Shown piece after piece: positions 1-64,000 of a stretch of DNA of 64,000 nucleotides. The stretch comes from Candidatus Roizmanbacteria bacterium RIFCSPHIGHO2_12_FULL_37_23 (GTDB lineage Bacteria > Patescibacteriota > Microgenomatia > UBA1406 > HO2-37-13b). The position numbers and the translations under genes were made by a program. Numbering within the stretch: the first letter of the stretch is position 1; each line of letters starts with the position of its first letter. The DNA lies in contig MFZX01000031.1 in the NCBI GenBank assembly GCA_001788095.1, forward strand, positions 9,736-73,735, written 5' to 3'. Below the pieces are notes generated by a model. It had not been told where the DNA came from and made no database searches. It worked only from the letters and a program-made list of their open reading frames with translations.

Positions 1-195
1 ATGACGAATGGTTTTACAAATAATCCATTATTCCCAAATTCGCGAACTCGTCGCATGTATTTTTCCTTTCCTGAGTCTGATTGTTAAAGTACACGACAAA
101 ATAGCCAGAAGCTTTCTCTGGTATTTCGTCAAAGGCCTATATTATACTCCAGAATCGAAAATCGTTCAAATATTATCGGCCTAAAATACAAGGCC

Positions 196-234
196 AAACA
201 ACCTTAGAGGTTGTTTAGCTTCGCAACCTTGGGT
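196..234 (-). repeat. CAACCT-hairpin repeat family (R1), variant a, reverse orientation
   Basis: aaacaaccttagaggttgttt-agcttcg-caaccttggg; reverse complement matches 28203-28250. Confidence 0.55.
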
Positions 235-750
235 AGTTTACGATTTTTTAACCTCTAGATCAAAAATAAAAAACTAAGAAAATAAAAGTCGAGAATGAGA
301 TCTCGTGTATACTATTATTATGAACATTCCCGTCTACATAGCTGTATCTGTCGTTATTATCATGGTGTGGCACTTCATGTTTAACACAAACCCAAAAGAC
401 TTTGGTATTATGCAAATGGCTGGAGTATTTGTTCTTGGCGGGGCAATCGGTTGGTTTATGAATTCACTCGAAGCAGGACTTTTAATGTCTATTATTTTAT
501 CGCTGATCTTTATTTAGAATCTATGAATAAAGGTTTCTCGTTTGTTCGCATTATAATAATCTGTTTTCTCTCTGCACTCTCATTTATAGTGGGCTTTTGG
601 ATTACACAAATGATAATACAAACTCAATCTCCGCTTCCTACACGAATAAGACCTACGCTTTATCCAACACATGCTCCATTAAATAATCTTCAATAAACCA
701 AAGTCAACTTAATAGATTCTTAATATTTTTTTAGTATAGTACCCCTGCGT

Positions 751-818
751 GGGCCTACTTGGGTAAGGCACCTGGTCCATCAAACCTGGATGCGAGGGTT
801 CAACTCCCTCTAGGTCCA
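751..818 (+). other. tRNA-like element: intact acceptor pairing (gggccta/taggtcc) and T-arm (gaggg-ttcaact-ccctc), but no foldable anticodon arm and too short (68 nt); possible degenerate tRNA or small ncRNA
   Basis: Manual folding. The T-loop TTCAACT is identical to that of the tRNA-Met at 53572. It is followed on the + strand by the intrinsic terminator at 905-929. Confidence 0.3.
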
Positions 819-904
819 CGTGAATATTGACACGTTCCTATCTATTTGATATAGTAGCAATGATGGACTGGGTGTAACCTTACCTAGGTGCATTTAGGTC
901 AAAG

Positions 905-929
905 AATCCGCCTTGTGCGGATTTTTTGT
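905..929 (+). terminator. Rho-independent terminator hairpin aatccgc-cttgt-gcggatt followed by TTTTTT; usable in both directions, also lies downstream of the ppsA stop
   Basis: 7-bp GC-containing stem, 5-nt loop, T-run read directly from sequence. Confidence 0.6.
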
Positions 930-932
930 TTC

Positions 933-3224
933 TTATGTAAGTTTCTTCTCCAGTTCATACACCATCTCTCGAGTCCTATCTACGACATCCGGGGTAACTG
1001 AAAGGCTGGTAATGCCCCACTCCACAAGTTTTTCTGCAAGTTCTGGATAATCAGATGGGGCTTGGCCACAGATTGAAACAGTTATTCCATGTTTTTTCCC
1101 AGCCTCAATAACTCTTTTTAAAGCCCACATAACCACAGACCTTCTTTCATCATAAATATATGCAATTTCCTGGTTATCCCGATCTACACCAAGTAATAAC
1201 ATGGTTAAATCATTTGTTCCTATGGAAATTCCATCAATGCCCTCTTTGATAAACTCTTCTACCATGATTGCAGATGAAGGAACTTCAACCATCATCCAGA
1301 GCTTAAAATTCTTATCTCTATCAAGGCCATGTTCCTTGATCACCTCTTTGATCTGCCGGATCTCTTCAGGAATACGAACAAATGGAATCATAAGCCACAC
1401 ATTTGTATGTCCTGCTTTCCGGACTTTCTTAAGCGCCTCCAACTCCATAGAAAAAACTTCTGTATCGCGGATGTATCGCGAAGCTCCTCTATAACCGATC
1501 ATTGGATTTTCCTCATGAAACTCATACTTCTCCCCACCTTTCAAGTGACGATATTCATTCGTCCTAAAATCAGTTGCACGGTACACAATAGGCCTTTTCC
1601 CAAATGGTTTAGCAAACATCGTGATTTTTTTTGCTAAAGCATTAATATATTCTTTTTGTTTCCCTTGCTCTATGGCAAGCCGTGGATGAATATTTATATG
1701 AGCAACAATAAACTCTGCTCGTAAAAGCCCGATTCCGTCAACATTCATTCGTGCTACTCTATCTGCTGATTCTGGTTGTGCCAGATTGGTATAAATTTTT
1801 GTTTTTGTCTTAAGTTTTGCACCACGCGAGGCTACTTGTTCGAGTGTGGCACGTTGTTTTTGAGTATAAGGAATTCCTTTAAAAACTTCACCGCGAGAAC
1901 CATTCACTGTAATCATTTTTTCTTTTTTTAATAATGACGTTGCTTGTGCAGCTCCAACTACAGCCGGTATGCCTAACTCGCGGGAAACAATTGCCGCATG
2001 CGAAGTTCTTCCGCCCATTTCAGTCACTATGGCAGCTGCTTTTTTCATAGCAGGAACGTAATCAGGGCTTGTATATGCTGCAACTAAAATATCTCCAGGT
2101 TTGACTTTATAATTCTCTTTCGGAGATTTAAGAACCTTAGGAACTCCTGTAGCAACCCCAGGGGAAGCAGGATCGCAAGAAATAAGCAAGTCTTCTTTTG
2201 ATCCCTCAAGTTTGAGAGCTGGATGTTCGATATTCAACTTACCATTACCTACCCCTTGACCGATGGTCGTTATCGGGCGTGACTGCACGATAAAAACCTC
2301 ACCATTTTCTATAGCCCACTCTACATCCTGAGGTTTTTTATAATGCTTTTCAATATTTTTTACAAGCTTTGCAATCTGAAGAATTTCTTTGTCTGTAAGC
2401 TTTTGCTTATTTCCAATTTTTAATAATTTTACTTCAACATTTCTTGTACCTTTTTTTATCAACGCTTTATTCTGATATCTAATCTCTTTTTTCTTAATCG
2501 TTACATTATGCTTATCAACTTCATAATGATCTGGTGTAACTTGCCCACCAACAATATATTCACCGAGTCCAAAAATAGCCTCAATTGTTATGGTTGAATC
2601 ATCGTTGGTTACTGGATCACTACTAAAAGCAACGCCGGACTTTTCTGACTGGACCATAAGCTGAATAACTGCAGCAAGACCAACTTTGTGATGGTCAAAT
2701 CCCTGCTCTGCTCGGTAATAAATAGCACGATTGGTAAATAAGGATGCCCAACATTTTTTCACTGCATCAATAAGATCCTTTTTTCCTTGCACATTAAGAT
2801 ATGTTTCCTGCTGTCCAGCAAAAGATGCCGATGGGAGATCCTCCGCTGTTGCCGATGACCTTACAGCAACAAAAGGAATATGTCCGTTTGCATACTTTTT
2901 TGAAAAAATTTCGTAATGTTTACCGATTGCCTTTTTTAGCTCTTCTGGAATAGGCTGTTTTTTAATAAGATCGCGAAGTTTTTCTCCTGCTGTCTCTAAC
3001 TGTTTAGAGTTTTCATGATCAAGACCTTTAAGAATTTCATGTATTTTCTCTTGCAGATGTTGTTTTTCAAGAAAATAAAAATACGCATCCGCAGTTACTA
3101 TAAAACCATCTGGGACAGGAAGCTTCGCATTTAACATTTCGCCTAAATTCGCTCCTTTCCCCCCAACCCTCTCAACATCATCTTTGCCCACCTCTTTATA
3201 CCAAAGTATGTGTTTATTACTCAT
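933..3224 (-). CDS. ppsA: phosphoenolpyruvate synthase (pyruvate, water dikinase)
   Basis: 763 aa; N-terminal ATP-grasp region (VGGKGANLGEM), central phosphohistidine domain (GGRTSHAAIVSRELGIP), C-terminal PEP-utilising domain. Confidence 0.85.
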   Translation of the reverse strand: MSNKHILWYKEVGKDDVERVGGKGANLGEMLNAKLPVPDGFIVTADAYFYFLEKQHLQEKIHEILKGLDHENSKQLETAGEKLRDLIKKQPIPEELKKAIGKHYEIFSKKYANGHIPFVAVRSSATAEDLPSASFAGQQETYLNVQGKKDLIDAVKKCWASLFTNRAIYYRAEQGFDHHKVGLAAVIQLMVQSEKSGVAFSSDPVTNDDSTITIEAIFGLGEYIVGGQVTPDHYEVDKHNVTIKKKEIRYQNKALIKKGTRNVEVKLLKIGNKQKLTDKEILQIAKLVKNIEKHYKKPQDVEWAIENGEVFIVQSRPITTIGQGVGNGKLNIEHPALKLEGSKEDLLISCDPASPGVATGVPKVLKSPKENYKVKPGDILVAAYTSPDYVPAMKKAAAIVTEMGGRTSHAAIVSRELGIPAVVGAAQATSLLKKEKMITVNGSRGEVFKGIPYTQKQRATLEQVASRGAKLKTKTKIYTNLAQPESADRVARMNVDGIGLLRAEFIVAHINIHPRLAIEQGKQKEYINALAKKITMFAKPFGKRPIVYRATDFRTNEYRHLKGGEKYEFHEENPMIGYRGASRYIRDTEVFSMELEALKKVRKAGHTNVWLMIPFVRIPEEIRQIKEVIKEHGLDRDKNFKLWMMVEVPSSAIMVEEFIKEGIDGISIGTNDLTMLLLGVDRDNQEIAYIYDERRSVVMWALKRVIEAGKKHGITVSICGQAPSDYPELAEKLVEWGITSLSVTPDVVDRTREMVYELEKKLT

Positions 3225-3249
3225 AGAGAATTCAAATTTATAACATATA

Positions 3250-3396
3250 CCTCGTCATCCCGAACTTGCCCGCCTTGCCACGAGGCACGATTCGGAACCT
3301 CGGCTTTTGTCATGCTGAACCCATCGGGTCTGAGACCCTCGGGGTCGAAGACTTGATTCAGCATCTCGGGATCCTGAAATAAATTCAGGATGACAG
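3250..3396. mobile_element. MITE-like element (about 150 bp) with terminal inverted repeats cgTCATCCcGAA / TTCaGGATGAcag; GC-richer than flanks; internal nested hairpins; right end overlaps the stop codon of the aminotransferase gene
   Basis: TIRs and internal stems (atgctgaa...ttcagcat, gaccc-atc-gggtc, gaccctc-ggggtc, tcctgaa-ataaa-ttcagga) read directly. A related copy lies at 26502-26580. Confidence 0.45.
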
Positions 3397-4596
3397 CAAA
3401 ACGTACTCCTTTAATGCTTTTGACAATATTTCTACAGACCTTTCCAAAGCCCCAACATTCAACACATATGCAATACGCACTTCGTCTTTCCCTAATCCTT
3501 TGGTTGCATAAAACCCAGTAGCTGGTGCTACCATAACTGTTTCCTTATGCTCATGAAAATCTGTAAGCAACCACTTTGCAAAATGTGAAGCATTCTTAAC
3601 AGGTAATTTCACAATAACATAAAACGCACCTTCCGGTTGCGAACACACTACCCCTGGTATTTTGCGTAATCCATTTACTAAAACTGTACGGCGTTTATCA
3701 TACTCCTCGATAACACCCTTAAAATATGAGTCATCAACTCTATCTAGTTGGGCGGCAACATGCTGATCGATAAAACCAGCAGATAGTCGTGCCTGTGCAA
3801 ATCGGAGAAATATCTGCATAAGCTTTTTATTTTGAGAAAGAAGTACGCCAAGACGGGCTCCACACAAACTATATCGTTTGGATAAACTATCAACAAGAAT
3901 TACTCCTTCAGGATATTTTTCTAAATAATTAAGTACTGAATAGGGTTTTGTTCCATTGTAAACAAATTCCCTATAAACTTCATCAGAAATAACATATAAG
4001 CCGTGTTTTATTGCAATCTGCATGAGCATATCAACTTCATCTTGCGCAAAAACAGTACCTGTGGGATTTGAGGGATTACAAAGAAGAATAGCTTTGGTTT
4101 TTTTTGTTATTGTTCTTTCGATAATGCTTTTACGTGGTACGTGAAAATTATCTTCGATTCTGGTTCTTATAGGTACAAGGCGTGCTCTCGACCGCATAAT
4201 ATAACTTATGTAGTTGGTATAAAATGGTTCAAAGGTAATAACTTCATCTCCAGGTTCGCATGTTGCAATAAGCGACCATAAAATCCCCTCAGATCCTCCC
4301 ATGGTAATTTGCAGATTGTCTATACCTATGTTTCCGAATCCCAACTTTTTGTAATACTTGAGGAGACTTTGTAGCAACACTCTTTCACCTTGAGAATTTG
4401 CATAGGGAACCGATTTATAAGACCAAGACCGTAAAGCATCAAGCATAACGTCAGGCGTCTCAATGTCAGGTTCACCAATATTTAAATGGTATATTTTCAC
4501 TCCATTAAGCTTTGCCTTTTCAGCAAAAGGAACTAGTTCACGAATAGGTGAAGCAGGAATATGATCCGTGATCCAGGAAAGTTTTTTCATCTCCAT
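3385..4596 (-). CDS. PLP-dependent aminotransferase, class I/II (aspartate/aromatic aminotransferase-like)
   Basis: 403 aa; NPSNPTG motif and SLSKRYSLCGARLG (PLP lysine region) typical of fold-type I aminotransferases. Confidence 0.7.
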   Translation of the reverse strand: MEMKKLSWITDHIPASPIRELVPFAEKAKLNGVKIYHLNIGEPDIETPDVMLDALRSWSYKSVPYANSQGERVLLQSLLKYYKKLGFGNIGIDNLQITMGGSEGILWSLIATCEPGDEVITFEPFYTNYISYIMRSRARLVPIRTRIEDNFHVPRKSIIERTITKKTKAILLCNPSNPTGTVFAQDEVDMLMQIAIKHGLYVISDEVYREFVYNGTKPYSVLNYLEKYPEGVILVDSLSKRYSLCGARLGVLLSQNKKLMQIFLRFAQARLSAGFIDQHVAAQLDRVDDSYFKGVIEEYDKRRTVLVNGLRKIPGVVCSQPEGAFYVIVKLPVKNASHFAKWLLTDFHEHKETVMVAPATGFYATKGLGKDEVRIAYVLNVGALERSVEILSKALKEYVLLSS

Positions 4597-4690
4597 TTAG
4601 CTTAGAAGACCAACTCATTGATTTCTTGACATATTTTAGACAAGTTTAATACAGGTTGGACCTTCGTTGGGAAATTGTTACAATACATAA

Positions 4691-5749
4691 ATGCAAAAAA
4701 ATACATTCTTAATTCTTGCAGTAGGAATATTTCTGGCAAGTATCGTTTCAGTGGTATTTTCTTCACTAAAAAATTCAGGTGTTGTCTCGCCGATTATTTC
4801 AAAACTTTCAGATTCGTCACAAAAGCTTAATCTTTCTCCAACTCCCTTCCCTTTTCAAGAAATGACTATCCCCTATTTAAGAAATAAAACTTATTCGAGC
4901 TCTTTATATGAGTTAGATCGTATTAATGAGACACAAAATTTTACGAGTTACATAACAAGTTATGATTCAGATGGACTTAAAATAAACGGGCTTCTTACCA
5001 TCCCAAAAGGAGAAAAGCCTTCATCGGGCTGGCCAGCAATCATATTTATTCATGGATATATTCCGCCGACTTTATATCGGACACAACAGAATTATGCTTC
5101 ACATGTTACTTACTTAGCTCGCAATGGATTTGTAGTATTTAAAATTGATTTACGTGGACATGATGAGTCAGAAGGAGAACCCGGAGGCGCGTATTATTCA
5201 GCAGACTATATCATAGACGTACTCAATGCAAGGGCAGCGCTTCAAAAGAGTGATTTTGTTAATCCGGATAAGATAGGACTTTGGGGCCATAGTATGGCAG
5301 GAAATGTTGTTTTACGAAGTCTTGCTTCCCAACCAGAAATACCAGCAGTGGTGATATGGGCAGGTGCGGTATATTCATATGAGGACTTCCAAAAGTATCG
5401 ACTCAATGATAATAGTTATCGTCCCCCAAGCACAAGCACACAAAGACAACGGAGACGGCAACAACTTTTTGATACGTATGGTGAATTTAATGTACAAAAT
5501 GACTTTTGGAAACAAGTTGCTGCAACAAATTACTTATCAGATATTAAAGGGGCTATTCAACTTCATCATGCAATAAACGATACTGTTGTTAATATTGGAT
5601 ACAGCAAAGATCTTAATAATATTCTTGACCAGACTTCAATTCCGCATGAATTATATGAATACTCAACAGGCGGGCACAACCTTACTGGAAATTCTTTTAA
5701 TCAAGCAATGCAAAGGACGATTGAGTTTTTTCAAAAATATCTGGAGTGA
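4691..5749 (+). CDS. secreted/membrane-anchored alpha/beta hydrolase (dienelactone hydrolase / S9 peptidase-like)
   Basis: N-terminal TM/signal, GHSMAG nucleophile elbow (G-x-S-x-G), downstream acidic and His residues. Confidence 0.55.
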   Translation: MQKNTFLILAVGIFLASIVSVVFSSLKNSGVVSPIISKLSDSSQKLNLSPTPFPFQEMTIPYLRNKTYSSSLYELDRINETQNFTSYITSYDSDGLKINGLLTIPKGEKPSSGWPAIIFIHGYIPPTLYRTQQNYASHVTYLARNGFVVFKIDLRGHDESEGEPGGAYYSADYIIDVLNARAALQKSDFVNPDKIGLWGHSMAGNVVLRSLASQPEIPAVVIWAGAVYSYEDFQKYRLNDNSYRPPSTSTQRQRRRQQLFDTYGEFNVQNDFWKQVAATNYLSDIKGAIQLHHAINDTVVNIGYSKDLNNILDQTSIPHELYEYSTGGHNLTGNSFNQAMQRTIEFFQKYLE

Positions 5750-5758
5750 GAGTACGAT

Positions 5759-6706
5759 TTAAGTAAAATGTTCTTTCTGCGCAGCACCATATGCAAGCGC
5801 ACCTACTGCAAGAGCACTCATAAGAGCTGTATTAATTAATAATGCAATAAGAGGTCCTGATCTCGATGCTTTTTCCCTCAAGCTTGCTTGAATTGCATCA
5901 ATTTGTATATCCAATTCCGATTTTCTGACCTGAAATCGAGCAAGATCTATTTTATCTTGATCGGTTTTCTCTAGGTCGGATTTTCTTCGAATCGCTTTTA
6001 TACCCTCAACAATGTCGACTCTTTCTTGAGTAAGTTGTCTTAATCTATTTATTTCAGCAAGAACCGACGCTCTCTCAGCTTCCCTCGTATCTCGCGCCTC
6101 CTCATTAAACCTTTTTTGGAATTCCTTTTTTTGCTTCTCTCTGGCTTCTAGCCATCTTTTATGTTCTTCGAATTTAATAGCCTTTGGCTCAGGATGTTCT
6201 CGGTCCCACTGTGTCATGGAGACCTCTGTTCGTGCATCGGCAATATATTCCGTTTCGACATTCCATTGATCCTCGCACCATTGTCTGTATGCTTCTGGAT
6301 TTGTATTCGGATCTGGTTGTGGATGTTCGCGATTCCATTTTTGCAAGCTTGATTCTGTTATTGCATGTACGGCGCCTTCCTGTTCTGCGGTAAAGGCATT
6401 AACAACATCAGGCGCAGTTTCTACGGGTCCTCCTAAACTATCAGGAAATTCTGTTAATGCTCTAATTGCATGCTCTCCAGCTAAGAGATCTACAGAAGCT
6501 TCTGCACCTCGTGCAAGATCCATTACTTCTTGAGCTGCGAATGGTGATGCTTCTTTTGCAAGACCTGCTGTCTCTGTGGCAGCTGCTGCTACTCCAGCTC
6601 CTTCAGTAACCACTGCAGTTGTTTCAGCGACTACTGGTGCAGCAGCCCCAACTGATCCTGCTGCTTCTGCTACTGCCAATAATGTGTCAGTAATCGGCTC
6701 AACCAT
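5759..6706 (-). CDS. hypothetical tail-anchored protein: Ala-rich N-terminus, internal QW(N/D)REHP(Q/E)P repeats, coiled-coil, C-terminal TM
   Basis: ORF translation; moderately GC-rich compared with neighbours. Confidence 0.4.
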   Translation of the reverse strand: MVEPITDTLLAVAEAAGSVGAAAPVVAETTAVVTEGAGVAAAATETAGLAKEASPFAAQEVMDLARGAEASVDLLAGEHAIRALTEFPDSLGGPVETAPDVVNAFTAEQEGAVHAITESSLQKWNREHPQPDPNTNPEAYRQWCEDQWNVETEYIADARTEVSMTQWDREHPEPKAIKFEEHKRWLEAREKQKKEFQKRFNEEARDTREAERASVLAEINRLRQLTQERVDIVEGIKAIRRKSDLEKTDQDKIDLARFQVRKSELDIQIDAIQASLREKASRSGPLIALLINTALMSALAVGALAYGAAQKEHFT

Positions 6707-6714
6707 GAGTAAAT

Positions 6715-7008
6715 TTATTCGTTATTATGAATGTATAATCGTAATTTATCCAAAATTTCGTCTGTTTTTTCTTCATCAATATAGGTAAGCAACATGGGAT
6801 ATATTTTTTCCAATTGCGGAAACTTATCAATATACTTTTTTATTTTTTCATGCATGTCATCGTCGGAGGTAAAAGGTAAAAGCGTTAAAAATTCTTTTCC
6901 CGCTTGCTTAGAAATCGGTAAAGTGATAGTTCCTTTTTTAAGTGCTTCTGCAACTGTTTTAAGAAAATCTATTTCTATACGTTTTGTCAAAACAGAAAGC
7001 TTATCCAT
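6715..7008 (-). CDS. hypothetical small protein
   Basis: 97-aa ORF in operon-like position downstream of 5759-6706. Confidence 0.3.
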   Translation of the reverse strand: MDKLSVLTKRIEIDFLKTVAEALKKGTITLPISKQAGKEFLTLLPFTSDDDMHEKIKKYIDKFPQLEKIYPMLLTYIDEEKTDEILDKLRLYIHNNE

Positions 7009-7040
7009 ACAATGATTATCATTTATCCTTCTTATAGTTT

Positions 7041-7075
7041 CAACCTCTAAGATTGTTTAGGTTCACAACCTTGGG
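7041..7075 (-). repeat. R1 repeat, variant a, reverse orientation
   Basis: caacctctaagattgtttaggttcacaaccttggg. Confidence 0.55.
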
Positions 7076-7128
7076 TATTTTAATTTAATTTTTTAATTTT
7101 TGTACCTAAAATATGTAGGAGATGTTGG

Positions 7129-7180
7129 GCCTCACTTCAACCTTCGATGTTGGTTTGTACTCCAACCTCTGTACTTGGGG
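7129..7180 (+). repeat. R1 repeat, variant b (aaccaaccttcgatgttggtttgtactccaacct)
   Basis: 34-nt core identical to copies at 28098, 39262 and near-identical at 46255. Confidence 0.6.
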
Positions 7181-7201
7181 CATTAACTTCCTATTACATG
7201 C

Positions 7202-7207
7202 TATAAT
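7202..7207 (+). promoter_or_regulatory. -10 box TATAAT 8 nt upstream of the ychF start codon (leaderless or near-leaderless transcript)
   Basis: Sequence ctataatttctcactATG. Confidence 0.35.
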
Positions 7208-7215
7208 TTCTCACT

Positions 7216-8295
7216 ATGCTTACTGCTGGGATCGTTGGTCTTCCTAACGTTGGGAAGTCCACGCTTTTTAACGCACTTTTGAAAAAGCAAGTGGCTGATG
7301 CTGCCAATTATCCTTTTTGTACCATCGACCCAAATATTGGTGTTGTAGAAGTGCCTGATGAACGGCTTCCAAAACTTGCAAAGATTGTTGAAACTGAAAA
7401 AATAGTACCGTCTGCTGTTGAGTTTTGTGATATCGCAGGACTTGTCCGCGGGGCTTCCAAAGGCGAAGGACTTGGTAATCAATTTCTGAGCCATATACGT
7501 GAAGTCGATGCGATTATTCATGTAGTAAGACTCTTCGAAGATGAAAATGTAACACATGTTTCTCAAAAATTAGATCCGAAAGATGATATTGAAACAATTG
7601 AAACAGAACTTATTCTCAAAGATCTCGAAACACTTTCACGTCAAGAGAAACCTAATAAAAAATTATCAAAAGAAGATGATATCTATTATGATGCTGTTGA
7701 AATCCTCAAAGAAAAACTGAACAAAAATATTGCAGCAAAAGAGGTGCAGCTTTCCGACATACAAAAAGAGTCTGTGAAAAAACTTAATTTGCTTACCATT
7801 AAACCCGTTCTGTATGTACTTAATCTCTCTGAGAAACAACTGATTAATTTACCTGAGATTAAAAAACTTATTTCAACTCATTTCAACGAATTTCAACCGA
7901 TTCTCACTCTCTGTGCCAAACTCGAATCAGATATTGTTGTCCTCTCCCCTGATGAGCAAAAAGAATATTTACAGCAATACAACCTTGAAGAACCTGGTCT
8001 TAATAGACTTATCAATGCAGCATATGACCTTCTTGGTCTTATTTCATTCTTAACAGCGGGGAAAAAAGAAGTTCGTGCATGGCCGATCAAGAAAGGGACC
8101 ACTGCTCAAAATGCAGCTGGTGTAATTCATACAGATTTTATACAGCATTTTATAAAAGCAGAGATAGTTCCCTATCAGCAGTTTGTTGAAGTTGGCGGCT
8201 GGATCCATGCACGCGAAAAAGGTCTGGCAAAAATGTGTGGACGAGACTACGAAATGCAGGATGGAGATGTTGTAGATTTTAAGGTTGGTGTGTAG
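7216..8295 (+). CDS. ychF: ribosome-binding ATPase YchF (Obg-family GTPase)
   Basis: GIVGLPNVGKSTLFNAL P-loop, NYPFCTIDPNIGVV, C-terminal TGS domain; 359 aa. Confidence 0.85.
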   Translation: MLTAGIVGLPNVGKSTLFNALLKKQVADAANYPFCTIDPNIGVVEVPDERLPKLAKIVETEKIVPSAVEFCDIAGLVRGASKGEGLGNQFLSHIREVDAIIHVVRLFEDENVTHVSQKLDPKDDIETIETELILKDLETLSRQEKPNKKLSKEDDIYYDAVEILKEKLNKNIAAKEVQLSDIQKESVKKLNLLTIKPVLYVLNLSEKQLINLPEIKKLISTHFNEFQPILTLCAKLESDIVVLSPDEQKEYLQQYNLEEPGLNRLINAAYDLLGLISFLTAGKKEVRAWPIKKGTTAQNAAGVIHTDFIQHFIKAEIVPYQQFVEVGGWIHAREKGLAKMCGRDYEMQDGDVVDFKVGV

Positions 8296-10483
8296 AAGCA
8301 TCAAAAACGACATGCTCTTGTCCTGCATCAGATGTTCCTGTTTCCATCCCACCGAGAAACACTCGCAATGCATCTTTGATTCTCTTTATTTGTTGGAAGT
8401 CTGCAGGATAGGGATTCTCCCATTGAAAGACTCTTCCAAGTTCTTGAACTGACTTCCCTTGTACATATCGATAATAGAGATACCTTTGTTGGTGTGCATT
8501 AAGGCTTTCTAGAAATCTGGTGAATCTAGTTGGATCATCTTGCGCAAAAGTACCTAATTCGCGAACATTCCGAGTCGCTAATTCGCCTCTCAATATTTCA
8601 ATATTTCCCCTATTTTGACCGCGGAATTCTCTAATGGATCTTGGTCTCCTCCTGTTCCTTCTTTTCTTAACTTCTCTTGGTTTTTCAAATTTATCTAATT
8701 GCATAGAACCTTTTCCTAAATACCTCTCAAGATGGGCAATGGCCCGATGCTGACGTGCTTTTGCTGCTCCGTAAGATGTTCCCATTACCCGAGCTATTTG
8801 ATCAGATCGTAAACCTCGCCATAATCTATTCCACAATAATGTTCGTTGTTCTGGCTCCAGATCTTGGAGCATTGCTAAGAATAGAGCTGGATCTTCTAAT
8901 TTTTCGCGTACTGCTGGATTGTGTGTATGTTGAAGCAAGCTGAGTCGAATATGTTCAGCGAGTATATCAGGCGGTGGCTCTGCAAATTCCACCCGCTTAG
9001 TTTTTTGAGTTGGTTCTGGCACAATTACTTCAACGGATTGATATGTGTTATAAGCAGTAACAACGCTTTGTATCGAAGACTCACCTAATGGTGTTGTGAC
9101 ATAAATACCATCCGTTATACGCATGAGTAAAGGACTATCTCCTTGGGTAAGTCTCTTATTAAGAGTCTCTCGTAATGTTTCTAATTCTAAACCTAATCTT
9201 TGAGCTGCAGCCCTACCATGATCTCTAAAAACGAATTGTCCATATCGACTTAGATATTCATTTACCACGGTTAAAATTTCTAGTTGATACTGGGGATAAC
9301 CAACATCCGCTGCAACTGTATTATCGGGATAAGGTATGGTCATATCAGCTTCCCCAGTTAGCATATCATAGAAATCTTTTGTTGGAATCATGAGCCTATA
9401 ACCACCTCGAGTATCTTCATGGACTATGCCAATTTGCTTAGCTAAATCCATTGCTCTGATAATTTGTTCTTTTGAAAAACCAGTTCCTTGATACATGTCA
9501 CGAAGTGAAACAGCTCGAACAATGTTTCTCCGCTCTTTTTCATCAGTTCGCGCAGCCAGAAGGGTTAGGCGTGCAACCATCGACGGAGAGATTGATTTTT
9601 CAGTTCCATCCACTTGTTCAAATTGGATTGTCCCACTATACGGATTAATCACACGAGATTCAGATGCGACCTCTGTTTCTGGAGTGGTTCGAACAGTTCG
9701 TGCCAAAAGAACTGGGTGGATTGTGTATTCGGTAGTCTGACCTCTTAATATTCTTTCTGCAGCAATTCCATTTCTAATCCCGTATCCAAATGCTGTCTTT
9801 TGACGCACAATTCCAAGAAGCGGTTCTTCTCCATGCGTCGCTATTTTATGCAGTATTTCTCTTACATACTCTTCTCTAAAGGGAACTTCTATATCAAGAT
9901 CGGCCATATCGTGATGTGGTAAAAAGACTTGGTGACTTTGAATGTATCGTAATATCGATGCAACAAGATCACGATGATACTCATGGATTTTATCTTGCCA
10001 TAAATCGGGCTGAGGAGGTGGAACCTTTCTTATATTTGTTCTTGAAACAAGGAGTTCTTGGAGTGTTGGTATGGGTACCGTCGGGCGATAGCCTGATGAA
10101 TATGTTCCAGTTCTCTTTTTAACAACGCCAAGTGCAGTTAGCTTATCTAAAGCATGTCTAACTTCAAAATTTGTTTGCGCACCTTGTGTCATCTCAGAAA
10201 CACGTCTTGCAGTAATCCATGGGTCAACGCCCTGATCTGTAAGAGCCGTTGCAACTCCGGTAAACAAGGCTCCAATATATCGATCAGTTACGCGCAATTG
10301 ACGCTCTTCACCTGTAAATTCGGAGTTCGCGATAATGGTCTGGGGTCCATAAGGAACTACTATTGGAACATTAACATATGCATCTCCTGGCTCAGCGGAA
10401 TCGGGTCTTAAGACGAAAAGAGAAGGTGTAGCTTCCAAACCAGGCGGGACATCTATAGTGTCTACTAATTCAGCACGACCCAT
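8279..10483 (-). CDS. large (734 aa) Arg-rich hypothetical protein with several winged-helix-like segments and two sigma-70 region-4-like HTH motifs; unknown function
   Basis: SDQIARVMGTSYGAAKARQHRAIAHLERYL (sigma70_r4-like), GKSVQELGRVF..IKRIKDALRVFL, ALDKLTALGVVKKRTG; higher GC than flanking genes; convergent 17-bp overlap with ychF. Confidence 0.5.
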   Translation of the reverse strand: MGRAELVDTIDVPPGLEATPSLFVLRPDSAEPGDAYVNVPIVVPYGPQTIIANSEFTGEERQLRVTDRYIGALFTGVATALTDQGVDPWITARRVSEMTQGAQTNFEVRHALDKLTALGVVKKRTGTYSSGYRPTVPIPTLQELLVSRTNIRKVPPPQPDLWQDKIHEYHRDLVASILRYIQSHQVFLPHHDMADLDIEVPFREEYVREILHKIATHGEEPLLGIVRQKTAFGYGIRNGIAAERILRGQTTEYTIHPVLLARTVRTTPETEVASESRVINPYSGTIQFEQVDGTEKSISPSMVARLTLLAARTDEKERRNIVRAVSLRDMYQGTGFSKEQIIRAMDLAKQIGIVHEDTRGGYRLMIPTKDFYDMLTGEADMTIPYPDNTVAADVGYPQYQLEILTVVNEYLSRYGQFVFRDHGRAAAQRLGLELETLRETLNKRLTQGDSPLLMRITDGIYVTTPLGESSIQSVVTAYNTYQSVEVIVPEPTQKTKRVEFAEPPPDILAEHIRLSLLQHTHNPAVREKLEDPALFLAMLQDLEPEQRTLLWNRLWRGLRSDQIARVMGTSYGAAKARQHRAIAHLERYLGKGSMQLDKFEKPREVKKRRNRRRPRSIREFRGQNRGNIEILRGELATRNVRELGTFAQDDPTRFTRFLESLNAHQQRYLYYRYVQGKSVQELGRVFQWENPYPADFQQIKRIKDALRVFLGGMETGTSDAGQEHVVFDASTHQP

Positions 10484-10529
10484 TGTGGACTATTATATCA
10501 CACTACTTGTTTCATTAGCCTCAACCCTG

Positions 10530-10562
10530 CCTCAAATCCCACCTCGGGAGTGGGATTTGAGG
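10530..10562. repeat. R2 hairpin repeat: cctcaaatcccac-CTCGGGA-gtgggatttgagg (13-bp stem), downstream of the tatD stop
   Basis: Perfect palindrome. Copies also at 14283, 16901, 55680 and 57517. Confidence 0.6.
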
Positions 10563-10568
10563 CAAATA

Positions 10569-11444
10569 TTAATGAATATTAAAAAGTCTCAGTGCATTTT
10601 CTGTCGTTATTTTTACTAAATCTTCGATGCTCTCTCCTCGTAACTTCGCTACAAATTCAGCGATAATCGGAAGATTCACAGGTGTATTTGGGTATTGTTT
10701 TTGGGATCGTAAAGGTTCTGGTAGAAGAAATGGCGAGTCTGTTTCTAAGACAAGATGTTCTTGAGGGACCCGCATAATAAATTCCTGTTTTTTCCGTCCT
10801 GGAGGTGAATCATACGTTATATCTCCATCAACACCAATAAAAATATCATGGTTTTTAGCAAAACCTAATAATTCTTCCTCTGGTTCACAGCAATGAAAGA
10901 CTATTCTTCCTCTGAAATATTCCTCCCAATGCTCATTGAGAAGCCCCAGAAGATCATTTTTTGCTTCTCTATTATGTAGAATAACAGATTTTTTGTAATT
11001 CTTTGCAAGTTGTAATTGTTTAATTAAAAATTCTTTCTGAAGATTGAAAAACATTTCGTCAATGTGGTAGTTTTGATATTTAGTATCTTCATATACATGT
11101 TTATCAAGTCCAATCTCACCAACCGCTAAAACCTTCTTTTCCTGGAGAAAATTTTCAATAAATTGTAGTCGTGAAGTAAATTCAGTATGAGCTAAAAACA
11201 CATGATGCGGATGTATTCCCACCGCCGCAAAAACTGACTCATCGCGTGAAGCAATTTCCACAGCTTTCTGTGATGATTCCTCGTCTGTCCCCGGAACCAC
11301 AATGTACTTCACGCCTGACAGGTGTGATAGCCTCAACACATCATCAAGGGTTTTTGCAAAGCGTTTAAAATTGAGGTGCGCGTGGGTATCAAACATGGTT
11401 AAAATAGGTTGGAATAAGTTGTAATAAGTTACAACAGGTTGCAA
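10569..11444 (-). CDS. tatD: TatD-family metal-dependent DNase/hydrolase
   Basis: MFDTHAHLNF..VVPGTD..GEIGLD motifs of the TatD/amidohydrolase fold. Confidence 0.8.
   Translation of the reverse strand: MQPVVTYYNLFQPILTMFDTHAHLNFKRFAKTLDDVLRLSHLSGVKYIVVPGTDEESSQKAVEIASRDESVFAAVGIHPHHVFLAHTEFTSRLQFIENFLQEKKVLAVGEIGLDKHVYEDTKYQNYHIDEMFFNLQKEFLIKQLQLAKNYKKSVILHNREAKNDLLGLLNEHWEEYFRGRIVFHCCEPEEELLGFAKNHDIFIGVDGDITYDSPPGRKKQEFIMRVPQEHLVLETDSPFLLPEPLRSQKQYPNTPVNLPIIAEFVAKLRGESIEDLVKITTENALRLFNIH
11310..11346. repeat. R3 sequence (cacGcctgacaggtgtgatagcctcaacacatcatc) lying in-frame inside tatD (encodes DDVLRLSHLSGVK)
   Basis: About 34/40 identity to the intergenic hairpin at 18747-18795. Confidence 0.4.
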
Positions 11445-11485
11445 TAGGTTCCGATTTTAACTAATTGATTATAACTGATCGTAAT

Positions 11486-12412
11486 CTACGTTGCAGGATA
11501 ATCTACCACTTTTGGAGGGATATATGGAGCTTTTTTGATAAATGTATTCATAATTTGTGGTAAAAGACTAAAACCAATAATAAACATGACAACAGCGAGG
11601 AAATAACCAATAATCGAAAGTATTATCCATCCTTTAGGTCTCTCTATAACCTTTGGTATTTTCAACAAGGAATATATTTCATACATATAGCTTATGAGAA
11701 ATGGACCAAAGAAAATGGACAGTACAAAATTAATTGCATTGAGAACAGCGCTGTCGACTGAAGCAAGAGAAATAACAATTATATAAAACAACGCATATAT
11801 GAGAACCAACCGACCAGCAATTCCCCAAAATCTCTGATTAATAAGTGACCTACTTATCCATAGATTATCAAGTCCAATCTTTTGTTTCTCAATGAAAACA
11901 ATGACTGAAAAAGCATTCCAGAAAACCCAGAGAAAGAATATTAATCCAAGACTCATAATGCCAAATGGCACAAGTCCCAGAAGGAAAAGATTCAAAGCAA
12001 TATTAAACCACACAAATCCCCATACTCGAGGACGTGTTTTTTTATACGTATCAATAACACCAATATTTTCTTTTTGAATTATTATGGTTGTTAGCGTGAG
12101 TTGGGACCAAGAAACAAGATAAATGATGACGAGAGCCCCGTATATAATCCCAATAATTGCAAGAAACGCAATAATAATGGTCGATATTGTTGTTTTAAGA
12201 GTAAAAAGAACTGCTGCAAAAAGCCCGACAATGAGGAAAACGACGGCTATACCAACGAAAATAATAATATATTGGATTATTGCTGCGATAAGGAAACTTA
12301 GGAAGCGATCTTTGGTTCGTTGTAGAGCTTTTCGTATAAGATTTTCTATCTGCCAGGGGTTGTTGGTAGCCATACTAGATTTAGTATAAAAGAACTCTGT
12401 AAAGAATGTCAA
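11486..12412 (-). CDS. polytopic integral membrane protein, unknown function
   Basis: 308 aa, multiple hydrophobic helices. Confidence 0.45.
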   Translation of the reverse strand: MTFFTEFFYTKSSMATNNPWQIENLIRKALQRTKDRFLSFLIAAIIQYIIIFVGIAVVFLIVGLFAAVLFTLKTTISTIIIAFLAIIGIIYGALVIIYLVSWSQLTLTTIIIQKENIGVIDTYKKTRPRVWGFVWFNIALNLFLLGLVPFGIMSLGLIFFLWVFWNAFSVIVFIEKQKIGLDNLWISRSLINQRFWGIAGRLVLIYALFYIIVISLASVDSAVLNAINFVLSIFFGPFLISYMYEIYSLLKIPKVIERPKGWIILSIIGYFLAVVMFIIGFSLLPQIMNTFIKKAPYIPPKVVDYPAT

Positions 12413-12466
12413 TTATGTTTTCTAATGGTTTAGAATTCTGATAGAATGAGTTAGAATTACAATAAT

Positions 12467-13165
12467 ATGAAATGGAAAAGTAATATAACAAATCAGGTTC
12501 GATGGTCAGGTGATATCTCAAATAAAGAAAAAAAACAAGTAGTGGCTCAAAAAATTGCAGCACAGGTAAAAAACGGAGATATTATTGGAATAGGCTCAGG
12601 ATCAACCTCTTTCCTAGCACTCCAAGCTATAGGAGAACGGGTCCAAAAAGAAAATCTTTCGATAACTGCAATCACAACTTCATATGAGATGTTAATAACA
12701 TGCTCAGCACTCAATATTCCGACAACAACTCTTTTGCATGACCGACCAGATTGGTCTTTTGATGGTGCGGATGAAGTAGATCCAAACAATAACCTAATCA
12801 AAGGTCGCGGGGGTGCAATGTTTATTGAAAAAATTATGATTGTGAGCGCTCCAAAAACATTCATTCTTGTTGATGACACAAAGCTTGTTGAAAAGCTTGG
12901 AATAAAATTTCCTGTTCCTATTGAAATCTATCCTATGGCTATTAATGTTGTCGAAGAGAGACTTATGAAGATAGGAGCAAAAGAAATAGTGCTTAGACTT
13001 GCAAAGTCAAAAGATGGCCCAGTGATAACTGAAGGTGGAAATTTTATTCTTGATGTAAGATTTGAAAATATCGGAGATCAAACAGAGGTAGACATAAAGA
13101 AGATACCAGGAGTTATTGAATCAGGTCTATTTATAGGATATTCTGTAGAAGTCATCTCCACGTAG
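12467..13165 (+). CDS. rpiA: ribose-5-phosphate isomerase A
   Basis: GIGSGSTSFLALQAIGERV, DGADEVD..KGRGGA motifs. Confidence 0.8.
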   Translation: MKWKSNITNQVRWSGDISNKEKKQVVAQKIAAQVKNGDIIGIGSGSTSFLALQAIGERVQKENLSITAITTSYEMLITCSALNIPTTTLLHDRPDWSFDGADEVDPNNNLIKGRGGAMFIEKIMIVSAPKTFILVDDTKLVEKLGIKFPVPIEIYPMAINVVEERLMKIGAKEIVLRLAKSKDGPVITEGGNFILDVRFENIGDQTEVDIKKIPGVIESGLFIGYSVEVIST

Positions 13166-13170
13166 AATTA

Positions 13171-13196
13171 CCCAAGGTTGTTTAGATTCGTAACCT
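13171..13196 (+). repeat. R1 repeat, partial variant a, at the left edge of GC-rich island 1
   Basis: cccaaggttgtttagattcgtaacct. Confidence 0.4.
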
Positions 13197-14250
13197 GTTG
13201 CAGCTTTGATATGGTGTTGTCCGGGCAAGGAGCTTTTACGTCGTGAAGACGGTTTCCGCGAAGCGGTATAGCCACTTGCCCGAGACAAGCACCTTATGTA
13301 TCGGCTCGTGCCGAATTGTTGTGGAATCGCGATATCGCGCTAGGACAGCCGGCTGCCGCAGTGTACTTCCAGCTTCTTGAGGCTCCCTCCGCAGCCGTAG
13401 TGTGTCATGGTGTTCCAATCCACACCACTTGGGGGCACTGACTGGTGGCATCTGTTGCAGACGAAGTCTGCCACCACTTTGGCGCAACGATCGCCATCAT
13501 CCGGTCGGTCCACACTTCATTTCGTCGACCTCCTTTAGATCGCCGAACCGAAGGGTTGACTTGGATCCTCAGGCATCACACGCCTACCTGTTGTAATCCA
13601 AATCATGTCGTAGCTTCCGCACTCCGGACAAACCTTGAAGTGGTGCCGCCATACCTTTTGGCAATCTGGACACCGTATTATGAAGGGGCCTTGTCTGCTC
13701 CGGCCCTTTTGTTTCCTCCCTGGTCTTGGCATGAATACGAAGTCCTTTCTTTGGTTGGTTAGTCTCCTTTAAGAGACCAAGTCGTGATCGCAGAATACGG
13801 CTCTGCGCTCGCAGTGGCCTCCGCAGTCCGCATGGATGAGTGTGTCTACGACGAGATCTCCGTCATTGACATGCGCATAACACTTAGCGCATACCAGGGC
13901 GGGGATCCGCTGAAGACAAACACCCTGTTCGCGTTCTTGGTCACTCCTACGCTCACCGTGGATTGGACAATGCATGACCTGCTCCTTTCGCGTTTTCGCG
14001 ATGCTGACTCTTATGTCTACGGCGATACTCTGGCACAGTCTTTTGGTCGTGTCGTATGATGGATCTTCGTGTTGGTGAAACTTCAGTCTATTCTGAAGAG
14101 CATGTTCCAAACATCTGTATTTTCCACAGCATTCCATCGCAGATGGTATGCTGCTGTTTTTCTCTTGATTGATAGATTGTAGGCTTTAGTACAAACCTCC
14201 GCCTCTCTATCTCGATGTACGAACACATATAGAACCACGGGAACAAAAGA
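13197..14250. other. GC-rich island 1 (about 1.05 kb, clearly >50% GC): dense short GC hairpins, no convincing long CDS; candidate structured ncRNA or foreign-DNA remnant
   Basis: Abrupt composition shift. Many local palindromes (cgggcaag/cttgcccg, ccgcgaagcgg, cgcgatatcgcg, cagccggctg). Only short Cys-rich ORFs. Confidence 0.5.
13535..13732 (-). CDS. possible small zinc-ribbon protein (CPDC...CPEC)
   Basis: 65-aa ORF with two CxxC pairs. It lies inside the GC-rich island, so coding status is uncertain. Confidence 0.25.
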   Translation of the reverse strand: MPRPGRKQKGRSRQGPFIIRCPDCQKVWRHHFKVCPECGSYDMIWITTGRRVMPEDPSQPFGSAI

Positions 14251-14282
14251 TGAAAAGTTTATTAAAACTCCCGAAATTAGAC

Positions 14283-14313
14283 TCGAATCCCACTCCCGAG
14301 GTGGGATTTGAGG
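14283..14313. repeat. R2 hairpin repeat (opposite loop orientation) at the right edge of GC island 1
   Basis: ctcgaatcccac-TCCCGAG-gtgggatttgagg. Confidence 0.55.
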
Positions 14314-14548
14314 CAGAATTCATCCTCTATTTCCGTGACTCTATATAAATCTATCTTACGATTCCACAATGTGTTAAGGTGCTTTTTAAAAAATCCTATG
14401 AATCAATTATTCCCATGCGAAAAGGAAATAATGATTCAAAGAGTGAAACAATTATATTACTTGAGGCGAAGAATGTCAAAACTATGGGCTACAAAGTATA
14501 TACCAGTTGGAATGATTTATAATCAGTTATAATTTATTTTTAACAACG

Positions 14549-15250
14549 ATGCTTATCTACCCATCTATCCTTGAACCGACAGTTGACGACCTTTTTACCT
14601 ATCTTCAAACACTTTTTCCCGTCTTTAATCATTTCCAGATCGATATCGCAGATGGAAAGTTTGTACAAAGTAAAACCGTGCAGATAGAGGAAATAATAAA
14701 AAGTATTCAAAATTCAGACTTCAAAACCGAAAACAAAACATTTGAATTTCATCTTATGGTCAAAGATTATGAAAACGAGCTTAAGAAACTGGAGAAGCTT
14801 AAAGAGCGCGTGCGTATTCAACTGGTATTGATACATGTGGAAGCGCTTCAAAAGATACAAGCTATAAGCTCCAACTCGCAAATAACTCACAATCCGCAAT
14901 CTACAAATCACAGTTCGTTCGAACTCGGCCTTGCGCTCAACCCTGATACCTCAATTGAGTCCCACTGGCCGATCATACAACAACACACTACTGTCCAACT
15001 TATGACAGTCCATCCTGGACAACAAGGCTCCCCTTTTGTTCCTGAGGTTCTAGATAAAATCACTATTTTACGCGAAAAAGGTTTTAAAGGAGAAATTATT
15101 CTTGATGGTGCAATGAACGATAAAACGCTACCTATCATTCTTAGTAAGAAATATTGGCCAGACGCCATCTGTCCAGGAAGTTATTTTAAGCACAATCCAA
15201 AACAACAACTCGAGAAGTTGTCTAAAACAATCATTGACTATACAAGTTAA
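14549..15250 (+). CDS. rpe: ribulose-phosphate 3-epimerase-like (divergent)
   Basis: IYPSIL..VDDL, FQIDIADGKFV (compare HVDVMDGHFVPN), MTVHPGQQGSPF (compare M(S/T)VNPGFGGQKF), DGAMN. Confidence 0.5.
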   Translation: MLIYPSILEPTVDDLFTYLQTLFPVFNHFQIDIADGKFVQSKTVQIEEIIKSIQNSDFKTENKTFEFHLMVKDYENELKKLEKLKERVRIQLVLIHVEALQKIQAISSNSQITHNPQSTNHSSFELGLALNPDTSIESHWPIIQQHTTVQLMTVHPGQQGSPFVPEVLDKITILREKGFKGEIILDGAMNDKTLPIILSKKYWPDAICPGSYFKHNPKQQLEKLSKTIIDYTS

Positions 15251-16907
15251 GAATATCAGTTAAGCTAAACTGCCCATCCTGATTTTTATCAATTGGCCAC
15301 AGGGTATTCGCTTCCTCAATGTTTTCTCCCGGAGCAAAATGCATAAACCATTGTTGTGGCAAACTACCTTCTGCTATTAATACACACCGATACTCGTCAA
15401 CGAAGTTTACGCCTTCCACATGCTCAATTACTAATCTTCCAGCTTTAATCTGGCCGTTTTCGCGCGCTACGATTTGTTCGTTTTTATCAAAACACTGAAC
15501 CTCGGCGTTGGCTAATTCGACTTGGCCAGTAGGATAGCGTAAATCTGGAAACTCAAGAATTGGGGCTTGGTGAATACACGGTGTCCATTCAGCAAGCTCG
15601 AGAACAACTCGACCTTTTCGAGCTAATCCAAACCTTAATGTAGGACAACCCACCGTTCTCCCCGGATTCATGGTAAAAGTTGTCTTAAGCTCTTTTCCTG
15701 GCAAAACAATGTGGAAATCTGAAAAAGAATACTCAAATGACGGTCCAAGCAATACAAGCTCATATTCACCTCGGCGGATTGCATCGGTGCTTTTGTTTAT
15801 GAGAGAAATCTCTGTGGAAAAATCGAGGTTTTCAGCAAGATCGCGAACAAATGTGCCTGTTGTTGTTGCTCCAAAAGTAAATTCTGGCTCACCGACAATC
15901 TTTTGAGAAGAATATATAAATTCTCCTAATGGTGTCCGACTTTTATCTGAACAATTAACCATGGAGAAAGACGCAAAATTTCCATCACAGGCATTATATG
16001 TAAAAATATTGAACGATAATAACTTTTCGTCCTTTTCCCAAGCTGATATCGCTTTTTGTATATTTGCAAGTGTTTCTTCTCCAGTATCCCCACCTGTCTC
16101 AGTAACTATAACATTCATGCCAAGTGCATGATCGACACCAATTTGAAATAAATATTTCTTTTCAGCAATATAACTAGAGATAAGAGGACCGCCAAACATA
16201 TTATGGCCATTAAAATACGTATGAGTAGCAAGCGTTGAGACATTGTTAAAAATTGTTGGCTGGGCATTCAAAAGCTCTCGATAAAAAATCTTAGCATCGC
16301 AAAAAGTTGGAGGTCTATGCGGTGAGGCTTTATCAACTGGAGCTACCATAACTTCTGCATCTTTATCGACCTCAAGAATTTTTTGTTTCGTTATCTCAAA
16401 CCACTGTGCATATGCTGGAATATTACCTAAGCAATCTCCAGCGAGTTCATCACCCCTATTAAGTTCGTTTCCAAGTTGGTAATACCCATGCGATGGAGCA
16501 CGTGTGTTTTTGATAACATTTACGATGTATTCGGTTGTGCTCTCAGTTGGTAATTGCCAATTCCCACCATCATCGATATTCGTGGCAAAACGGATGATAT
16601 AAAGACACTTCTCTTCAAATGCAATATTGTATTCAGCTTGCAAATCCTCTGGTTTCATCTCTCCTTCTCGAATAACACGTACAAGACTTCCCCACTCTCC
16701 ACTATTTGCATTTACTGTTCTACATGCCTGACGAATTTCATCATGCGTCGGAGAGATAAGATGAGCGCCGTAAATATTCCGTGGTCGTCCTTGAGCCAAT
16801 ACATGTGGTGTTAAAAAAAGGGTACAAGCCATCAAAAACAGTAAAGCAATATATTTTCTCATATTACATATTATACATTGAGTATTGAGTATCGCTGACA
16901 TTCCCAC
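15231..16907 (-). CDS. secreted glycoside hydrolase, clan GH-A-like (GH5-type)
   Basis: Signal peptide. GNELN (acid/base NE) and VIVTETGG (nucleophile E) motifs spaced as in (beta/alpha)8 GH-A enzymes. Confidence 0.45.
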   Translation of the reverse strand: MGMSAILNTQCIICNMRKYIALLFLMACTLFLTPHVLAQGRPRNIYGAHLISPTHDEIRQACRTVNANSGEWGSLVRVIREGEMKPEDLQAEYNIAFEEKCLYIIRFATNIDDGGNWQLPTESTTEYIVNVIKNTRAPSHGYYQLGNELNRGDELAGDCLGNIPAYAQWFEITKQKILEVDKDAEVMVAPVDKASPHRPPTFCDAKIFYRELLNAQPTIFNNVSTLATHTYFNGHNMFGGPLISSYIAEKKYLFQIGVDHALGMNVIVTETGGDTGEETLANIQKAISAWEKDEKLLSFNIFTYNACDGNFASFSMVNCSDKSRTPLGEFIYSSQKIVGEPEFTFGATTTGTFVRDLAENLDFSTEISLINKSTDAIRRGEYELVLLGPSFEYSFSDFHIVLPGKELKTTFTMNPGRTVGCPTLRFGLARKGRVVLELAEWTPCIHQAPILEFPDLRYPTGQVELANAEVQCFDKNEQIVARENGQIKAGRLVIEHVEGVNFVDEYRCVLIAEGSLPQQWFMHFAPGENIEEANTLWPIDKNQDGQFSLTDILNLYSQ

Positions 16908-16927
16908 TCCCGAGGTGGGATTTGAGG
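16901..16927. repeat. R2 hairpin repeat in the divergent promoter region between the GH gene and PBP2
   Basis: ttcccac-TCCCGAG-gtgggatttgagg. Confidence 0.5.
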
Positions 16928-16961
16928 CTAAATTTTAAAAAGTTAATGTTTTTTTAATCTT

Positions 16962-16995
16962 TCTACGTTATCTCCCATGTTATTTCTACGTTATC
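16962..16995 (+). promoter_or_regulatory. two direct repeats TTTCTACGTTATC upstream of a TATAAT (17024-17029) preceding PBP2; candidate regulator binding sites
   Basis: Direct reading of the sequence. Confidence 0.25.
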
Positions 16996-17128
16996 CGTGC
17001 CTCTCGTTACGTTTCGTTGCGCTATAATTATACTCGTGATGAAATCACGACTTCCACCTTTTCATACTATTTCGGGCAACATTTCATTTAAAAAAGACAC
17101 AGTTCCCCAAGAAGGATCAAGGATCTAT

Positions 17129-18739
17129 ATGATTCCGCTTTTGTTAATTCTACTGATATCGATTCTTTTTGTACGTCTTTTCCAGCTTACTATCGTAAAA
17201 GGTGCATATTATCGTTTTGCTGCTGAAAATAATAGAATACGTGAAGTGTATAGCGAGGGCAATAGGGGTACAATCTACGATCGAAAGGGTTATGTTCTCG
17301 CATACTCGAAATCTGACACACAGGAAAAAAACGGGGTTGAAACGTTCAAACGTATGTATAACGATCAATCAGCGCTCGCGCATGTTATTGGTTATCGATC
17401 AATCGCCTCAGAAAAAGATATCAAAAATGATCTTTGCAAAGAGCCTTTGCGGCTCAATGATAAAGTTGGCGTCAAAGGAGTAGAAGCATTATATGAGTGT
17501 CATCTACGTGCTGAAAAAGGGAAAAAACTTGTGGAAGTTGACGCAGTAGGTAAGTATACAAAGACACTCTCAATGATTCCTCCTATTTCAGGAAAACCGA
17601 TCAAGTTAAGTATTGATGTAGAGCTACAGAACAAAGCGCTAGAGATTATTGAACAGAATCAGATTACAACGTCCGTTGAAGTGGATTTGAGAGATAAAAA
17701 TATCGCCATTATCGCGACACAACCTGATACCGGAGAGGTGCTTATGATGCTTTCTTATCCTACCTTTGATCCTGTGGCTTTTGAAGAGGGAAATAAAGAA
17801 TTAACACAACAATATTTCAAAGATAAACGCAAACCGCTTTTCAATAGAGTGTTACAAGGCACATATCCACCAGGTTCAATTTTTAAACCAATAGTTGCAG
17901 CTGGGGCTCTAGAAGAATCTGTTCTAGATCCTTCCGACATATATGTTGATGTTGGATTTATAGAAGCAGGGCCAATAAAATTCAATAATTGGTATTATCG
18001 TCAATACGGCCGTGTCGAGGGTGCAGTAGATATGGTTAGAGCACTTAAACGCTCAACAGATACATACTTTTATAAAGCTGGGGAAAAATTAACTGCAGAA
18101 AAAATCAAAGTGTGGGCAGAACGTTTTGGGCTAGGAAAACATACTGGAATCGAATTTGATGAAAAAACAGGTGTTGTTCCATCAGACTTCTGGAAGCGAG
18201 AAATTATCGGCGATAGATGGTTCTTGGGTGATACCTATAACTTATCGATCGGACAAGGGTATTTATTAACAACACCGCTCCAAATGAATCTCGCAACATC
18301 TGTTTTTGCAAACGGTGGTAATCTATGTAAACCCCAACTCTTAAAATTAACTGCAAAACACAATCAAGAACTTCTTGAAGATTCCCAACCTAAATGTACA
18401 TCGCTCAACCTCTCAAAAAAAACGCTTTCTACTATTCGTGAAGGAATGAAACAAGCCTGTGAATCTGGTGGAACTGGTTGGCCATTTTTCAATTTTGGTG
18501 TAAGCGATGATGGAGCAACATCGTCAGCCGATTTAAAGCGAATTCACGTCGGTTGTAAAACAGGCACCGCAGAAGCTCCGGGCGCAGATCTTCCCCACGC
18601 GTGGTTTACTATTTTCGCGCCATTTGATAAACCAGAGATTGCACTCACTGTCATGGTTGAAGAATCAGGTGAAGGATCAAATATTGCTGCACCAATCGCA
18701 AAAGAAATTTTGAAATTCTACTTCGAAAGAAGCGAATAG
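17129..18739 (+). CDS. penicillin-binding protein 2 / FtsI-type peptidoglycan D,D-transpeptidase
   Basis: N-terminal TM, dimerisation domain, transpeptidase motifs (STFK-like SIFKP, SxN, KTGT). ATG at 17129 has an upstream AAGGA. The track ORF starts upstream at 16997. Confidence 0.8.
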   Translation: MIPLLLILLISILFVRLFQLTIVKGAYYRFAAENNRIREVYSEGNRGTIYDRKGYVLAYSKSDTQEKNGVETFKRMYNDQSALAHVIGYRSIASEKDIKNDLCKEPLRLNDKVGVKGVEALYECHLRAEKGKKLVEVDAVGKYTKTLSMIPPISGKPIKLSIDVELQNKALEIIEQNQITTSVEVDLRDKNIAIIATQPDTGEVLMMLSYPTFDPVAFEEGNKELTQQYFKDKRKPLFNRVLQGTYPPGSIFKPIVAAGALEESVLDPSDIYVDVGFIEAGPIKFNNWYYRQYGRVEGAVDMVRALKRSTDTYFYKAGEKLTAEKIKVWAERFGLGKHTGIEFDEKTGVVPSDFWKREIIGDRWFLGDTYNLSIGQGYLLTTPLQMNLATSVFANGGNLCKPQLLKLTAKHNQELLEDSQPKCTSLNLSKKTLSTIREGMKQACESGGTGWPFFNFGVSDDGATSSADLKRIHVGCKTGTAEAPGADLPHAWFTIFAPFDKPEIALTVMVEESGEGSNIAAPIAKEILKFYFERSE

Positions 18740-18746
18740 TTTCGTA

Positions 18747-18795
18747 CCTCACACCTGACAGGTGTGATGAGGCTCACACATCATTTGACACACTT
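18747..18795. terminator. R3 palindromic hairpin cctcacacctg-a-caggtgtgaTgagg between convergent PBP2 and metG; likely bidirectional terminator
   Basis: About 12-bp stem. Shares about 40 bp with the sequence inside tatD at 11310. Confidence 0.5.
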
Positions 18796-18831
18796 TGAAG
18801 AATGATTCGAGCCTTTCATGATCTTTTGAAA

Positions 18832-20277
18832 TTATAATCTTTTGAAATAAGGTTGTTGAATAGTAACTTTTTCTCCCCCAAACTGCTTGAGCATTTTTTC
18901 CGCAGTTTGAGGCAAAAATGGCTGGAGCGCCTCGCCAATATCTACCAAGGAAGCTAGTCCTTCTATACCAATAATTATTTCCTGTAATGTTTTAAGAGAC
19001 TCTTGCTTTGTTTGTCTCCATGGTTCTTTACGATTTATATACTTATCTAGATTCGCTATAGACATCCAGATTACCTCTAATGCTTTATCAAATTTAAAAT
19101 CCCTAACGAGAGCTCCGACATCCTCCATTAACTGATTAGGCCTATTTCTTACAGGAATCATTAAGTCATGCTTATGAGCAAGCTTCGCAACTCTTGAAAT
19201 CAAATTCCCCAACCCATTAGCTAAATCTGCATTATATACTTCTTTAAAACGATCGTCTGATACGTCTCCATCTTTCCCCGAAGGAACTTCACGAAGAAGA
19301 TAATATCGTACAGCATCAACGCCGTACTTCTCCAAAAAAGTAATTGGATCAATAACATTCCCTACTGTTTTGCTCATTTTTTGACCCTGCGAAGTAATAA
19401 AACCATGTACATATAATTGTCGTGGTGGTTGAAGGCCTGCGGACAGCAAGAATGCCGGCCAGTATACTGCATGAAAGCGTATGATATCTTTACCAATTAC
19501 CTGTGCATCAGCTGGCCACCATGTTTTATATTGCTCATCATCCCAACCAAATCCCACACCTGATTGATAAATATTGAGGGCATCAAACCACACATACATT
19601 TTTTGTGTATCGTCACCGGGCACTGGAACGCCCCAATTTTTCGCACGTTCATTTGTTCTTGAAATACTAATGTCTTGCAAAGGTTCTTTGAGAAATCCCA
19701 GAATCTCGTTTTTTCTTTCCCTAGGAATAATTTTGAGGGTGTCTTTTGTAATTAAATCAAGAATCTGCTCTTGGTATTTTGAGAGTTTGAAAAAATAATT
19801 CTTTTCAGATACTTTTTCAAGTTTTTTTCCAGGATGATGAAAGCATTCGCCTTGTTCATCTAATTCGTCTTCTGCGTAAAACATTTCGCATCCTACACAA
19901 TAAAGCCCTTCGTATTCTTTTTGATAAATATCACCGTTGTTATTACATAGTTCCCATAATTTCTGACTAGCGGGATAGTGTTTTTCTTTATCGCTGCCAC
20001 GCTGGAACACATCGATCTGGACATGGTAAGCTTTTGATAAATCAATAAAAGCCTGGGAATTCTCATCAACAAATTCCTGAATAGGTTTTCCTGCTTTCTC
20101 AGCGGCTTGAACATTCTTCAGCGCGTTTTCATCAGCCCCAGAAAGAAGGCGCGTCTCGTCACCGATAAGACGGTGATATCGAGCAATGACATCACATTGT
20201 ACAAATTCTAGTGCATGACCGATATGAGGCTTTGCATTAACATATGGTATAGCAGTGGTGAGATAGAATTTTGACAT
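18832..20277 (-). CDS. metG: methionyl-tRNA synthetase (short form)
   Basis: AIPYVNAKPHIGHA (HIGH), CxxC zinc knuckle CVGCEMFY, KMSKTVGNVIDP (KMSKS). Confidence 0.85.
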   Translation of the reverse strand: MSKFYLTTAIPYVNAKPHIGHALEFVQCDVIARYHRLIGDETRLLSGADENALKNVQAAEKAGKPIQEFVDENSQAFIDLSKAYHVQIDVFQRGSDKEKHYPASQKLWELCNNNGDIYQKEYEGLYCVGCEMFYAEDELDEQGECFHHPGKKLEKVSEKNYFFKLSKYQEQILDLITKDTLKIIPRERKNEILGFLKEPLQDISISRTNERAKNWGVPVPGDDTQKMYVWFDALNIYQSGVGFGWDDEQYKTWWPADAQVIGKDIIRFHAVYWPAFLLSAGLQPPRQLYVHGFITSQGQKMSKTVGNVIDPITFLEKYGVDAVRYYLLREVPSGKDGDVSDDRFKEVYNADLANGLGNLISRVAKLAHKHDLMIPVRNRPNQLMEDVGALVRDFKFDKALEVIWMSIANLDKYINRKEPWRQTKQESLKTLQEIIIGIEGLASLVDIGEALQPFLPQTAEKMLKQFGGEKVTIQQPYFKRL

Positions 20278-20284
20278 AAAAGTA

Positions 20285-21478
20285 TTATAACAGCTCTAAC
20301 ATCTCAGCAGCCCAGATCATGCCAGTATGTGCCCCATGATAAAAGGGTCTTCCACGATAAGGTTGACGTCCATCAGGTTCAAATACTTCAACATATGTCC
20401 CCTCTCTTAAAATCCACTGTTCATATTCTTGTAGCTGAGCTTTTGCATATGCAGGATCAACGCGCGCGGCCAATTGGATATAACGGGGACCAAGCATTGA
20501 CCAAACTGTTGTTCCTTGAAAATTAGGCGCAACTGCTTGAGCAATTAATTCCAAATCTCGATCATCGTGATCCTCAGCAACATGGTACCGTAATGCAAAA
20601 GGATGATCAAATCCTGCATCTCGAATAGTATCGATGGTCGAGGCAAGCATTTTATCATCTGAAACGATACCGAGCATAAACGGTATTATTGCTGTATCTC
20701 CAGAAAGTTGCGGTCGTTTTCCTGAATCATTATCAATAAAGTGCTTTCCATTCCAAAAACGTTCCAAAAACGTCGACCGTAAGTCAATACCACAAAGTGG
20801 GTTTTCAATGGAATCAGCAAAATCGTTATCAAGAAGTTCTTGAAATTTAAGAAGAAAAGCATTTGATGATGAGGTTGCTCGACGAGTAATCATGTCTTTG
20901 ATTGTGGGAAAATGACGATCTCGGCGAACACCATTAGTTTTCGGATCGTAGACTTTTGCTACATATGCATCAACCTGTGCCTGAAGAAAATCGCCGTAAC
21001 TATCTAGTATTTCTTGCGCTTGGAGGGTTTTGATTGATTGTAATAACCATACCATTGAATCAGCCGCATATGAATACACATTGAATGGTAAGCTATTTGG
21101 TGCAATAGTCGTAGAGACACGACCGTATAAAGCGTACTGTTGCATTGCCCATTGAAGTGATTGTCGAGCTTGCTCCTCATATCCGGCGCGCATTAAATCT
21201 GCAAGAACAAATCCAAAATCGCGAATCCAGAATTGATTTATTGGTGATTCTCCAGCTTCAAAATAAACTCCATTCCAACGCTTCTCAACAATTGCTCTAC
21301 AGATATCACGCGCAGAACCGGCATATCGAGTAGGTTCTGGAGTACGGATATGTTGTGGTACTATTCTCGCCCCTTCTTGTCCAAGAAGAACCATTTGCCT
21401 AACAAGCGAAGGCCCTACGCGCTCATTGAAACTCATATATTTCAGACGCCTGTGCGTTGAGCCAATAGTATACAGCAC
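20285..21478 (-). CDS. hypothetical protein, possibly (alpha/alpha)6-barrel glycosyl-hydrolase-like
   Basis: 397 aa. Aromatic-rich; WIRDFGF-like motif. Weak assignment. Start may be the MSFNERV methionine at 21436. Confidence 0.35.
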   Translation of the reverse strand: MLYTIGSTHRRLKYMSFNERVGPSLVRQMVLLGQEGARIVPQHIRTPEPTRYAGSARDICRAIVEKRWNGVYFEAGESPINQFWIRDFGFVLADLMRAGYEEQARQSLQWAMQQYALYGRVSTTIAPNSLPFNVYSYAADSMVWLLQSIKTLQAQEILDSYGDFLQAQVDAYVAKVYDPKTNGVRRDRHFPTIKDMITRRATSSSNAFLLKFQELLDNDFADSIENPLCGIDLRSTFLERFWNGKHFIDNDSGKRPQLSGDTAIIPFMLGIVSDDKMLASTIDTIRDAGFDHPFALRYHVAEDHDDRDLELIAQAVAPNFQGTTVWSMLGPRYIQLAARVDPAYAKAQLQEYEQWILREGTYVEVFEPDGRQPYRGRPFYHGAHTGMIWAAEMLELL

Positions 21479-21552
21479 GAGAGGTAGTAAGTATTAGGTA
21501 TTACGTATCGTCTTGTTTTCTTCTTCAGCTCATGCTACTCTAATAGTATCCA

Positions 21553-24192
21553 ATGAGTAAAAGAAAATTTGTTATCGCTTCAGTAATTTTAGGTATTTCT
21601 CTATTGCTTGCTGTTGTATATTTTTATCAAAGTTCTTCAACACAACAAGGACACCCTTCTTCAACCAGGATCCAAGAAGCTCTTAGAAATAAAAAAATAG
21701 CTCAATATTTTGAGGATCTCGTTCCTCCTGAAACAGCTTCATCTGAGAATACACTTTCTTTTATTATTGATTCATATGAGCTTGGTGCCCAACTTCCTTC
21801 TATTCCTCAGAACCCTCGTATTTATGCATTGAAAACCCGATTCACTCATGCAGAGATAAATCAACTCGCTACAAAACTCCTTGGACCTAATGTGTCAACA
21901 GAATACCTCAGTGATAAAAATTTCGTTTCTCTCAATTCCAAACATGGCACGTTAACATTTAACACAACAACGGGAGCATTTTCGTTTTATTCACTTCTCA
22001 CAAAACTCCCGTTTCAAACAACACAAGATCAACCTGATATTCGACCACAACTTACGCAGTATCTAAAAAATTCACTAGGGGTTATTGACGATACCATAAC
22101 AGCAACTGCATATTACACAAGGAGCACTAATTCTAATATCACGTATTATGAATTCCATCGTGACTGGGATAAAGTAGGACTCGCTATTATTAATCCGGTG
22201 GGTGTTATAAACCTGCCTACTTCCAAGAGCGTAAGTCAACTGAGTCTCACGGGATTTGATGAATTTAGCCCAGATGATACAACAATTACATTTGCTTCAG
22301 ATGTTCCGGGGAAAAAGAGAAATGATGATTTTAACACCATGACCGTCGCTGTTTCACAGGAAGGTTATGTCGTTTCTATTGATTCAAACATCCGGCTTAT
22401 AACTGAAGAAAGAACGCTCGCTGATGCAGGACTAACACTCCTTGATCCAAATAAAGTTATCGATGAAATTAAACATGACGGCTCATACTTCAATATCGCC
22501 CTTCCTTCAGGAGAGGGATTTATAAGTCTTGAAAAAACATTCCCGAATCATGAACTTAAAGCAAAAGTTGCAGAAATTACTGACGTTTCTTTAGTGTTTA
22601 CAGAAAAACACGGGGATGTTACTCAAAAATATTTATATCCTTCATATATTGTTCGCGGTGTTGCTGAAACAGAAACAGGGGTGCGAACAAAATTTGCGCA
22701 AACTGTACCAGCTATAAATGATATTAGTAAATTATCTCAAACATCATTATTGGAAAAGGTTATATCGTATTTTGGGAAATTCTCAGTTAAGCAAGTCTAT
22801 GCACAATCGGATTCCCAAAAATGTTTTACTGAAATTATCTATCCTTGTGGAGAAGGCGAAGATTCTGTTCAGTGTACTTTTACGTTAAAAAGATGCATCA
22901 CACCTACTACAACAGTGCCTACGGTAACAGTCCCTACAGCAACTCCATATATAACACCTCCTCAGGAACCTTCATCAACCCCTGTACCAGATCTTCCAGG
23001 ACCTTGTGTTTTATATCGACTAAATGAAGAGGATGAATATGATATTGTAGAACTTGCAAATGAATTTGCTATTGATGCTCCTGATCTTAATAGTCCGATT
23101 AATCCTTTTGGGTGGAGGTATGATATACCAGGCATAGGTGTTATTGCTTATTTCCCTGTTTCTCTTCCTGATGGTCCTATTGCTGTAAGAATTTCACGAA
23201 GCACAAATGCGCGACCAGGAACACCATTGGCCGGGGGTGAAGTGCTTTATGGAAGGCAATTTGATTCTCTACAAATACAGGTAGAGTTAGAAGTAGCAAT
23301 TCGCGCGGCACAAAGAATTCAGCAAGATCCTTCACTTCTTAGATATATCGATCATCCTCGTTATCAAGTGGAAATGATTGATCTAAATCATATATTTCCT
23401 GAAGTTGGGTACGACATGCTTGATAATAGAATCATGAATAGTTTTGGAATACATTGGAATATCCAGCAGGCAGTGGAAGAATATAACGGCTGGACACTCG
23501 AACAACTAGCAAACACTACACAAGAACTTGCTGAGGTGCCCACGAGAATGCTTATTGGAGCTCGAAGAGCAACATATGGAGATAATCCAATAGGTCGGGA
23601 TGCTAATCAATTTGTTTTAGATGCTCGATGTAAATTCTTATCGCCTGTATCACCACTCTTGTATTTTTATCCTGAACAACCATTACGTATAACATTATCC
23701 TTCTTGCATCCGTATGTGGTTTATGGTGAACCCATTCTTAACAAAAATCTTGTATTTAACGCATATCCATCGGGAAAATTATTATTTGATGGGATTGAGA
23801 GAGATAAATATCATTACGAATATAGCTCTGTGAAATTTGACAAACCACAACAAGGATGGATTATTCCTTCTGAAAATGTCTTTTCTTATCTTCAATACAA
23901 TCTTGCCCCGAAGCTTGGATTACAAGATAATGAGTTGACTGACTTAATACAAGATGTAAGAGGGAGTCTTGCTGGTAAAAATCAAAAACCGTATATGTTT
24001 ATCGGACTTATTCCTGAGAAACAATTGGGTGAAAAACTTCCCTTTGAGATCAATCCAAAGCCCCAGAATATATCGAGAAAACATCTGTATATTTCTTTTA
24101 TGGATACAAAAAACTATGTAGAAGCTCCAAAAGTTACATCAATACATCGAAATGGATTTGATGTCGTAGAACTTGGCGTTTATGTTGAATAA
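21553..24192 (+). CDS. large secreted surface protein with Thr/Pro-rich linker (TPTTTVPTVTVPTATP)
   Basis: N-terminal TM/signal, 879 aa, PT linker. Confidence 0.5.
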   Translation: MSKRKFVIASVILGISLLLAVVYFYQSSSTQQGHPSSTRIQEALRNKKIAQYFEDLVPPETASSENTLSFIIDSYELGAQLPSIPQNPRIYALKTRFTHAEINQLATKLLGPNVSTEYLSDKNFVSLNSKHGTLTFNTTTGAFSFYSLLTKLPFQTTQDQPDIRPQLTQYLKNSLGVIDDTITATAYYTRSTNSNITYYEFHRDWDKVGLAIINPVGVINLPTSKSVSQLSLTGFDEFSPDDTTITFASDVPGKKRNDDFNTMTVAVSQEGYVVSIDSNIRLITEERTLADAGLTLLDPNKVIDEIKHDGSYFNIALPSGEGFISLEKTFPNHELKAKVAEITDVSLVFTEKHGDVTQKYLYPSYIVRGVAETETGVRTKFAQTVPAINDISKLSQTSLLEKVISYFGKFSVKQVYAQSDSQKCFTEIIYPCGEGEDSVQCTFTLKRCITPTTTVPTVTVPTATPYITPPQEPSSTPVPDLPGPCVLYRLNEEDEYDIVELANEFAIDAPDLNSPINPFGWRYDIPGIGVIAYFPVSLPDGPIAVRISRSTNARPGTPLAGGEVLYGRQFDSLQIQVELEVAIRAAQRIQQDPSLLRYIDHPRYQVEMIDLNHIFPEVGYDMLDNRIMNSFGIHWNIQQAVEEYNGWTLEQLANTTQELAEVPTRMLIGARRATYGDNPIGRDANQFVLDARCKFLSPVSPLLYFYPEQPLRITLSFLHPYVVYGEPILNKNLVFNAYPSGKLLFDGIERDKYHYEYSSVKFDKPQQGWIIPSENVFSYLQYNLAPKLGLQDNELTDLIQDVRGSLAGKNQKPYMFIGLIPEKQLGEKLPFEINPKPQNISRKHLYISFMDTKNYVEAPKVTSIHRNGFDVVELGVYVE

Positions 24193-25093
24193 TAAAATTT
24201 TTGCCATTATCGGAATTGTATTTCTAGCTCTTACAGGACTTGTCACGTATTCGTATATACAAGTTAGACAACAAAGAGATGTGGGTGCCGCAGATATACT
24301 TCCACAACAATGTTTAGCTCTGGGAGGAATTGTATATCCAAGTCAATCGTGTCCTCCTGGATATACACAAAAAGGAACGGTCGATGATGGCTCGCAAACA
24401 GGTGACCTCGGTGATATACAAAAAATTGGTCAGGGAGTATGCTGTGTACCAGATGTTATTCCGCTCACGCTTACTCCATCACCCACTATAACAGGAGCTC
24501 CAAGTAGTTCTCCCACACCTACTCCTGTGATATCAACAACAATAACACCAACACCTACTCCAATGTGCCCGTTGTGTGAGCCAGTAAAAATTCTGCCTAT
24601 TTCTGGAACTGATACGTTGCCAAGTTGTGATCCGACATGTGATTTCACCATTATTCAGGATCCCAATAGCTGTCCTGCACTCAATGAAACAGTAAGTATA
24701 AGACTTGATGAAGACGGTTGTATCACCTACGATGTTGATGGAACTAAGATTACGAAATGTGGAAAAAAGGGTGACGTCCTTACTTTTCCTGCTTCTCGAT
24801 CGGGTCATATTATCATATCTTTAACATGTAATCGCCCAACAGCACAGCAACAACAAATGAGTTTCCCAACCGGAACCGGTGATGGTATAAAAATTCCAAG
24901 CACTCTCATTACACCACCTATTGATCTTGTGTGTAGAAAAGAATTGACTGTTGTTTGTTTTACACCTACACCTACAATAACTCCTCCTCTCACCATAACA
25001 GTTTCACCAACACCTGGTTTTTGTAAGTTGCCGGTACCAACATTACTATTTCAGTGTGCGTATGGTTGTGTACGGATAAACGTTCCACAGTGA
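24173..25093 (+). CDS. secreted Cys-rich protein with PT linkers
   Basis: N-terminal TM, multiple Cys pairs, TPSPTITGAPSSSPTPTP linkers. Confidence 0.45.
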   Translation: MAFMLNNKIFAIIGIVFLALTGLVTYSYIQVRQQRDVGAADILPQQCLALGGIVYPSQSCPPGYTQKGTVDDGSQTGDLGDIQKIGQGVCCVPDVIPLTLTPSPTITGAPSSSPTPTPVISTTITPTPTPMCPLCEPVKILPISGTDTLPSCDPTCDFTIIQDPNSCPALNETVSIRLDEDGCITYDVDGTKITKCGKKGDVLTFPASRSGHIIISLTCNRPTAQQQQMSFPTGTGDGIKIPSTLITPPIDLVCRKELTVVCFTPTPTITPPLTITVSPTPGFCKLPVPTLLFQCAYGCVRINVPQ

Positions 25094-25094
25094 T

Positions 25095-26228
25095 ATGCAT
25101 ATAACAGAGGAACTTAAAAATAAACTAATACTTATCTCTGCACTAACTTCTGTAATTGGTGTATTGGCTGGTTTTATGCTTATTCAAAGAACACTTACTC
25201 TTGAGAATAGAGCCAATACTGATCTTGTGTGTAATCTGAGTTCTGCGCGCTGTATAGTAAATCTCCTGCCTGGAGAACAATATAGTGATTTTTATATTAA
25301 AGTCAATGAAATTGATGGTGATGTAAAAAGTATGATTAAACAAGGCGGGTTAAATGAAGTTGCAGTTTTCTTTGATGCACAACAAGGAAAAGAATATGAA
25401 TGTGAAGTTATTCCGAGTGATCGTTCAAATCCTCTATGTGTTCCTACACGAACAAGAGGTAAAGCACCTTTGTGCGTTACACCAAGTCCATCTCCCACAG
25501 GACCAGTTACACCAACTATTGAACCACCAACTCCTTCAATCTCTGAACCACCAACTATAACAATTACAGAATCACCATCAGTAACACCTCCAACTCCTAC
25601 AGTAACTATTACTACCCCAACTCCTACGATAGTACGCGCATGTCCAGTAAGTGATAGAGATGGAGAATTAGAGCTTATACCGCTTCCCTTACCAACTGGC
25701 ACTGCAAAACTCGTATGTAGATTTAGTCAAAAGTGGTTGTGTAGAATACCAAATAGTTTGCTGGAAAAACTCCAGGATTCACGGTTCCGGCTTGTGATTT
25801 ATAAAAATGGTTCTTTGTTTAGTACTGGTCCTTTAAATGGGCAAGAACATGAATTTGAAGCTGAAAATGGTTCAGACTATACGTGCAGATTAGAACTTCT
25901 TGATGAAAATGATTCGGTTTTAGATGTGTGTCTTTCACTTACTGGGTCTCAAGAATGTGTTCTCAATCGTTCTTTACTAACACCGACCATAATGCAATTA
26001 CAGCAGCAAAGAAACTTTAACCAAAATAATTATCAGAATAATCAAACACTTTGCGTCCGGTCACAAGGAGATTTAAACAATGATGGAAGCGTGAATATGG
26101 ACGATGTTACCTTGTTTAGACAGGCTTATTCAAACAGGATACAAAGTTCTTCAGGAGATCTGAATTGTGATAGTAGAGTAGATTTGTCTGATTGGTTAAT
26201 CTTAGGAAGTGGCGTACTTGTAAAATAA
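25095..26228 (+). CDS. secreted protein with PT linkers and C-terminal dockerin-type repeat
   Basis: DLNNDGSVNMDDV...GDLNCDSRVDLSD (D-x-N-x-DG-x-V-N calcium-binding dockerin repeats). Confidence 0.5.
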   Translation: MHITEELKNKLILISALTSVIGVLAGFMLIQRTLTLENRANTDLVCNLSSARCIVNLLPGEQYSDFYIKVNEIDGDVKSMIKQGGLNEVAVFFDAQQGKEYECEVIPSDRSNPLCVPTRTRGKAPLCVTPSPSPTGPVTPTIEPPTPSISEPPTITITESPSVTPPTPTVTITTPTPTIVRACPVSDRDGELELIPLPLPTGTAKLVCRFSQKWLCRIPNSLLEKLQDSRFRLVIYKNGSLFSTGPLNGQEHEFEAENGSDYTCRLELLDENDSVLDVCLSLTGSQECVLNRSLLTPTIMQLQQQRNFNQNNYQNNQTLCVRSQGDLNNDGSVNMDDVTLFRQAYSNRIQSSSGDLNCDSRVDLSDWLILGSGVLVK

Positions 26229-26260
26229 ACCGTTTTGTGTTTTCCAACCCTCGGTGTTAT

Positions 26261-26288
26261 AACCCTCGGGGTTGTAACCCCGAGGGTT
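26261..26288 (+). terminator. hairpin aaccctcgggg-ttgt-aaccccgagggtt after the dockerin protein gene
   Basis: 11-bp perfect stem. Confidence 0.5.
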
Positions 26289-26501
26289 AGTTGATACATG
26301 TCTACGAATTGACTTTTCACAACCTTCTATAGTATATTACCTATTATAGGATTATTTTTTGGTGGCATGATTGCGTTTTTCGCACGTGCTGCGTTCTTCG
26401 CGCTCATGCCGCACTTTGAAAGAAACGGCAATTGATATACGAGATACTACTTGCATACGTCTCGTGTGTAGGGTCGAATTGTGGGAAGAATATACCACTA
26501 T

Positions 26502-26580
26502 TGTCATCCTGAATCCGCCTACTGGCGGAATTCAGGATCTCGATTATTCCCGGAATCCGACCCTTCACACCGAATGGTGT
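26502..26580. repeat. second copy of the MITE terminal hairpin (tgtcatcctgaat-ccgcctactggcgga-attcaggatctcga), reverse orientation relative to 3384-3396
   Basis: Matches the reverse complement of 3350-3396. Confidence 0.45.
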
Positions 26581-26672
26581 GTGTAAGTGGTATTAGTGCA
26601 AGGAGAGGAGGTATACAACCAAATACCCGAAGGTCCCGCTAGGGACCCGTATCTGCTGTCATCCGCATCCCC

Positions 26673-27302
26673 GTGAGGGGAAACCCGAAGGAGACGGCCT
26701 TGAGACTCAGGTTCCTCACGCTACTGCTTGCAGTAGCACTCGTGACCACGTTGGCGGCGGCCGCAGCTCCCATGCTCGCGAGCGCCCCGAACGTCAACGA
26801 GACGACGATGGCGAACGCACGCGCGCCTGCTGCGTGGACCAACGACTCCGTGGGGATGAACGACAGGGCGACTTTCGCAAGGATGAGCGCGTCTCGCGCG
26901 GATCCGGTGCCGATCGTGGCCTTCAGCTCGTCGATCTCCGGCCAGGGCATGGTGTACGAGAGCCTGCGGGGCTACACGACTTCGAACGACGAGATCAACG
27001 GCACCGTCTACGCGACGAACGACGGCCGAGCGATCTACATCTACGACCAGAACGCGCTGAGCTCGACGACAACCGCACGGAACGGCACCGCGGCGTGGAC
27101 GAGCGAGAACACGAACGGAACGGCGACGGTGAGCGCTACTGCATGGTCTGATGACCACTACGTAAGGATGAGCCAGCTGGCGCTGAAGATGCCTACCTTC
27201 ACGGCCGACTTCGTGGCGAACGGCGCGACGGCTCGCGTGACCCCCTGGCGGACTGACCAGGTGGCGATCGCGGCAGTGGTGACGGTGGAGCAGCTGCTCT
27301 AG
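26673..27302 (+). CDS. secreted protein with signal peptide and many N-glycosylation sequons; haloarchaeal-like composition (GTG start likely)
   Basis: LLLAVALVTTLAAAAAP signal. NETT, NDSV, NGTV, NGTA sequons. Acidic, Thr/Ala-rich. Confidence 0.4.
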   Translation: MRGNPKETALRLRFLTLLLAVALVTTLAAAAAPMLASAPNVNETTMANARAPAAWTNDSVGMNDRATFARMSASRADPVPIVAFSSSISGQGMVYESLRGYTTSNDEINGTVYATNDGRAIYIYDQNALSSTTTARNGTAAWTSENTNGTATVSATAWSDDHYVRMSQLALKMPTFTADFVANGATARVTPWRTDQVAIAAVVTVEQLL

Positions 27303-27348
27303 CACACGATCAGGAGCGCTGATCTCCGCTGACCTCCTCCAGTAGTTA

Positions 27349-27410
27349 GGGACCGTCCCGGGCCAGTGGCCCTTGACGCGCCGGTTCTCGGTACACGCCG
27401 GGACGGTCCC
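27349..27410. repeat. 13-bp perfect inverted repeat gggaccgtcccgg / ccgggacggtccc with 36-nt spacer
   Basis: Read directly from sequence. Confidence 0.6.
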
Positions 27411-27531
27411 CGAGGAGTTTCATCGAGTAAAATGCATTCATCAGCATTCATCCTCCCCGGCCCCCCGCTCAAGTGCAACACCACTGAGCCAACAACGGAC
27501 TGGGCACCGTTGGATTGGGGGACCATTTGTA

Positions 27532-27603
27532 CCCGGCAGGCCGCTTGGACGCGGAGAGATCGCTCGCGCGATCAATTTGTTCCGTTGAGAACGGCCTGCC
27601 GGG
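27532..27603. repeat. 12-bp perfect inverted repeat cccggcaggccg / cggcctgccggg with 48-nt spacer
   Basis: Read directly from sequence. Confidence 0.6.
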
Positions 27604-27875
27604 AAAACTTTCGGCCAGATGGCGATGACAGGATCAGAAGCCTGCAATAACGCTTACTCGTTCGGCACGAAACGGAACGCCTCCCTTTCGCGTCGACTGG
27701 CTGAGTCGGCTTCTGAGACATCACACGCTGCGCGCGTGCGTTCACTATAGTCAAGCTCGTGCACAGTTTCATCTGAAACTGGCTTGACAAGACTCTGGTC
27801 TCGCGCGCTTCTATCTTTCGACGGGAGATAGAAAGACCAGGGTCTGGTTTCACAGACTCGTATATCAACAGAAAA

Positions 27876-27918
27876 CCCCGATGCAATCGGGGGCCGCTCG
27901 TCACGTATGTGACTTTTT
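27876..27918 (+). terminator. tandem hairpins ccccgat-gcaa-tcgggg and gtcac-gtat-gtgac followed by TTTTT
   Basis: Read directly from sequence. Confidence 0.5.
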
Positions 27919-28075
27919 GATAATTCCCTTCTTTGGGTTTTATTGATTTTTCGCGTGTGTGCGAGCGGTGCCGTTTCTGTTGTTTCTTTTTACATCCTTC
28001 CGTTTGACCTTCCTTATTTGCTTTTCATTAATTGCTTTTCATTAATTGTTTTTCTTTATTTGCTTTTTTCTAATT

Positions 28076-28135
28076 CCCCGAGGTTGCGAGCGTAACCAAC
28101 CTTCGATGTTGGTTTGTACTCCAACCTCCCGGGTT
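28076..28135 (+). repeat. R1 repeat variant b inserted in the AT-rich spacer within GC island 2
   Basis: ccgaggttgcgagcgtaaccaaccttcgatgttggtttgtactccaacctcccggg. Confidence 0.6.
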
Positions 28136-28202
28136 CTAATAACTTTTTCATTTTTATTCTTCTAGTTTCTATTTTTCAATGCTTCAAAATCAATTCTTCA
28201 AA

Positions 28203-28250
28203 TCCCAAGGTTGCGAACGTAATCAACCTCTAAGGTTGATTTGTTTTCAG
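28203..28250 (+). repeat. R1 repeat variant a (ccaaggttgcgaacgtaatcaacctctaaggttgatttg)
   Basis: Same architecture as variant b; outer stem aggttg/caacct plus inner hairpin. Confidence 0.55.
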
Positions 28251-28689
28251 GGAAGTTGAATGATATAATAATATGTTTTCCGTCCTATGGGACGGCTTTA
28301 TTTTAAGCAATCCTCAAGCGTAGACATGTATTTTGCTATATGTTGTATGCTCTAGGATAAAGCTCTTTAACAAAACGCACAATAGCAAGAACCTTTTTCC
28401 GTATTTATAGTTGAATAAGTGGGGCCTGTCTCGCTCTCCCTCCCAGCCGGTGCTCCCTCGACACGAGTCGAGGTCCGCTCCGTCGGGAGACCCTTCCGAG
28501 CGAGCCACCCACACAGCGGTATAAATCACTTCAATTATAGATCTGGAAAAAGGTTCTCATATGCCCAAGAGGAGGTGATGAAAACGGGCGCATGTCCCAA
28601 GTCGCAGTTTCTGAGAACCACTGCAAAACCACCTTACCCGCCTTTCGACCTCAGGTCGAAAACACGAACGCCAAGGAGTAGTTAGACAC

Positions 28690-28956
28690 ATGGACGCGAC
28701 CGAGACCGTGTTGGATGATCGTGACGACGGCGAGCGCGAGCCCAGCGACGAGCCCGAGGAGACGGACGGCGATCCCGAGGACGGCGAGGAGACCGACGGC
28801 GACGGCGACGGCGGCGAGACCGGCGACGAGGACGAGCCCGGCGACGAGGAGCCCGAGGACCCGGACGAGGGCGACGACGGTGTCGAGACCGGCGAGGAGA
28901 CCGACGGCGACGGCGGCGAGACCGATCCCGAGGTCCGCCACGAGGAGGACGACTAG
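28690..28956 (+). CDS. extremely acidic small protein (D/E/G/T-rich, 88 aa), haloarchaeal or halovirus-like
   Basis: MDATETVLDDRDDGEREPSDEPEETDGDPEDGEETDGDGDGGETGDEDEPGDEEP... Confidence 0.35.
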   Translation: MDATETVLDDRDDGEREPSDEPEETDGDPEDGEETDGDGDGGETGDEDEPGDEEPEDPDEGDDGVETGEETDGDGGETDPEVRHEEDD

Positions 28957-29167
28957 CGGTGCCGGTCTTCGGCTCTAACAGAGGGGTCTTCGATCCCCAG
29001 GAGACTGCCCTTTCTCACAACGGACCTTGGGGTTACGGGATCCCACACGACCCACCGCGCGACACGTCGCACAAGGACAAGGGTGACAAGCCCGAGAACG
29101 AAGGCGACGACGACCGCGCCACAACCAACTAACCACCGCCGCTTGAGCCACCCGGCTTGAGCTAGTA

Positions 29168-29240
29168 GGGCGGGACCGCCGGTCCCCAGTCCTCCACAGG
29201 TCTGCTGGCAAACCAACCAGCTCACCCGGCGGTCCCGCCC
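29168..29240. repeat. 15-bp perfect inverted repeat gggcgggaccgccgg / ccggcggtcccgccc with 43-nt spacer
   Basis: Read directly; the motif gggcgggacc recurs at 29352. Confidence 0.6.
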
Positions 29241-29305
29241 GTCGCTATCATATTTCGGCACATGCCGAATCCCTGCCCCACGTAAGCGCCGGTTTCCTGG
29301 GCCAC

Positions 29306-29378
29306 AGGGAGCCACCAAACACGCAAGCTCTGGCTTGCAAACGGTTTCTGGGGCGGGACCGGTGTTTGGTGGCTCCCT
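29306..29378. repeat. 17-bp perfect inverted repeat agggagccaccaaacac / gtgtttggtggctccct with 39-nt spacer containing an inner hairpin gcaag-ctctgg-cttgc; lies at the GC-island / AT-rich boundary
   Basis: Read directly from sequence. Confidence 0.6.
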
Positions 29379-29532
29379 TGGGGGCTTTGCTATTTGTGCT
29401 GCACGACACCGAAGGGTTTACGAGATACTGGCAAGAGTTTGTTTCTTGCTTTTTTGTTTTTTTTGTTTTGTATCTTGTTGTTTGTTTGTCCCTTTGGTGT
29501 CGTGTGTTGTAGTTTTAATCATATCTTAATCT

Positions 29533-30654
29533 TTGTCTGCTATTATCTTTCCCATGTCAGACCAAACCCCTTACTACGTCGCCTTCTCATATATGCTGGG
29601 TATTGGGCCTGTTCATTTTGCACAACTTATGCAACGTTTTGGAGATCCAAAATCTGCATATCAAGCAACAACAAAAGATCTTTATAAAATTTTAGGAAGA
29701 AATCTCGCGGAAAAATTTGATACCTTCAGAAAAAAATGTATACCTCATAGTATAGTAAAATACTTGTTAACAAAAAATGTACAAATATTACACCAAGGAT
29801 CTTCATATTACCCAAAAAAACTCGTTCATATACCTGATCCTCCTATTTGTTTATATCTTAGAGGAAATATAAATATCCTACATGAACATCCTGATGATTT
29901 CATAGCAATTGTTGGTACACGAAAACCTAGTTCATATGGCAAAGAGACTACACGACAATGTGTGAAATTATTATGCGAATATGACTATACCATTATTTCT
30001 GGGATGGCTTTAGGGATTGACAGCATAGCCCATTCCTGCGCATTAGACAATGGAGGAAAAACAATAGCTGTCTTAGGATGCGGAATTGAAGTAGTATATC
30101 CCCACCAAAATACACACTTATTTAAAAGGATTTTAGATTGTAATGGCGCTGTTATAAGTGAATTTCCTCCTCCGATGACCACGATGAAAGGTCTTTTTGT
30201 TTCACGCAATCGTATTGTTTCTGGTCTTTCTAAGGCTGTCATTGTCGTAGAGGGTACAGAAAAATCAGGAACTCTCATAACTGCGCGTTATGCAGCAGAA
30301 CAAGGGAGAGACGTCTTTGCAATCCCAGGTGAAATAAATTCTCCCCTCTCTAGAGCCCCAAACTTACTTATTAAAAACGGGGCTACGATCATTACTTCTC
30401 CCCAAGATATTCTTGAATCATACAACACTGAGATAAAAAGTCATGTTCGAAAAACTATCTTAAACTCTGTGGATGCACATGAAAAAATGGTTCTTGAACA
30501 ACTCATCCATGAATCTTCATATATCGACACCATTGCCCGCACAGTGAATATGCCAATTCCACACATAACAAGCATACTTACATCACTTGAAATCAAGGGA
30601 TTTATTGCAAAAAACGATAAAGGAGAATATTATATAACGAATGGATATACGTAA
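29533..30654 (+). CDS. dprA: DNA processing protein A (DprA/Smf)
   Basis: Rossmann-like DprA core: VISGMALGIDSIAHSCALDNGGKTIAVLGCGIEVVYP...; C-terminal winged helix. Confidence 0.8.
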   Translation: MSAIIFPMSDQTPYYVAFSYMLGIGPVHFAQLMQRFGDPKSAYQATTKDLYKILGRNLAEKFDTFRKKCIPHSIVKYLLTKNVQILHQGSSYYPKKLVHIPDPPICLYLRGNINILHEHPDDFIAIVGTRKPSSYGKETTRQCVKLLCEYDYTIISGMALGIDSIAHSCALDNGGKTIAVLGCGIEVVYPHQNTHLFKRILDCNGAVISEFPPPMTTMKGLFVSRNRIVSGLSKAVIVVEGTEKSGTLITARYAAEQGRDVFAIPGEINSPLSRAPNLLIKNGATIITSPQDILESYNTEIKSHVRKTILNSVDAHEKMVLEQLIHESSYIDTIARTVNMPIPHITSILTSLEIKGFIAKNDKGEYYITNGYT

Positions 30655-31069
30655 AATTAAGTCATTCCAACAAATCGAAGAATTTATCGAGGTTTATTAT
30701 AGACTTCTGCCTTCGTTACCGCTTAATATAAGAAAAAGCATCGCTACATACCTTCCGCCCTTGGCCGCTCTTGTGGGGATTTATCATATTATCGTAGCTC
30801 TCTTACCTCCTCCTTACTCTATTCTCGAATCTTATACGTTCTTTTCAATTAATTCCATCATGCTACGCGGTGTTCTTATTGTTCTAGGACTTGCACTTAT
30901 TACGTCATATAAAAATCTCGCGCAGCTTTCTCTAAAAGGCTGGTACAACCTCTACTACATCGCCTTTTTCCACTTCTTTCTGAGTCTTATTTTCTTTAAT
31001 CTCACTTACTTTATTTCCCCTCTTATCGTATGGTACGTGTTGTTTCAGGCGAAACGATTTTATAGATAA
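30641..31069 (+). CDS. small membrane protein, unknown function
   Basis: 142 aa, 3-4 hydrophobic helices. Confidence 0.35.
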   Translation: MDIRKIKSFQQIEEFIEVYYRLLPSLPLNIRKSIATYLPPLAALVGIYHIIVALLPPPYSILESYTFFSINSIMLRGVLIVLGLALITSYKNLAQLSLKGWYNLYYIAFFHFFLSLIFFNLTYFISPLIVWYVLFQAKRFYR

Positions 31070-31125
31070 ATCTTATAAGAAGTCACAAGTATGTCTATTC
31101 GCATTTGTGACGTAACTATAAAGAC

Positions 31126-32274
31126 ATGACTCGCAAAAGAAAAGGAAATTACAAAAAGAGGTTCATATTCTTACTACTTGTAGGAGCGTTAGTCATAATT
31201 GGGCTTTATTCAACTAAGAATCTTTACCAAAAAACTATCGTAGATATACCTAAGATCACCAAAATACAACAACTCATTTCACCTATTCCAACTCAAACTA
31301 ACTCATTCCAACTTTTTTCAACCTCTTTATTTGTCCCTTACTGGACCCTCAAAAATACTGAGTTCAATTCTCCAATCTCTCTGCAAGACGGCGGCTTCAA
31401 ATCTCAAATCAACACGCTTATCTACTTTGGTATAACCCCTACCGAAACGGAAATTAACAAAAATGAGCCGGGGTTCTATAATTTGTCAACTTTTAGTATT
31501 TCAAAAAACTCATATCGCGCCTTGCTGACGATCCGGATGTCAAATGAGGATGTTACTTCAACGATTCTCGAAAATGAGACTTCTCAAAAAACAATCATCC
31601 AAGAAACTCTCGAAATAGCTTCCCAATATGATTTTGACGGTATAGTGTTAGATTTAGAACATTCTGTTCTCCCTACATCAGACATTATTCAACAGATCAC
31701 AGATTTCGTAGAAACATTCTCATTGCAAACAAAACAGCAAGAATTAACATTTGGTATGACTATATACGGTGATACATATTATCGTCAAAGACCATATGAT
31801 CTTAAGGCTTTAGATCAATACGTTGATCAATTCTATATCATGGCATACGACTTTCATAAAAGTTACGGTGAACCGGGTCCAAATTTTCCCCTTAAAGGAA
31901 AAGAAATATATGGATACGATATGGAAATAATGATTCGTCAGCTCATTTCTGATATTGACGCTCAAAAACTTACTATCCTGTTTGGTCTGTTTGGTTATGA
32001 TTGGTCAGTGGACGACCAAAATCGCCCGTTGAAACCAGCTCAATCGCTTACATTACGTCAGATCAAAAACCGCTTTCTCGAATCTTGTCCATTCACACCA
32101 TGCTCTATACAAAGAGATAATCTTTCAGCGGAAACAAGCATACAGTATGCAGACGAGACTGGCCAAAAACATGTCGTATGGTTTGAAGATGAAACCTCAG
32201 TAGGTGAAAAAGTAACATTCTTGAACTCGAATTCCATCTCTAATATAGGATATTGGGCATGGGGATACTATTGA
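31126..32274 (+). CDS. membrane-anchored GH18-like (chitinase-fold) protein
   Basis: N-terminal TM; DFDGIVLDLEH resembles the GH18 DGxDxDWE catalytic motif (one Asp replaced). Confidence 0.45.
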   Translation: MTRKRKGNYKKRFIFLLLVGALVIIGLYSTKNLYQKTIVDIPKITKIQQLISPIPTQTNSFQLFSTSLFVPYWTLKNTEFNSPISLQDGGFKSQINTLIYFGITPTETEINKNEPGFYNLSTFSISKNSYRALLTIRMSNEDVTSTILENETSQKTIIQETLEIASQYDFDGIVLDLEHSVLPTSDIIQQITDFVETFSLQTKQQELTFGMTIYGDTYYRQRPYDLKALDQYVDQFYIMAYDFHKSYGEPGPNFPLKGKEIYGYDMEIMIRQLISDIDAQKLTILFGLFGYDWSVDDQNRPLKPAQSLTLRQIKNRFLESCPFTPCSIQRDNLSAETSIQYADETGQKHVVWFEDETSVGEKVTFLNSNSISNIGYWAWGYY

Positions 32275-32660
32275 ATTCCTCTCCTTTTTCTGCCACAATG
32301 AATTCTATGAACCAGTCATCGGGGACGTCATTGAATTTCACAAAATTACCTCCTCTCAATGCAAAATCCGGAAACAAAAAGACACTTCTTATTATATTAA
32401 TACTTGTATTTTTTGTTATTGCCGTGCTCATAGGAGTTTATCTCGTTTCCCAAAGACAAACGCTACAAACACCAGCTCAAACCATAGAAGAACTACAAGC
32501 CGAACCAACACCTGCCGATAATCAAAATTCACCACCAGAAGAAGAAAATCCACCACCAACTGAAAATCCTCCAGATAATCCGCCTACAGAACCACCTTCC
32601 GGTGATAATGCATGTATATTAGAAGTTCATGTTACCTGTCAAGGTTGTAGTGGAAACTAA
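32253..32660 (+). CDS. small secreted Pro-rich protein
   Basis: TM anchor then PPEEENPPPTENPPDNPPTEPP. Confidence 0.3.
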   Translation: MGMGILLNSSPFSATMNSMNQSSGTSLNFTKLPPLNAKSGNKKTLLIILILVFFVIAVLIGVYLVSQRQTLQTPAQTIEELQAEPTPADNQNSPPEEENPPPTENPPDNPPTEPPSGDNACILEVHVTCQGCSGN

Positions 32661-33468
32661 AACAAAAGCAGCACATATCAATACAGGAGCTGGAAAAATC
32701 AGCCGGAGAAATCTTGTTATACTCATAGCTCTTTTTATCGTGCTTATTGGAGTGGTGACAGGATTGCTGGTAGTACAACAACCTCAAAACATTAAGCCTG
32801 AAGCTGCTGGGGGTGCATGTCCAGCTGAAGCACTTACATGTAGCTGGAACCGCGAGGCCGGAGTAAGCTACGAATATACTATTTTTGATATTACTAATGG
32901 ATCACTACCCGTTAAGCAGGGATCTGTTCCAGCCTCAAACGAGACCGGACAGGTTAATATTTATCATCAACCCGAACCTAATCACACATATCGATGCGCA
33001 GTAACAGCCTCAAATGGATGTAGTGCAGAAGGCCAAGCTTCTTGTCAAGTTACCGAAGCTCCTCCTACTAGTCCCCCCCCTGCAACTGAAACACCTACAG
33101 CTGCTCCAACAGAAGAGATTCAACCTATTGATCAGGGTGTAAGTACTTCGCCTTCACCAACAGCAAGTCCATCTGGCAGACTAACACCCACGGATATAAT
33201 CGTTGTTCATGCAACAAATACACCCACGCCTCAAATAAAAACAGGTGGTACTGGTGGATCAAATATCACTGTAGCAACTAAAACCCCAACACCAACTACA
33301 AGTACAAATAAAGTAGTTTCTCCAACCACTTCAAGCTCATCTTCGAGCTCAAAAACAACAATTACCCCTCGAGCAACAATCACGCTCCCAGCAACTGGAA
33401 TAGCCGAACTCTCTGTAGTAATTCTCCTTTTCGGCGTACTCATTATCGCCGTAGGCTTAGTACTTTAA
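32629..33468 (+). CDS. surface protein with PT/S-rich linker and C-terminal LPATG sortase-type sorting motif followed by a hydrophobic tail
   Basis: ...ITLPATGIAELSVVILLFGVLIIAVGLVL*. Confidence 0.45.
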   Translation: MLPVKVVVETKTKAAHINTGAGKISRRNLVILIALFIVLIGVVTGLLVVQQPQNIKPEAAGGACPAEALTCSWNREAGVSYEYTIFDITNGSLPVKQGSVPASNETGQVNIYHQPEPNHTYRCAVTASNGCSAEGQASCQVTEAPPTSPPPATETPTAAPTEEIQPIDQGVSTSPSPTASPSGRLTPTDIIVVHATNTPTPQIKTGGTGGSNITVATKTPTPTTSTNKVVSPTTSSSSSSSKTTITPRATITLPATGIAELSVVILLFGVLIIAVGLVL

Positions 33469-33510
33469 TAAGCTCTCCTAAGTTCACTTAAAACCAACAG
33501 CAGAAAAGCA

Positions 33511-33533
33511 GGTGGCAGGACTGGAAGGGCTCC
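33511..33533 (+). other. conserved GC-rich intergenic motif ggtggcaggactggaagggctcc (copy 1)
   Basis: 21/23 identical to 41636-41658. Confidence 0.35.
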
Positions 33534-33918
33534 CGCCAGCGCGCAGTCGTTACAATACGAATAGTTGTGCGAGCACTGGTGGGAGGGAAAGTCCTGACGG
33601 AATCTGCTTTAATTGGGTTTTGAAGATAATAAACTTTCCACTTGACTTCTCCTATAATATAATGTTATGATGAGGGTATAAAAGGCATTTTGGATTGGTA
33701 GGTTAAAGATAATTGAACTCGAATAGGATGCATGATATAATATCCTATAGGATTAATTATATTTACCCTATAAATCGATATCATTATTATGATTAACACT
33801 ACCAATTCAGTTTGTTCTCTCCTGCCTAAGCCGGTCTTACCGGACATGGCGCATATATTAACGGAAAGTCTTATAGCTTCTTGTTATAAAGGGCTAAAAC
33901 TTATATTGTAATATACAT

Positions 33919-36519
33919 ATGTCAGCAGAAATGGAAGTACCAGTTGAGGAGGAAAGCGTCGCACCGATTGATTTTAGAGTGGTTGAAAGACATGATAAAT
34001 CCTGGGGTGAAATGGATACTCGTGAACGAGGTTTGTGGACTACAAGACTTCTTGCTTATGGAGGCCCACTTGCATTCTCGATCATCGCTGCTCTACACCC
34101 ACAACCAGCTCATGCTCGCCCACTTGAGCAAGATCCTGTGAATCAAAGACCTGGTTATGAAATTCATATGGGACAAAGTGAACTCGACGCACTTCGCGGA
34201 CCAGGTATAGCAAATGATATGTATGACGGTTTTGACGGACCTGATCCTGACGATGAGCCAGGAGCAGAAAAAGAACCTGATTCTCAGGCTACAGAGTCTG
34301 ATCCGGGCCCATCACCAACACCCGATCCTGGTGGTCATGTAACTGGCGAGCCACATTCCATTTTTTTCCCAATAGCTATAAATGGTGATCGTGTTTCACT
34401 TGCAACGCCGTCTGAAGAGCCTACTGAGCCACTACACACTCCAACACCAGTCATTAAATTTACTCCTACCCCTTCGCCAAGTCCTATTCCCTCTCCTTCT
34501 CCATCACCCATACCTACACCAGCGCCATATACTGTCACGCTTGATACCGACGCACTCATTTATCATGTGCCAGACGGCGATTCGCTAAGACACGACGGTG
34601 GAGATGAGCCATATGTGTATAGGGGTCATGATATTCCTGAAAATGGAGAACAAGTATTTGTTTGCGTAGATGATCCTGAAAGTCCAGATGGTAAGGGATT
34701 CGTAGAAATTCATGACCTAAATGATGCAATCGATCCTTCAGAAATGCGCCCTATGGACCCTGAATGCGACAAAGATATGGCTTTTAAAGCAGTTGTCCAA
34801 AGAATTAATACAACTGATGAACCTTTAAAACAACAAGTAATCATTGAGCCTATTCGACTAGAAGGTGAAACCGATTTCACACTCCATCTAAGCAGTGATC
34901 CCGAAAACGGATTAAAGGAACCGAAACCTGGTACATTTGTGGAGTTTGCACGAGGAGAACGCGTCATGCCGCAAGAAGATTTTAGCGGAGAAATGATGAC
35001 GCTTGGCGGTATTCGAGGTGAAGGAGTCAGATTTTTAGGAGATGGTATGTTTCAGTTTGAAGGACATGGAGCAAATAGTGAACCTATGCCAATTCCCGAT
35101 GATGGTGTTATACGAGTTCAATATCCGCAAGCTGGAGGAAACTTTGCCGTAGTTGGTGAAGATGCTGTTCCTATTCGGCCTATTGGAAAAATGCCTACAC
35201 AAGATGATGTGCGATGGCAGGAAATAGTGTATCCATATGTTGAAACACCTGCTGGGGGTGAAGTTGATATGGAAATTGAAGTAAACGTTGCTGCAGATCA
35301 TGCCCCTCGCGATAACGACGCGCTCGTAGTGGGAAATGGCCTTAAAGACGCTGAGAATCAAGGAGCGGGTGATCCAAATGTATCAAACATTGCAATAGCT
35401 CCTGATTGGAACGATATATATTATCCTATTGAAATACCGGACTTCCAAAATGTAGCGGGTATTAATGCAGATGAGCTTGCAGTTTACACCACGTATTGGG
35501 ATGAAACAGATCGAAGATGGCCACTGGGCTACGGGCTTGATCGTCCAGTTGTTCAAGAGCTTCGAGTGGCTGCAGTAGAACGTGGTATTGACTTAAGTGG
35601 AAAGTTCTCAGCCGATCTCACTTTAGATCAATATAATCGCTTAAAAAAACTTCCTGGTGCCAATCGGCTTAGAGAAGTAGAGAAAATATATAATCAACGA
35701 ATCGTCGATGCTGTTGAAGTAACAACACCAGATGGATATTTTAGTCTTGGAATGGGGAGTTGGTATGTAAATACCGATGTCTCCCCTTTTATGAGGCTCT
35801 ATAATAATGAACCTAGAACATTTTTTGTTGACTTATTTGAAAAAGCTCGCGAATTAAAACCTGATATTAAAACCAGTGCCCGTTTTGTGAACTTCAACGT
35901 AGAACCAGAGTATCAAGGATTTTGTTATCCTGAAGAACCAGTATGTTTGACGAGTGATGTTATTGGAGAATATGCACAAGCTGCTAAGCTGGATCGCATT
36001 GAGCTTATAGCTACAAGGAATGTGCAGTTTGGCAATGAAAGGATACCGTTTGAGAGAAGAATCGAAATTATCAAAGAAATATATGAGCATCTTACACCTG
36101 GTACCAGAATTCTTCTTGAGGGTATTGGTTTGGTAAGTTATACAAGCGGTGATAGGTATGATTATAGTTATTCGCTTGCCTACCATCAAGAAATATTACA
36201 GATGTATTATGCTTTGCTTGCAGAAGGCATCCCTGTTGATCTGGAGTTTTTCGCAGACGGCTCTGGGTTTTATCCTAATTTTGTTGACGGGCCTATGCCA
36301 CGAGATGTACGTGATTTTGATGTACACGGATATGGGCTTCGCGCTGAAGAAGTGTTTGGAGCGGTAAGAGATGCCCTTAGGAAGGGTAATCGTATACAAG
36401 GAAATAGACCACGCCCTGTCACTATAAAACAAGCATTTCCCGGCATTGAACGTGTACAACAAGGGGTTCTTGTTCCCAGACGCGAACTTTTAGTATCTCC
36501 ACACCAAGGACGACGATAA
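33919..36519 (+). CDS. large (866 aa) acidic membrane-anchored/secreted protein with PSPSP linker; unknown function
   Basis: TM near residue 45-60, TPTPSPSPIPSPSPSPIPTPAP linker, moderately GC-rich. Confidence 0.5.
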   Translation: MSAEMEVPVEEESVAPIDFRVVERHDKSWGEMDTRERGLWTTRLLAYGGPLAFSIIAALHPQPAHARPLEQDPVNQRPGYEIHMGQSELDALRGPGIANDMYDGFDGPDPDDEPGAEKEPDSQATESDPGPSPTPDPGGHVTGEPHSIFFPIAINGDRVSLATPSEEPTEPLHTPTPVIKFTPTPSPSPIPSPSPSPIPTPAPYTVTLDTDALIYHVPDGDSLRHDGGDEPYVYRGHDIPENGEQVFVCVDDPESPDGKGFVEIHDLNDAIDPSEMRPMDPECDKDMAFKAVVQRINTTDEPLKQQVIIEPIRLEGETDFTLHLSSDPENGLKEPKPGTFVEFARGERVMPQEDFSGEMMTLGGIRGEGVRFLGDGMFQFEGHGANSEPMPIPDDGVIRVQYPQAGGNFAVVGEDAVPIRPIGKMPTQDDVRWQEIVYPYVETPAGGEVDMEIEVNVAADHAPRDNDALVVGNGLKDAENQGAGDPNVSNIAIAPDWNDIYYPIEIPDFQNVAGINADELAVYTTYWDETDRRWPLGYGLDRPVVQELRVAAVERGIDLSGKFSADLTLDQYNRLKKLPGANRLREVEKIYNQRIVDAVEVTTPDGYFSLGMGSWYVNTDVSPFMRLYNNEPRTFFVDLFEKARELKPDIKTSARFVNFNVEPEYQGFCYPEEPVCLTSDVIGEYAQAAKLDRIELIATRNVQFGNERIPFERRIEIIKEIYEHLTPGTRILLEGIGLVSYTSGDRYDYSYSLAYHQEILQMYYALLAEGIPVDLEFFADGSGFYPNFVDGPMPRDVRDFDVHGYGLRAEEVFGAVRDALRKGNRIQGNRPRPVTIKQAFPGIERVQQGVLVPRRELLVSPHQGRR

Positions 36520-36563
36520 TGTTACTACTTGCTTTTCAACGCATATCTTTTTAAGATGAAAGT

Positions 36564-38372
36564 ATGAGATATGTGCGATTTTGGACTGTACTCATTTTTT
36601 TCCTCATCACAGCTATAACAGTATTTTTTTATACTCCCTCAGAAACATCTGCTCAAAGTACTACGCTCGTCTGCCCCGCTCCTCCCGCGCCTGATATACC
36701 TTTGGCAGTAGGACAAATCCAACTTCAACGTGGTCCTGGTAAAACATATACATGTGGGCCAGGCAATTATTTTAATATCGGCAAAGGCGGGCCAAATCAG
36801 CCACAAACAGAATGTGATAATCTTGCAGCCGGAGTTGCAGTCCCAGTTGGAGGACAATACAAATACAACCAGCTCAGTGGAGGTTTTCAAAGAGTGTATA
36901 CCCCCATAGCTAATCTTCTGGAAAACGGAGATGATCCCAGAAATTTTACCTGCAATATCACATTAGGTTGTCAGCAATCTTGTGTTCCACCTCAGGTAAT
37001 CGGTATATGTGATCTAAATTGCAATTTTGCAATTATTCCTTCTAGTCTTCAATGTTTACAATATGGAGGAGCGCAATCCTTTGATATCACCATAGTAGGG
37101 CCAGGTACTGGTGTTATGTCATGGGATGATGGTAAACAAGATACACCTGTAGAAGATGGTTCTCCTGTAGCTCATACATATGATAATGCAGGAGTCTACG
37201 ATATAAGACTTAATTGTAATCAAGGTGGTCAGCTATGTTCAAAAAGAGTGAATGTGCTTTGTCAACAGGGTGGTGGTGGTGGACCAACTCCTACCCCATT
37301 ACCTACAGCTACTCCAACACCAACAGGAGGTGCATCATGCGCTCCAGGTCTCCAATGTATGGATCCTTGCGCATGTAACACAAACTCTGCAGCATATCAA
37401 CAAAGTTGTCCAAACGGTCCCGGTTCTGCAATTGGTTCCAAAAAAGGGAAACAGCTCGCAAAAGGCGATAAAGCTGTTTTGGGAACTCAGCTTGCCCAAG
37501 CTGTAGGGGGAGCTCCTGGTAGTATAGCTGATGGAGGAGCTTGTGGACCAGGTCTTGTGTGTTGTCAGGCTGCACCATCTATAGGAACTGATCCTTGGTG
37601 GAAAGTCAAAGATGGTGCGTTCCATAAACTAGGAAATCTTGTTGATCCTATTCCTGATCCAGACAATGCAGATCCTTTTGACAATAATGATGATGGACTG
37701 TGTGATCAAACTGATCCACTTTCAATCACGTGCCTAAATATTAATCAGCCAGGTGTAGTTTCCGCTCATGGATTTATTGATACGGCACATGCTCCAATTT
37801 CGTATAGAGGATGGAAACTTGAAAATGGAAACTATAATCTCAATAATGTTATGACCCCAACTGCGTTTCGGGATTATGTGATAGCTCGAAAAACCTATGT
37901 ACAAATAAATGACTTCTCAGAAATGCAGAATGATACTGTTAACTATATCGTTGGCGACTATACAATAAATAATAACGGACACCAAGGAAAGTCAAATTTC
38001 ATTCTCATTATCGATGGTAATCTAACAGTAGATCAGAATAATCAGTTTAACCCTTCAAACAAACCGATGGGATTTGTGGTAACAGGCAAAATGAGTATTC
38101 GCTCAAACGTCGAAGAAATGAATGGTATTTATATTGCACAGGATGTAGATTTTGCTTCAGATATTCTTCCTGGAAACACAACAGAAAATGAATTAAAAGT
38201 TGATGGGAATCTCGTATCGTTTACTGAAAGTGAATGTACTGAAAAACGACAACGCACCGATAATAACAATAAACCGTCATGTTTCTTTGTACACAATATT
38301 GTGGATCATTACCTCCCGCTCATGGATATGTTATCAGTAAGAACTTATGAATGGGAAGAGCTTGTGCCGTAA
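36564..38372 (+). CDS. secreted Cys-rich protein (602 aa) with GGGGGPTPTPLPTATPTPTGG linker
   Basis: Signal peptide ...SETSAQ, many Cys. Confidence 0.5.
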   Translation: MRYVRFWTVLIFFLITAITVFFYTPSETSAQSTTLVCPAPPAPDIPLAVGQIQLQRGPGKTYTCGPGNYFNIGKGGPNQPQTECDNLAAGVAVPVGGQYKYNQLSGGFQRVYTPIANLLENGDDPRNFTCNITLGCQQSCVPPQVIGICDLNCNFAIIPSSLQCLQYGGAQSFDITIVGPGTGVMSWDDGKQDTPVEDGSPVAHTYDNAGVYDIRLNCNQGGQLCSKRVNVLCQQGGGGGPTPTPLPTATPTPTGGASCAPGLQCMDPCACNTNSAAYQQSCPNGPGSAIGSKKGKQLAKGDKAVLGTQLAQAVGGAPGSIADGGACGPGLVCCQAAPSIGTDPWWKVKDGAFHKLGNLVDPIPDPDNADPFDNNDDGLCDQTDPLSITCLNINQPGVVSAHGFIDTAHAPISYRGWKLENGNYNLNNVMTPTAFRDYVIARKTYVQINDFSEMQNDTVNYIVGDYTINNNGHQGKSNFILIIDGNLTVDQNNQFNPSNKPMGFVVTGKMSIRSNVEEMNGIYIAQDVDFASDILPGNTTENELKVDGNLVSFTESECTEKRQRTDNNNKPSCFFVHNIVDHYLPLMDMLSVRTYEWEELVP

Positions 38373-38423
38373 GGGAGGAATGGAGATTGGAAATTTGAGA
38401 TTTGAGAATTAAAGAACTGAAAA

Positions 38424-39227
38424 ATGAAAACTGAAGCAAATAAAAAATCGGGTCAAATACTTCTTATCGTAGTGCTTGTTGCAACTTTACTAATGACTAT
38501 TGGCCTCTCACTTACGCAGATTACAGTTGATGATACCAAAATTGCGAAGCTCGAGGAAGAAGGCAAAAAAGCACGAGCTGCTGCAGAAGCTGGAATTGAG
38601 GTTGCAATCGACCAATTAGACGTGGGGGAAACTCCAATTCAAATCGGAGATATCGTTGATAATGACATGACTGGACAAGCAGAGTTAACTACAACAACAA
38701 CAAATTCTTTCACAACCCCCCTCATATCTAAAGACGGACTCTATATGTTTTATTTAACAGGATATGATGCGACAACAAAACAGATAATTTCTACTGCTTT
38801 TAATGATGATATTATTGTTAATGTCAATAGTCCAAAAGGAACCTTGTGCGGAACTATTAACGAATTCGCACTCGAACTTACATTTGTCAATAAAACCAGA
38901 GGGATCGTGTCGCGCAAGCTTATTGAAGAATCTGGATGCAACGTTGTAGAAACAACTAATGGGATTGATGAAGTGACTTTTGGGGAAGTTATTCCTACAC
39001 TTCCTTTTTCAGATGACCCTCATCTTCTTATAACTCGTATTATTGCACCTAACGATGCATTTACAGGTGTAAAACTAGATATCGTCAACGCAACTAATAA
39101 CAGCTGGCCAATACAAGGCAGAACGATTATTTCTACAGCTACATCGCCAGCAGGGGTAACTAAAAAAATCAAACTTTTCCAGTCCTTTCCCCAATTCCCA
39201 GCAGAATTCTTTATAACAAGTTTCTAA
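38424..39227 (+). CDS. protein with pilin-like N-terminus (KKSG|QILLIVVLVATLL)
   Basis: Basic residues, Gly, then about 20 hydrophobic residues as in class III (prepilin) signals. No E+5, so only pilin-like. Confidence 0.35.
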   Translation: MKTEANKKSGQILLIVVLVATLLMTIGLSLTQITVDDTKIAKLEEEGKKARAAAEAGIEVAIDQLDVGETPIQIGDIVDNDMTGQAELTTTTTNSFTTPLISKDGLYMFYLTGYDATTKQIISTAFNDDIIVNVNSPKGTLCGTINEFALELTFVNKTRGIVSRKLIEESGCNVVETTNGIDEVTFGEVIPTLPFSDDPHLLITRIIAPNDAFTGVKLDIVNATNNSWPIQGRTIISTATSPAGVTKKIKLFQSFPQFPAEFFITSF

Positions 39228-39246
39228 TGCTCTAATCCCAATGTCC

Positions 39247-39310
39247 CCTAGGTTGTGAACGTAACCAACCTTCGATGTTGGTTTGTACTCCAACCTCTGT
39301 ACCTGAGGCT
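39247..39310 (+). repeat. R1 repeat variant b immediately upstream of argS; generates the spurious N-terminal extension of the track ORF
   Basis: ctaggttgtgaacgtaaccaaccttcgatgttggtttgtactccaacctctgtacc. Confidence 0.6.
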
Positions 39311-39338
39311 GGAAAAATCTGATACAATAATACCGATT

Positions 39339-41027
39339 ATGCTAAAACAAAAAGTGTATGAAGCCTTTCGGGAAGCCCTCGGAACAAAAGAAATTACGCT
39401 TCTTAACCCTACTCGACCTGAATTTGGAGATTTCGCAGTGAATATCCATAGATTTGAGTCCGCCAGCTGGCGGAGAGATTCGAAAGTGGAGAATGTCATT
39501 AAAAAACTCGCTCAAAACGAGCTTTTCGAAAAAATTGAGCAGAAAGGAAGCTTTATAAATGTATTCATCAAAATAGAAACTCTTCTGAACGAGCTACAAA
39601 CTATCCAAAAAAAACAAGAAAAATATGGTTACATTGACCAAAAAGGTATACGAATCAATCTGGAATATGGAGATCCAAATACGCACAAACTTCCTCACAT
39701 AGGACACCTGTTCTCGTATGTTGTTGGCGAATCATGGGCACGCATCCTTGAAGCGACAGGAAATACAATATATCGGTGTTGCTATCAAGGAGATGTTGGG
39801 CCTCATGTTGCTAAATGTCTATACGGCATTCAAAGCTCAGGAGCCAGAATTCAGGATCTTGAAAAAAAGTCGCTTGAAGAAAGAGTTTCCTTACTACAAA
39901 AAGCTTATCAAGAAGGGTCAAAAGTATATAAGGAAGACCCTAAAGCAAAGGGTGAAATCGATGAAATTAATAAAAAGATTTACGAAGGAGAACCTTTAGT
40001 CAGAAAATTATGGGAAACAACCCGCTCTTGGAGCTTGGAATATTATCAACAATTCGAAATGAAACTCGACATCTCATATGATCAACACTATTTTGAGAGT
40101 CAAACAAGTGATCTTGGAAAAAAAATCGTACAACAACATTTGGGAAATATTTTTGAGGAAAGTGAAGGCGCAGTTGTTTTCCGAGGCGAAAAACACAACC
40201 TCCACACACGAGTATTTATTACCACATTAGGTACTCCAACTTATGAGGCAAAAGATCTTGCTCTGGTGACATTGAAAGCAAAGGATTGGCCTTTTGAGAA
40301 AGCAATTATAACTACGGCGTCTGAACAAAACGAATATTTTAAGGTTGTCATTAAGGCGATTGAAGAAGTACATCCTGAATTTAAAGATAAAATTTCTCAT
40401 ATCGGTTTTGGCCTTATTGATCTCAAATCAGGCAAAATGTCTTCACGAACTGGTAATATCATTTCAGCGATGGACCTTGTCGCCAATGTAAAAAAGATTG
40501 TTCAGAATGATCTTCTTTCAGAGAACAAAGATGACAAAACTGCAGACATCATTTCTTTAGGTGCAGTTAAATTTGCATTTCTGAAGTCCGAAGCTCGAAA
40601 AAATATTCTTTTCGATATTGAAGAGTCTGTTTCTCTTAAAGGCAACTCCGGACCGTATTTACAGTACGTTTACGCGAGAACGCAAAGCGTTTTACGCAAT
40701 GGAGAATGGAGATTTGAGAGTGGAGAGTGGAATTCTCAAATCTCAAATCTCAATTTTCAAATCGGTCTCGAGGAGCTCGCTCTTCTTCGTTCCTTTCCCC
40801 ACTTCCCAGAAGTAGTTGAAAATGCGGGAACAACATATTCCCCACACTTAATTTGTACATATTTATACGATCTTGCACAAAAATTTAATGCTTTTTATGA
40901 AAAATGTCCTATTTTACAAGCACAAGAAGATGTAAGAGACTTGAGACTTGCACTCACTGCAGCAACCGGTCACATTATTAAAAACGGACTGCATCTGCTA
41001 GGAATTAAAGTTTTAGATAAGATATGA
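39339..41027 (+). CDS. argS: arginyl-tRNA synthetase
   Basis: PNTHKLPHIGHL (HIGH), anticodon-binding C-terminal DALR-type region ...PHLICTYLYDLAQKFNAFY. The ATG at 39339 avoids the repeat. The track ORF begins at 39255. Confidence 0.8.
   Translation: MLKQKVYEAFREALGTKEITLLNPTRPEFGDFAVNIHRFESASWRRDSKVENVIKKLAQNELFEKIEQKGSFINVFIKIETLLNELQTIQKKQEKYGYIDQKGIRINLEYGDPNTHKLPHIGHLFSYVVGESWARILEATGNTIYRCCYQGDVGPHVAKCLYGIQSSGARIQDLEKKSLEERVSLLQKAYQEGSKVYKEDPKAKGEIDEINKKIYEGEPLVRKLWETTRSWSLEYYQQFEMKLDISYDQHYFESQTSDLGKKIVQQHLGNIFEESEGAVVFRGEKHNLHTRVFITTLGTPTYEAKDLALVTLKAKDWPFEKAIITTASEQNEYFKVVIKAIEEVHPEFKDKISHIGFGLIDLKSGKMSSRTGNIISAMDLVANVKKIVQNDLLSENKDDKTADIISLGAVKFAFLKSEARKNILFDIEESVSLKGNSGPYLQYVYARTQSVLRNGEWRFESGEWNSQISNLNFQIGLEELALLRSFPHFPEVVENAGTTYSPHLICTYLYDLAQKFNAFYEKCPILQAQEDVRDLRLALTAATGHIIKNGLHLLGIKVLDKI
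40703..40766. repeat. R5 repeat (ggagatttgagagtggagagtgg-aattc-tcaaatctcaaatctcaattttcaaatc), internally palindromic, in-frame inside argS (encodes GEWRFESGEWNSQISNLNFQI)
   Basis: An inverted partner lies at 41028-41060. Family also at 38382, 50786, 51031, 58529 and 61023. Confidence 0.45.
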
Positions 41028-41620
41028 ATTCTCCACTCTCAAATCTCAAATCTCAAATTAATAAGCGTCCTCTCCGTGTAGGATTCGACCTCGACGGCGT
41101 CCTACTCTATAACCCAGCTCGTATTGCTCGTCACCCAATAACAATTGTAAAACGACTTTTTTTCCCAAAAAGACTCCACACTTTTTACGTCCCACAATCT
41201 GAAATTGAAAAACTCATGTGGCGCGTGTTTCATTGGTCAAGTTTATTTATCGCCCCAGGATTCAACCAGATCAAAGAGATGAGCCATAAAGGCCTCATTG
41301 AACCATATATTGTAACAGCACGATTTGACTTCCTCGAACCTGATTTCAACACGTGGATAAGAAGAATGCGTATTAATGATTCGTTTAAAGGGATATATCT
41401 TAACAAGCAAAACCAGCAACCTCATATATTTAAGGAACAAATCGTAAAGGAGCTCAAACTAGACATTTTTGTTGAAGACAATTGGGATATCATTCAACAT
41501 CTTACTCAGACAACAAAAGCTAAAACATTTTGGATATACAATATTTTTGATCGGGGAATTCAATACGAATACAAATTTCCAACACTAAAAAAAGCGGTTG
41601 AAAAAATAAAAAGTTATTGA
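41024..41620 (+). CDS. HAD-superfamily hydrolase (5'-nucleotidase-like)
   Basis: VGFDLDGVL motif I; 4-bp overlap with the argS stop. Confidence 0.5.
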   Translation: MNSPLSNLKSQINKRPLRVGFDLDGVLLYNPARIARHPITIVKRLFFPKRLHTFYVPQSEIEKLMWRVFHWSSLFIAPGFNQIKEMSHKGLIEPYIVTARFDFLEPDFNTWIRRMRINDSFKGIYLNKQNQQPHIFKEQIVKELKLDIFVEDNWDIIQHLTQTTKAKTFWIYNIFDRGIQYEYKFPTLKKAVEKIKSY

Positions 41621-41630
41621 ACCACTATTA

Positions 41631-41693
41631 ACATGGGTGGCAGTCTCGGAAGGGCTCCGATTTTATCGGAGGAGGCCATGACAGGCCCCATGT
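41631..41693 (+). other. small structured intergenic element: closing stem acatggg/cccatgt enclosing ggtggcagtctcggaagggctcc (copy 2 of the motif at 33511) and hairpin ctccga-tttta-tcggag
   Basis: Manual folding; GC-rich in an AT-rich genome. Confidence 0.35.
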
Positions 41694-41706
41694 ATACAAT
41701 TGCTTA

Positions 41707-42840
41707 ATGAAAAAAATTCTATTCTTTTCACCCTACTTTCACCCTTATATTTCCGGTATTACCGTCTACCCTTTACAAATACTCACCTATCTCGCTCATA
41801 AACATACTATAACCGTTCTCACTTTCCCTCACACAAACGATCTCAAACCCGAAGAAGTCATCAATAACATAACGATTAAACGAATGCCTTTTCTTTTCAG
41901 GATCTCGAAAGGTTTTATTTCTCCTCAATCGCTTATATTCTTCCTTAAGGAAGTTCGGAATCATGATGTGGTATTGCTTAATATCCCTAACTTCGAAGGA
42001 TTATTTCTCGCAATTATTGCAAAAATATATAGAAAAAAAATCATCACCATATTTCATTGCGAAGTTTATTTGGGTAAAAATATAGTACTGCGTGTCATCA
42101 ATGCTTTTCTCAATACGTCAGTATATGTGCAACTCTTTCTTAGTGATACCATAGTCGCCTATCCTGACTACATCAATTCACTCTTAGTTTACAAATATAT
42201 TTCTCATAAGATCCATTACTCACTTCCACCTATTAAAAAATTAAGCATAGATAAGAAAGCGTTAACAACTTTTAAAAAAATAAAGGGAAATACGATATGG
42301 ATTGGATTTGTAGGTAGAATTGCTCGAGAGAAAGGACTTGAATATCTTATTGATGCTGCAAGGAGACTAAAAATAGAAAATCGACAGATTAAACTCATGT
42401 TTGTTGGTCCTTATGGAGATGATGTTTCAGGAGAAAAATCTTATTTTTTTTTAATTAAAAAGCTATTAACCGATTATGGGATTGCCCATGAATTTTTAGG
42501 TAACATTTCAGACGAAGTATTGGGATCTTTTTATAAGAGTATCGATGTACTAGTTCTCCCTTCGATCAATAAAACAGAGGCATTTGGTATGGTTCAAGCA
42601 GAAGCTATGATGTTGGGAACACCGATTATCGCTTCCGATCAAGCGGGTGTGAAACTGCCTGTAAAACTAACTCATATGGGTATATCTGTAAATCCACGAG
42701 ATACACAACAGTTCGTAAATGCCCTCTATAAAGTCATAATACAAAAAGATGTATATAGTAATGAAAAGCTTATTCAAAAAACGCATACTATATTTTCTCA
42801 AAAACCGGTTTTTAATTTATATGAAGAACTCGTTGTATGA
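41707..42840 (+). CDS. glycosyltransferase family 4 (GT-B, retaining)
   Basis: EAFGMVQAEAMMLGTPIIASD (E-x7-E motif). Confidence 0.7.
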   Translation: MKKILFFSPYFHPYISGITVYPLQILTYLAHKHTITVLTFPHTNDLKPEEVINNITIKRMPFLFRISKGFISPQSLIFFLKEVRNHDVVLLNIPNFEGLFLAIIAKIYRKKIITIFHCEVYLGKNIVLRVINAFLNTSVYVQLFLSDTIVAYPDYINSLLVYKYISHKIHYSLPPIKKLSIDKKALTTFKKIKGNTIWIGFVGRIAREKGLEYLIDAARRLKIENRQIKLMFVGPYGDDVSGEKSYFFLIKKLLTDYGIAHEFLGNISDEVLGSFYKSIDVLVLPSINKTEAFGMVQAEAMMLGTPIIASDQAGVKLPVKLTHMGISVNPRDTQQFVNALYKVIIQKDVYSNEKLIQKTHTIFSQKPVFNLYEELVV

Positions 42841-43634
42841 AAAGGTATTCACCAAAACAATTACGTACATATGTTCAAGCATTTCTTAAAAGATATCCGC
42901 TTTTTTTTGCATTCATTCGCTCCCAAGAGGCTTATCTTTTCGATATGTATAGGCCATTACGAAACCCAATATTAGATTTTGGCTGTGGGGATGGGTATTT
43001 TGCAAAAATAGCATTGCATGGTGATATTATTGACGTTGGACTTGATTTGCAAAAAAGCAGGATTAATCAAGCAGAAAAGGAACAAAATTATAAAAACCTC
43101 ACCACATATGATGGAAACACAATTCCTTATCCACATAAGCATTTCCAGACAGCTATTTCAAACTGTGTACTTGAACATATACCTCATTTAGAGGTATCAC
43201 TCAAAGAAATTAGTAGAGTATTAAAACCAGGAGGTCTATTCTTAACATCTGTGATGACTGATCGTTGGGAAGATTATCTCGTTGGTAATAAAATTTTTGG
43301 TAAATCATATGCACGTATTCGTCGCATCGATCAAGATCATCATAATCTTTTATCATATAAACAATGGAGGAATGTATTTAAACAGGCAGATTTTGAAGTA
43401 GTTGAAGAAATCGGTTATCTTTCACCTCGAAATGCAGCCTGGCTTGATGTAATGCATTACGCTTCCTTTCTTTCTCTACCGCTTTATATGCTTACTGGTA
43501 GGTGGGTAATTTTTCCTAAGCTTTATTTTTTATGTAGAATCGATTCGTGGATAACACAGAGAATCCAACTTCCTGTTGATATCAAAAAATCTGCTGCACT
43601 TTTCTATATATTAAAGAAAAGGCGTGGGAAGTAA
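42837..43634 (+). CDS. class I SAM-dependent methyltransferase
   Basis: LDFGCGDGYF motif I. Confidence 0.6.
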   Translation: MKRYSPKQLRTYVQAFLKRYPLFFAFIRSQEAYLFDMYRPLRNPILDFGCGDGYFAKIALHGDIIDVGLDLQKSRINQAEKEQNYKNLTTYDGNTIPYPHKHFQTAISNCVLEHIPHLEVSLKEISRVLKPGGLFLTSVMTDRWEDYLVGNKIFGKSYARIRRIDQDHHNLLSYKQWRNVFKQADFEVVEEIGYLSPRNAAWLDVMHYASFLSLPLYMLTGRWVIFPKLYFLCRIDSWITQRIQLPVDIKKSAALFYILKKRRGK

Positions 43635-43637
43635 AGA

Positions 43638-45383
43638 TTAATTAGCAACCACAACTAAATCAGACGAAAGTTGAATGATTGAAGCTTTGGGATCTTTTTC
43701 TTTTATCTGTCCTATTGCATCGCTACTAAAACGTGGAATAACATATACATACTTTTCAATAATATTGAATCGTGCTAAAACATCGCTCTGATTCACTAAT
43801 GTGCTATGTTTTATACCCGAATCGTTACTAAAGTGAAAAACTTTTTGGACATGATAATTTGGAAAAGCAACGATATACACATTTCTTTTAGGATAATTTT
43901 GTTCAATAAAACGGGCCGCAACAACAGAAATATCGGTATCTTTTCTTGTAGCTTGCTTGAAATATATAAAATTAGATATTCCAAACACGACCAGTAATCC
44001 TCCTCCTAACATAAAAAATATAAATGACTGTTTGAGTAGAATTTTCTCAAAAGGCATTGTCATAAGTAATACCAGCAAAGGGAATACTACAATGATCCTA
44101 TGAAATGCAGGTGGAGGAAGTGTCATAACCATTCCAGTAAAAAATGTGGTAAAGATCGTAAATAGAATAAGACCCACAAGATAATTCTTTTTAATAAAAA
44201 TCAATGAAAATAGTGCACCTACCAGAAATAAAATCAGTGAAATAGGTTCAAACAAAGCTTGAGATCCGAAAAAGAAACCCTGACTACCCCCTATGTCGCT
44301 TATATATAGTGATTTCAGTGATAAAAATACATTATCTATCAATCGTACATCTGTGCTTTTCAAAACATCAACTTGCTGATATCGTTGTAATAAGTATATG
44401 TTTTTTGTTCCGAGCATATAACCAATAAAGGGCAGCATAACAATAGAAAAACCATATATTGATATAAAGATATCTATGAGAAACTTTTTCGATCTTTGAA
44501 AAAGTAGAGCTACAATATACACAATTATCATAAGGGGAAATGCATGATATGATTTCGGATCAAAAAGGTAACAGAAGCCACCAAAAAAACCGGTCATAAA
44601 AAAAGAGAGTTTGGAAGGTTTTTTTAGTGACCGAGCTAGAAAATAAAAAAACCATATAAAAGCTGCGAGTGTGCCTGCGTGCAAAGTAGCTAAAGTATCG
44701 TGATATAAACTTATCGCAAAAAAGGTATACAAAAAGATTGCAATTAAGGTTATTCTAAAAGAAAAAACAAGACGAGCTAAAAGAAAGAAGGCTAAAGCCG
44801 TCAAAAATATATAGGGAAGTGTTGAAAACTTTACACTTAGAAAACTCTCTCCAACAAAACTAAAATATAATTTTTGAATACCTAAGAACAATGTAGCCTG
44901 CTGGCTCACCCATGCAGCGGGATCAATTGGAAATGGACCAAAAAAATTAACCTTAGTAAAATCATATATTGATGTAAAGTAAGCAAGTATATACTCATCT
45001 CCATGCACTCTGTTGATATCCAAAAGAAGTGCTCGAACAAGGGTTGGAACAAGTGAAATGAGAATTGCAGTTTTTAAGATTGAAATATCTTCTTTAGAGA
45101 GTCTTGTAGAAAAAAAGTACAGACTTCCAATCAGAGAAAGCAGCCATAGCAGTATGTAATAGGAATAATAGTGGCCAAAATATATTTTGAAAGCAATAAT
45201 GATACTTAATAGAATAGAGCTTCCTAAAGCCCCATATCTTAATATATTATTAAAGCTTTTTGAAGATTGTAACTTTTGGGTGGTCATAAACGGTAAAAGA
45301 CTCATCAGCCCATTGGTCATTAATTGAAAAATATGGATAAGATGTAAATTCTTGGACCTGCATAAAATCCCCTCTCCCCGCAA
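43638..45383 (-). CDS. polytopic membrane protein, GT-C (ArnT/PMT-like) glycosyltransferase candidate
   Basis: HGDEY acidic motif in the first loop, more than 10 TM helices. True start probably an internal Met, since the track ORF overlaps the upstream gene by 134 bp. Confidence 0.45.
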   Translation of the reverse strand: MRGEGILCRSKNLHLIHIFQLMTNGLMSLLPFMTTQKLQSSKSFNNILRYGALGSSILLSIIIAFKIYFGHYYSYYILLWLLSLIGSLYFFSTRLSKEDISILKTAILISLVPTLVRALLLDINRVHGDEYILAYFTSIYDFTKVNFFGPFPIDPAAWVSQQATLFLGIQKLYFSFVGESFLSVKFSTLPYIFLTALAFFLLARLVFSFRITLIAIFLYTFFAISLYHDTLATLHAGTLAAFIWFFYFLARSLKKPSKLSFFMTGFFGGFCYLFDPKSYHAFPLMIIVYIVALLFQRSKKFLIDIFISIYGFSIVMLPFIGYMLGTKNIYLLQRYQQVDVLKSTDVRLIDNVFLSLKSLYISDIGGSQGFFFGSQALFEPISLILFLVGALFSLIFIKKNYLVGLILFTIFTTFFTGMVMTLPPPAFHRIIVVFPLLVLLMTMPFEKILLKQSFIFFMLGGGLLVVFGISNFIYFKQATRKDTDISVVAARFIEQNYPKRNVYIVAFPNYHVQKVFHFSNDSGIKHSTLVNQSDVLARFNIIEKYVYVIPRFSSDAIGQIKEKDPKASIIQLSSDLVVVAN

Positions 45384-46992
45384 AAAGATCTTTATAAAAT
45401 TTTGACATTTGCGGATACCGTTCCGGTGCAGTTAAAATACTCCCATATCCTCTATTACTTGAAAAAATATAGTAGTCAGCTTGTTTTAAAAGACTATCAA
45501 TACGATTCCATTTATCCGGTGTATCAGGATCAAATACTGGTAATTGATCTATTTTATACAGCAAAGGTGAATCGTAATTTATTGGCAAAGGTAAAGCATC
45601 GTCCCAATGCTCTGTCACAATATGAGAGCCAGCGGGAATATTCTTATATATCCATTGCGAAGCTGTTACTCTGCTGTGAGGACGAGTATAAATTGCCATA
45701 AAACCTAGTGGCCAAATAGATACGAAAATGAGCAATATTGATATAGCTAGTTTTTGATATTTCTTTACTTTCTCTATGATAGTGACGATACCAAAAGCAC
45801 CTATAATCGCAAAAAATGGATATAAAGGATAAAAATATCTCATTCCCATAACAAATTGCGTACTTTGATAAAGAAAAAAACCAATAATCCAGAGAAAAAT
45901 AACATAAAATTCTTTTTTTCTATGTTGCAAAAAATCTCTAACACCGATAAGAACGATTAAAAAATAAGGAATTCCAAGGCCAAAGACTGCTAAATTTATA
46001 AGAGGAAATGCGATTGATTGCTTATGGACCCACTGGACGCCAGGCGGGAACCATACGTTAGGATTCGAATAGGTGTTTAATTGTTTAATATTTTCTATAA
46101 ACTGCGGATTTGGATGGATATCAAAAAAATTAGCATTCGTAAAAAGGCGTGGATCTGCTAAACGTAGAGCGATATAGAAAGTTATTAAAAACAAACCAAT
46201 ATGAATAACCAATGTCATTGGATGTATTGCTGGTGAGTCGATGTTGGAGTAATAACCAACCTTCGATGTTGGTTTGTACTTCAACCTACCGGATCTACGT
46301 CTTAACAAGATTGGGAATTTTTCGTTTATCATTGCTAAGACAATCAAAACAATGATGAGAAAGGTTGGTAGGATGGCCGAGAGCTTTGAAGCAAATGCTA
46401 GACCAAGTATTGTTCCACATAGAGCAATATCAATCGTACGTTTATCGTAAAAATACCGAAGCGAAAAGTATATTGACGCTAATGCAAAAAAAACGAGAAA
46501 TGAGTCTGTTGTAAAAAAATGTGCATTTTGAATAGGTACTACTGCAATCGCATATAAGAATCCTGCAAAATATTTTATTCGATTATCAATCTTATACTTT
46601 TGTTCCCATAACTGCATCATCTTTATGACAAAAATAAGGCTTAAAACGTCAAAAATTGCGCTTAATGCACGGCCATATATGGCCGTTTCGTTATACGTAT
46701 CTACGTTGGAAAAAACAACGAATAACTTATTGAGAGTGAGAGGAAATGTTCCATATACGAAAAAACTGAAGCCAATATTATAAGGGTTTAATGTTGATTG
46801 TGTAGGATTCATGTATTGAGTAATTGATTCAGGTATTTTCATTGCATTTGAAACCATAGTGAGGAAACGCTCATCTGGATGAAGATGTTGGTTTTGATCC
46901 CAATTTAGGCCATATAGTCTAAGTATAAGAGCGAGTAAAACAATGGTTATAAAAAGAAACTTCTGCATTGTAGGACTAAGTAAAAATTTCAA
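45250..46992 (-). CDS. GT-C family 39-like (ArnT / protein O-mannosyltransferase-like) membrane glycosyltransferase; contains an in-frame R1 repeat
   Basis: LHPDERF (DE motif) near the N-terminus, many TM helices. The repeat-encoded segment is LKYKPTSKVGYY. Confidence 0.55.
   Translation of the reverse strand: MKFLLSPTMQKFLFITIVLLALILRLYGLNWDQNQHLHPDERFLTMVSNAMKIPESITQYMNPTQSTLNPYNIGFSFFVYGTFPLTLNKLFVVFSNVDTYNETAIYGRALSAIFDVLSLIFVIKMMQLWEQKYKIDNRIKYFAGFLYAIAVVPIQNAHFFTTDSFLVFFALASIYFSLRYFYDKRTIDIALCGTILGLAFASKLSAILPTFLIIVLIVLAMINEKFPILLRRRSGRLKYKPTSKVGYYSNIDSPAIHPMTLVIHIGLFLITFYIALRLADPRLFTNANFFDIHPNPQFIENIKQLNTYSNPNVWFPPGVQWVHKQSIAFPLINLAVFGLGIPYFLIVLIGVRDFLQHRKKEFYVIFLWIIGFFLYQSTQFVMGMRYFYPLYPFFAIIGAFGIVTIIEKVKKYQKLAISILLIFVSIWPLGFMAIYTRPHSRVTASQWIYKNIPAGSHIVTEHWDDALPLPINYDSPLLYKIDQLPVFDPDTPDKWNRIDSLLKQADYYIFSSNRGYGSILTAPERYPQMSKFYKDLFAGRGDFMQVQEFTSYPYFSINDQWADESFTVYDHPKVTIFKKL
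46235..46300 (+). repeat. R1 repeat variant b lying in-frame inside the GT39-like CDS (RPE-like situation)
   Basis: aaccaaccttcgatgttggtttgtacTtcaacct; translated on the minus strand as YKPTSKVGY. The copy at 39262 gives the same peptide in the spurious ORF 39075-39293. Confidence 0.6.
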
Positions 46993-47755
46993 AAGAAATA
47001 TTCTCTTTTAGGACTCCAAACCCTTCAACAAATGCTCTGAGTGAATCAACTGTTTGTCTCCCTCCGCAAATATAATATTCAAAATCATTGGGATTTTTAC
47101 CTTGGAGCAAAGTCTCAATATGCGCATTAACTCTACCTTGTACATAATGGTTTCCATCAAGCCCTTCCAAACTTTGCTCTCTTGATAAGCAAAGTTTGAA
47201 GTGAAAATTTTTGTGTTCTTCAGCAAGTTTCTTAAATATATCGAACAAATACACGTCTTGTCGATATCGTAGACCGAAAAACAAATAGAGGTTTGGTGAA
47301 CCCGCGAGGTCGTTAAGTCGGTGCATTGGCTCAACGAGAGGATTTGTTTGGTCAGTAACCATCTGAGCGACTTGTTGACTTAGTCGATGCTGTATCATGG
47401 CTTTTATCGGTGCTATACCTGTTCCCGTTCCTAAAAATATTTTGTCTTTGGGTGTGTCTCGGAGTATGAAAACGCCTGCTGGACCTCGAAATTCTGCTTT
47501 TTGACCTACTTGAAGCTGGGACAAATACAGCGAAGCTATTCCTTTTGGAATATATTCAATAATAATCTCAAAGGACTTATTATGTGAAGGAGGTGAACTT
47601 ATAGAATACTGCCTATAAAATTCGCCAATTTTAAGTAAAAGGTATTGACCAGCTTTGATATCAAGCTGTCCTTCATCGAGCGTGAACTCGAATCTCCAGA
47701 CATCTCCCACGAGCTGTTCTTTAGTTGTTAAAGTTGTTGCATAGGTAGTTAGCAT
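46976..47755 (-). CDS. ferredoxin-NADP+ reductase-family flavoprotein (FAD/NAD(P)-binding oxidoreductase)
   Basis: RQYSISS (RxYS FAD site), LGTGTGIAP, YICGG. Confidence 0.6.
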   Translation of the reverse strand: MLTTYATTLTTKEQLVGDVWRFEFTLDEGQLDIKAGQYLLLKIGEFYRQYSISSPPSHNKSFEIIIEYIPKGIASLYLSQLQVGQKAEFRGPAGVFILRDTPKDKIFLGTGTGIAPIKAMIQHRLSQQVAQMVTDQTNPLVEPMHRLNDLAGSPNLYLFFGLRYRQDVYLFDIFKKLAEEHKNFHFKLCLSREQSLEGLDGNHYVQGRVNAHIETLLQGKNPNDFEYYICGGRQTVDSLRAFVEGFGVLKENISFEIFT

Positions 47756-47757
47756 GC

Positions 47758-50157
47758 TTACAGCTTAGCTCGTTGTACCGTCTCTGCTTCAACAAGCTCT
47801 TTAGGCTTACCGTATTTTAGACGAGATAACTGAATAATAGCTTTTGCTATCTTATCATTTGCCTTGTCTTTGAAATTCGTCATGTCTTTTGTCATATCAA
47901 CTGAAAATGGTGGAACAGGTTCATTACTTACAATGGTTTTCATATATGCGTGATATCGATCAATATTAATAAGATCTGTTTCTGAAAAAACTGGCTGGAA
48001 TTCACGTGCAATATATGAAGCGTCTGTCACTCCAACACGAAAACAACACAAGGTTCCCACGTTACCAAACACTGCATTTTTAACTTCTTCTTCCATCTGT
48101 CCAATAAATTGATTCGCAACAGTAAGGCCTAATCGATATTTTCGTGCTTCAGAAAGTATGGTTGCAAAATCTGGTGTTGCAAAATTCTGGAACTCATCTA
48201 CATATAGGAAAAAATCTTTACGTTCATCTTCCGGAATTTCTTGTCTTGACATCGCAGATATTAAAATTTTAGGGATAAGTACCAGTCCAAGAAAGCTTGA
48301 GTTTTCTTCTCCAAGCTTACCCTTACTTAGATTTATAAGAAGAATTTTCTTCTCATCCATAACCTTCCGGAAATCAAATGCTGACTTAGATTGACCAATA
48401 ATATTACGAATAGTAGTATTTGTTACAAAGCGTCCAAATTTTGAGACTATATAATCAAGCGTTTCTGATTTATGGAAATCGCTTGTTTGGGCTATCTGAT
48501 CAGTCCAAAATCGTCGTACAATCGGATCTTTTACTTTAGGAAGTACTTCCTGCACATATTTTGTATCTGTTAAGATACGAACAATTTCGATAAAAGTAGC
48601 CCCCTCTTCTGCCATAACAGTCAACATTGCATTTCGAACAGTATGTTCAAACCGCGGACCTACGATACCAGTGCGCTGTGGATCGTATAATTTATACATA
48701 AGATTAATTATTCCTGTTGTCATGAAATGTTTTTCTTCTTCAGAATTAGCTTCAAGAAGATTGAGTCCCATTGGTCTATCGGTATCAGAGGGATCAAAAT
48801 AAATGACATCTTCGGCTCGCTCAGGAGGAATATAGCGTAACAACCCTTCAACCAAATCTCCGTGAGGATCTATAACACACACGCCGTGGCCTGCCTCAAT
48901 ATCCTGTACTGCCATATCATGGAGAAGTACTGATTTTCCAACACCTGTTTTTCCAATAATATAGACGTGTCGGCGTCTGTCTTCAAGCAACACGTGTACA
49001 GGTCTCCTAACGCCTCGATAATGACCGTGACCAATAAATGTTCCACCTTCTTGAGGTACTTCGGAAGAAACAGGCGCAGTTTTAGCCTTAACCCATACGA
49101 TAAAGGGTGTTTCAACGGTTTTATTTGGGAAATGAAAAAGTGTAGCTAACTCCTCAGAAGACAAAACTGAGACTGTTTTCATAAATGGAAACTCAAATAC
49201 AGGGAAAAATTTATAGATAAAATTAACCATAAACCCGTATGAAAAAAAGGCTCGAGCGCCTGTGAAACTATTGAGATCTGACGCGAATTGAGAAAATGCT
49301 GTTTTGAGATTTTTGAGGTGGAGATCAGCCATTTCTTTTGTTTGCGCTGATGTTACAAGACGAATCGCTACATCAAAACCGGGCTTGGTCACCTTTTCAT
49401 CAATCTTCTCAAGAACCTTTTGATCAACTCTAAACGTAGCTTCTTCAGGCGAAGCCTCCTTCTTTTTGGTTGAGGATATATATGATCTCCCTTCATCTCT
49501 ATGTTTGGATTTTGTTGACCGTATAAGGATCTGTATTATGCTTCCCTCATCATCTCCTAATTTAGAAAATGGTGATGAAATCAATGAAAGCGAATCTGTT
49601 GGGAGTTCTTTATAGGTTTTTATTGGATTAAAGGCTGAGTTTTTCTGTTTTAAAGCAACAAAAGCAACCTTACCATTTTCATGAAAAATATTGGGCTCTT
49701 CAACCAGACTAATATCGCACGAGGGGTAGAATGCATAAATTTGTTTTTCAACGAGGTCTTTAAGCCGTGCTGGAGCTGAAACATAAAACCCAATTTTTCC
49801 TTTAGTTCCGATTATTTCAAAAGCGAGAGCGTCATCAACTTCAAAAAATGACCAGAGCCCACTGTTTCCGAGCGAGGCAAATGAAGAAAACATTTGTTCA
49901 GCTGCATCAATTTTTATCTCGTTATCTTTAGGCAATCGAACTTCGAGTGTGATCATCTCGAGTGAAATCTTCTCCCTCTTTCGCAAACGAATGAAAATAA
50001 CCAATACATATATACCAATTGCTACTATCGCAAGCGTGATAATAACAGCAAAGAAGATTATGAGCGATACAATCAGCCCATTGAGAATTTCAGTACCAAC
50101 AGACTCCATAGTAGCATTATACAGAATTGTTGAATTCCTTGTTATAATATTCCCCAT
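47758..50157 (-). CDS. VirD4/TraG/TraD-like coupling-protein ATPase (FtsK/HerA superfamily), N-terminal TM
   Basis: YIIGKTGVGKS Walker A, DPHGD, YVDEFQNF Walker B, membrane anchor; 799 aa. Confidence 0.5.
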   Translation of the reverse strand: MGNIITRNSTILYNATMESVGTEILNGLIVSLIIFFAVIITLAIVAIGIYVLVIFIRLRKREKISLEMITLEVRLPKDNEIKIDAAEQMFSSFASLGNSGLWSFFEVDDALAFEIIGTKGKIGFYVSAPARLKDLVEKQIYAFYPSCDISLVEEPNIFHENGKVAFVALKQKNSAFNPIKTYKELPTDSLSLISSPFSKLGDDEGSIIQILIRSTKSKHRDEGRSYISSTKKKEASPEEATFRVDQKVLEKIDEKVTKPGFDVAIRLVTSAQTKEMADLHLKNLKTAFSQFASDLNSFTGARAFFSYGFMVNFIYKFFPVFEFPFMKTVSVLSSEELATLFHFPNKTVETPFIVWVKAKTAPVSSEVPQEGGTFIGHGHYRGVRRPVHVLLEDRRRHVYIIGKTGVGKSVLLHDMAVQDIEAGHGVCVIDPHGDLVEGLLRYIPPERAEDVIYFDPSDTDRPMGLNLLEANSEEEKHFMTTGIINLMYKLYDPQRTGIVGPRFEHTVRNAMLTVMAEEGATFIEIVRILTDTKYVQEVLPKVKDPIVRRFWTDQIAQTSDFHKSETLDYIVSKFGRFVTNTTIRNIIGQSKSAFDFRKVMDEKKILLINLSKGKLGEENSSFLGLVLIPKILISAMSRQEIPEDERKDFFLYVDEFQNFATPDFATILSEARKYRLGLTVANQFIGQMEEEVKNAVFGNVGTLCCFRVGVTDASYIAREFQPVFSETDLINIDRYHAYMKTIVSNEPVPPFSVDMTKDMTNFKDKANDKIAKAIIQLSRLKYGKPKELVEAETVQRAKL
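50138..50143 (+). promoter_or_regulatory. TATAAT -10 box 12 nt upstream of the ATG at 50156
   Basis: gttataatattccccATG. Confidence 0.3.
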
Positions 50158-50590
50158 GCGCTACCTTTTTCTCCCAACATTCGTTGGTATAGCTCTAAGC
50201 GTTTTACTTGCGCTTAATATTTTTGCGTCACAGGTGTACAATCCTCTCCTTTTTAAAATCATAAAACTTAATGATAAAAATGCGGTTAAACAATTTTTGC
50301 GTTCTATAGAGAAAACTGATGCATATGCCGATCAGTTTGATTATTTTAATAATTTGTATAACGATGCTTTTTTGAAAGAGACTCAACAAAATAAGTTTAG
50401 TATTAGTCAAGAAATACAAAAATACGAAGGATTATTACAAACTAATCCGAAGAGTCGCGATGTTCTTATCAAATTAGCGCTCCTTTATCTTGAACAAAAC
50501 GAGCCTAGAAAAGCGCGAACATACTATGCTCAGGCTAAAAAAATAGATCCGTGGATTAGTATTTCAATTTTAGAAGGAATTGAGGAATAA
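50156..50590 (+). CDS. small TPR-like protein with N-terminal TM (start set at MRYLF to avoid the antisense overlap)
   Basis: C-terminal KLALLYLEQNEPRKARTYYAQAKKIDP helical repeat. Confidence 0.35.
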   Translation: MRYLFLPTFVGIALSVLLALNIFASQVYNPLLFKIIKLNDKNAVKQFLRSIEKTDAYADQFDYFNNLYNDAFLKETQQNKFSISQEIQKYEGLLQTNPKSRDVLIKLALLYLEQNEPRKARTYYAQAKKIDPWISISILEGIEE

Positions 50591-50606
50591 TCGTTAACTT
50601 ATAATC

Positions 50607-51029
50607 ATGATTCTTAAAATCTTTACAGACGGCGGATCCAAGGGAAATCCCGGTCCTTCTGCGATTGGCATCGTAGGTTACACAGAGGAGGGAAAAGAGA
50701 TTCTACGTCATAGGGAAGATATTGGCAGAGCTACAAATAATGAAGCTGAATACACAGCAGTAATAAAAGCTCTCGAGCTCATCCATTTTCAAATTTCAAA
50801 TTTCAAATTTCAAATTAACAGAATCGACCTCTACTCTGATTCGCGACTTATGGTAAACCAACTTAATGGTTTGTTTAAAATTAAAAAGGCCCATATTCGT
50901 AATTTTGTATTTAAAGTACGGATTTTAGAGTCAGAATTACGCCTTCCGGTATATTATCATCATATTAGACGGGAAGAAAACAAGGTCGCAGATGCCTTAG
51001 TGAATGGAAATTTGAAAGATGAGATTTGA
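50607..51029 (+). CDS. RNase H-like protein (RNase HI fold); contains an in-frame TTTCAAA x4 repeat
   Basis: FTDGGSKGNPGPSAIG, EYTAVIKALE, DSRLMVNQL. Repeat at 50786-50817 encodes HFQISNFKFQIN. Confidence 0.65.
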   Translation: MILKIFTDGGSKGNPGPSAIGIVGYTEEGKEILRHREDIGRATNNEAEYTAVIKALELIHFQISNFKFQINRIDLYSDSRLMVNQLNGLFKIKKAHIRNFVFKVRILESELRLPVYYHHIRREENKVADALVNGNLKDEI

Positions 51030-51053
51030 AAATGGACGGACATTTTCAAATTT

Positions 51054-51073
51054 CACCGCCGGCCGGCGGTCTC
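51054..51073. terminator. palindrome caccgccggccggcggtctc between convergent RNase H and recombinase genes; bidirectional terminator
   Basis: Perfect GC palindrome flanked by R5-type ttcaaat repeats. Confidence 0.5.
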
Positions 51074-51090
51074 AAATATCAAATTCTCTC

Positions 51091-51933
51091 TTACAACTCT
51101 CCCAATTTCTCTTTTCTCTCGTTATCCTGCTTCACTAAATCAAGATATTTTTCGGTTGAAGAAAGCCGTTTATGACCAACGATTTTTGAAATATATGAAA
51201 TTGAAGCCCCATTTTGAAGTTGGTATGCAATAAATGTGTTTCTGAGGTCTTGGACTTTTGCATTTTCGATCCCAACCTCTCTAAAACAACGAGTAATTAT
51301 GCTTCTTATGTTACGAACAAGTAATTGACGCCCTGTCTTTGTGGTAAACAAAAACTCTGTGCTTCCGCTATATCGAATCTTAAGATAGTCACTAACTGCC
51401 TTTCGTACAGCCTTATTTAAAGGTATAACTCTGTTTTCAACTTTAAGACCTTCATCTGTAATATCATTTGTCTTGATCTCGGCTAGCTCACCAATACGAA
51501 CACCGGTTTGAAGTAGAATTTCAACCATAGCATAAGTTCTGTCATCTTCTTTTGCAAAGTCTCTTAACGCACGATATTCCAGTTTTGAAAGAATTCGAGG
51601 CGGAGCTTGTGTATATTTGGGATGAGAAACTTCAAGCGAAGGATTTTGCTTGATAATATCTTCTCTTTTAAGATATCTGAAAAAAGTGCGGATTGAGTTA
51701 AGCTTACGGGAAGCTGACTTTTTAGTGTAATTCTCACCTAAGAGTTTTTGAATAAAACCCTCAATATCATCTTTTGCTACCTCTTTAATATCGGTTTTAT
51801 CCTTAGAACTGAGGTAACCTATGAATTGCTCGAGGTCCTTTTTATATGCTACAATGGTGTGTTGGGACTTGCCCTGACTATCCAGATACTCGATAAATGA
51901 AGTTACGAGTGATCTGAGATCTGATGTGATCAT
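51091..51933 (-). CDS. tyrosine site-specific recombinase (XerC/XerD-like)
   Basis: N-terminal SAM-like core-binding domain, R...HxxR...Y catalytic layout (LRNTF, VGHKRLSSTEKYLDL). Confidence 0.7.
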   Translation of the reverse strand: MITSDLRSLVTSFIEYLDSQGKSQHTIVAYKKDLEQFIGYLSSKDKTDIKEVAKDDIEGFIQKLLGENYTKKSASRKLNSIRTFFRYLKREDIIKQNPSLEVSHPKYTQAPPRILSKLEYRALRDFAKEDDRTYAMVEILLQTGVRIGELAEIKTNDITDEGLKVENRVIPLNKAVRKAVSDYLKIRYSGSTEFLFTTKTGRQLLVRNIRSIITRCFREVGIENAKVQDLRNTFIAYQLQNGASISYISKIVGHKRLSSTEKYLDLVKQDNERKEKLGEL

Positions 51934-51997
51934 AACACCCTATAATATCATACTTTCAGCCTAAATGCAATACTAAATTTATATGTTATAGAATGAT

Positions 51998-52336
51998 ATG
52001 TTTCGAGTAATAAAAAACATAATTTTGAGCGTAGTAGCTCTTTTTCTCATCTTCTCTTTATCTCGAAATATCTTCGATTATAAAGATAAACTTAAGTTCT
52101 ATCATGAATATAGAAGGGAATATGAGCAGGAAAACGAGCTTAATAAAAGATTAAAAAGTGAGCTTAAAAAAAGTGAGGATTATTATTTTATAGAAAAACA
52201 AATTCGTGAAAAGTTGAACCTGCTTCAGCCTCAAGAAGAAGCTCTCATTCTGCCAAAAATCTCAACAACTCCAACTCTGCCTCCAGTTATAGTAAAAAAA
52301 CCATATGAGCAGTGGCTAGAACTTCTTATACGCTAA
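51998..52336 (+). CDS. FtsB/DivIC-like septum formation initiator
   Basis: N-terminal TM, coiled coil, EKQIREKLNLLQPQEEALIL C-terminal signature. Confidence 0.45.
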   Translation: MFRVIKNIILSVVALFLIFSLSRNIFDYKDKLKFYHEYRREYEQENELNKRLKSELKKSEDYYFIEKQIREKLNLLQPQEEALILPKISTTPTLPPVIVKKPYEQWLELLIR

Positions 52337-52503
52337 GATACTACTTCGGAGCGATATAACCTTATACTACGGGACAATTTTGATATAATAATACCGCTCT
52401 TTGAAAAAGCGGGATTCTTGTTGGTGATTGGTGTAGTTGGCCGAGTTAGTTAATTCGTCCGTACATAGCTCGTAATGAGCTCTACACCCAGAAGGAGAGT
52501 TCG

Positions 52504-53109
52504 ATGTCCACTGTGGTCGCGTTGTTCCTGGCCTATTTCCTCGGTGCGATCCCGTGGGGGATCGTATTTTGCCGGCTGGCAAACGGTCGTGATCCGAGAG
52601 AGCACGGATCCAGCCGAACCGGAGGAACAAACGTCTACAGGACGTCTGGGCCTATCCCAGCTATACTCACCGTTGGGTTTGATGTTGCCAAGGGCTATGC
52701 TGCCGTCATTTTGGCAAGCCAGCTCTCCGGCGGAAGCCCGATCGTGATCTCACTCGCCGCAGTGCTCGCAATAGCCGGGCACAACTGGTCCGTCTTCGCC
52801 GGTTTCAAAGGGGGTGCCGGAACGACGCCGAACGTTGGTGCCTTACTGGCGATCTTCCCCCAAATGGTCGTAGTCGCGCTTGGGCTCAGCGCGATTACAC
52901 TGATCATTTGGAGACAAGCGTCGCGAGCGACCATCATCAACTCTCTCGCGACCACAGGTGCAACTGGCGGTCTCGCGTTGTTAGTTTCCCCTGCCTATCT
53001 ACTTTACGGCGTAGGACAGCTTGCACTAGTGCTCTACGCGCTGTATCAGGGGGGGAACCTTCGGCGCCTGATCCACGGAAACGAAATCCGAGCTGAGCGG
53101 ATTAGGTAG
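52504..53109 (+). CDS. plsY: glycerol-3-phosphate acyltransferase PlsY (acyl-phosphate dependent)
   Basis: GAIPWG, GSSRTGGTNVYR (compare GSGNPGATN), HNWSVFAGFKGGAGTTP (compare H-x-x-S-x-F-x-x-FKGGKGVAT). Confidence 0.75.
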   Translation: MSTVVALFLAYFLGAIPWGIVFCRLANGRDPREHGSSRTGGTNVYRTSGPIPAILTVGFDVAKGYAAVILASQLSGGSPIVISLAAVLAIAGHNWSVFAGFKGGAGTTPNVGALLAIFPQMVVVALGLSAITLIIWRQASRATIINSLATTGATGGLALLVSPAYLLYGVGQLALVLYALYQGGNLRRLIHGNEIRAERIR

Positions 53110-53117
53110 CTCTACCA

Positions 53118-53324
53118 ATGGTCCTAGGAAGGACTACGATGATGACAAAAAAACCTGACGACTCCGAGGCTTCAACCACACCAGTAGTACCGACACGGTG
53201 TATGTCCACAGACACGTGTCCGCACTGCGACGCGTTTTGCTGCAAAGATGGTCACAGTCTGATGGACAATCATCGTTGTCCCAATGGGCACGAGTGGGAA
53301 GCAGCACCTTCCTTGTTGATCTGA
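53118..53324 (+). CDS. possible small Cys/His-rich metal-binding protein
   Basis: CMSTDTCPHCDAFCCKDGHSLMDNHRCPNGHEW; GC-rich; coding status uncertain. Confidence 0.25.
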   Translation: MVLGRTTMMTKKPDDSEASTTPVVPTRCMSTDTCPHCDAFCCKDGHSLMDNHRCPNGHEWEAAPSLLI

Positions 53325-53560
53325 TGAGATCCCGCTGTACGTCTCGCTGAGGCTAGCAGACGCTAAAACAACATATGGGTAAAAGCCTTTCGAGGTGACA
53401 AGAGTGATGAAGTACTCATCGTGGAATCCGATCGCAGAAGCAAGCGATCCTGCGTTAGCGATAACGCACTACCACGACAATCACCTTGCTCACCGAGAAT
53501 ACCCATATGAAAATTTTTAATTTCTAATTTTTATTCAATTATTAATTACGCTCTATCTGC

Positions 53561-53566
53561 TATAAT
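53561..53566 (+). promoter_or_regulatory. TATAAT -10 box 6 nt upstream of the tRNA-Met 5' end
   Basis: ctgcTATAATacagtCGCGGGG. Confidence 0.45.
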
Positions 53567-53571
53567 ACAGT

Positions 53572-53641
53572 CGCGGGGTAGTGTACGGTAGCACAGGAGG
53601 CTCATAATCTCCTAGACCAGGTTCAACTCCCGGCCCCGCAA
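53572..53641 (+). tRNA. tRNA-Met (anticodon CAT at 53603-53605); C1/A72 mismatch suggests initiator tRNA
   Basis: Manual cloverleaf: acceptor cgcgggg/ccccgca, U8, D-stem gtgt/gcac, anticodon stem ggagg/tctcc with loop cTCATAa, T-arm ccagg-ttcaact-cccgg (one mismatch), discriminator A. Length 70 nt. Confidence 0.55.
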
Positions 53642-53646
53642 CACGA

Positions 53647-54528
53647 TTACCCCATCATACTTCCTATTAATTCCTCAAATTCCATCATACTTCTCTCTTC
53701 AAAAAGCATCTCCATGGCTGTTATTGATTCGTCAAAATGTATAAAATACTGTTCTCTAAGTACGGATTGTACATCATCTGGAAGCCCAAAAAGCTCATAA
53801 TTAAGACGTTGCTTCCTACCTGCGATAAAATCCTGCTGAAGGTATGTCCACCCCAAAATTTGCCCTTTAACTGTCAGTTTTTCTGTATCAGAAATATTAC
53901 CTTTAGCAATCTGTTCAACAAGCATGATATTATCTTCAAAAAAAAGATTGTCTGCATCACGAATAATTCCCTCAGGTCCTTCCAAAGCAGCTGTACCAAT
54001 GTCTGCATATGCAATAGCTCTAGAAATTAAAGTGCTTCCTGAATTTAAGCTTGGCTGATAAACCGTTGTATTTTCAACGTCCCAGGCCGGAACAGTATCG
54101 TGAATAGATGCAACAACGAGTCTAATTTCACCTTTTGAATACGCTGGCAATCCATCAAGGGTTTTTGCACTTCGCATGGCTTCTGCTGCCCTTTGAGCAC
54201 TCACGTACTCATTATGTGGGGCTTTACGTACTCTTTTCCCATCAACCACATCATAGTCTTGGATAATATCGTGAAATGCCCCTGCTATAAGTACAAGATC
54301 ATAATCGCGGTCAGAAACAAGATCTGGCTGGACACTTCTTACTATGTCTAGAAAGGCTACCGCACGATTCATAACTAAAATTGTGTGATCCAATGAATGG
54401 TAAGGTTTATCTTTGTGTTGAACCTGAATTTCTTTTAATGCATTCACCACCAAATCATGCGTAGCTAAAATCTTCGTCTCTCTAAGAAAAAACTCGCCTG
54501 ATGTTACATATACTTCTGGATTTCCCAT
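53647..54528 (-). CDS. HD-domain phosphohydrolase
   Basis: H...HD...H...D arrangement (HSLDHT, AFHDII). Confidence 0.55.
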   Translation of the reverse strand: MGNPEVYVTSGEFFLRETKILATHDLVVNALKEIQVQHKDKPYHSLDHTILVMNRAVAFLDIVRSVQPDLVSDRDYDLVLIAGAFHDIIQDYDVVDGKRVRKAPHNEYVSAQRAAEAMRSAKTLDGLPAYSKGEIRLVVASIHDTVPAWDVENTTVYQPSLNSGSTLISRAIAYADIGTAALEGPEGIIRDADNLFFEDNIMLVEQIAKGNISDTEKLTVKGQILGWTYLQQDFIAGRKQRLNYELFGLPDDVQSVLREQYFIHFDESITAMEMLFEERSMMEFEELIGSMMG

Positions 54529-54593
54529 GTTGAGAAAAGAATACTATGGGTTTCTTAAAAAGACTGTTCTGGAAGGAACAAATTAGATTGTGT

Positions 54594-55226
54594 CTATATA
54601 ACAGTTATGTTATTGAATGAGAGTTTTATTTTCTTTTCATCTACTAATGTATGTAGGGCTTCGGTTAGGCGTGGACGAGTGACACCGACGAGTTGGGCTA
54701 ATCTTTCATGAGATACATTAATGGTCTTGTTTTCAAAAAAATGACTTAGTTCCTGAAGCAGGATCCACACTTTTTCCGGTAAATGTTTCGTTTTCTGTAT
54801 GAGCAAAAGGTTGTTTTCTTTTTGAATACGGCCAGATAAATCTTTTAATAGTTCCTGCATAAGCGCAGGGTCTGATTTTAAAATAGCTTTGAAATCGTCC
54901 CGCGATATAACTAAAGTTTCAACATCTGACAATGCTTCTACTGTTGCAGATCGGGTTTTATCTGTTACTACTCCTAATTCACCAACCGATTGACCCTTGT
55001 GAAGAAGAGTAATAGGGACAATAGTACCATCTTCCAAAAGACTATAAACTGCCACGATGCCTTTCGTAATAAATTGAATATCCTTTGAATCATCTCCTTC
55101 ACACATAAGTACATCTCCCTGGAAAAAAGTTTTCAATTTTGCAACTTCACTAACTTTTACTAAAATATTTTCAGGAAGATTCCTTAATATATCCTGTTCT
55201 CTAAGTGAAGACTTCTTGTCTAACAT
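54594..55226 (-). CDS. Crp/Fnr-family transcriptional regulator (cNMP-binding plus HTH)
   Basis: N-terminal beta-roll cNMP-binding region, C-terminal HTH RLAQLVGVTRPRLTEALHTL. Confidence 0.65.
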   Translation of the reverse strand: MLDKKSSLREQDILRNLPENILVKVSEVAKLKTFFQGDVLMCEGDDSKDIQFITKGIVAVYSLLEDGTIVPITLLHKGQSVGELGVVTDKTRSATVEALSDVETLVISRDDFKAILKSDPALMQELLKDLSGRIQKENNLLLIQKTKHLPEKVWILLQELSHFFENKTINVSHERLAQLVGVTRPRLTEALHTLVDEKKIKLSFNNITVI

Positions 55227-55345
55227 GCTTAAATTGTATCAAAGTAAAGATATTTTGTTGTTCTGTGGGGAACAAATTTTTGTGGTATGTTTTCACACAT
55301 CCACGCAAATCACTCCAGAATTTAAATAGGAAGCTCTAAAGAAAC

Positions 55346-55630
55346 TTAGTCGGAAATATCTTCATCTATCAGGCCAATCTCGATATCACCCAAAGGGGTG
55401 TAGGTATATCTAATCGTTGCGCATCCGGTTTGTACTGAAGTTATCCTCCCACCGGAATCAACACTCATAATAGCTGTATAGTTTCTATTTCCAACAAAAA
55501 CATTTCTGCCAGATAACATATGGGCACTGATCTCAGGGCCCGAAACAACTTTTTCTAGAAAATCACCCCCAGAAGCATCAAGCATTTCTTCAAGACTACT
55601 ATAAGGTCTTCCTGTAAGTTCAGCTGACAT
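55346..55630 (-). CDS. hypothetical protein
   Basis: 94-aa ORF. Confidence 0.3.
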   Translation of the reverse strand: MSAELTGRPYSSLEEMLDASGGDFLEKVVSGPEISAHMLSGRNVFVGNRNYTAIMSVDSGGRITSVQTGCATIRYTYTPLGDIEIGLIDEDISD

Positions 55631-55679
55631 ATAAAACTATTATACTATAGGATTATCTATATTGCAAACCTCATATTAG

Positions 55680-55712
55680 CCTCAAATCCCACCTCGGGAG
55701 TGGGATTTGAGC
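55680..55712. repeat. R2 hairpin repeat; a partial second half-site lies at 55746-55760
   Basis: cctcaaatcccac-CTCGGGA-gtgggatttgagC. Confidence 0.55.
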
Positions 55713-55785
55713 GTGATTTTAAGTAATTTTATTTAATTTTAATTTGAGTGGGATTTGAGGTCGGGCTGATGTCAAACTTATGAGG

Positions 55786-56013
55786 TTACTTCGTTTTCTT
55801 CCCACTAAGCGCTTCTTTGAAGTCTTTCCACCACTTAGTAAGCTGTTTATTTGTTTCTTTACCAGCAGACATACTAAAACCTAAATCCAAAGCCCCTCCT
55901 GCAACAAGCATGGGGAGGCCAAATATAGCCCCAACAGCAATAACACCAATAGTAATTTTGTCAAACACTTTCCTCGTCTTTTCCAGTACATTATCCTCGG
56001 TTTCCTTAGCCAT
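55786..56013 (-). CDS. small membrane protein
   Basis: 75 aa, one TM. Confidence 0.3.
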   Translation of the reverse strand: MAKETEDNVLEKTRKVFDKITIGVIAVGAIFGLPMLVAGGALDLGFSMSAGKETNKQLTKWWKDFKEALSGKKTK

Positions 56014-56056
56014 GACAGTTATATTATAATCGAGAATAGAAATTCAGGTACCTAAA

Positions 56057-57505
56057 ATGGATATATTTTCTTTACACAAACTAACCCTCACTACGAAAAC
56101 CCTCTCTTTAATAACAATCGTCTTTATCTTCCTCGCGTTCTGGTATAAAACTTCCATATTTCTTGATCCTGACTTTGGCTGGGAGATACGTATGGGACAA
56201 TATATTTTAAAAAACGGTATTCCATACACCGATCCGCTCTCCTACACTATGCCAAGCTACCCCATAATCGCACATTACTGGCTTAGTAGCAGCCTTATTA
56301 CACGAATTTATCCTGTCTTCGGATATGTCGGTCTTGCTGGTATTGTTTCTTGCTTTTCTTTACTTGCCATGCTTATTCTTGTCCCCCGAAAAGGATTTTC
56401 ACTTAGCCTCATTCCTCTCTTACTAGCTACTTCTGGACTTTTTTCATATGCAAGCGTACGACCACATTTTTTTACCTGGCTTTTCCTCGCTTTCATATTT
56501 CGAATTACTACCGATAAAATGTTATGGAAAAAATACTGTTGGTATATCCCTCTTCTTTTTATACTTTGGACTAATATACATGGGGGCTTTGCAGCGGGCC
56601 TTTTCTTAATCTTAATTAAGCTCATCGTTGATGCATGGCATGAGAAAAAAATAAATAAACAAATCGCGCTTATCAGCACCCTTTCAATCGTTGCTACATT
56701 TATTAATCCTTATGGAATATATGTGTGGAGAGAAATATTTATCACCATCTTCGATCCTGGAACACGGATAGGAATAAACGAATGGCAACCATTTATTTCT
56801 CGATTATCGCTCATCCACGCGCCTGTATTAGTGTTACCGCTTGTACTTTTTGCTCGATACTTCCGCTCATTCACACTTTTAGAAAAATGTTTTTTCGTGA
56901 TACTTCTCATTAATGGTTTTTCAAGCAGTAAGATGTACCCCATGTGGCTTCTCTACAGCATATATTTCTCAACAAAAGGACTTCTGTTTCTAACATACGA
57001 AGTAAAAAACAATAAAATTGCATCGCAGAAACTTAATATTATTCTATCTTGCCTCCTGATTATTGCAGGCACATATACTTCCACGTATGGTTTTCGGGTT
57101 TATACGATTTATAAACAACTATCTGAAGAGAGATTTTATCCCAAAAAAGCGGTTGAATTTATAAAATTACATCCTACTCAAGGCCATATTTTTAGCTCAT
57201 TTTCGTGGGGAGGATACGTGTTATGGAAACTGCCCGAGCATAAAACGTTTGTAGATGGAAGAATGCCACATTGGGAAAATCAAAATGCTTCAAATTCTGA
57301 AAGTAAAAAGGCAATAGATGATTTCCAAAAAATTCTTAAAACTGAACTCGCATTTGATAATATAGCTTCAAAATATACAATTGATACACTGCTTCTTCCG
57401 AAAGAATACCGGAAGAAATTCAAAAAGTTCTTCCTAGCTCTTAAAAAAGACGATTGGAAGACTATCTACAAAGACGATATATCAGTCATCTTAAGGAAAG
57501 ATTAA
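56057..57505 (+). CDS. polytopic membrane protein (GT-C-like glycosyltransferase candidate)
   Basis: 482 aa, more than 10 TM helices, directly upstream of the GT2 DPM-synthase-like gene. Confidence 0.4.
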   Translation: MDIFSLHKLTLTTKTLSLITIVFIFLAFWYKTSIFLDPDFGWEIRMGQYILKNGIPYTDPLSYTMPSYPIIAHYWLSSSLITRIYPVFGYVGLAGIVSCFSLLAMLILVPRKGFSLSLIPLLLATSGLFSYASVRPHFFTWLFLAFIFRITTDKMLWKKYCWYIPLLFILWTNIHGGFAAGLFLILIKLIVDAWHEKKINKQIALISTLSIVATFINPYGIYVWREIFITIFDPGTRIGINEWQPFISRLSLIHAPVLVLPLVLFARYFRSFTLLEKCFFVILLINGFSSSKMYPMWLLYSIYFSTKGLLFLTYEVKNNKIASQKLNIILSCLLIIAGTYTSTYGFRVYTIYKQLSEERFYPKKAVEFIKLHPTQGHIFSSFSWGGYVLWKLPEHKTFVDGRMPHWENQNASNSESKKAIDDFQKILKTELAFDNIASKYTIDTLLLPKEYRKKFKKFFLALKKDDWKTIYKDDISVILRKD

Positions 57506-57516
57506 CCTCAACTTAG

Positions 57517-57549
57517 CCTCAAATCCCACCTCGGGAGTGGGATTTGAGG
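57517..57549. repeat. R2 hairpin repeat after the membrane protein gene
   Basis: cctcaaatcccac-CTCGGGA-gtgggatttgagg. Confidence 0.55.
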
Positions 57550-57601
57550 CTAGAGCATGGGCATGCAACCTTAGAGGCTGACAATATGCTACAATATCCG
57601 T

Positions 57602-58534
57602 ATGAAAAAGGACTTTCTGCTTTCGGTTGTTATTCCAGTATTTAACGAAGAAGGAAATATAAATACACTTCTGAAAGAACTCATTCCAATTGTTTCCACC
57701 TACGAATATGAGATTATTTTTGTAAATGACGGATCCCAGGATAAAACAGAAGAGGAAATAAAAGTTTTTGCCCAAGAAAATAAAAACATTAAGCTCATTT
57801 CATTTACGCGTAACTTTGGCCATCAAACAGCACTTACCTGTGGATACCAATACACCAAAGGTGACTGCGTAGTAACTATTGACGCTGACCTTCAAGATCC
57901 TCCAGAACTTATTCATGAAATGGTTAAAAAGTGGGAAAAAGGGTTCAAAATTGTTTACGCGAAACGAAAAATGCGTGAAGAATCGCTTTTTAAAACTTTG
58001 ACCGCTGATTTTTTTTACAACGTAATTAATATGCTCTCTCAAACGCCAATCCCACGAAATGTTGGTGATTTTAGACTCATTGACAAACATGTTGTTGAAC
58101 TCCTCAATCATATGCCAGAACGATTTAGATTTTTACGAGGCATGGTGGCTTGGGGAGGCTTTCCATCAACCTATGTTTATTTCGATCGTAAGAAAAGGTT
58201 AACTGGTGAAACACACTATCCTCTTTCAAAAATGATTGGTTTTGCACTAAATGGCATTGTTTCTTTCTCAACAAGACCGCTTCGCATAGCGATATATGTA
58301 GGTATACTTGCATCAATTATTGGAATAGTAGGTATTATTTACGCGATATATCGAAGGCTCTTTCTCCCATCTGCCTATTGGGTTCCTGGATGGACGGCCA
58401 CGTTCGTAGCAATAATGTTTTTTGGCGGAGTGCAGCTCATTACTATTGGAATCATTGGAGAATATATTGGAAAGATATACTCGGAGATTCAAGGTCGACC
58501 GCAGTATTTAGTAAAAGAAAAAGTCAATATTTGA
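57602..58534 (+). CDS. GT2 polyprenol-phosphate glycosyltransferase (dolichol-phosphate mannose synthase / ArnC / GtrB-like)
   Basis: LSVVIPVFNEEGNI, DGSQD, DADLQDP, C-terminal two TM helices. Confidence 0.75.
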   Translation: MKKDFLLSVVIPVFNEEGNINTLLKELIPIVSTYEYEIIFVNDGSQDKTEEEIKVFAQENKNIKLISFTRNFGHQTALTCGYQYTKGDCVVTIDADLQDPPELIHEMVKKWEKGFKIVYAKRKMREESLFKTLTADFFYNVINMLSQTPIPRNVGDFRLIDKHVVELLNHMPERFRFLRGMVAWGGFPSTYVYFDRKKRLTGETHYPLSKMIGFALNGIVSFSTRPLRIAIYVGILASIIGIVGIIYAIYRRLFLPSAYWVPGWTATFVAIMFFGGVQLITIGIIGEYIGKIYSEIQGRPQYLVKEKVNI

Positions 58535-58582
58535 GACTGGAGAGTTAACTTTCAAATCTCCATTTTCAAATCTCAAATCATT

Positions 58583-58732
58583 ATGCGTCGTGTCGGATAT
58601 CTACTTATCGCAATCGGGCTCGCTTTATTGGTTTTTCTGGGCTATTCCTATTGGAGACAGCGAAGCCGCTTTATAACACCTATTCCTGAAGATAAAGGAG
58701 TAAAAGTAATATTTATTACACCGGGAAGTTAA
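58583..58732 (+). CDS. small membrane protein (49 aa)
   Basis: ORF found manually; preceded by R5-type repeat ttcaaatctccattttcaaatctcaaatc. Confidence 0.25.
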   Translation: MRRVGYLLIAIGLALLVFLGYSYWRQRSRFITPIPEDKGVKVIFITPGS

Positions 58733-58735
58733 ATC

Positions 58736-59122
58736 CTACGGTGTATCTCCGGGTATTTCGAACTCAAGGATACTGTGTTCTAATCCAAGAAGGATATTTA
58801 TTGCGTTTAAAATAAGATACGAACCTAAGAATAGTGCTGTTCCAATCAGAGCATACTTTAAGGTTCCTTGCGCCTTTTTAACACGCTCCGGATCTCCACC
58901 AGAAGTTAAATAGAAAAATGAGCCTACAACAAACATGATAAAAAGTACTAATACAACAAGTCCTGAGGAAAGAATTAATATATTACTGAATACCACCTCG
59001 AGACATTTAAGTGTTGGAACACCATCGACTACACACGAATTCCCTTCGAGGCTTTCTATTTGGGCATACGCAGAAAAAGAAGGAAGTAGAGAAAAGAATC
59101 TGCTTGAAGCTGATAATGGCAT
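58736..59122 (-). CDS. VirB2/TrbC-like pilin paralogue (signal peptide, two TM helices, TSGGDPERV loop)
   Basis: SAYAQ signal cleavage motif, then hydrophobic-loop-hydrophobic topology shared with 59125-59553. Start set at MPLSAS. Confidence 0.4.
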   Translation of the reverse strand: MPLSASSRFFSLLPSFSAYAQIESLEGNSCVVDGVPTLKCLEVVFSNILILSSGLVVLVLFIMFVVGSFFYLTSGGDPERVKKAQGTLKYALIGTALFLGSYLILNAINILLGLEHSILEFEIPGDTP

Positions 59123-59124
59123 TT

Positions 59125-59553
59125 TTATGGTGTACCTGGGGGTTCCAAAAGATTTGGCAACGTAACCGGGCATGAAATACCGAAACATAGTTGCTGATCA
59201 AAAACAATCTGCTCAAGACTCCACATAACCGTTAAGGTCGTAATAATAACCAACACGCCTACAAGAGCAGCTATAATCTTACCTCGTGCCGCAGCAACAT
59301 TATCCTTATCTCCACCTGAAGTTACCCAAGCTAATGCTCCCCAAAGTAGAAAAAAGAGCGCTGCGATACCTGCAATAACGAAAAAGAGTCGTACCATGAA
59401 CGAAAGTAATTCTCCAAAGGTTGGTACAGAAAATCCAAGGTCTACTTCGTTAATCTGTATATCTCCTGGAGCAGGTTGAGCATAAACTGAAGAAGAAAGC
59501 TTCATCAAAAAAAGAAATGCCGTTGCAAAAAAGCTTGTTAGAATAGTACGCAT
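59125..59553 (-). CDS. VirB2/TrbC-like pilin paralogue
   Basis: SVYAQP signal; TM1; TSGGDKDNVAAARGKIIAALVG loop; TM2. Confidence 0.4.
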   Translation of the reverse strand: MRTILTSFFATAFLFLMKLSSSVYAQPAPGDIQINEVDLGFSVPTFGELLSFMVRLFFVIAGIAALFFLLWGALAWVTSGGDKDNVAAARGKIIAALVGVLVIITTLTVMWSLEQIVFDQQLCFGISCPVTLPNLLEPPGTP

Positions 59554-59566
59554 AGTTTTAGTATAA

Positions 59567-60097
59567 ATGAATTTTTTCGATTGTCAAGGAGAAAATAGCA
59601 AGGTATTGAAAGTTAAACTGATTTCTGCTATACTACAGGCTATGGATGACGCTAAACGTGTTTTTGCTATATTTGCAGCTCTTCTACTCATAATTATTAT
59701 CATTGGAGTAGTTGTGAATCGAGTCGCTAAAGAAAAAGGAAATATTCCTATTATTGGAGGCGCTCTGGAAAGAGTCCTGTTCCCTAATAGACCTACTCCT
59801 AAACCTGAAGAAAAGGAGCTTGTCGAAAAGACTGATAGTAATAAAGAACCGGCTCAGGGTTCGGATGGTTCAATCATCATTAAAAAAACGACTAGCTCAC
59901 AAGATTCTCAATTAACAGAATCAATTAATGAAAGCGCTGGCCAAACACTTGGTGGAACCTCTTCTGATTCCACTCAATCTAAAGGAGGACAACAGGCTAA
60001 TTCGATTCCAGCTACAGGTGCTCCTGCCGCTATCATCATCTTCTCTCTCTCAGGTCTCGTGAGCGGCTTATATCTGAAACGAAAAGCTTCAATTTAA
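59567..60097 (+). CDS. surface protein with S/T-rich region and C-terminal IPATG sorting-type motif, TM and KRK tail
   Basis: ...SIPATGAPAAIIIFSLSGLVSGLYLKRKASI*. Confidence 0.4.
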   Translation: MNFFDCQGENSKVLKVKLISAILQAMDDAKRVFAIFAALLLIIIIIGVVVNRVAKEKGNIPIIGGALERVLFPNRPTPKPEEKELVEKTDSNKEPAQGSDGSIIIKKTTSSQDSQLTESINESAGQTLGGTSSDSTQSKGGQQANSIPATGAPAAIIIFSLSGLVSGLYLKRKASI

Positions 60098-60168
60098 AGC
60101 TACACTCCTAACTCACCTACACTCTGAGTCTAAGAAAATGCGAATAGACATGTGAAGAGATTTTTATC

Positions 60169-60705
60169 TTACCCAAATCCTGGTAATCCTAATCCTGTTG
60201 AGATCACTCGAAGTATAAATACTGAGAAAAGCGCGAATAATAACCCGATAATTGCTCCATAAATGATGCGCTTACCGTAATTCAAACGTGCTGGATCTGA
60301 ACGTGATGTGGCAACAACCCCTGCGCCATAGAGGAAGAAAAGAAATGCAATTCCCCCTATTATGGAAAAGAAAAAACTTGAAACTGCGGTTGCAAACTCC
60401 CCTGGGAGAGTTGATATACAACCGAAATCTGTATAAAAATGTTCAGGATCCGGTGTTGGTAAACCAATAAGAGTACTATTTGAACTTGGATCTATATCTC
60501 CTTCTCCAAATCCGCGATAGAGACATCGGCGGCAGTCCTGCCATCTGCCTGGAAGTATTGCTCCCTCACAGTATCCACACACATCACAATTTGCTTTACC
60601 AATATATGGCGTCGGTGTTGGTGTGGGAGGTTGCTGCGCATTAGCTGGAAAGACATTCACAAATAGTGAAGTAACAAGAATAAGTAATAAAAAGATTTTA
60701 TTCAT
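60169..60705 (-). CDS. Cys-rich secreted domain fused to VirB2/TrbC-like pilin module
   Basis: PANAQQ signal, CDVCGYCEG..CRRC, then two hydrophobic helices with ATSRSDPARL loop. Start set at MNKIF. Confidence 0.35.
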   Translation of the reverse strand: MNKIFLLLILVTSLFVNVFPANAQQPPTPTPTPYIGKANCDVCGYCEGAILPGRWQDCRRCLYRGFGEGDIDPSSNSTLIGLPTPDPEHFYTDFGCISTLPGEFATAVSSFFFSIIGGIAFLFFLYGAGVVATSRSDPARLNYGKRIIYGAIIGLLFALFSVFILRVISTGLGLPGFG

Positions 60706-60817
60706 AGGACTTGATTCATTATATATCACTCTACTTTGATTATGCAAAAATTGGTATATACCGACCGTAGCCGCGATTAAATCGGGGCGAAGGGGTATAG
60801 TCAATGTTTGGGAAATT

Positions 60818-62521
60818 TTGCAATTGTTCTATAATAATCGTATGCAAAAAATTCTTGGAGCTCTTTTTATTACAATAATATTTTTTGGGTTATGCTTTTC
60901 CGTAAACGCAGACGAGCTTGATGATATCAGTCATGAACTTGATAAGCTGAATAGAGAACTCGAGGATTCAAAAAAAGCAACAAAACCTCTTGAAGAGGAT
61001 CTTGACAGACTTCGTAAACAACTTTCAAATATCAAATCTCAAATATCAAATATCGAATCCGATATTGTCCTAAGAGAAAAACAGATTGTTACCGCAGAAA
61101 AAGCTTTAGAAAAACAAAAGGAAATAATTGATGAACGAATTAACGCACATTATAAAAATATTAAAAAAGCAGAAGCATCTTTGATTGATATCCTTATTAC
61201 AGATAACCTTTCCATCTCTCTTCAGAATTTTTTCTACCAAAAAAAAGCAGCGGATAATGATAAACAGACAATACTCCGCATCGTCCTTTATATCAAAAAT
61301 ATTGACGATAAAAAAACAGAGCTCGCTTCAGAAAAAAATAGATTGGCTCAAGTAAAACAAACTGTAGACGAGCAATCGCAATTTCTCTCAGGTGAAATAG
61401 GAAAAGCAAAGGACTTTCAAGCTGAATTATCAGGACGTATCGCGTCATTGACCACCCGTCAGCAACAATTGATTGGGCAGAAACTGGCGAGCTTAAATAT
61501 TCCCCGTTCGGCTGGTACGTCTTCCCGAGGATGCTCAAGCGATCTTACAAACGGCCGCGATCCCGGATTTTCTCCTGCAATAGGTTTCTTTACATATGGA
61601 GCTCCACACCGTAATGGCATGAATCAATATGGTGCTTGGGGACGAGCTAAATCAGGACAAAACGAAGAACAGATTCTCGCAGAATACTATCCGAATATGA
61701 GTTTGAAAAAGGATTTTGACCAAGGAACTCAAATTAATGTTGATGGATATGGAACATTCTCTATCGAAGATTATGTGAGGCGCATTTATGAAGTTCCAGA
61801 TTCGTGGACTGACAATAATCTTGCTGTACTTAAAGCGCAAGCAGTCGCAGCAAGAACGTATGGTCTTAATTCTATGCAAAGGAACGGTCATATTTGTACA
61901 ACAGAAGCATGCCAAGTATTTAAGGCCGAACCAAAAGGTGGTAATTGGGAACAAGCTGTTGAAGCTACAAAAGGATGGGTGCTAATGGATGGAGGAAATC
62001 CTGGATTTACACAGTATGCTTCAACACATGGTGGTTATATATTAAATCTTGGAAAGTTTGATGGTTCAGGAGGAAATCCGACAAATTTTTCAGAACTTAA
62101 CGAACGAGCGTATGATAGAGAATCTCCATGGTTTTATTGCAATTGGGGAGCTCGAAGCCAATACGGGGGCACTGCATGGCTCAAGTCCGAAGAAGTTGCT
62201 GATATCGCAAATGTGATTCTCCTTGCACGATATTCTGACGTTGATAAAGAACATCTATATCAAGTTGATAAACCAAATCCCGCAGGAAAAGAAACATGGG
62301 ATGCGGAAAAAGTAAAATCTGAAATTCGTGCTCGTGGAGGTAATCCCGTAGGAGATGGTTCAAATACATCGGTATCTGTCGATTTTGGCTCAGGAAAAAC
62401 TTCTTCTGTAAATGTTGGAGGTACGAGTTTCGACGCAGGCGAATTTAAGGATTGGTTTAATCTTCGAGCACCTGCAAATATCCAGATCGTCGGTCCTTTA
62501 TTTAATGTGGAGAAGAAGTAG
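60818..62521 (+). CDS. SpoIID/LytB-domain protein with N-terminal coiled coil (peptidoglycan-remodelling)
   Basis: GMNQYGAWGRAKSGQNEEQILAEYYPN and AVLKAQAVAARTY signatures of the SpoIID family. Confidence 0.55.
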   Translation: MQLFYNNRMQKILGALFITIIFFGLCFSVNADELDDISHELDKLNRELEDSKKATKPLEEDLDRLRKQLSNIKSQISNIESDIVLREKQIVTAEKALEKQKEIIDERINAHYKNIKKAEASLIDILITDNLSISLQNFFYQKKAADNDKQTILRIVLYIKNIDDKKTELASEKNRLAQVKQTVDEQSQFLSGEIGKAKDFQAELSGRIASLTTRQQQLIGQKLASLNIPRSAGTSSRGCSSDLTNGRDPGFSPAIGFFTYGAPHRNGMNQYGAWGRAKSGQNEEQILAEYYPNMSLKKDFDQGTQINVDGYGTFSIEDYVRRIYEVPDSWTDNNLAVLKAQAVAARTYGLNSMQRNGHICTTEACQVFKAEPKGGNWEQAVEATKGWVLMDGGNPGFTQYASTHGGYILNLGKFDGSGGNPTNFSELNERAYDRESPWFYCNWGARSQYGGTAWLKSEEVADIANVILLARYSDVDKEHLYQVDKPNPAGKETWDAEKVKSEIRARGGNPVGDGSNTSVSVDFGSGKTSSVNVGGTSFDAGEFKDWFNLRAPANIQIVGPLFNVEKK

Positions 62522-63482
62522 CTGAAAATATCTTTCTAACAATATCCTCTATTTTCTCTTCATAAATATTAAGGTCTACGAATTCAATATTTTTAGTAAT
62601 TTTTTCGATTGTCTTTGAAATCTCACTTCTTTTTACTTGAAAAAAAAGTCGCGGAAATTCAATTTCAATATTGTTATCTAACTTTTCCAAAACTTTAACA
62701 TCGGGCATATCCTCAACTATGACTTCGATTGTCTTCTTTGTTGCATATTTTTTAATCAACTTTTCTAGATAGCCATCATAAATAATTTTTCCATGATCTA
62801 TAATCATAACTCGCTTGCAGAGTTCTCGAACATCTTCCATATAATGACTTGTTAATAAAATCGTTGCACCATACAAGCGCTGATAATCTTTGATGAAATC
62901 CCGAATCGTTTTTTGTGCAACGATATCAAGACCGATGGTTGGCTCATCTAAAAATAGAACTTTTGGCCGATGAAGAAGTGATGCAATAAGCTCCATCTTC
63001 ATACGCTGACCAAGTGATAATGTTTTAGCAGGCTGATATATAATTTTTTTAGCATCAAGGAGTTCGGTCAATTCATTAAGTGTTTTTGTATATACTTGAT
63101 CGGGAATTTCGTAAATTTCTTTATTCAATCTAAATGTATCAATTGCTGGGAGCTCCCATAAAAGCTGGTTTCTCTGCCCCATAACAAAAGCAATCTGCTT
63201 GAGAAATGCTCTTTGTTTTTCAAAGGGAGTAAAATCTAAAACATTTAATACTCCTTTTGTTGGGAAAAGAATGCCAGCAAGCATCTTCATAGTTGTTGTC
63301 TTTCCTGCACCATTTGGGCCCAAGAAACCAACCAATTCCCCTTGTTCAATTTCAAATGAAATATTATCAACCGCTGTAGTCATCTCGTATTGGCGGTGAA
63401 ATGTATTTCGCACAAAATCAAGAAGCCCTTCCGTGTGTTTGGTGGTCCTATAAGTCTTGGTAAGATTCTTAACCGAAATCAT
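62502..63482 (-). CDS. ABC transporter ATP-binding protein
   Basis: GFLGPNGAGKTT Walker A, LSLGQRMKM signature, LFLDEPT Walker B. Confidence 0.8.
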   Translation of the reverse strand: MISVKNLTKTYRTTKHTEGLLDFVRNTFHRQYEMTTAVDNISFEIEQGELVGFLGPNGAGKTTTMKMLAGILFPTKGVLNVLDFTPFEKQRAFLKQIAFVMGQRNQLLWELPAIDTFRLNKEIYEIPDQVYTKTLNELTELLDAKKIIYQPAKTLSLGQRMKMELIASLLHRPKVLFLDEPTIGLDIVAQKTIRDFIKDYQRLYGATILLTSHYMEDVRELCKRVMIIDHGKIIYDGYLEKLIKKYATKKTIEVIVEDMPDVKVLEKLDNNIEIEFPRLFFQVKRSEISKTIEKITKNIEFVDLNIYEEKIEDIVRKIFSATSSPH

Positions 63483-63546
63483 AGAGCTAGTATACAGGAA
63501 AACATATGTAGGATAAATTCTTTAGATTAATACGAAAAGCAGTAAA

Positions 63547-63798
63547 TTACCAAGGACACTGATATATTTGAGGACAGACCATGCATCCCTGAACCAATCT
63601 TGTTCGACATTGACTTGCACAAAAATAGTAGGCTCTGCATTTTATATTTGAGTCACATGATGGTGCATCAGGATAAGTTTTACACATATTATCTACTTCT
63701 TCAGCACTTGGACATACTGGAGAATCACAATAATAATACCCTCCATCTCCTCTCGGATATTGGTTACAATTACCGCCACCTTTTATCGTACAAAGCAA
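63547..63798 (-). CDS. small Cys-rich protein
   Basis: 83 aa with about 16 Cys. Confidence 0.3.
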   Translation of the reverse strand: MLCTIKGGGNCNQYPRGDGGYYYCDSPVCPSAEEVDNMCKTYPDAPSCDSNIKCRAYYFCASQCRTRLVQGCMVCPQIYQCPW

Positions 63799-64000
63799 AC
63801 TGCAAGCTTGATTAACAGCGCTTTCAATAGATGGTTTAGATAAACTTGGCGAGTAATACTGCCAAAATTTACATTTAAACCCGGTGTCCGTAACACTCTC
63901 GTAATTACAGCATACCTCTTTAGCATATTCTTCATCCGCACCTGATCCTGAAGGGATATTATATTCTCTTCCATCTGTGCAACGTATTAAATCAGATCCT

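What the first reader, a model, noticed from the sequence alone, without database searches (positions are those of the whole stretch)
196..57580. CAACCT-hairpin repeat family (R1) with two loop variants, at least 9 copies in 64 kb
The copies share one architecture: aggttg-cgaRcgta-[aNcaacc-loop-ggttgNtt]-tgtactc-caacct. The inner hairpin loop is either ttcgat (variant b) or tctaa/ttagag (variant a). They occur in both orientations, mostly just upstream of genes (ychF, argS, rpe-side), and twice within GC island 2. The density of about 1 per 7 kb is high for a small genome. This could be a MITE family or a transcribed small-RNA or REP-like family.
Basis: seen in the sequence. Interest (0 to 1): 0.55.

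Follow-up and report, generated by a model that had tools for sequence, protein, structure and literature searches.

The report
REP-like palindromic repeats in a Roizmanbacteria genome
The "CAACCT hairpin" copies are a real family of short, hairpin-forming repeats scattered between genes of a tiny-genome groundwater bacterium (Candidatus Roizmanbacteria), and they most resemble the REP elements that related genomes keep together with a dedicated tyrosine transposase, although no such transposase was found for this family.

Summary
The repeat family is real. The window holds nine copies or fragments, against about 0 to 0.4 expected by chance, and a tenth lies 1.2 kb beyond the window.

There are two types, not one architecture:
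- Type a (35-40 nt): CCCA-AGGTT-GCG-AACCT-AAA-CAACCT-(CTA|TAG)-AGGTTG.
- Type b (50-60 nt): the same 5' half, or another arm, plus AACCAAC-CTTCGAT-GTTGGTT-TGTACTC-CAACCT.

The genome is Candidatus Roizmanbacteria RIFCSPLOWO2_02_FULL_37_19 (CPR). Near-identical a-copies occur in at least four other metagenome contigs with unrelated flanks, and two diverged copies occur in a Gottesmanbacteria MAG. Rfam has no match.

Syntenic relatives (ArgRS about 51-53% identical) have no R1. They carry RAYT-like Y1 transposase genes, each flanked by inverted copies of its own hairpin-plus-tail repeat. Those repeats occupy the same two intergenic slots as window copies c6 and c4/c5. Copy c7 coincides with 21 extra in-frame residues in a membrane glycosyltransferase.

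Best reading (about 0.6): a REP-like, non-autonomous palindromic element family, probably mobilised as single-stranded DNA by a Y1/HUH transposase. That cognate enzyme was not found in any sequence I could reach. This is a new member of a known kind, of moderate interest.

The parts
194..233 (-). c1, type a: CCCAAGGTTGCGAAGCTAAACAACCTCTAAGGTTGTTTGG. It lies between a 65-aa gene (+, 320-517) and a 50-aa gene (-, start at 56).
   Evidence: 60.1 bits; gene calls
7037..7075 (-). c2, type a with loop TAG and one G-T wobble (CAATCT/AGGTTG). It ends 29 nt upstream of the 97-aa gene 6715-7008(-). Its terminal TTG forms a -35-like TTGAAA, 17 nt from GATAAT.
   Evidence: (63 bits)
7122..7181 (+). c3, type b. 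The core 7138-7168 is identical to c4 and c6; the 5' arm is divergent (GAGATGTTGG); the 3' extension is CTGTACTTGGGGC. It ends 48 nt upstream of ychF (7216).
28078..28133 (+). c4, full type b with an extended outer stem (CCGAGGTTG...CAACCTCCCGG). It lies in the AT-rich gap of the GC island and is preceded by a 14-nt tandem repeat.
   Evidence: (DNA fold -14 kcal/mol, z -4.26)
28205..28244 (+). c5, type a, 127 nt after c4 and 25 nt upstream of a TGATATAAT box.
   Evidence: (63.9 bits)
39247..39309 (+). c6, full type b, in the 111-nt spacer between gene 38424-39227 and argS (ATG at 39339). The -10 box TGATACAAT lies 26 nt downstream of the element.
46240..46287 (+). c7, type b with a perfect 9-bp outer stem. 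It lies inside and antisense to the PMT-like glycosyltransferase ORF 45250-46992(-). It coincides with 21 extra in-frame residues relative to three orthologs.
   Evidence: (z -3.67)
13163..13191 (.). c8, a fragment: CCCA-AGGTTG-TTTAGATTCG-TAACCT. This is the 5' half with its 10-nt interior inverted. It lies directly after the rpiA stop codon.
   Evidence: D6; 20.9 bits, E 2e-4
57563..57581 (.). c9, a solo hairpin: CAACCTTAGAGGCTG. It lies between the terminator-like hairpin 57516-57552 and the TACAAT box of the glycosyltransferase gene at 57602.

Best explanation
R1 is a family of short, non-autonomous palindromic repeats of the REP type (repetitive extragenic palindromes) in Microgenomates (CPR) genomes.

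Proposed mechanism:
- One strand folds as single-stranded DNA into one or two 5-7-bp hairpins. In type a these are AGGTT-GCG-AACCT and CAACCT-NNN-AGGTTG. In type b it is a nested hairpin closed by AGGTTG/CAACCT.
- A HUH/Y1 tyrosine transposase of the RAYT / IS200-IS605 kind, encoded elsewhere in the genome or since lost, recognises the hairpin plus its unpaired 5' CCCA and A/T-rich flank.
- The enzyme cuts and re-inserts the element into A/T-rich intergenic DNA without making a target-site duplication.
- Hairpin loops and interiors flip by intrastrand template switching between the short inverted repeats.
- Inserted copies persist where they do no harm, and some may be co-opted, for example by supplying a -35-like TTG.

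Shown here:
- The family exists and has this hairpin anatomy.
- It is dispersed, mostly intergenic, and present in several genomes with unrelated flanks.
- It is absent from syntenic relatives.
- Those relatives have transposase-flanking hairpin repeats in the same slots.
- One copy coincides with an in-frame insertion in a gene.

Inferred: single-stranded DNA transposition by a Y1 enzyme, the role of the 5' flank, and any co-option.
For: 1. The family is real and far above chance.

2. The top strand folds better than shuffles as single-stranded DNA. Type a has z -2.9 to -3.2 in three of the four copies folded (the c2 sequence reaches only z -1.0), c4 has z -4.3 and c7 has z -3.7. Stem cells are 95-100% paired across 11 copies.

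3. The 35-nt a core is about 90-100% identical in other metagenome contigs whose flanks show no similarity to the window (L027/L048, L037, L043, L056/L060, L059). Two diverged copies occur in a Gottesmanbacteria MAG.

4. The copies sit in all kinds of intergenic space, so no single transcript position fits:
   - divergent: c1, c2/c3 and the copy at L086:8246-8292
   - tandem: c6, L027, L037
   - convergent: L060
   - overlapping a stop codon in reverse orientation: L043

5. Syntenic relatives (L076-L080, ArgRS 51-53% identical) contain no R1 by covariance-model search. The argS spacer is 47-52 nt in them and 111 nt in the window.

6. Those relatives, and other members of the same protein clade, carry a Y1_Tnp gene of 178-195 aa. 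Its only NCBIfam hit is REP-associated tyrosine transposase (E 1e-9 to 1e-14, below the curated cutoff). Six of the seven loci examined are flanked by inverted copies of their own hairpin-plus-tail repeat; at L085 I saw no flanking repeat. Further copies lie upstream of argS and upstream of the promoter of the GC-rich locus, which are the slots of c6 and c4/c5.

7. R1's first module, A-AGGTT-GCG-AACCT-AAA, has the same design as those repeats, for example A-AGCCC-GTG-GGCTT-AAAAA-tail.

8. c7 coincides with 21 extra residues in a loop of a PMT-like protein relative to three orthologs.

9. Loop CTA and its reverse complement TAG both occur within the window genome and within contig Ga0209343_10001290. 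c8 has the 10-nt interior inverted. Such flips are expected of hairpin DNA.

10. There is no consistent target-site duplication, as expected for Y1 transposition (established knowledge of IS200/IS605).
Against: - No Y1_Tnp or other transposase gene is present in the window, in the 20 kb flanking it, or in any R1-bearing locus held (tblastn with 122 Y1 proteins).
- None of the eight transposase loci examined is flanked by R1.
- The slot that holds the transposase gene in three relatives is empty in the window: genes 46976-47755 and 47758-50157 abut.
- R1 carries no GTAG or CGTC tag. Its second module is itself a hairpin, unlike the GGTCGTGTC / GGATCGCGCC tails of the relatives' repeats.
- Hairpin 1 is broken in four of the five window copies that carry the 5' half (c1, c4, c5, c6).
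- Three of about eight occupied spacers are divergent promoter regions, which is unusual for REPs. REPs are reported mainly downstream of ORFs (PMC3733652).
- In tandem spacers, 6 of 7 copies point the same way as the genes. Four a-copies place their terminal TTG 17-18 nt from a -10-like hexamer (c1, c2, L037, L022). A promoter-linked role therefore cannot be excluded.
- Only about 84 kb of the source genome was available, so genome-wide copy number is unknown.
- No presence/absence polymorphism between strains was seen; all assemblies of this species are 99-100% identical.
Confidence: 0.6

Rival explanations
1. R1 is a promoter-proximal cis-regulatory DNA element. It would be an array of AGGTT(G)/(C)AACCT half-sites bound as double-stranded DNA by a lineage-specific regulator or nucleoid protein, or an insulator or -35 donor placed just upstream of the extended -10 promoters (TGnTAYAAT) of leaderless genes.
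For: - Most copies lie 4-53 nt upstream of a -10 box that sits 3-12 nt before the start codon.
- In tandem spacers, 6 of 7 copies are co-oriented with the genes.
- The terminal TTG of c1, c2, L037 and L022 copy 1 lies 17-18 nt from a -10-like hexamer.
- In the second Gottesmanbacteria copy, all three half-sites change together: AGGTG / CCACCT / AGGTGG.
- The core is conserved across genomes while the flanks are not.
Against: - The distance to the -10 box varies tenfold.
- One copy lies between convergent genes (L060), one is reversed and overlaps a stop codon (L043), and one is inside an ORF (c7).
- The adjacent genes (ychF, argS, glycosyltransferases, small ORFs) form no obvious regulon.
- The orthologous argS and GC-island spacers of relatives carry different, transposase-linked repeats rather than R1.
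- The orientation bias is not significant (6 of 7, one-sided p about 0.06), and copies in divergent spacers carry no information on it.
Confidence: 0.17
2. R1 acts as RNA. It would be a structured element transcribed as the 3' end of the upstream gene (stabiliser or terminator-like) or as a small RNA started from the A/T-rich TAAAAT-like flank just 5' of CCCA.
For: - The one-sided stem changes that keep pairing are G-T(U) wobbles on the canonical strand only: CAATCT in c2 and L022, and AATCT in L022.
- Six of eight a-copies have a -10-like A/T hexamer ending 0-2 nt before CCCA.
- In tandem spacers the element usually follows the upstream stop codon by 4-25 nt in the sense orientation.
- The c5 hairpin followed by TGTTTTC is flagged as terminator-like.
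Against: - There is no Rfam match, even at E<=1.
- No pair shows a change on both sides within the main alignment.
- No U-tract follows most copies.
- Copies in divergent spacers have no upstream transcript.
- The flanking hexamers lack the TGn extension seen at real promoters of this genome.
- Wobble-only changes equally fit strand-specific single-stranded DNA recognition.
Confidence: 0.13
3. R1 is a decaying relic. It would be a REP family whose transposase was deleted from this lineage, so the copies are no longer mobile and only drift or are homogenised by gene conversion.
For: - The transposase slot of the relatives is empty in the window.
- Hairpin 1 is degraded in four of the five window copies that carry the 5' half, but intact in the other genomes and in the copy at L086:8246.
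- Loss of REPtrons by deletion is documented in E. coli strains (PMC3733652).
Against: Three b cores are identical over 31 nt and c4 equals c6 over 37 nt, which argues for recent copying or conversion. The rest of the genome was not searched.
Confidence: 0.08

Closest known systems
REP elements and REPtrons / REPIN-RAYT systems (Proteobacteria; Nunvar 2010, Bertels and Rainey 2011, Di Nocera 2013 = PMC3733652, PMC5581495)
   Same: - The repeats are 20-40-nt imperfect palindromes, dispersed mostly between genes, in both orientations and sometimes in pairs.
- Occasional copies lie inside genes.
- Families are species- or clade-specific.
- The closest syntenic relatives have the canonical arrangement: a single Y1 (RAYT-like) gene flanked by inverted copies of the repeat that is also dispersed in the genome.
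   Different: - R1 has no GTAG or CGTC tag; the unpaired 5' motif is CCCA.
- It has two hairpin modules and alternative AGGTTG/CAACCT pairings.
- No cognate RAYT was found.
- The inverted pair c2/c3 is not self-complementary, so it is not a REPIN.
- Copies are frequent in divergent promoter regions.
- The host is a roughly 1-Mb CPR genome. Two full-text searches found no description of REP/RAYT systems in that group, and one paper checked (PMC6006769) does not mention it.
TIRtrons / TIRYT repeats and CGTC REPs (Di Nocera 2013, PMC3733652)
   Same: - They are untagged or differently tagged palindromic repeat families of moderate abundance.
- CGTC REPs have no dedicated transposase, as appears to be the case for R1.
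- TIRYT genes are flanked by repeats that can overlap the 3' end of the gene, as seen in the relatives.
   Different: The sequences are unrelated, and R1 was not seen flanking any gene.
IS200/IS605-derived miniature elements (PATEs) and IS608-type single-stranded DNA transposition
   Same: - They have subterminal hairpins and no target-site duplication.
- They insert next to a short conserved sequence. R1 copies are preceded by a conserved A/T-rich (T)AAAT(A).
- Hairpin recognition is strand-specific.
   Different: R1 is only 35-60 nt and has no distinct left and right ends. No TnpA or TnpB gene is nearby. The target-site rule is inferred from about 8 flanks only.
Rickettsia palindromic elements (RPE) and Neisseria Correia elements
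   Same: They are small palindromic repeats in reduced or compact genomes. RPEs insert in-frame into protein-coding genes, as c7 appears to. Correia elements can donate promoter elements.
   Different: Those elements are 100-150 nt with defined terminal inverted repeats, and Correia elements make a TA duplication. Their sequences and hosts are unrelated.

Membership tests
REP (repetitive extragenic palindrome, general sense) | Short unit of about 20-40 bp | tested here: met
   Type a is 35-40 nt. Type b is 50-60 nt, somewhat long.
REP (repetitive extragenic palindrome, general sense) | Imperfect palindrome able to form a stem-loop | tested here: met
   Single-stranded DNA folds reach z -2.6 to -4.3 for the best copies; the c2 and c3 sequences do not beat shuffles (z -1.0 and +0.4). 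Stem cells are 95-100% paired.
REP (repetitive extragenic palindrome, general sense) | Many dispersed copies per genome | tested here: inconclusive
   There are 10 copies or fragments in about 84 kb. The rest of the genome could not be fetched.
REP (repetitive extragenic palindrome, general sense) | Extragenic location, mainly downstream of ORFs in tandem or convergent spacers | tested here: inconclusive
   Nine of 10 copies are extragenic. However, 3 of about 8 occupied spacers are divergent promoter regions.
GTAG- or CGTC-tagged REP superfamilies (PMC3733652) | Unpaired GTAG or CGTC motif at one end of the palindrome | tested here: not met
   The conserved unpaired end is CCCA (TGGG on the other strand). 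GTAG follows the element only in L027 and L037.
REPtron / REPIN-RAYT system | A RAYT (Y1_Tnp) gene flanked by inverted copies of the same repeat | tested here: not met
   There is no Y1_Tnp in the window, its 20-kb flanks, or any R1-bearing locus. Eight Y1 loci were inspected and none carries R1. A genome-wide test was not possible.
REPtron / REPIN-RAYT system | REPIN: two inverted REPs that fold into one long hairpin | tested here: not met
   c2(-) and c3(+) are head-to-head, 46 nt apart, but carry the same-sense CAACCT blocks and are not complementary. c4 and c5 are direct repeats.
MITE (classical) | Terminal inverted repeats plus a target-site duplication of fixed length | tested here: not met
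   The outer inverted repeat is only 6-10 nt. Only c4 has a flanking direct repeat (TTCTAAT), and no other copy does.
IS200/IS605-derived miniature element | Insertion 3' of a fixed short target sequence, with no duplication | tested here: inconclusive
   The 5' flank is A/T-rich: (T)AAAT(A) in 6 of 8 a-copies. No duplication is seen. The sample is small.
Any Rfam RNA family | Covariance-model match | tested here: not met
   Only a tRNA reaches gathering score. Nothing overlaps R1 even at E<=1.
Intrinsic terminator | GC-rich stem followed by a T-run | tested here: not met
   Only c5 is flagged, weakly (TGTTTTC tail). Other copies have no T-run.
Rickettsia palindromic element-like in-frame insert | Element inserted in-frame in a functional ORF, adding a peptide segment | tested here: inconclusive
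   c7 encodes GRLKYKPTSKVGYYSNI within 21 extra residues relative to 3 orthologs of 47-49% identity. The loop is poorly conserved, so the alignment is suggestive only.

The most novel reading that the evidence does not exclude
R1 is an orphan palindromic element that no longer depends on, or never depended on, a RAYT. Selection keeps it in several Microgenomates lineages as a promoter-proximal device. That device could be a binding array of three co-varying AGGTTG/CAACCT half-sites for a lineage-specific protein, or an insulator and -35 donor for leaderless genes. In that case CPR genomes would recycle REP-like hairpins as a general part of their minimal promoter architecture.
Probability: 0.15. 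Interest if true: 0.6.

Novelty: new member of a known kind. Interest (0 to 1): 0.36.

Why it matters
CPR / Patescibacteria genomes are about 1 Mb, densely packed and usually described as streamlined. A repeat family at roughly one copy per 8 kb shows that the REP/RAYT type of intragenomic replicator also lives in these genomes. So do the canonical transposase-plus-flanking-repeat units found in sister genomes, with different repeat families occupying the same intergenic slots.

If confirmed, three things follow:
- The known host range of REP-like systems is extended.
- There is a natural series for studying how repeat and transposase specificities co-diverge: at least six different hairpin-plus-tail repeats, each paired with its own transposase.
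- Such repeats become flagged as a likely cause of contig breaks and of small in-frame insertions in CPR MAGs.

The practical value is modest. The repeats are useful strain or lineage markers, and annotators should expect hairpin repeats upstream of leaderless promoters.

Tried and rejected
- **Rfam.** Scans at gathering threshold and at E<=1 matched nothing at R1. Three syntenic loci of relatives (L076-L078) and six genome-scan loci also gave nothing relevant.
- **Species-representative genomes.** The scan with AGGTTGYGARNNTAANCAAYCT gave 25 single hits. All look like chance or coding sequence except the Gottesmanbacteria contig.
- **Viral contigs.** There were two chance coding hits for type a and none for type b, so there is no sign of phage carriage.
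- **Search for the cognate transposase.**
  - tblastn with 122 Y1 proteins against the window and all loci was negative.
Five of the six have their own flanking repeat and none has R1; P0137 (L085) shows no flanking repeat.
  - I guessed that P0136 (C-terminus ...SKVTTL) was R1-linked. That guess was wrong.
  - Asking for organism names of Y1 proteins returned no names.
- **Orthology between R1-bearing loci and the window.** tblastx found none, so site conservation across R1 genomes could not be tested.
- **Strain polymorphism.** All assemblies of this species are 99-100% identical at R1 sites.
- **Orientation bias.** An apparent '12 of 13 co-oriented with the downstream gene' was rejected as partly tautological. 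Copies in divergent or convergent spacers carry no information, and the informative count is 6 of 7.
- **Hexamer enrichment outside the elements.** AGGTTG and CAACCT are not notably enriched elsewhere in the window.
- **tRNA-derived origin.** The TTCGA in the b loop suggested one, but neither ARAGORN nor Rfam supports it.
Full report

Yes. Three pattern searches put the repeats far above chance:
- The 5' motif AGGTTGCGARCGTA (up to 2 mismatches) occurs 5 times against 0.36 expected.
- The 31-nt b core CAACCTTCGATGTTGGTTTGTACTCCAACCT occurs 4 times against 0.00 expected. Three copies are exact and one has a single mismatch.
- The hairpin CAAYCT-N3-AGGYTG occurs at four loci against 0.03 expected matches.

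Reading every copy in one orientation gives nine members:
- c1 194-233(-)
- c2 7037-7075(-)
- c3 7122-7168(+)
- c4 28078-28127(+)
- c5 28205-28244(+)
- c6 39247-39296(+)
- c7 46240-46287(+)
- c8 13163-13191 (fragment)
- c9 57563-57581 (fragment)

A tenth copy lies about 1.2 kb beyond the right end of the window (L086:8246-8292).

So is the single shared architecture, as the next section shows.

**2. Anatomy**

Type a (c1, c2, c5, and the copies in other genomes) has the consensus CCCA-AGGTT-GCG-AACCT-AAA-CAACCT-(CTA or TAG)-AGGTTG (alignment A2).
- It contains four AGGTT/AACCT half-sites.
- The strand can therefore form two small hairpins, or alternatively pair the first AGGTTG with the central CAACCT.

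Type b (c3, c4, c6, c7) keeps the central CAACCT but continues as AACCAAC-CTTCGAT-GTTGGTT-TGTACTC-CAACCT.
- In c4 and c6 the structure is closed by the a-type 5' half.
- In c7 it is closed by a perfectly complementary arm (GTTGGAGTA/TACTTCAAC).
- In c3 it is closed by yet another arm.
- Type b was found only in this genome.

Two further points on structure:
- There are no compensatory changes within the main alignment. The stems are simply conserved, and the few pair-preserving changes are G-T wobbles on the canonical strand.
- The 3-nt loop occurs as CTA and as its reverse complement TAG. Both forms occur within this genome and within contig Ga0209343_10001290. c8 has the 10-nt interior inverted. 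Three coordinated substitutions are implausible. Inversion through the flanking inverted repeats is the economical explanation.

**3. Genome and surroundings**

The window is 100% identical to contigs of Candidatus Roizmanbacteria bacterium RIFCSPLOWO2_02_FULL_37_19 (GCA_001787915.1, MFZE01000049.1) and to several ENA and JGI assemblies.

Genes have extended -10 boxes (TGnTAYAAT) 3-12 nt before the start codon, which implies leaderless or near-leaderless mRNAs. R1 copies lie upstream of these boxes at distances of 4 to 53 nt.

The copies occupy every kind of spacer:
- divergent: c1, c2/c3 and the L086 copy
- tandem: c6, c9 and c4/c5
- the end of rpiA: c8
- in other genomes, convergent (L060) and reversed while overlapping a stop codon (L043)

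c7 lies inside a PMT-like glycosyltransferase ORF.

**4. Distribution elsewhere**

- A scan of 185,579 species-representative genomes gave only chance singles plus one Gottesmanbacteria contig. The covariance model finds two copies there (51.8 and 27.9 bits).
- In the second of those copies all three half-sites have changed together: AGGTG / CCACCT / AGGTGG.
- The metagenome scan recovered the source genome. It also recovered a-type copies, 93-95% identical over 40-43 nt in the three loci that gave a blastn hit, in contigs with unrelated flanks: L027/L048, L037, L043, L056/L060 and L059.
- L043 also shares the window's second hairpin family, so these contigs probably come from related organisms.
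- Viral contigs hold nothing relevant.
- Rfam has no match.

**5. The key comparison: syntenic relatives**

The closest ArgRS homologs are only 51-54% identical. Their contigs (L076-L080) are nonetheless syntenic with window positions 25-50 kb. Four observations follow.

(i) They contain no R1.

(ii) Between the FAD/NAD-binding gene and the DUF87 gene they carry a Y1_Tnp gene of about 195 aa that the window lacks.
- Its only NCBIfam hit is 'REP-associated tyrosine transposase', below the curated cutoff.
- JGI names one member RayT.

(iii) That gene is flanked by inverted copies of a hairpin-plus-tail repeat, for example TAAGCCCGTGGCTTAAAAAGGTCGTGTCT. The same holds for four more loci of this protein clade, each with its own repeat:
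- AAGACCAGGTCTAATCTACACCTGGGCG
- TAGGACCAGGTCCTGTCAGGATCGCGCCC
- TAAGACCTGGTCTTTTTAGGATCGCGCC
- CGTACCCTAACAGGGTCGTT

At a fifth locus of the clade (L085) I saw no flanking repeat. The repeat often overlaps the last codons of the gene.

(iv) Extra copies of those repeats sit in the argS upstream spacer and just upstream of the promoter of the GC-rich locus between the dockerin-like gene and dprA. These are exactly the slots of c6 and c4/c5.

So this clade runs canonical REPtron-like systems, and R1 occupies the positions that their repeats occupy. R1's first module (A-AGGTT-GCG-AACCT-AAA) has the same build as those repeats.

**6. Signs of insertion**

- The argS spacer is 111 nt in the window and 47-52 nt in the relatives.
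- c7 encodes GRLKYKPTSKVGYYSNI inside 21 extra residues of a poorly conserved loop, relative to three orthologs. The reading frame stays open.
- There is no consistent target-site duplication. Only c4 is flanked by a direct repeat, TTCTAAT.
- The 5' flank of a-copies is a conserved A/T-rich (T)AAAT(A). This would fit the target or cleavage-site rule of Y1 transposases, but that link is an inference.

**7. Most likely mechanism (confidence about 0.6)**

R1 is a REP-like non-autonomous element copied as single-stranded DNA by a Y1/HUH transposase.

*Shown:* the family, its hairpins, its dispersal, its lineage specificity, positional equivalence with transposase-linked repeats in relatives, and an apparent in-frame insertion.

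*Inferred:* the enzyme, single-stranded DNA transposition, the role of the flank, and loop flipping by template switching.

*Main weakness:* no cognate transposase.
- None is present in the window, in 20 kb of flanks, or in any R1-bearing locus.
- None of the eight Y1 loci inspected is flanked by R1.
- The family may be served in trans from elsewhere in the genome. Alternatively it may be an orphan after loss of its REPtron, as documented for E. coli strains (PMC3733652). Four of the five window copies with the 5' half have a broken first hairpin, which fits decay. The identical b cores argue for recent copying or conversion.

**8. Rival explanations**

*A promoter-linked double-stranded DNA element (0.17).*
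- For: proximity to promoters; -35-like TTG spacing in four copies; co-varying half-sites.
- Against: variable spacing; copies in convergent, reversed and intragenic positions; replacement by other repeats at the orthologous sites.

*An RNA element (0.13).*
- For: wobble-only changes and a -10-like flank.
- Against: no Rfam match, no covariation, and no upstream transcript in divergent spacers.

The apparent orientation bias shrinks to 6 of 7 informative cases (p about 0.06) once the tautological divergent and convergent cases are removed.

**9. Comparison with known systems**

R1 meets the general REP definition: short, palindromic, repeated and extragenic. It differs in several ways:
- It lacks the GTAG and CGTC tags.
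- It is not arranged as REPINs.
- It has no demonstrated RAYT.
- It is not a classical MITE.

It works most like REP/TIRtron repeats and IS200/IS605-derived miniature elements. The c7 case recalls Rickettsia palindromic elements.

Full-text searches found no paper linking REP, RAYT or REPIN with CPR or Patescibacteria.

**10. Verdict**

This is a real, lineage-specific REP-like repeat family in a CPR genome. It is a new member of a known kind, with an unresolved mobilising enzyme. Interest is moderate (0.36).

Noticed in passing
window 10527-10567, 14276-14316, 16902-16934, 55677-55724, 57505-57552; also L043:9627-9701: There is a second repeat family: a 14-bp-stem hairpin, GCCTCAAATCCCAC-CTCGGGA-GTGGGATTTGAGGC. 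It lies at gene ends. Its 7-nt loop occurs in both orientations (CTCGGGA and TCCCGAG), the same flip-flop seen in R1. It is shared with the R1-bearing contig Ga0209542_10000238.
   Followed up: partly
window 38377-38413, 40702-40778, 41020-41074, 50782-50831, 50998-51036, 58547-58594, 61024-61074: There is a third family of degenerate runs of the heptamer-like unit TCAAATC/TCTCAAA. They often occur as inverted pairs a few hundred nt apart, around gene boundaries.
   Followed up: no
window about 26300-29500 (GC 48-54% against 38% for the window): The GC-rich island has no Rfam match. It contains a 209-aa ORF with a signal-peptide-like start (26673-27302) and an acidic D/E/G-rich ORF on a 9-27-nt periodic repeat (28690-28956). 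Relatives have a shorter GC-rich (53-59%) spacer at the same place, between the dockerin-like gene and dprA. That spacer has P/D/E-rich small ORFs and a conserved hairpin, GAGAGCCCTTCC...GGAAGGGCTCTC. So at least part of the island is a conserved locus and not an assembly chimera.
   Followed up: partly
L064:1058-1807 versus window 28511; L040 versus window 27124-29776; L032:1753-2080 versus window 6095: Other assemblies of the same organism break or differ at these points. L064 leaves the island at 28511 and joins unrelated AT-rich coding DNA. L040 lacks 30 nt (one gap somewhere in window 27124-29776; its position was not located). L032 joins GC-rich foreign-looking DNA at 6095. The causes could be repeat-induced misassembly or real variants.
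   Followed up: partly
window 28010-28075: Four tandem copies of a 14-nt unit (TTCATTAATTGCTT-like) lie directly upstream of c4 (D8).
   Followed up: no
window 7190-7216, 28268-28276, 39317-39341, 57590-57604; L076-L078 about 9985-10003: Extended -10 boxes (TGnTAYAAT) sit only 3-12 nt before ATG start codons and are conserved in relatives. This suggests widespread leaderless mRNAs in this lineage.
   Followed up: partly
L076:18297-18967, L077:18291-18969, L078:17352-18034, L081:9930-10620, L083:8790-9460, L092:1000-1680, L098:8560-9260: Related Microgenomates genomes carry RAYT-like Y1_Tnp genes. Each is flanked by inverted copies of its own hairpin-plus-tail repeat. The downstream repeat supplies the last codons of the protein (for example ...KTRSF*). 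The gene is inverted in L077 relative to L076 and L078 at the same locus. One genome (samples ERZ27275114 and ERZ27275376) has two such gene-repeat pairs.
   Followed up: yes
window 751-821: There is a weak sub-threshold tmRNA hit (21.4 bits against a gathering score of 47, E 1e-4), and a Plastid-ycf2 hit on the opposite strand. Both lie in the spacer downstream of the PEP synthase/PPDK gene.
   Followed up: no
window 8279-10483 (-): A 734-aa protein has only a faint or weak sigma-70 region 4 match and no other domain. It is conserved in all assemblies of the species.
   Followed up: no

Follow-up and report, generated by a model that had tools for sequence, protein, structure and literature searches.

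Between rpiA and rpe in a Candidatus Roizmanbacteria (CPR) genome lies a GC-rich island for which the NCBI record holds no annotated gene, the accessions of the flanking proteins being consecutive. What does this stretch contain? In AT-rich genomes, islands of high GC often turn out to be structured RNAs, and an earlier note on this DNA proposed an apparently non-coding island, with a large structured ncRNA or a decayed foreign insertion as the candidates.

Composition and folding of the island

The reported jump in GC content above the flanks is real. Across the window, by which we mean the whole 64-kb stretch of DNA that was analyzed, GC amounts to 39.4%. At the island it climbs from ~0.35 to 0.50-0.64 (measured over 50-200 nt) between ~13200 and ~14050, and it reaches 54.4% over 13212-14050. 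Only 3.4% of 840-nt segments hold at least 54% GC, all of them in three other GC-rich islands. The GC-rich portion itself is ~840 nt long and not 1.05 kb, the adjoining 14050-14250 having only ~41% GC. As had been noted, no ORF in the island exceeds 122 aa. The borders first assigned to it, an R1 repeat on the left and an R2 hairpin on the right, held in part. R2 is a true dispersed repeat, with 5 copies in the window, one of which lies just beyond the end given for the island, whereas the R1 copy at 13166-13207 is only a weak 62% match to its repeat family. The neighbors in the window encode TatD, a membrane protein, RpiA, Rpe, a 558-aa protein and PBP2 (Table 1).

The exact RpiA protein encoded beside the island is indexed in 58 collection blocks, on contigs of up to 174 kb. 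The strain contigs L001, L002, L018-L020, L022 and L028 all carry the island with zero differences inside it. Since none of the strain contigs examined departs from the island sequence, we take the island to be real; for the same reason, strain SNPs and covariation (L001, L002, L018-L022) are uninformative inside it. L028, a 98.4%-identical strain, differs from the window over 3.1 kb solely at the R1 spacer, where it has a fuller R1 copy.

Searches against Rfam gave no support for a known RNA. Over 12000-15500, on both strands and at E≤10, cmscan returned only chance-level scores of 9-18.5 bits to unrelated eukaryotic and plastid families, and none to OLE, GOLLD, ROOL, group I/II introns or RNase P. 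At gathering score the whole window yielded tRNA-Met only, a tmRNA search yielded none, and the other GC-rich islands, at 26.5-29.5 kb and 52.5-53.4 kb, gave nothing against Rfam at permissive thresholds. The apparent density of GC stems is an effect of composition, as 150-nt minimum free energies between 13275 and 14100 have z-scores of +1.2 to -2.4 on both strands relative to dinucleotide shuffles. Only 13200-13350, with its single three-way hairpin, stands out (z -4.0/-4.9). We also considered as an RNA a conserved GC-rich upstream region found in four relatives (L023, L024, L027 and L029). Its consensus fold is weak (-16 kcal/mol), and a 69-aa Cys-rich ORF is the better reading of it in L029.

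Table 1. Features of the island and its borders, in window coordinates
Feature	Position	Strand	Description
Spacer with degenerate R1 dispersed repeat	13166..13212		rpiA stop codon to hairpin; family D6, 62% identity
Three-way hairpin (probable terminator)	13213..13293		Long outer stem around two small hairpins; between putative operon and convergent rpiA; z -5.06 (plus), -5.77 (minus)
3'-UTR bracket box	13287..13329	-	CGATTCCACAA (13329-13319), 22-nt mini-hairpin, TAAGGTGCTT (13296-13287); reverse complement of 5' box
Cys57 gene (predicted)	13340..13513	-	57-aa Cys68 paralog, GTG start; SD AAGGAGG 13535-13529, overlapping ZnR65 stop codon
ZnR65 gene (predicted)	13535..13732	-	65-aa CPDC...CPEC zinc ribbon, basic N-terminus, bL32-like; GAAAGGA 10 nt upstream of ATG
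Cys68 gene (predicted)	13769..13975	-	68-aa predicted zinc-binding protein, MHCPIHG...C-x8-C-x2-C-x15-H-x2-CGG-x8-C; SD spacing 6 nt
AT-richer 5' leader	13976..14279	-	43% GC; covers spurious N-terminal extension of 122-aa ORF; SD AAGGAG 13987-13982; z-scores ordinary
R2 dispersed hairpin repeat	14280..14314		Within 5' leader of the putative unit; families D4/D5; inverted repeats I2 and I4, 93-95% complementary to other copies
5'-UTR bracket box	14359..14384	-	AAGCACCTTA (14384-14375), linker ACACA, TTGTGGAATCG (14369-14359)
Promoter-proximal leader hairpin	14388..14438	-	Stem 14438-14424 with 14414-14399, then U6 run 14393-14388; z -3.4 to -4.5
Sigma-70-type consensus promoter	14451..14479	-	TTGACA-17 nt-TATAAT; -35 14479-14474, -10 14456-14451; points into island

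Predicted small genes on the minus strand

The sequence features of the island suggest that it is probably the body of one minus-strand transcription unit of ~1.2 kb, extending from ~14444 to ~13210 and holding three small tandem genes, Cys68, ZnR65 and Cys57, with one SD site each. The Cys-rich minus-strand ORFs, previously described as overlapping, are in fact tandem and share one reading frame, and the 122-aa ORF is an N-terminally over-extended version of the 68-aa gene. Reading TGA, TAG or TAA as sense under alternative genetic codes gave no convincing longer protein and simply exposed the common frame of the three ORFs. The best-supported genes are Cys68 and Cys57, the two that the first reading had dismissed.

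The predicted promoter matches the consensus at 12/12 positions, as compared with 9/12 for two other promoter-like sites in 13000-14700. In the relatives L027 and L029, sequences read by eye contain TTGCAG-17-TATAAT, preceded by TGG, ~70 nt upstream of the 5' box. The leader hairpin that follows could act as a 5' stabilizer or attenuator; its apex (AUUUCC...GGGA) is repeated in the L027 and L029 leaders, where it has no significant stability. With its U-run, this hairpin could also end transcription ahead of the genes.

A profile search of 1.84 billion representatives identified the Cys68 homologs P0009, P0010 and P0012 (E 5e-13 to 1e-4). P0014 came from another search, and a locus search added the L029 and L030 loci. 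The homologs occur in related Roizmanbacteria-like contigs. Their N-termini, M(K)KCPxHG, correspond to residue 55 of the 122-aa ORF, in agreement with the 68-aa start and with AAGGAG 6 nt upstream of it; in addition, P0003 is an indel variant that shifts the frame upstream of the Cys68 start. The proteins, of ~57-108 aa, share the pattern C-x8/9-C-x2-C-x15/16-H-x2-C-G-G-x8-C. Eight columns are invariant in six sequences (C20, C29, C32, H48, C51, G52, G53 and C62), and the Cys/His spacing does not vary at 27-57% identity. For the pair P0010 and P0014, dN is 0.091 and dS 0.68 (14 non-synonymous and 21 synonymous differences), giving a dN/dS of 0.13; this value comes from one homolog pair, more distant pairs being saturated at synonymous sites. 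Substitutions in this pair thus place the Cys68 family under purifying selection.

Cys68 and Cys57 align in BLASTP with an E of 8e-7 and with the conserved Cys/His of the shared core in register, and on this alignment they are paralogs. The nearest relative of Cys57 is P0012 of L026 (38% identity, E 1.7e-4). Cys57 may be a damaged copy, because it has no N-terminal CPxHG module, its GTG start lies 13 nt from the SD, and the ATG at ideal spacing from that SD opens only a uORF of 7 codons (MKCGPTG*, 13520-13497). A programmed +1 frameshift at GGA-UGA fusing the uORF with Cys57 was considered and is unlikely, as P-site re-pairing would be poor.

An AlphaFold model of Cys68, computed from a 6-sequence alignment, has a pLDDT of 93.5, and a fold of the zinc-ribbon type is confidently predicted for Cys68 and Cys57. 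Cys68 would be expected to bind two Zn. Their ligand pattern with the N-terminal CPxHG is absent from Pfam, NCBIfam, PHROGs and PADLOC, and the island proteins of every lineage likewise match no family in these four collections. Cys68 has no match in the PDB and no relative in viral collections. Its profile matches eL40 weakly (E 0.019), and its best Foldseek neighbors, YdjO and the zinc knuckles of MetRS and LeuRS, are not significant; the fold searches gave no functional lead. A 68-aa Cys-rich ORF beside plsY, in another GC-rich island, proved unrelated to Cys68 or Cys57. Literature searches on Roizmanbacteria and CPR turned up no work on either GC-rich islands or small zinc-ribbon proteins. 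Cys68 and Cys57 belong to a previously undescribed small-protein family.

ZnR65 is the CPxC...CPxC ORF that, in the earlier note, might encode a genuine small protein. That suggestion is plausible, given the SD-like site of the ORF and its best PDB matches. The top 23 of these sequence matches are all bL32, with entries for 50S ribosomal protein L32, 4v7p among them, at the head of the list (best E 9e-4), and the ribbon features MPRPGRKQKGRSR...CPDC-x10-CPECGSY align to residues 21-51 of L32 chains (e.g. 4v7p). The protein scores below the bL32 cut-offs (PF01783, 16.5 bits vs 21.3; TIGR01031, 18.5 vs 22.6). No homolog was found in syntenic relatives, in a word-indexed search of 5.8 billion proteins or in a viral scan, in which the one match was an 8-residue coincidence (CPDCQKVW) in an unrelated 128-aa ORF. 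The window contains no second L32-like ORF. In their length of 57-68 aa, paired CxxC/CxxH ligands and predicted beta-hairpin zinc-knuckle fold, the island proteins resemble bL32, eL40 and B. subtilis YdjO. However, the stretch that links the basic N-terminus to the ribbon is ~7 to 13 residues shorter in ZnR65 than in bL32, and no island-protein match to these proteins is significant or reaches a curated cut-off.

With no Rfam family, ordinary folding and protein coding conserved in relatives, as seen in the dN/dS of the homolog pair and the invariant Cys/His spacing, the proposal of a non-coding island does not hold. A large structured ncRNA of the OLE, GOLLD or ROOL type, or an intron or ribozyme, GC-rich because it is structured, is largely refuted and in our estimate extremely unlikely. 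Like OLE, GOLLD, ROOL and HEARO, the island forms a GC-rich block of kilobase size between the genes of an AT-rich genome, and the frequency of structured RNAs in such islands would speak for this reading, as would the presence of one very stable three-way hairpin and of the long-range 5'-3' helix described below. Unlike those RNAs, however, it has no covariance-model match or excess stability and it evolves in a protein-like manner: only the coding segment aligns among relatives, with a synonymous excess, and in close relatives the interior is swapped for unrelated genes.

A conserved frame around a mosaic interior

The island occupies the same locus in relatives. L027 and L029 have the order PBP2, a 543-aa gene, rpe, island, rpiB, and the window has rpiA, island, rpe, the 558-aa gene, PBP2; the Cys68 homologs of L027 and L029/L030 thus lie between rpe and a ribose-5-P isomerase gene. 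The flank proteins are 58-74% identical to those of the window and the Cys68 homolog is 57% identical, which makes Cys68 about as conserved as the neighboring Rpe (57% vs 58%). In all three syntenic lineages the island genes diverge from rpe. Apart from the Cys68 gene, the whole intergenic regions of the window and its relatives show no DNA alignment. When genome contigs were searched with RpiA, no close relative emerged; the top match is 58% identical and comes from Bacteroidota.

Between close relatives the interior is a mosaic. L027 and L029 have flanks that are 89% and 94% identical, but an interior that is 75% identical or non-homologous, and between L024 and L029 the second gene is precisely replaced. 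The bracket described below and the flanks are thus kept among relatives, whereas the interior genes diverge faster or are replaced. Several assemblies contain island-only short contigs of 554-911 nt. The composition of the genes is deviant, as in genomic islands: GC3 is 0.55-0.71 in the island genes vs 0.25-0.37 in host genes, and it is raised likewise in the L027, L029 and L026 islands. Other signs of recent acquisition are absent: L027 and L029/L030 have the island at the corresponding syntenic site, and no mobility genes or direct repeats were found.

These observations bear on the earlier suggestion of a decayed foreign insertion, of which the foreign-like composition and the mosaic interior stand and the decay does not: the island is not decayed, because the locus is syntenic and its core gene is under purifying selection. 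That it is a decaying foreign GC-rich fragment, with ORFs that are remnants or chance and without present function, therefore appears quite improbable. The non-host codon composition, the orphan status of ZnR65, the possible loss of the N-terminal module from Cys57 and the lack of NCBI-annotated genes are all compatible with it, and the three ORFs in one frame, separated by single stop codons, can be read as one broken gene. Yet each ORF has its own SD, and the L029 ORFs are not all in one frame. The low dN/dS of the Cys68 homologs, the constancy of the Cys/His spacing, the confident AlphaFold model and the identity of the island on every strain contig examined further argue against decay.

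In its deviant composition and fixed place between housekeeping genes, the locus resembles genomic islands, integron arrays and invertible segments, and with genomic islands and hypervariable cassette loci it shares a conserved frame, a replaced interior and inverted repeats at the borders. It differs from such islands and cassette loci in having no integrase, invertase, transposase, attC cores, direct repeats or tRNA. An integron-like cassette array without integrase (CALIN), in which the hairpins would be attC recombination sites, is barely credible here. Small promoterless-looking genes in a single orientation, the precise replacement of one gene between strains, a hairpin at the 3' end and a composition unlike the host would fit such an array. 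However, RYYYAAC / GTTRRRY core sites were not seen in the hairpins when the sequences were read by eye, the locus has no integrase, there is one branched hairpin per array rather than per cassette, and the cassette swapped between L024 and L029 has no bounding hairpins.

The ends of the putative transcript are complementary. The 3' box directly follows the last stop codon, with the three-way hairpin right behind it, and the box inverted repeats (I3 and I4) are the top long-range pairs in the window and L027 and among the top in L029. The GCACCTTAACA of the 5' box is identical in the window, L027, L029 and L026; the bracket motif occurs once in the 64-kb window and is absent from viral collections. 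In an alignment of four lineages, hand-built from the observed complementarity, 89% of cells pair, vs ≤49% with the partner slid, and compensatory double changes occur at 4 pairs. Cofolding gives the same two-helix junction in the four lineages (ddG -12.5 to -21 kcal/mol), and helix A is not evident in L026. A blind RNAduplex-style search for a 5'-3' interaction was uninformative, being dominated by unrestricted interior loops. The 5' box lies ~370 nt upstream of the first SD (13987-13982), so that the pairing does not mask the ribosome-binding site.

The three-way hairpin is a probable terminator. L027 and L029 have an equal hairpin architecture at the same position with unrelated sequence (z -9.0), and L026 has a long hairpin at the corresponding place (z -7.9). 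To judge from the sequences, the conserved RNA-type feature of the locus is the 5'-3' bracket helix together with this terminal hairpin, which would frame an mRNA and not form a stand-alone ncRNA. We observe that complementarity and covariation are equally expected from inverted repeats at the DNA level.

The same coding content could be flanked by inverted repeats that act on DNA, either as an invertible segment switched ON/OFF relative to the outside promoter or as the terminal inverted repeats of a non-autonomous mobile element carrying small genes; we consider this unlikely. A split inverted repeat of ~26 nt surrounds ~1.0 kb, a consensus promoter outside it points inward, and both the mosaic interior between close relatives and the island-only short contigs are compatible with such an element. 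Covariation of the arms would also be expected if one recombinase must recognize both. Of the features of an inverton, the flanking inverted repeats are found in the window, L027 and L029, but a second orientation and a recombinase are absent from the assembled contigs: all seven strain contigs are collinear with the window, the genes diverge from rpe in three syntenic lineages, and no recombinase or transposase lies within ~5 kb. No target-site duplication was found, the motif is single in the window rather than a dispersed family, and the limits of the inverted repeat differ from the compositional limits. Within the helices, L027 and L029 have mismatches that read as G.U on the sense strand, paired in RNA and mismatched in DNA; only the A.A with which helix B ends in L029 departs from this. 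Furthermore, the locus is syntenic even though the flank proteins are only 58-74% identical.

Proposed organization and its meaning

With a probability of roughly 0.6, we interpret the locus, from its sequence, as a small-protein operon with a 5'-3' RNA bracket around exchangeable GC-rich cassettes. The two boxes would pair in the mRNA as a 21-bp interrupted duplex that loops the transcript. This duplex may govern how the mRNA is processed or how stable it is, for instance by offering an RNase III-type substrate or by protecting the ends, and the three-way hairpin would end transcription of the operon and likewise of the convergent rpiA. The conserved frame could also serve as homology arms, with the GC-rich interior cassettes exchanged by recombination; such exchange would let the island keep its non-host composition despite the age of the locus. 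The proteins may be cytoplasmic and use their zinc ribbons to bind nucleic acid or the translation or transcription machinery, ZnR65 resembling bL32.

Parallels for the predicted RNA pairing exist. In icaR of Staphylococcus aureus, the 3' UTR pairs with the Shine-Dalgarno region (PMC3868564). As in icaR and the RNase III rRNA stalks, the predicted transcript ends of the island are complementary over ~21 bp with an internal loop, and as in icaR-type mRNAs the complementarity is kept through compensatory changes (four lineages, hand-built alignment). The length and shape of the predicted duplex fit a double-strand-specific nuclease substrate, like the RNase III stalks. In contrast to icaR, the 5' box of the island is distant from the first SD, and in contrast to the rRNA processing stalks, the enclosed RNA is a predicted three-gene mRNA and not rRNA.

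A further-reaching version, which we regard as decidedly unlikely, is that the outside promoter, the 5' and 3' boxes and the three-way terminator hairpin together make up a frame dedicated to expression. Into this platform CPR bacteria would swap GC-rich cassettes of small genes through homologous recombination, which could follow natural uptake of DNA, and the frame would also control the cassette mRNA through circularizing 5'-3' pairing. If so, it would be an integron-like cassette system without integrase or attC sites, and the other GC-rich orphan-gene islands of the same genome could be further instances.

The operon reading gives three probable small-protein genes to a stretch for which public records hold no annotated gene. 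They include a new zinc-binding family whose fold is predicted with confidence and which has no counterpart in Pfam, the PDB or viral structure sets. Annotation of CPR genomes systematically overlooks small proteins; these genomes are tiny, and each gene that they retain is informative on the episymbiotic lifestyle. The island also illustrates that a GC-rich stretch with no long ORF in an AT-rich genome is, alone, no sign of a structured RNA. The locus provides a testable example of how CPR genomes may host and regulate fast-turnover accessory genes.

An unannotated operon of small cysteine-rich proteins

The segment between rpiA and the rpe-like gene of this CPR bacterium (Candidatus Roizmanbacteria) is compositionally distinct, as the earlier note had observed: 13212-14050 has 54.4% GC against about 39% for the window, and peaks of 0.64 occur in 50-nt windows. 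Just 3.4% of all 840-nt windows attain 54% GC, and the others that do so make up three further islands (about 26.5-28.0, 28.5-29.5 and 52.5-53.4 kb). The sequence is genuine rather than an assembly artefact, because 58 indexed blocks of public assemblies contain the exact RpiA protein encoded beside it, on contigs as long as 174 kb, and the island is without any difference in all seven strain contigs compared. NCBI records hold no annotated gene between RpiA and the Rpe-like protein, since their accessions are consecutive. Of the two proposed borders, R2 on the right is a genuine dispersed repeat (copy at 14280-14314), whereas R1 on the left is a weak 62% copy (13166-13207). Three short contigs from several assemblies (L023, 911 nt; L024, 791 nt; L025, 554 nt) consist of the island alone and end at its borders, which would be expected if, within one sample, the island sequence stands between different flanks or belongs to different strains.

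The island had been read as apparently non-coding and packed with GC stems, with a large structured RNA as one candidate. A scan against Rfam (E≤10, 12000-15500) returned chance-level matches only, and tRNA-Met alone passed gathering thresholds in the whole window. On either strand the z-scores of the island body lay between +1.2 and -2.4 (150-nt sliding scan, dinucleotide shuffles), so the stems are what composition gives by itself; the sole outlier was 13200-13350 (z -4.0 and -4.9), where a single three-way hairpin lies. Given these results and a dN/dS of 0.13 for the closest pair of Cys68 homologs (21 synonymous and 14 non-synonymous differences over 70 codons), a large non-coding RNA is very improbable. 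The island instead makes up the body of a small-protein operon that has escaped annotation.

The longest ORF is indeed 122 aa, but the Cys-rich minus-strand ORFs described as overlapping lie in tandem in one common frame. The 57-aa ORF (Cys57) is paralogous to the last 68 residues of the 122-aa ORF (BLASTP E 8e-7, 27% identity), with all Cys and His in register (C-x8-C-x2-C-x15-H-x2-CGG-x8-C). Their two-sequence profile retrieved three small homologs from 1.84 billion representatives (P0009, P0010 and P0012), and an alignment-based search added P0014. All homologs start with M(K)KCPxHG, equivalent to residue Met55 in the 122-aa ORF. AAGGAG precedes this Met by 6 nt, and upstream of it the GC falls and one strain variant carries a frame-changing indel. 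The true gene is therefore Cys68, and the N-terminal extension is spurious. AlphaFold modelled Cys68 from six sequences only with a pLDDT of 93.5. No family match was present in Pfam, NCBIfam, PHROG or PADLOC, and Foldseek against PDB and BFVD gave nothing significant; the closest structures, below significance, were YdjO and the MetRS and LeuRS zinc knuckles. Cys57 is closest to P0012 of a different lineage (38% identity, E 1.7e-4), which gives the family two or more old branches. Cys68 and Cys57 represent a real, conserved and syntenic core gene family of the operon.

The middle ORF, ZnR65, had been suggested as a possible genuine small protein. Its top 23 PDB sequence matches are all ribosomal protein bL32 (best E 9e-4), while its score lies below the curated bL32 cut-offs and no homolog was found in the relatives, a word-indexed search or a viral search. 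We predict that it is probably a real gene.

Further details of the reading frames were observed. Across 13340-14185 (minus) the three genes are separated by single stops (TAA, then TAA plus TGA), and in the related contig L029 a 69-aa ORF and CysR, the Cys68-family gene, likewise share a frame across one TGA; we treat this as coincidence (chance about 1 in 9). At 13497-13535 (minus), a strong Shine-Dalgarno sequence, AAGGAGG, lies 8 nt from an ATG opening just a 7-codon ORF, MKCGPTG*, similar to the MKKCPTHG with which Cys68 homologs begin; the start of Cys57 itself is a GTG in another frame. This ORF looks like what remains after a deletion or frameshift took away an N-terminal CPxHG module, or like a regulatory uORF. 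The spurious extension contains CCGKYRC (14088-14137, minus), and the 69-aa ORF upstream of CysR in L029 contains CCGIFRC (5812-5832; also present in L024). On this 11-residue match, the window copy may be what is left of a fourth small gene in the leader.

Features of the operon and of the other GC-rich islands
Feature	Coordinates	Strand	Description
Promoter	14479-14451	minus	perfect TTGACA-17-TATAAT, upstream of 5' box
Leader hairpin and U6 run	14438-14388	minus	hairpin first, then U6 run; after promoter
5' box	14384-14359	minus	AAGCACCTTA-ACACA-TTGTGGAATCG
Cys68	13975-13769	minus	starts at Met55 of 122-aa ORF
ZnR65	13732-13535	minus	two CPxC knuckles, basic N-terminus
Cys57	13513-13340	minus	57 aa, Cys68 paralog
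3' box	13329-13287	minus	reverse complement of 5' box; copy split by 22-nt mini-hairpin
Three-way hairpin	13213-13293	both scored	long outer stem around two small hairpins; z -5.1 and -5.8
209-aa ORF	26673-27302		signal-peptide-like N-terminus
88-aa ORF	28690-28956		Asp/Glu/Gly-rich repeat
plsY	52504-53109		GC-rich
68-aa Cys-rich ORF	53118-53324		after plsY, just before tRNA-Met (53572-53642)
R2 copies	10527-10567, 14276-14316, 16902-16934, 55673-55724, 57505-57552		

Complementary boxes and a terminal hairpin frame the operon

The two best long-range inverted repeats within 13100-14560 are collinear and place complementary boxes in the 5'- and 3'-UTRs. The same pair flanks the islands of the related contigs L027 and L029, and the 5' box, GCACCTTAACA(N0-3)TTGYRGAAT, occurs in all four lineages, including the third relative, L026; it is unique within the 64-kb window. 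In a hand-built alignment of the joined boxes, paired cells reached 89%, compared with at most 49% with the partner slid. Compensatory double changes occur at four pairs (e.g. TGTGGAA/TTCCACA, TGTAGAA/TTCTACA, TGCGGAA/TTCCGCA), and co-folding yields the same two-helix junction in 4/4 lineages (ddG -12.5 to -21 kcal/mol).

The same genes could also be enclosed by repeats that act on DNA, as an invertible segment or TIR element. However, all contigs and lineages examined have the same orientation, neither a recombinase nor a target duplication was found, and the L027 and L029 mismatches inside the helices are G.U on the sense strand (plus a terminal A.A in helix B of L029). We regard action on DNA as unlikely and favor pairing of the boxes within the mRNA, which would control processing or stability, resembling the icaR 5'-3' UTR interaction (PMC3868564) and RNase III processing stalks. 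No other sequence in the locus is as well conserved as GCACCTTAACA, whose identity across four lineages with proteins 35-57% identical suggests a sequence-specific role in addition to pairing.

A very stable hairpin lies directly behind the 3' box. It is three-way, with unrelated sequences, in the window and in L027/L029 (z -5.8 and -9.0), and a long hairpin in L026 (z -7.9); it would terminate both the operon and the convergent rpiA. On inspection, TTGCAG-17-TATAAT, preceded by TGG, is present in L027 and L029, about as far from the 5' box as the promoter of the window. The 3' half-box UAAGGUG (13287-13296) is Shine-Dalgarno-like, and the 5' half-box CACCUUA (14375-14384) resembles the anti-SD tail of 16S rRNA.

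Other GC-rich islands and dispersed repeats

The three other islands (26500-28000, 28400-29450 and 52450-53350; 52-64% GC) carry orphan or odd genes with no Pfam or Rfam match, PlsY (NCBIfam) being the sole exception. The 68-aa Cys-rich ORF beside plsY has no relationship to Cys68 or Cys57. Directly adjoining the largest island, at 29533-30654, is the gene for DprA, which processes DNA in natural transformation.

The strain contig L028, 98.4% identical over 3.1 kb, differs from the window just at 13173-13212 (L028 2190-2245), where it has a fuller copy of the R1 repeat (CAACCTTAGAGGTTG...AACCTTGGG family), which means that gain, loss or erosion of R1 copies takes very little time. Copies of the R2 hairpin (GCCTCAAATCCCACCTCGGGAGTGGGATTTGAGGC), a REP-like palindrome, occur at gene ends in both orientations, and one of them (about 14276-14316) lies within the 5' leader of the island operon.

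Exchange of the island interior between relatives

L027 (4.9 kb) and L029/L030 (14 kb contig) share the order PBP2, 543-aa gene, rpe, GC-rich island and rpiB, which mirrors the window except that rpiB replaces the convergent rpiA. Flank proteins are 58-74% identical to those of the window, and the Cys68 homolog 57%. The interiors differ: Cys68, ZnR65 and Cys57 in the window; the 69-aa Cys-rich ORF, CysR and a 94-aa membrane protein with a Cys/His motif in L029; a 68-aa membrane protein and CysR in L027; and CysR, a 64-aa ORF and a 69-aa membrane protein in L026, adjoining a NAGPA gene. L027 and L029 are close relatives with 89% and 94% identity in their flanks, whereas their interiors align at 75% identity over CysR and share no homology elsewhere. 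L024 matches L029 at 89% through CysR, shows a clean replacement of the second gene, and then returns to 100% identity. The interior is exchanged between relatives.

GC3 of the island genes is mostly well above that of the host in all four lineages (just modestly higher for the L026 64-aa ORF), and it persists despite saturated synonymous sites between the window and its relatives. Foreign DNA in decay is an improbable explanation of the island, given the purifying selection and synteny, and an integron-like array, for which attC cores and an integrase are absent, is scarcely credible. For an exchanged operon interior, the conserved frame would provide the homology for cassette exchange, and the interior would thereby stay non-host in composition.

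At the island border, the window encodes RpiA (12467-13165; convergent, host-like 36% GC) and the syntenic relatives the unrelated RpiB in tandem orientation (L027 3915-4352; L029 6711-7148), therefore a non-orthologous replacement. In the species-genome collection, this RpiA is closest to Bacteroidota (58%), compared with 43-45% for Patescibacteria. The 68-aa two-helix membrane-protein gene of L023 (225-431) has a CAG (Gln) where L027 (3129-3395) has an in-frame TAG, a nonsense variant of an accessory cassette gene.

Overall, the earlier observation is partly confirmed and its interpretation partly supported. Our best guess is that the island proteins are zinc-ribbon proteins that bind nucleic acid or the translation or transcription machinery. 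Small zinc-ribbon proteins and an mRNA with putative end-to-end pairing are kinds already known; what is unusual is their cassette-like behavior within a CPR genome.

What the first reader, a model, noticed from the sequence alone, without database searches (positions are those of the whole stretch)
26590..29400. GC-rich island with haloarchaeon-like genes inside an AT-rich bacterial locus, colonised by host repeats
About 2.8 kb with clearly >60% GC sits between AT-rich host genes. It encodes a signal-peptide protein full of N-glycosylation sequons and Ala/Thr/Asp, and an 88-aa protein that is almost entirely Asp/Glu/Gly/Thr. Both compositions are characteristic of salt-in halophiles or their viruses, not of the Lys/Ile-rich host proteome. 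An AT-rich 0.5-kb spacer inside the island carries two copies of the host CAACCT-hairpin repeat, which argues the island is resident in this genome rather than an assembly chimera. Cross-domain acquisition or a captured virus/plasmid fragment are both possible.
Basis: partly seen in the sequence, partly recalled or inferred. Interest (0 to 1): 0.75.

Follow-up and report, generated by a model that had tools for sequence, protein, structure and literature searches.

The report
Conserved GC-rich hairpin island in Roizmanbacteria
The GC-rich stretch is real and belongs to this groundwater CPR bacterium, but it is not a haloarchaeal import: a sister lineage carries the same island at the same spot, and its best-conserved parts are hairpin-dense non-coding RNA wrapped around two fast-evolving orphan genes.

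Summary
Observation confirmed. Window 26309-29553 is a compositional island: parts reach GC 0.57-0.73, against 0.386 ± 0.049 elsewhere. ORF1 has GC3 0.85, against a window median of 0.28.

It is not an assembly chimera. Four NCBI MAGs and independent ENA and JGI contigs span both junctions.

The haloarchaeal or viral origin is not supported.
- ORF1 matches only itself among 5.8 billion and 1.84 billion proteins.
- Its pI is 5.3 and D+E is 7.5 %.
- It has bacterial sigma-70 and Shine-Dalgarno signals.
- The source is a freshwater-aquifer Candidatus Roizmanbacteria.

The only sister lineage (DprA 55 % identical) carries a collinear 3.3-kb GC-rich island in the same metG|dprA slot.

Between the two lineages the ORFs are almost unalignable. 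The two promoters and about 1.9 kb of non-coding sequence are conserved, over-structured (z -4 to -7.6) and keep their hairpins: 20 compensatory pairs against 1 broken.

Best reading: two host-promoter-driven transcription units. An exported, fast-evolving protein and a polyacidic peptide sit inside long conserved structured leaders and trailers. Their function, and why the coding GC has not decayed, remain unknown.

The parts
26309..26338 (+). Promoter of transcription unit 1 (TTGACT-N18-TATATT)
   Evidence: Best sigma-70-like match in the region, 10 of 12. Both hexamers are identical in the sister lineage L016.
26345..26699 (+). Leader 1 (~355 nt). It has a 5'-proximal hairpin, a conserved single-stranded block at 26411-26443 (GCACTTTGAAAGAAACGGCAATTGATATACGA), a ~160-nt rod-like hairpin, and the AAGGAG SD at 26688-26693.
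   Evidence: Fold z -7.41. In the window-wide scan, 26401-26640 scores z -7.6 on + and -4.9 on -. The single-stranded block is 41 of 43 identical in L016, and the L016 rod is shortened at its apex. One compensatory pair lies in the AGGGTCG/CGACCCT stem.
26700..27302 (+). ORF1: 200-aa exported orphan protein. TTG start 7 nt after the SD; the annotated GTG start at 26673 gives 209 aa.
   Evidence: GC1-3 are 0.54/0.55/0.85. There is no excess RNA structure (z +0.65). The signal-peptide helix is the only confident part of the AF2 model. It has no homologue anywhere. The positional orthologue in L016 is 310 aa; it shares only the signal peptide, M[AS]NARAPA and the C-terminal QLL.
27303..27925 (+). 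3' structured region 1 (M2): an array of perfect hairpins, including 27349-27361/27398-27410 and 27532-27543/27592-27603
   Evidence: z -5.5 on + and -8.6 on -. The L016 counterpart scores z -6.7. Collinear blocks are 74-78 % identical. Compensatory changes occur in hairpins D, E and G and in a long-range helix. Window 27420-27595 is a lineage-specific GC-rich expansion.
27926..28240 (+). T-rich tract and AT-rich spacer. Contains the most conserved motif, TGCGAGCGGTGCCGTTTCTGTTGTT (27960-27984), and two host repeats (28077-28117, 28204-28244).
   Evidence: The motif is 24 of 25 identical in L016 and was used to retrieve the sister-lineage contigs. Repeat copies occur elsewhere in the window. 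In L016 the spacer has no such repeats and instead carries small hydrophobic ORFs.
28261..28269 (+). Extended -10 promoter of transcription unit 2 (TGATATAAT)
   Evidence: Identical in both lineages. It is followed at 28280-28295 by a conserved 5'-terminal hairpin.
28275..28689 (+). Leader 2 (~415 nt). It has the stem 28388-28400/28545-28557, with a 114-nt GC-rich apical expansion found only in the window lineage, and the SD at 28673-28678.
   Evidence: z -4.67. Scan window 28321-28560 scores z -7.4. The stem is kept through a C-G to T-A compensatory change.
28690..28956 (+). ORF2: 88-aa polyacidic, low-complexity peptide
   Evidence: GC1-3 are 0.87/0.39/0.92, with D+E 47 of 88. The positional counterpart in L016 is a 66-aa peptide with D+E 22 of 66, unalignable in sequence. 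Strain variants differ by in-frame indels of 30 nt and 24 nt.
28957..29420 (+). 3' structured region 2 (M4): hairpins 29168-29182/29226-29240 and 29306-29322/29362-29378
   Evidence: z -7.04 on + and -4.10 on -. Scan window 29041-29280 scores z -6.1 on + but -1.0 on -. The L016 counterpart scores z -5.6. Hairpins K and L carry compensatory changes, including a U-G wobble valid only on the + strand. The annotated minus-strand ORF 28953-29225 is not conserved in L016.
29402..29504 (+). Conserved closing stem (CACGACACCGAAGGG / CCCTTTGGTGTCGTG) around a U-rich loop
   Evidence: Inverted repeat I15, 93 % complementary. GGTGTCGTGT is identical in L016, and its partner arm covaries.
29541..30654 (+). 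dprA with its own -10 (TATTAT, 29541-29546) 7 nt before the ATG at 29554. This is the right border of the island.
   Evidence: Pfam DNA_processg_A. Relatives without the island have only 14-41 nt between metG and dprA, also with a -10-like box just before the ATG.

Best explanation
The island is a long-resident, vertically inherited locus. It is specific to one small Roizmanbacteria clade and sits in the variable slot between metG and dprA.

It consists of two transcription units driven by host-type promoters. Each has the same layout:
- a 5'-terminal hairpin;
- a 350-415-nt conserved structured leader;
- a short orphan gene with a very GC-rich reading frame;
- a 450-620-nt array of conserved hairpins ending in a U-rich tract.

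Unit 1 encodes a Sec-exported, very fast-evolving protein of about 170 aa once mature. It is probably surface or extracellular. Unit 2 encodes a polyacidic, disordered peptide.

Proposed mechanism (inferred, not shown): the GC-rich hairpin modules act in cis on their own transcripts. They would serve as nuclease-resistant armour, regulatory structure, or both. The other genes seen here have almost no leaders.

The high GC of the non-coding modules is what stable RNA helices require. The still higher GC of the reading frames must be actively maintained, either by selection on the mRNA or by biased gene conversion. It has survived a divergence at which neutral sites are saturated.

Shown: residency, orthology in the sister lineage, conserved promoters, excess structure, compensatory changes, orphan status.
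Inferred: transcription start sites, translation, cis-stabilising function, the cause of coding GC.
For: Residency. Four MAGs plus ENA and JGI contigs span both junctions.

Orthology.
- L016, L005, L011 and L019 belong to one sister lineage. DprA is 55 % identical, the downstream 142-aa protein 65 % and GH18 53 %.
- They carry a collinear island of 3314 nt, against 3325 nt here, between metG and dprA.
- The 142-aa marker protein that defines the clade forms only two clusters among the 5.8 billion clusters searched.

Variable slot. More distant relatives have an empty slot of 14-41 nt, or an unrelated 118-137-aa gene of ordinary composition.

Conserved signals. The TTGACT/TATATT promoter, the TGATATAAT extended -10, the leader block and the 25-nt motif are conserved.

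Structure.
- Window modules score z -7.4, -5.5, -4.7 and -7.0, while ORF1 scores +0.65.
- L016 modules score -4.3, -6.7 and -5.6.
- On the + strand, the island holds the four most negative of the 266 scan windows (240 nt each) in the 64-kb window.

Covariation. In 14 hand-curated helices (117 pairs), 93 are invariant, 20 changed on both sides with pairing kept, 3 changed on one side, and 1 is broken. RNAalifold independently finds 7-13 compensatory pairs per block.

Strand. Promoters, SD sites and ORFs are all on +. The z-score asymmetry at 29041-29280 is -6.1 on + against -1.0 on -.

Proteins. A signal peptide is present in both lineages, and ORF2 is polyacidic in both although the sequences cannot be aligned.

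GC not ameliorated. ORF1 GC3 is 0.85 against host genes at 0.20-0.25 here, and 0.70 against 0.44-0.50 in L016.
Against: - Only two lineages exist, so covariation rests on pairwise comparison of helices partly chosen by eye.
- Most stems are perfect Watson-Crick pairs with few G-U pairs. For 3' region 1 the minus strand folds better (z -8.6 against -5.5). DNA-level hairpins or an antisense RNA are therefore not excluded.
- There are no expression data.
- RNA structure does not explain why the ORFs, the GC-richest parts, are GC-rich: they have z near 0.
- ORF2's SD spacing is long (11-14 nt). Its in-frame indels could simply reflect a repeat unit that is a multiple of 3.
- No intrinsic terminator is conserved in both lineages.
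Confidence: 0.45

Rival explanations
1. Ancient horizontal acquisition from a high-GC bacterium or its mobile element, not a haloarchaeon, into the common ancestor of the two lineages. The host then domesticated it. The present GC is a partly retained donor signature.
For: Extreme compositional deviation, Lys-poor and Arg-rich proteins, and GC-ending codons. The island lies in a slot that gains and loses genes in related lineages. The genes are orphans. Another GC-raised gene, plsY, lies next to a recombinase and a tRNA at 51-53.6 kb.
Against: No donor homologue was found in any database searched. The island has no integrase, att-like direct repeats or tRNA. Its promoters are host-type and conserved. 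At 53-65 % protein identity in the flanking genes, synonymous sites should be saturated, so an unmaintained donor GC3 should have decayed. Instead it is 0.85 and 0.70. This argument rests on inference from amelioration theory.
Confidence: 0.25
2. The GC-rich modules are large trans-acting structured RNAs, a new RNA class. The ORFs are secondary or make the transcripts dual-function.
For: Non-coding blocks are better conserved than the ORFs: 74-78 % identity with runs of 24-41 identical bases, against ORFs that cannot be aligned. They show strong excess structure and compensatory changes. GC-rich intergenic segments of AT-rich genomes are a recognised signature of structured ncRNAs (PMC6429828).
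Against: There is no Rfam match. The modules always flank ORFs that keep a signal peptide or a polyacidic character in both lineages. Stems are long and perfect rather than the irregular helices of complex-folded RNAs. Large lineage-specific insertions and deletions are tolerated.
Confidence: 0.15
3. GC-biased gene conversion at a recombination hot spot drives the GC enrichment. Frequent allele exchange at a fast-evolving surface-protein locus pushes GC up most where the sequence is most variable.
For: GC is highest in the most divergent parts, the ORFs (0.65 and 0.73), and intermediate in the conserved flanks. The only two SNPs in 5.2 kb of strain variant L003 lie in ORF1, and both are G in the majority form and A in the variant. 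Host repeats and a variable neighbourhood surround the locus.
Against: A GC3 shift from about 0.22 to 0.85-0.92 exceeds, to my knowledge, anything ascribed to biased conversion in bacteria. The AT-rich spacer between the two blocks is unaffected. Population diversity at the locus is very low. The model does not explain the conserved hairpins.
Confidence: 0.08
4. Cross-domain capture of haloarchaeal or halovirus genes.
For: GC-rich codons and the polyacidic ORF2 resemble halophile composition.
Against: No homologues were found in protein, phage or plasmid searches. ORF1 has pI 5.3 and D+E 7.5 %. The island has bacterial SD sites and sigma-70 promoters. The host lives in a freshwater aquifer. 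An orthologous island is present in the sister lineage. GC-ending codon preference is shared by all high-GC organisms and does not identify haloarchaea (general knowledge).
Confidence: 0.02
5. The hairpins act at the DNA level, as recombination sites or palindromic mobile repeats, and the ORFs are exchangeable cassettes.
For: Stems of 12-17 bp are perfect Watson-Crick pairs. ORF bodies are replaced or unalignable between conserved ends. GC-rich hairpin expansions are lineage-specific.
Against: No integrase or transposase lies in or beside the island. The hairpin sequences occur nowhere else in the window. TU1 and TU2 share no repeat. Promoter, leader and SD are arranged in the order expected of a transcript.
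Confidence: 0.04
6. Assembly chimera joining reads from a GC-rich organism to a CPR contig.
For: Abrupt composition change.
Against: The same junctions appear in four MAGs and in independent ENA (megahit) and JGI assemblies. A diverged sister lineage has the same architecture. Host repeats and host-type promoters lie inside the island.
Confidence: 0.01

Closest known systems
GC-rich structured non-coding RNAs found as GC-rich intergenic regions of AT-rich genomes (the GC-IGR discovery approach, PMC6429828; examples recalled from memory: OLE, GOLLD, ROOL, raiA)
   Same: The non-coding sequence is GC-enriched in an AT-rich genome. Its predicted structure is far more stable than shuffled controls. 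It is conserved with compensatory changes and is better conserved than the neighbouring ORFs.
   Different: There is no match to any of the 4227 Rfam families. The modules flank ORFs that are even more GC-rich. The stems are long and perfect. Only two lineages are known. Large insertions and deletions are tolerated.
mRNA-stabilising terminal structures: 5' stem-loops such as the ompA, ermC and aprE leaders, and 3' inverted-repeat 'retroregulators' such as the Bacillus thuringiensis cry 3' end (recalled from general knowledge, not tested)
   Same: A hairpin sits a few nucleotides after the predicted start of each transcript. Arrays of stable hairpins follow the stop codon. Genes for exported or surface proteins are typical clients.
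   Different: The scale is far larger: 350-620 nt per module, against tens of nucleotides. The coding regions are GC-rich as well. No half-life or expression data exist.
Compositionally atypical genomic islands acquired by horizontal transfer
   Same: Strong GC and codon deviation, orphan genes, and a position in a slot that varies between related genomes.
   Different: There are no mobility genes, no tRNA target and no flanking direct repeats. The island is orthologous and collinear in the sister lineage. Its promoters are host-type. Its composition has not ameliorated.
Acidic proteomes of salt-in halophiles and their viruses
   Same: ORF2 is 53 % Asp+Glu. Codons are GC-ending.
   Different: ORF1 is only mildly acidic. 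Nothing shows sequence homology. The expression signals are bacterial. The habitat is freshwater. A polyacidic low-complexity peptide is not specific to halophiles.

Membership tests
Recently acquired genomic island (horizontal transfer) | Composition and codon usage deviate from the host | tested here: met
   GC reaches 0.72 against 0.386 ± 0.049 outside. ORF1 GC3 is 0.85 against a median of 0.28.
Recently acquired genomic island (horizontal transfer) | Absent from the closest relatives at the same locus | tested here: not met
   The only sister lineage has a collinear island in the same metG|dprA slot. Only more distant relatives lack it.
Recently acquired genomic island (horizontal transfer) | Mobility genes, tRNA target or flanking direct repeats | tested here: not met
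   There is no integrase or transposase ORF or Pfam hit in 26229-29553. The only tRNA lies at 53572. No flanking direct repeat was found.
Recently acquired genomic island (horizontal transfer) | Homologues in a plausible donor lineage | tested here: not met
   ORF1 matches only itself. tblastn and blastn against phages and plasmids gave nothing beyond low-complexity hits.
Haloarchaeal or halovirus genes | Sequence homologues in haloarchaea or their viruses | tested here: not met
   Searches gave no hit. Only the phage tblastn and the family libraries were run for it.
Haloarchaeal or halovirus genes | Acidic (salt-in) protein composition in all encoded proteins | tested here: not met
   ORF2 has a computed pI of 4.05, but ORF1 has pI 5.3 and D+E 7.5 %.
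Haloarchaeal or halovirus genes | Archaeal expression signals and a hypersaline source | tested here: not met
   The island has conserved sigma-70-type promoters and AAGGAG SD sites. The host is Candidatus Roizmanbacteria from aquifer metagenomes.
Any described RNA family (Rfam 15) | Covariance-model score at or above the gathering threshold | tested here: not met
   Only tRNA-Met passes in the whole window. Relaxed searches of both islands gave only chance-level hits with E of at least 0.36.
Conserved structured RNA (generic) | Folding energy well below shuffled controls in more than one lineage | tested here: met
   Window modules score z -4.7 to -7.4 and L016 modules -4.3 to -6.7. The ORF1 control scores +0.65.
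Conserved structured RNA (generic) | Base pairs maintained by compensatory substitutions | tested here: met
   Of 117 curated pairs, 20 changed on both sides and 1 is broken. RNAalifold finds 7-13 compensatory pairs per block. Caveat: only two lineages, and the helices were partly chosen by eye.
Conserved structured RNA (generic) | Evidence of transcription and defined RNA ends | not testable with these tools
   Only conserved promoter matches are available. No transcriptome data could be accessed.
Assembly chimera | Junctions unsupported outside one assembly | tested here: not met
   L002, L003, L004, L015, L018 and L020 reproduce the junctions.

The most novel reading that the evidence does not exclude
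The island represents an undescribed kind of bacterial locus. Kilobase-scale, GC-rich, hairpin-dense RNA modules form a new RNA class confined to a CPR clade. They carry small ORFs whose nucleotide composition is itself under selection. The transcripts would then function as exceptionally stable RNAs, or as RNAs that are exported. In the most extreme version they are tuned to act in, or be translated by, a GC-rich partner organism of this presumed episymbiont.

The evidence does not exclude this. Coding GC3 of 0.70-0.92 has been held in genomes with GC3 of 0.2-0.5 across a deep split, and RNA folding does not explain it.
Probability: 0.1. Interest if true: 0.85.

Novelty: new variant of a known kind. 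Interest (0 to 1): 0.5.

Why it matters
If the reading holds, this is a rare documented case in CPR bacteria of long, conserved, structured RNA modules built around lineage-specific orphan genes. The group has almost no described non-coding RNA biology.

It is also a case where a strong compositional anomaly is not a footprint of recent gene transfer. Something actively maintains it. That is a caution for island-calling by GC content.

The exported, fast-evolving ORF1 protein is a candidate surface or interaction factor of an organism thought to live attached to other cells.

The unresolved cause of the coding GC could be tested directly with existing aquifer metagenomes, metatranscriptomes and metaproteomes. 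The candidates are selection on the mRNA and biased gene conversion.

Tried and rejected
- Rfam at gathering and relaxed thresholds, on both lineages: nothing.
- Pfam, PHROGs, NCBIfam and PDB sequence searches of ORF1, ORF2, the L016 counterparts and the annotated minus-strand ORF: nothing meaningful.
- blastn and tblastn against phage and plasmid collections: only low-complexity matches of the GAC/GGC repeat to actinophage genes.
- AlphaFold2 on ORF1 without an alignment: pLDDT 36, unusable, so no fold search was run.
- Genome-contig scans with DprA and with the 22-nt motif: nothing. The species is not in that collection.
- Viral contig scans with two motifs: nothing.
- Metagenome motif hits L012, L013, L014 and L017 are unrelated GC-rich contigs, i.e. 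chance matches.
- Global MAFFT plus RNAalifold on whole modules was too disturbed by indels. I used sub-blocks and curated helices instead.
- Paralogy between the two transcription units: none detectable.
- RNAduplex of leaders against trailers was uninformative at these lengths.
- The first z-score scan timed out and was rerun more coarsely.
- An integron-like cassette reading was rejected: there is no integrase, and the hairpins are not repeated elsewhere.
- The annotated gene 28953-29225(-) was rejected as spurious: GC3 is no higher than GC1, and it is not conserved in L016.

Full report
**1.

- GC over 26590-29400 is 0.572, against 0.386 for the rest of the window.
- The profile shows two GC blocks, about 26492-27915 and 28375-29476. 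An AT-rich stretch separates them.
- GC by part: leader 1 0.48, ORF1 0.65, 3' region 1 0.57, spacer 0.36, leader 2 0.49, ORF2 0.73, 3' region 2 0.63, terminal T-rich tract 0.33.
- 300-nt windows outside the island average 0.386 (sd 0.049, max 0.597). The island maximum is 0.72, z = 6.9.
- A GC frame plot shows genuine coding periodicity for 26673/26700-27302(+), with GC3 0.80-0.92, and for 28690-28956(+). It shows none for 27300-27900, and only weak periodicity for 28960-29400.
- Among 52 non-overlapping ORFs of at least 100 aa, median GC3 is 0.28. ORF1 (0.85) is the extreme.
- ORF2 is 80 % D/E/G/T. ORF1 has a signal peptide and five sequons, but its pI is 5.3 and D+E only 7.5 %.
- The spacer carries two copies of a repeat that recurs at 39240-39297, 46253-46292 and 7138-7181.

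**2. Source, and why it is not a chimera**

- The window is part of NCBI GCA_001789875.1 contig MGAW01000012.1.
- The organism is Candidatus Roizmanbacteria, from the RIFCSP series of aquifer MAGs.
- The identical 209-aa protein is annotated in four MAGs.
- ENA megahit contig L003 equals window 24315-29529, with two mismatches. L002 equals 25065-27566. JGI contig L004 equals 29218-40654.
- Three further JGI contigs (L015, L018, L020) match the island region, each spanning part of it.
- Both AT/GC junctions are therefore reproduced by different assemblers and samples.

**3. No homologues, and nothing haloarchaeal**

- ORF1 finds only its own cluster among 5.8 billion proteins and in a filter-free phmmer scan of 1.84 billion representatives.
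- It has no Pfam, PHROG, NCBIfam or PDB match.
- tblastn against 50,697 phage and 72,556 plasmid records gives nothing.
- blastn gives only 70-72 % matches of the GAC/GGC repeat to actinophage genes.
- Both ORFs are preceded by AAGGAG.
- GC-ending codons are common to all high-GC organisms and cannot point to haloarchaea (general knowledge).

**4. The decisive comparison**

- DprA, immediately downstream, has its nearest relative at only 55 % identity (P0018).
- The contig carrying P0018 (L005) shows a GC-rich, hairpin-rich stretch upstream of dprA. It has recognisable blocks of identity to the window island.
- A metagenome scan with the most conserved 20-mer retrieved L011, L016 and L019. They are the same sister lineage, 99.3-99.98 % identical to one another.
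- L016 (14.1 kb) holds the whole locus in this order: PBP, metG, a 3314-nt island, dprA, a 147-aa gene, GH18. The window island (26229-29553) is 3325 nt.
- The two islands are collinear: promoter, leader, signal-peptide ORF, hairpin array, T-rich tract, AT-rich spacer, second promoter, leader, polyacidic ORF, hairpin array, T-rich tract, dprA.
- The 142/147-aa marker protein is 65 % identical between the two lineages. It forms only two clusters among the 5.8 billion clusters searched, so the clade has just these two known lineages.
- In more distant Roizmanbacteria the metG|dprA gap is 14-41 nt (L006, L009, L023). Alternatively it holds an unrelated 118-137-aa gene of ordinary composition, GC3 0.27-0.30 (L021, L022).
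- The slot is therefore variable, and the island arose or arrived before the two lineages split.

**5. What is conserved**

- Conservation is the inverse of what a captured gene would show. The ORF1 proteins (200 against 310 aa) align at 24 % over 96 residues (E = 0.08). They share only the signal peptide, M[AS]NARAPA and the C-terminal QLL.
- The ORF2 peptides cannot be aligned, but both are polyacidic.
- These signals are conserved:
  - the TU1 promoter, TTGACT-N18-TATATT (26309-26338);
  - a 33-nt single-stranded leader block (26411-26443);
  - the TU2 extended -10, TGATATAAT (28261-28269), with a hairpin just downstream;
  - the 25-nt motif at 27960-27984.
- Collinear blocks of 74-78 % identity are also conserved. 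By comparison, dprA and its downstream gene are 64 % identical at the nucleotide level.

**6. Structure**

- Window modules fold far better than dinucleotide shuffles: leader 1 z -7.4, 3' region 1 -5.5, leader 2 -4.7, 3' region 2 -7.0. ORF1 gives +0.65.
- The L016 counterparts give -4.3, -6.7 and -5.6.
- In a window-wide scan (240-nt windows, mean z -0.46, sd 1.7), the island's non-coding windows reach -6.1 to -7.6. Its ORF windows fall between -1.2 and +2.5.
- Helices persist through sequence change. Examples:
  - hairpin D outer stem, GTCAAGC/GCTTGAC, becomes GTCGGAA/TTCCGAC;
  - leader-2 stem, AGAACCTTTTTCC/GGAAAAAGGTTCT, becomes AGAACTTTTTTCC/GGAAAAAAGTTCT.
- Across 14 curated helices (117 pairs), 93 are invariant, 20 changed on both sides with pairing kept, 3 changed on one side, and 1 is broken.
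- RNAalifold on sub-blocks independently reports 7-13 compensatory pairs per block.
- The window lineage has extra GC-rich hairpins inserted at helix apices or between conserved blocks, at about 26465-26535, 27420-27595, 28416-28529 and 28960-29130.

**7. Strand**

- Promoters, SD sites and ORFs are all on the plus strand.
- Window 29041-29280 folds at z -6.1 on plus against -1.0 on minus.
- Hairpin L in L016 uses a U-G pair that is valid only on plus.
- Against this, 3' region 1 folds better on minus (-8.6 against -5.5).
- Most stems are perfect Watson-Crick pairs. A DNA-level role or an antisense RNA is therefore not excluded.

**8. Interpretation**

- The most economical reading is two transcription units with very long structured leaders and trailers around small orphan genes.
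- This contrasts with metG and dprA, whose ATG follows a -10-like box by 7-15 nt.
- I infer a cis-acting stabilising or regulatory role for the modules. This is by analogy with 5' stem-loop and 3' inverted-repeat mRNA stabilisers (general knowledge, untested).
- I infer a surface or extracellular role for the fast-evolving ORF1 protein.
- GC-rich intergenic segments of AT-rich genomes are a known signature of structured RNAs (PMC6429828). That accounts for the non-coding GC.

**9. What remains unexplained**

- The ORFs are the GC-richest parts yet show no excess structure.
- GC3 is 0.85 and 0.92 here, against host genes at 0.20-0.25. In L016 it is 0.70 and 0.63, against 0.44-0.50.
- The flanking proteins are 53-65 % identical. 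At that divergence synonymous sites should be saturated, so by amelioration theory this GC is being maintained rather than inherited from a donor.
- The candidates are selection on mRNA composition and GC-biased gene conversion. I could not separate them.
- Anecdotally, the only two SNPs in 5.2 kb of strain variant L003 lie in ORF1. Both are G in the majority form and A in the variant.

**10. Verdict**

- The claim of residency is confirmed.
- What is there is a clade-specific, conserved, hairpin-dense GC-rich locus with two orphan genes. It matches no described RNA or protein family.
- It is moderately interesting. It is a candidate new structured-RNA and mRNA architecture in CPR bacteria, and an example of a compositional island that is not recent transfer. 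However, it is known from only two lineages and lacks any expression or functional data.

Noticed in passing
window 52403-53396 (plsY 52504-53109; recombinase 51091-51933; tRNA-Met 53572-53642): There is a second GC-raised stretch (up to 0.63). It encodes a PlsY glycerol-3-phosphate acyltransferase (Pfam PF02660, E = 1e-32) with GC3 0.63 against neighbours at 0.27-0.30. A 68-aa Cys-rich ORF follows it. The stretch lies between a tyrosine-recombinase-like gene and the only tRNA of the window. This looks more like a classical acquired islet than the main finding does.
   Followed up: partly
window 13158-14089: A third GC-raised stretch (0.53-0.59) fills a 1.3-kb gap between an rpiA-like gene (12467-13165) and an rpe-like gene (14549-15250). 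It has no convincing ORF: only a 65-aa zinc-ribbon-like ORF on the minus strand with weak codon periodicity. Local fold z is about -4. It has no Rfam match and no similarity to the main island. It could be another structured RNA or a degraded insert.
   Followed up: partly
window 28077-28117, 28204-28244, 39240-39297, 46253-46292, 7138-7181; also the palindrome at 26240-26290: This is a family of ~40-58-nt hairpin repeats (core AGGTTGCGARCGTAAYCAACCT) scattered through the host genome. Two copies lie in the island spacer. A related palindromic element lies just left of the island promoter. The sister lineage has none in its spacer, so these copies arrived after the split.
   Followed up: partly
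window 18833-26228 versus L016, L006, L009, L021-L023: The metG|dprA slot varies among Roizmanbacteria. It can be empty (14-41 nt), hold a 118-137-aa cytoplasmic gene, or hold the GC island. In the window lineage about 6 kb more lies between metG and the island: a 383-aa gene and three secreted Pro/Thr-linker proteins, one with a dockerin domain. dprA and metG appear to be leaderless or nearly so.
   Followed up: partly
window 26432-26443 and 27857-27868: A 12-nt perfect complementarity (TTGATATACGAG / CTCGTATATCAA) links the conserved single-stranded leader block to the end of 3' region 1. This is a possible 5'-3' pairing of the TU1 transcript. In L016 both segments are conserved, but the pairing drops to 9 of 11.
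   Followed up: partly
window 27943-28095; L016 4813-5139(-): The most conserved 'non-coding' motif can be read in frame as FRV[C/Y]ASGAVSVV, at the start of a hydrophobic small ORF in both lineages. Two of the three nucleotide differences are synonymous in that frame. However, there is no SD, the start is TTG, and the rest of the peptide is not conserved. The T-rich tracts might encode small membrane peptides.
   Followed up: partly
window 28765-28794; L16rc 9845-9868: ORF2 varies between strains by whole repeat units: a 30-nt deletion in L015 and a 24-nt deletion in L005. Both are in frame.
   Followed up: yes
L014 1-24 (Ga0179593_1571283): A 2.6-kb contig of unrelated sequence (GC 0.53) begins with 24 nt identical to window 27959-27982. 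This may be a chance match extended by a few bases or a chimeric contig end.
   Followed up: no
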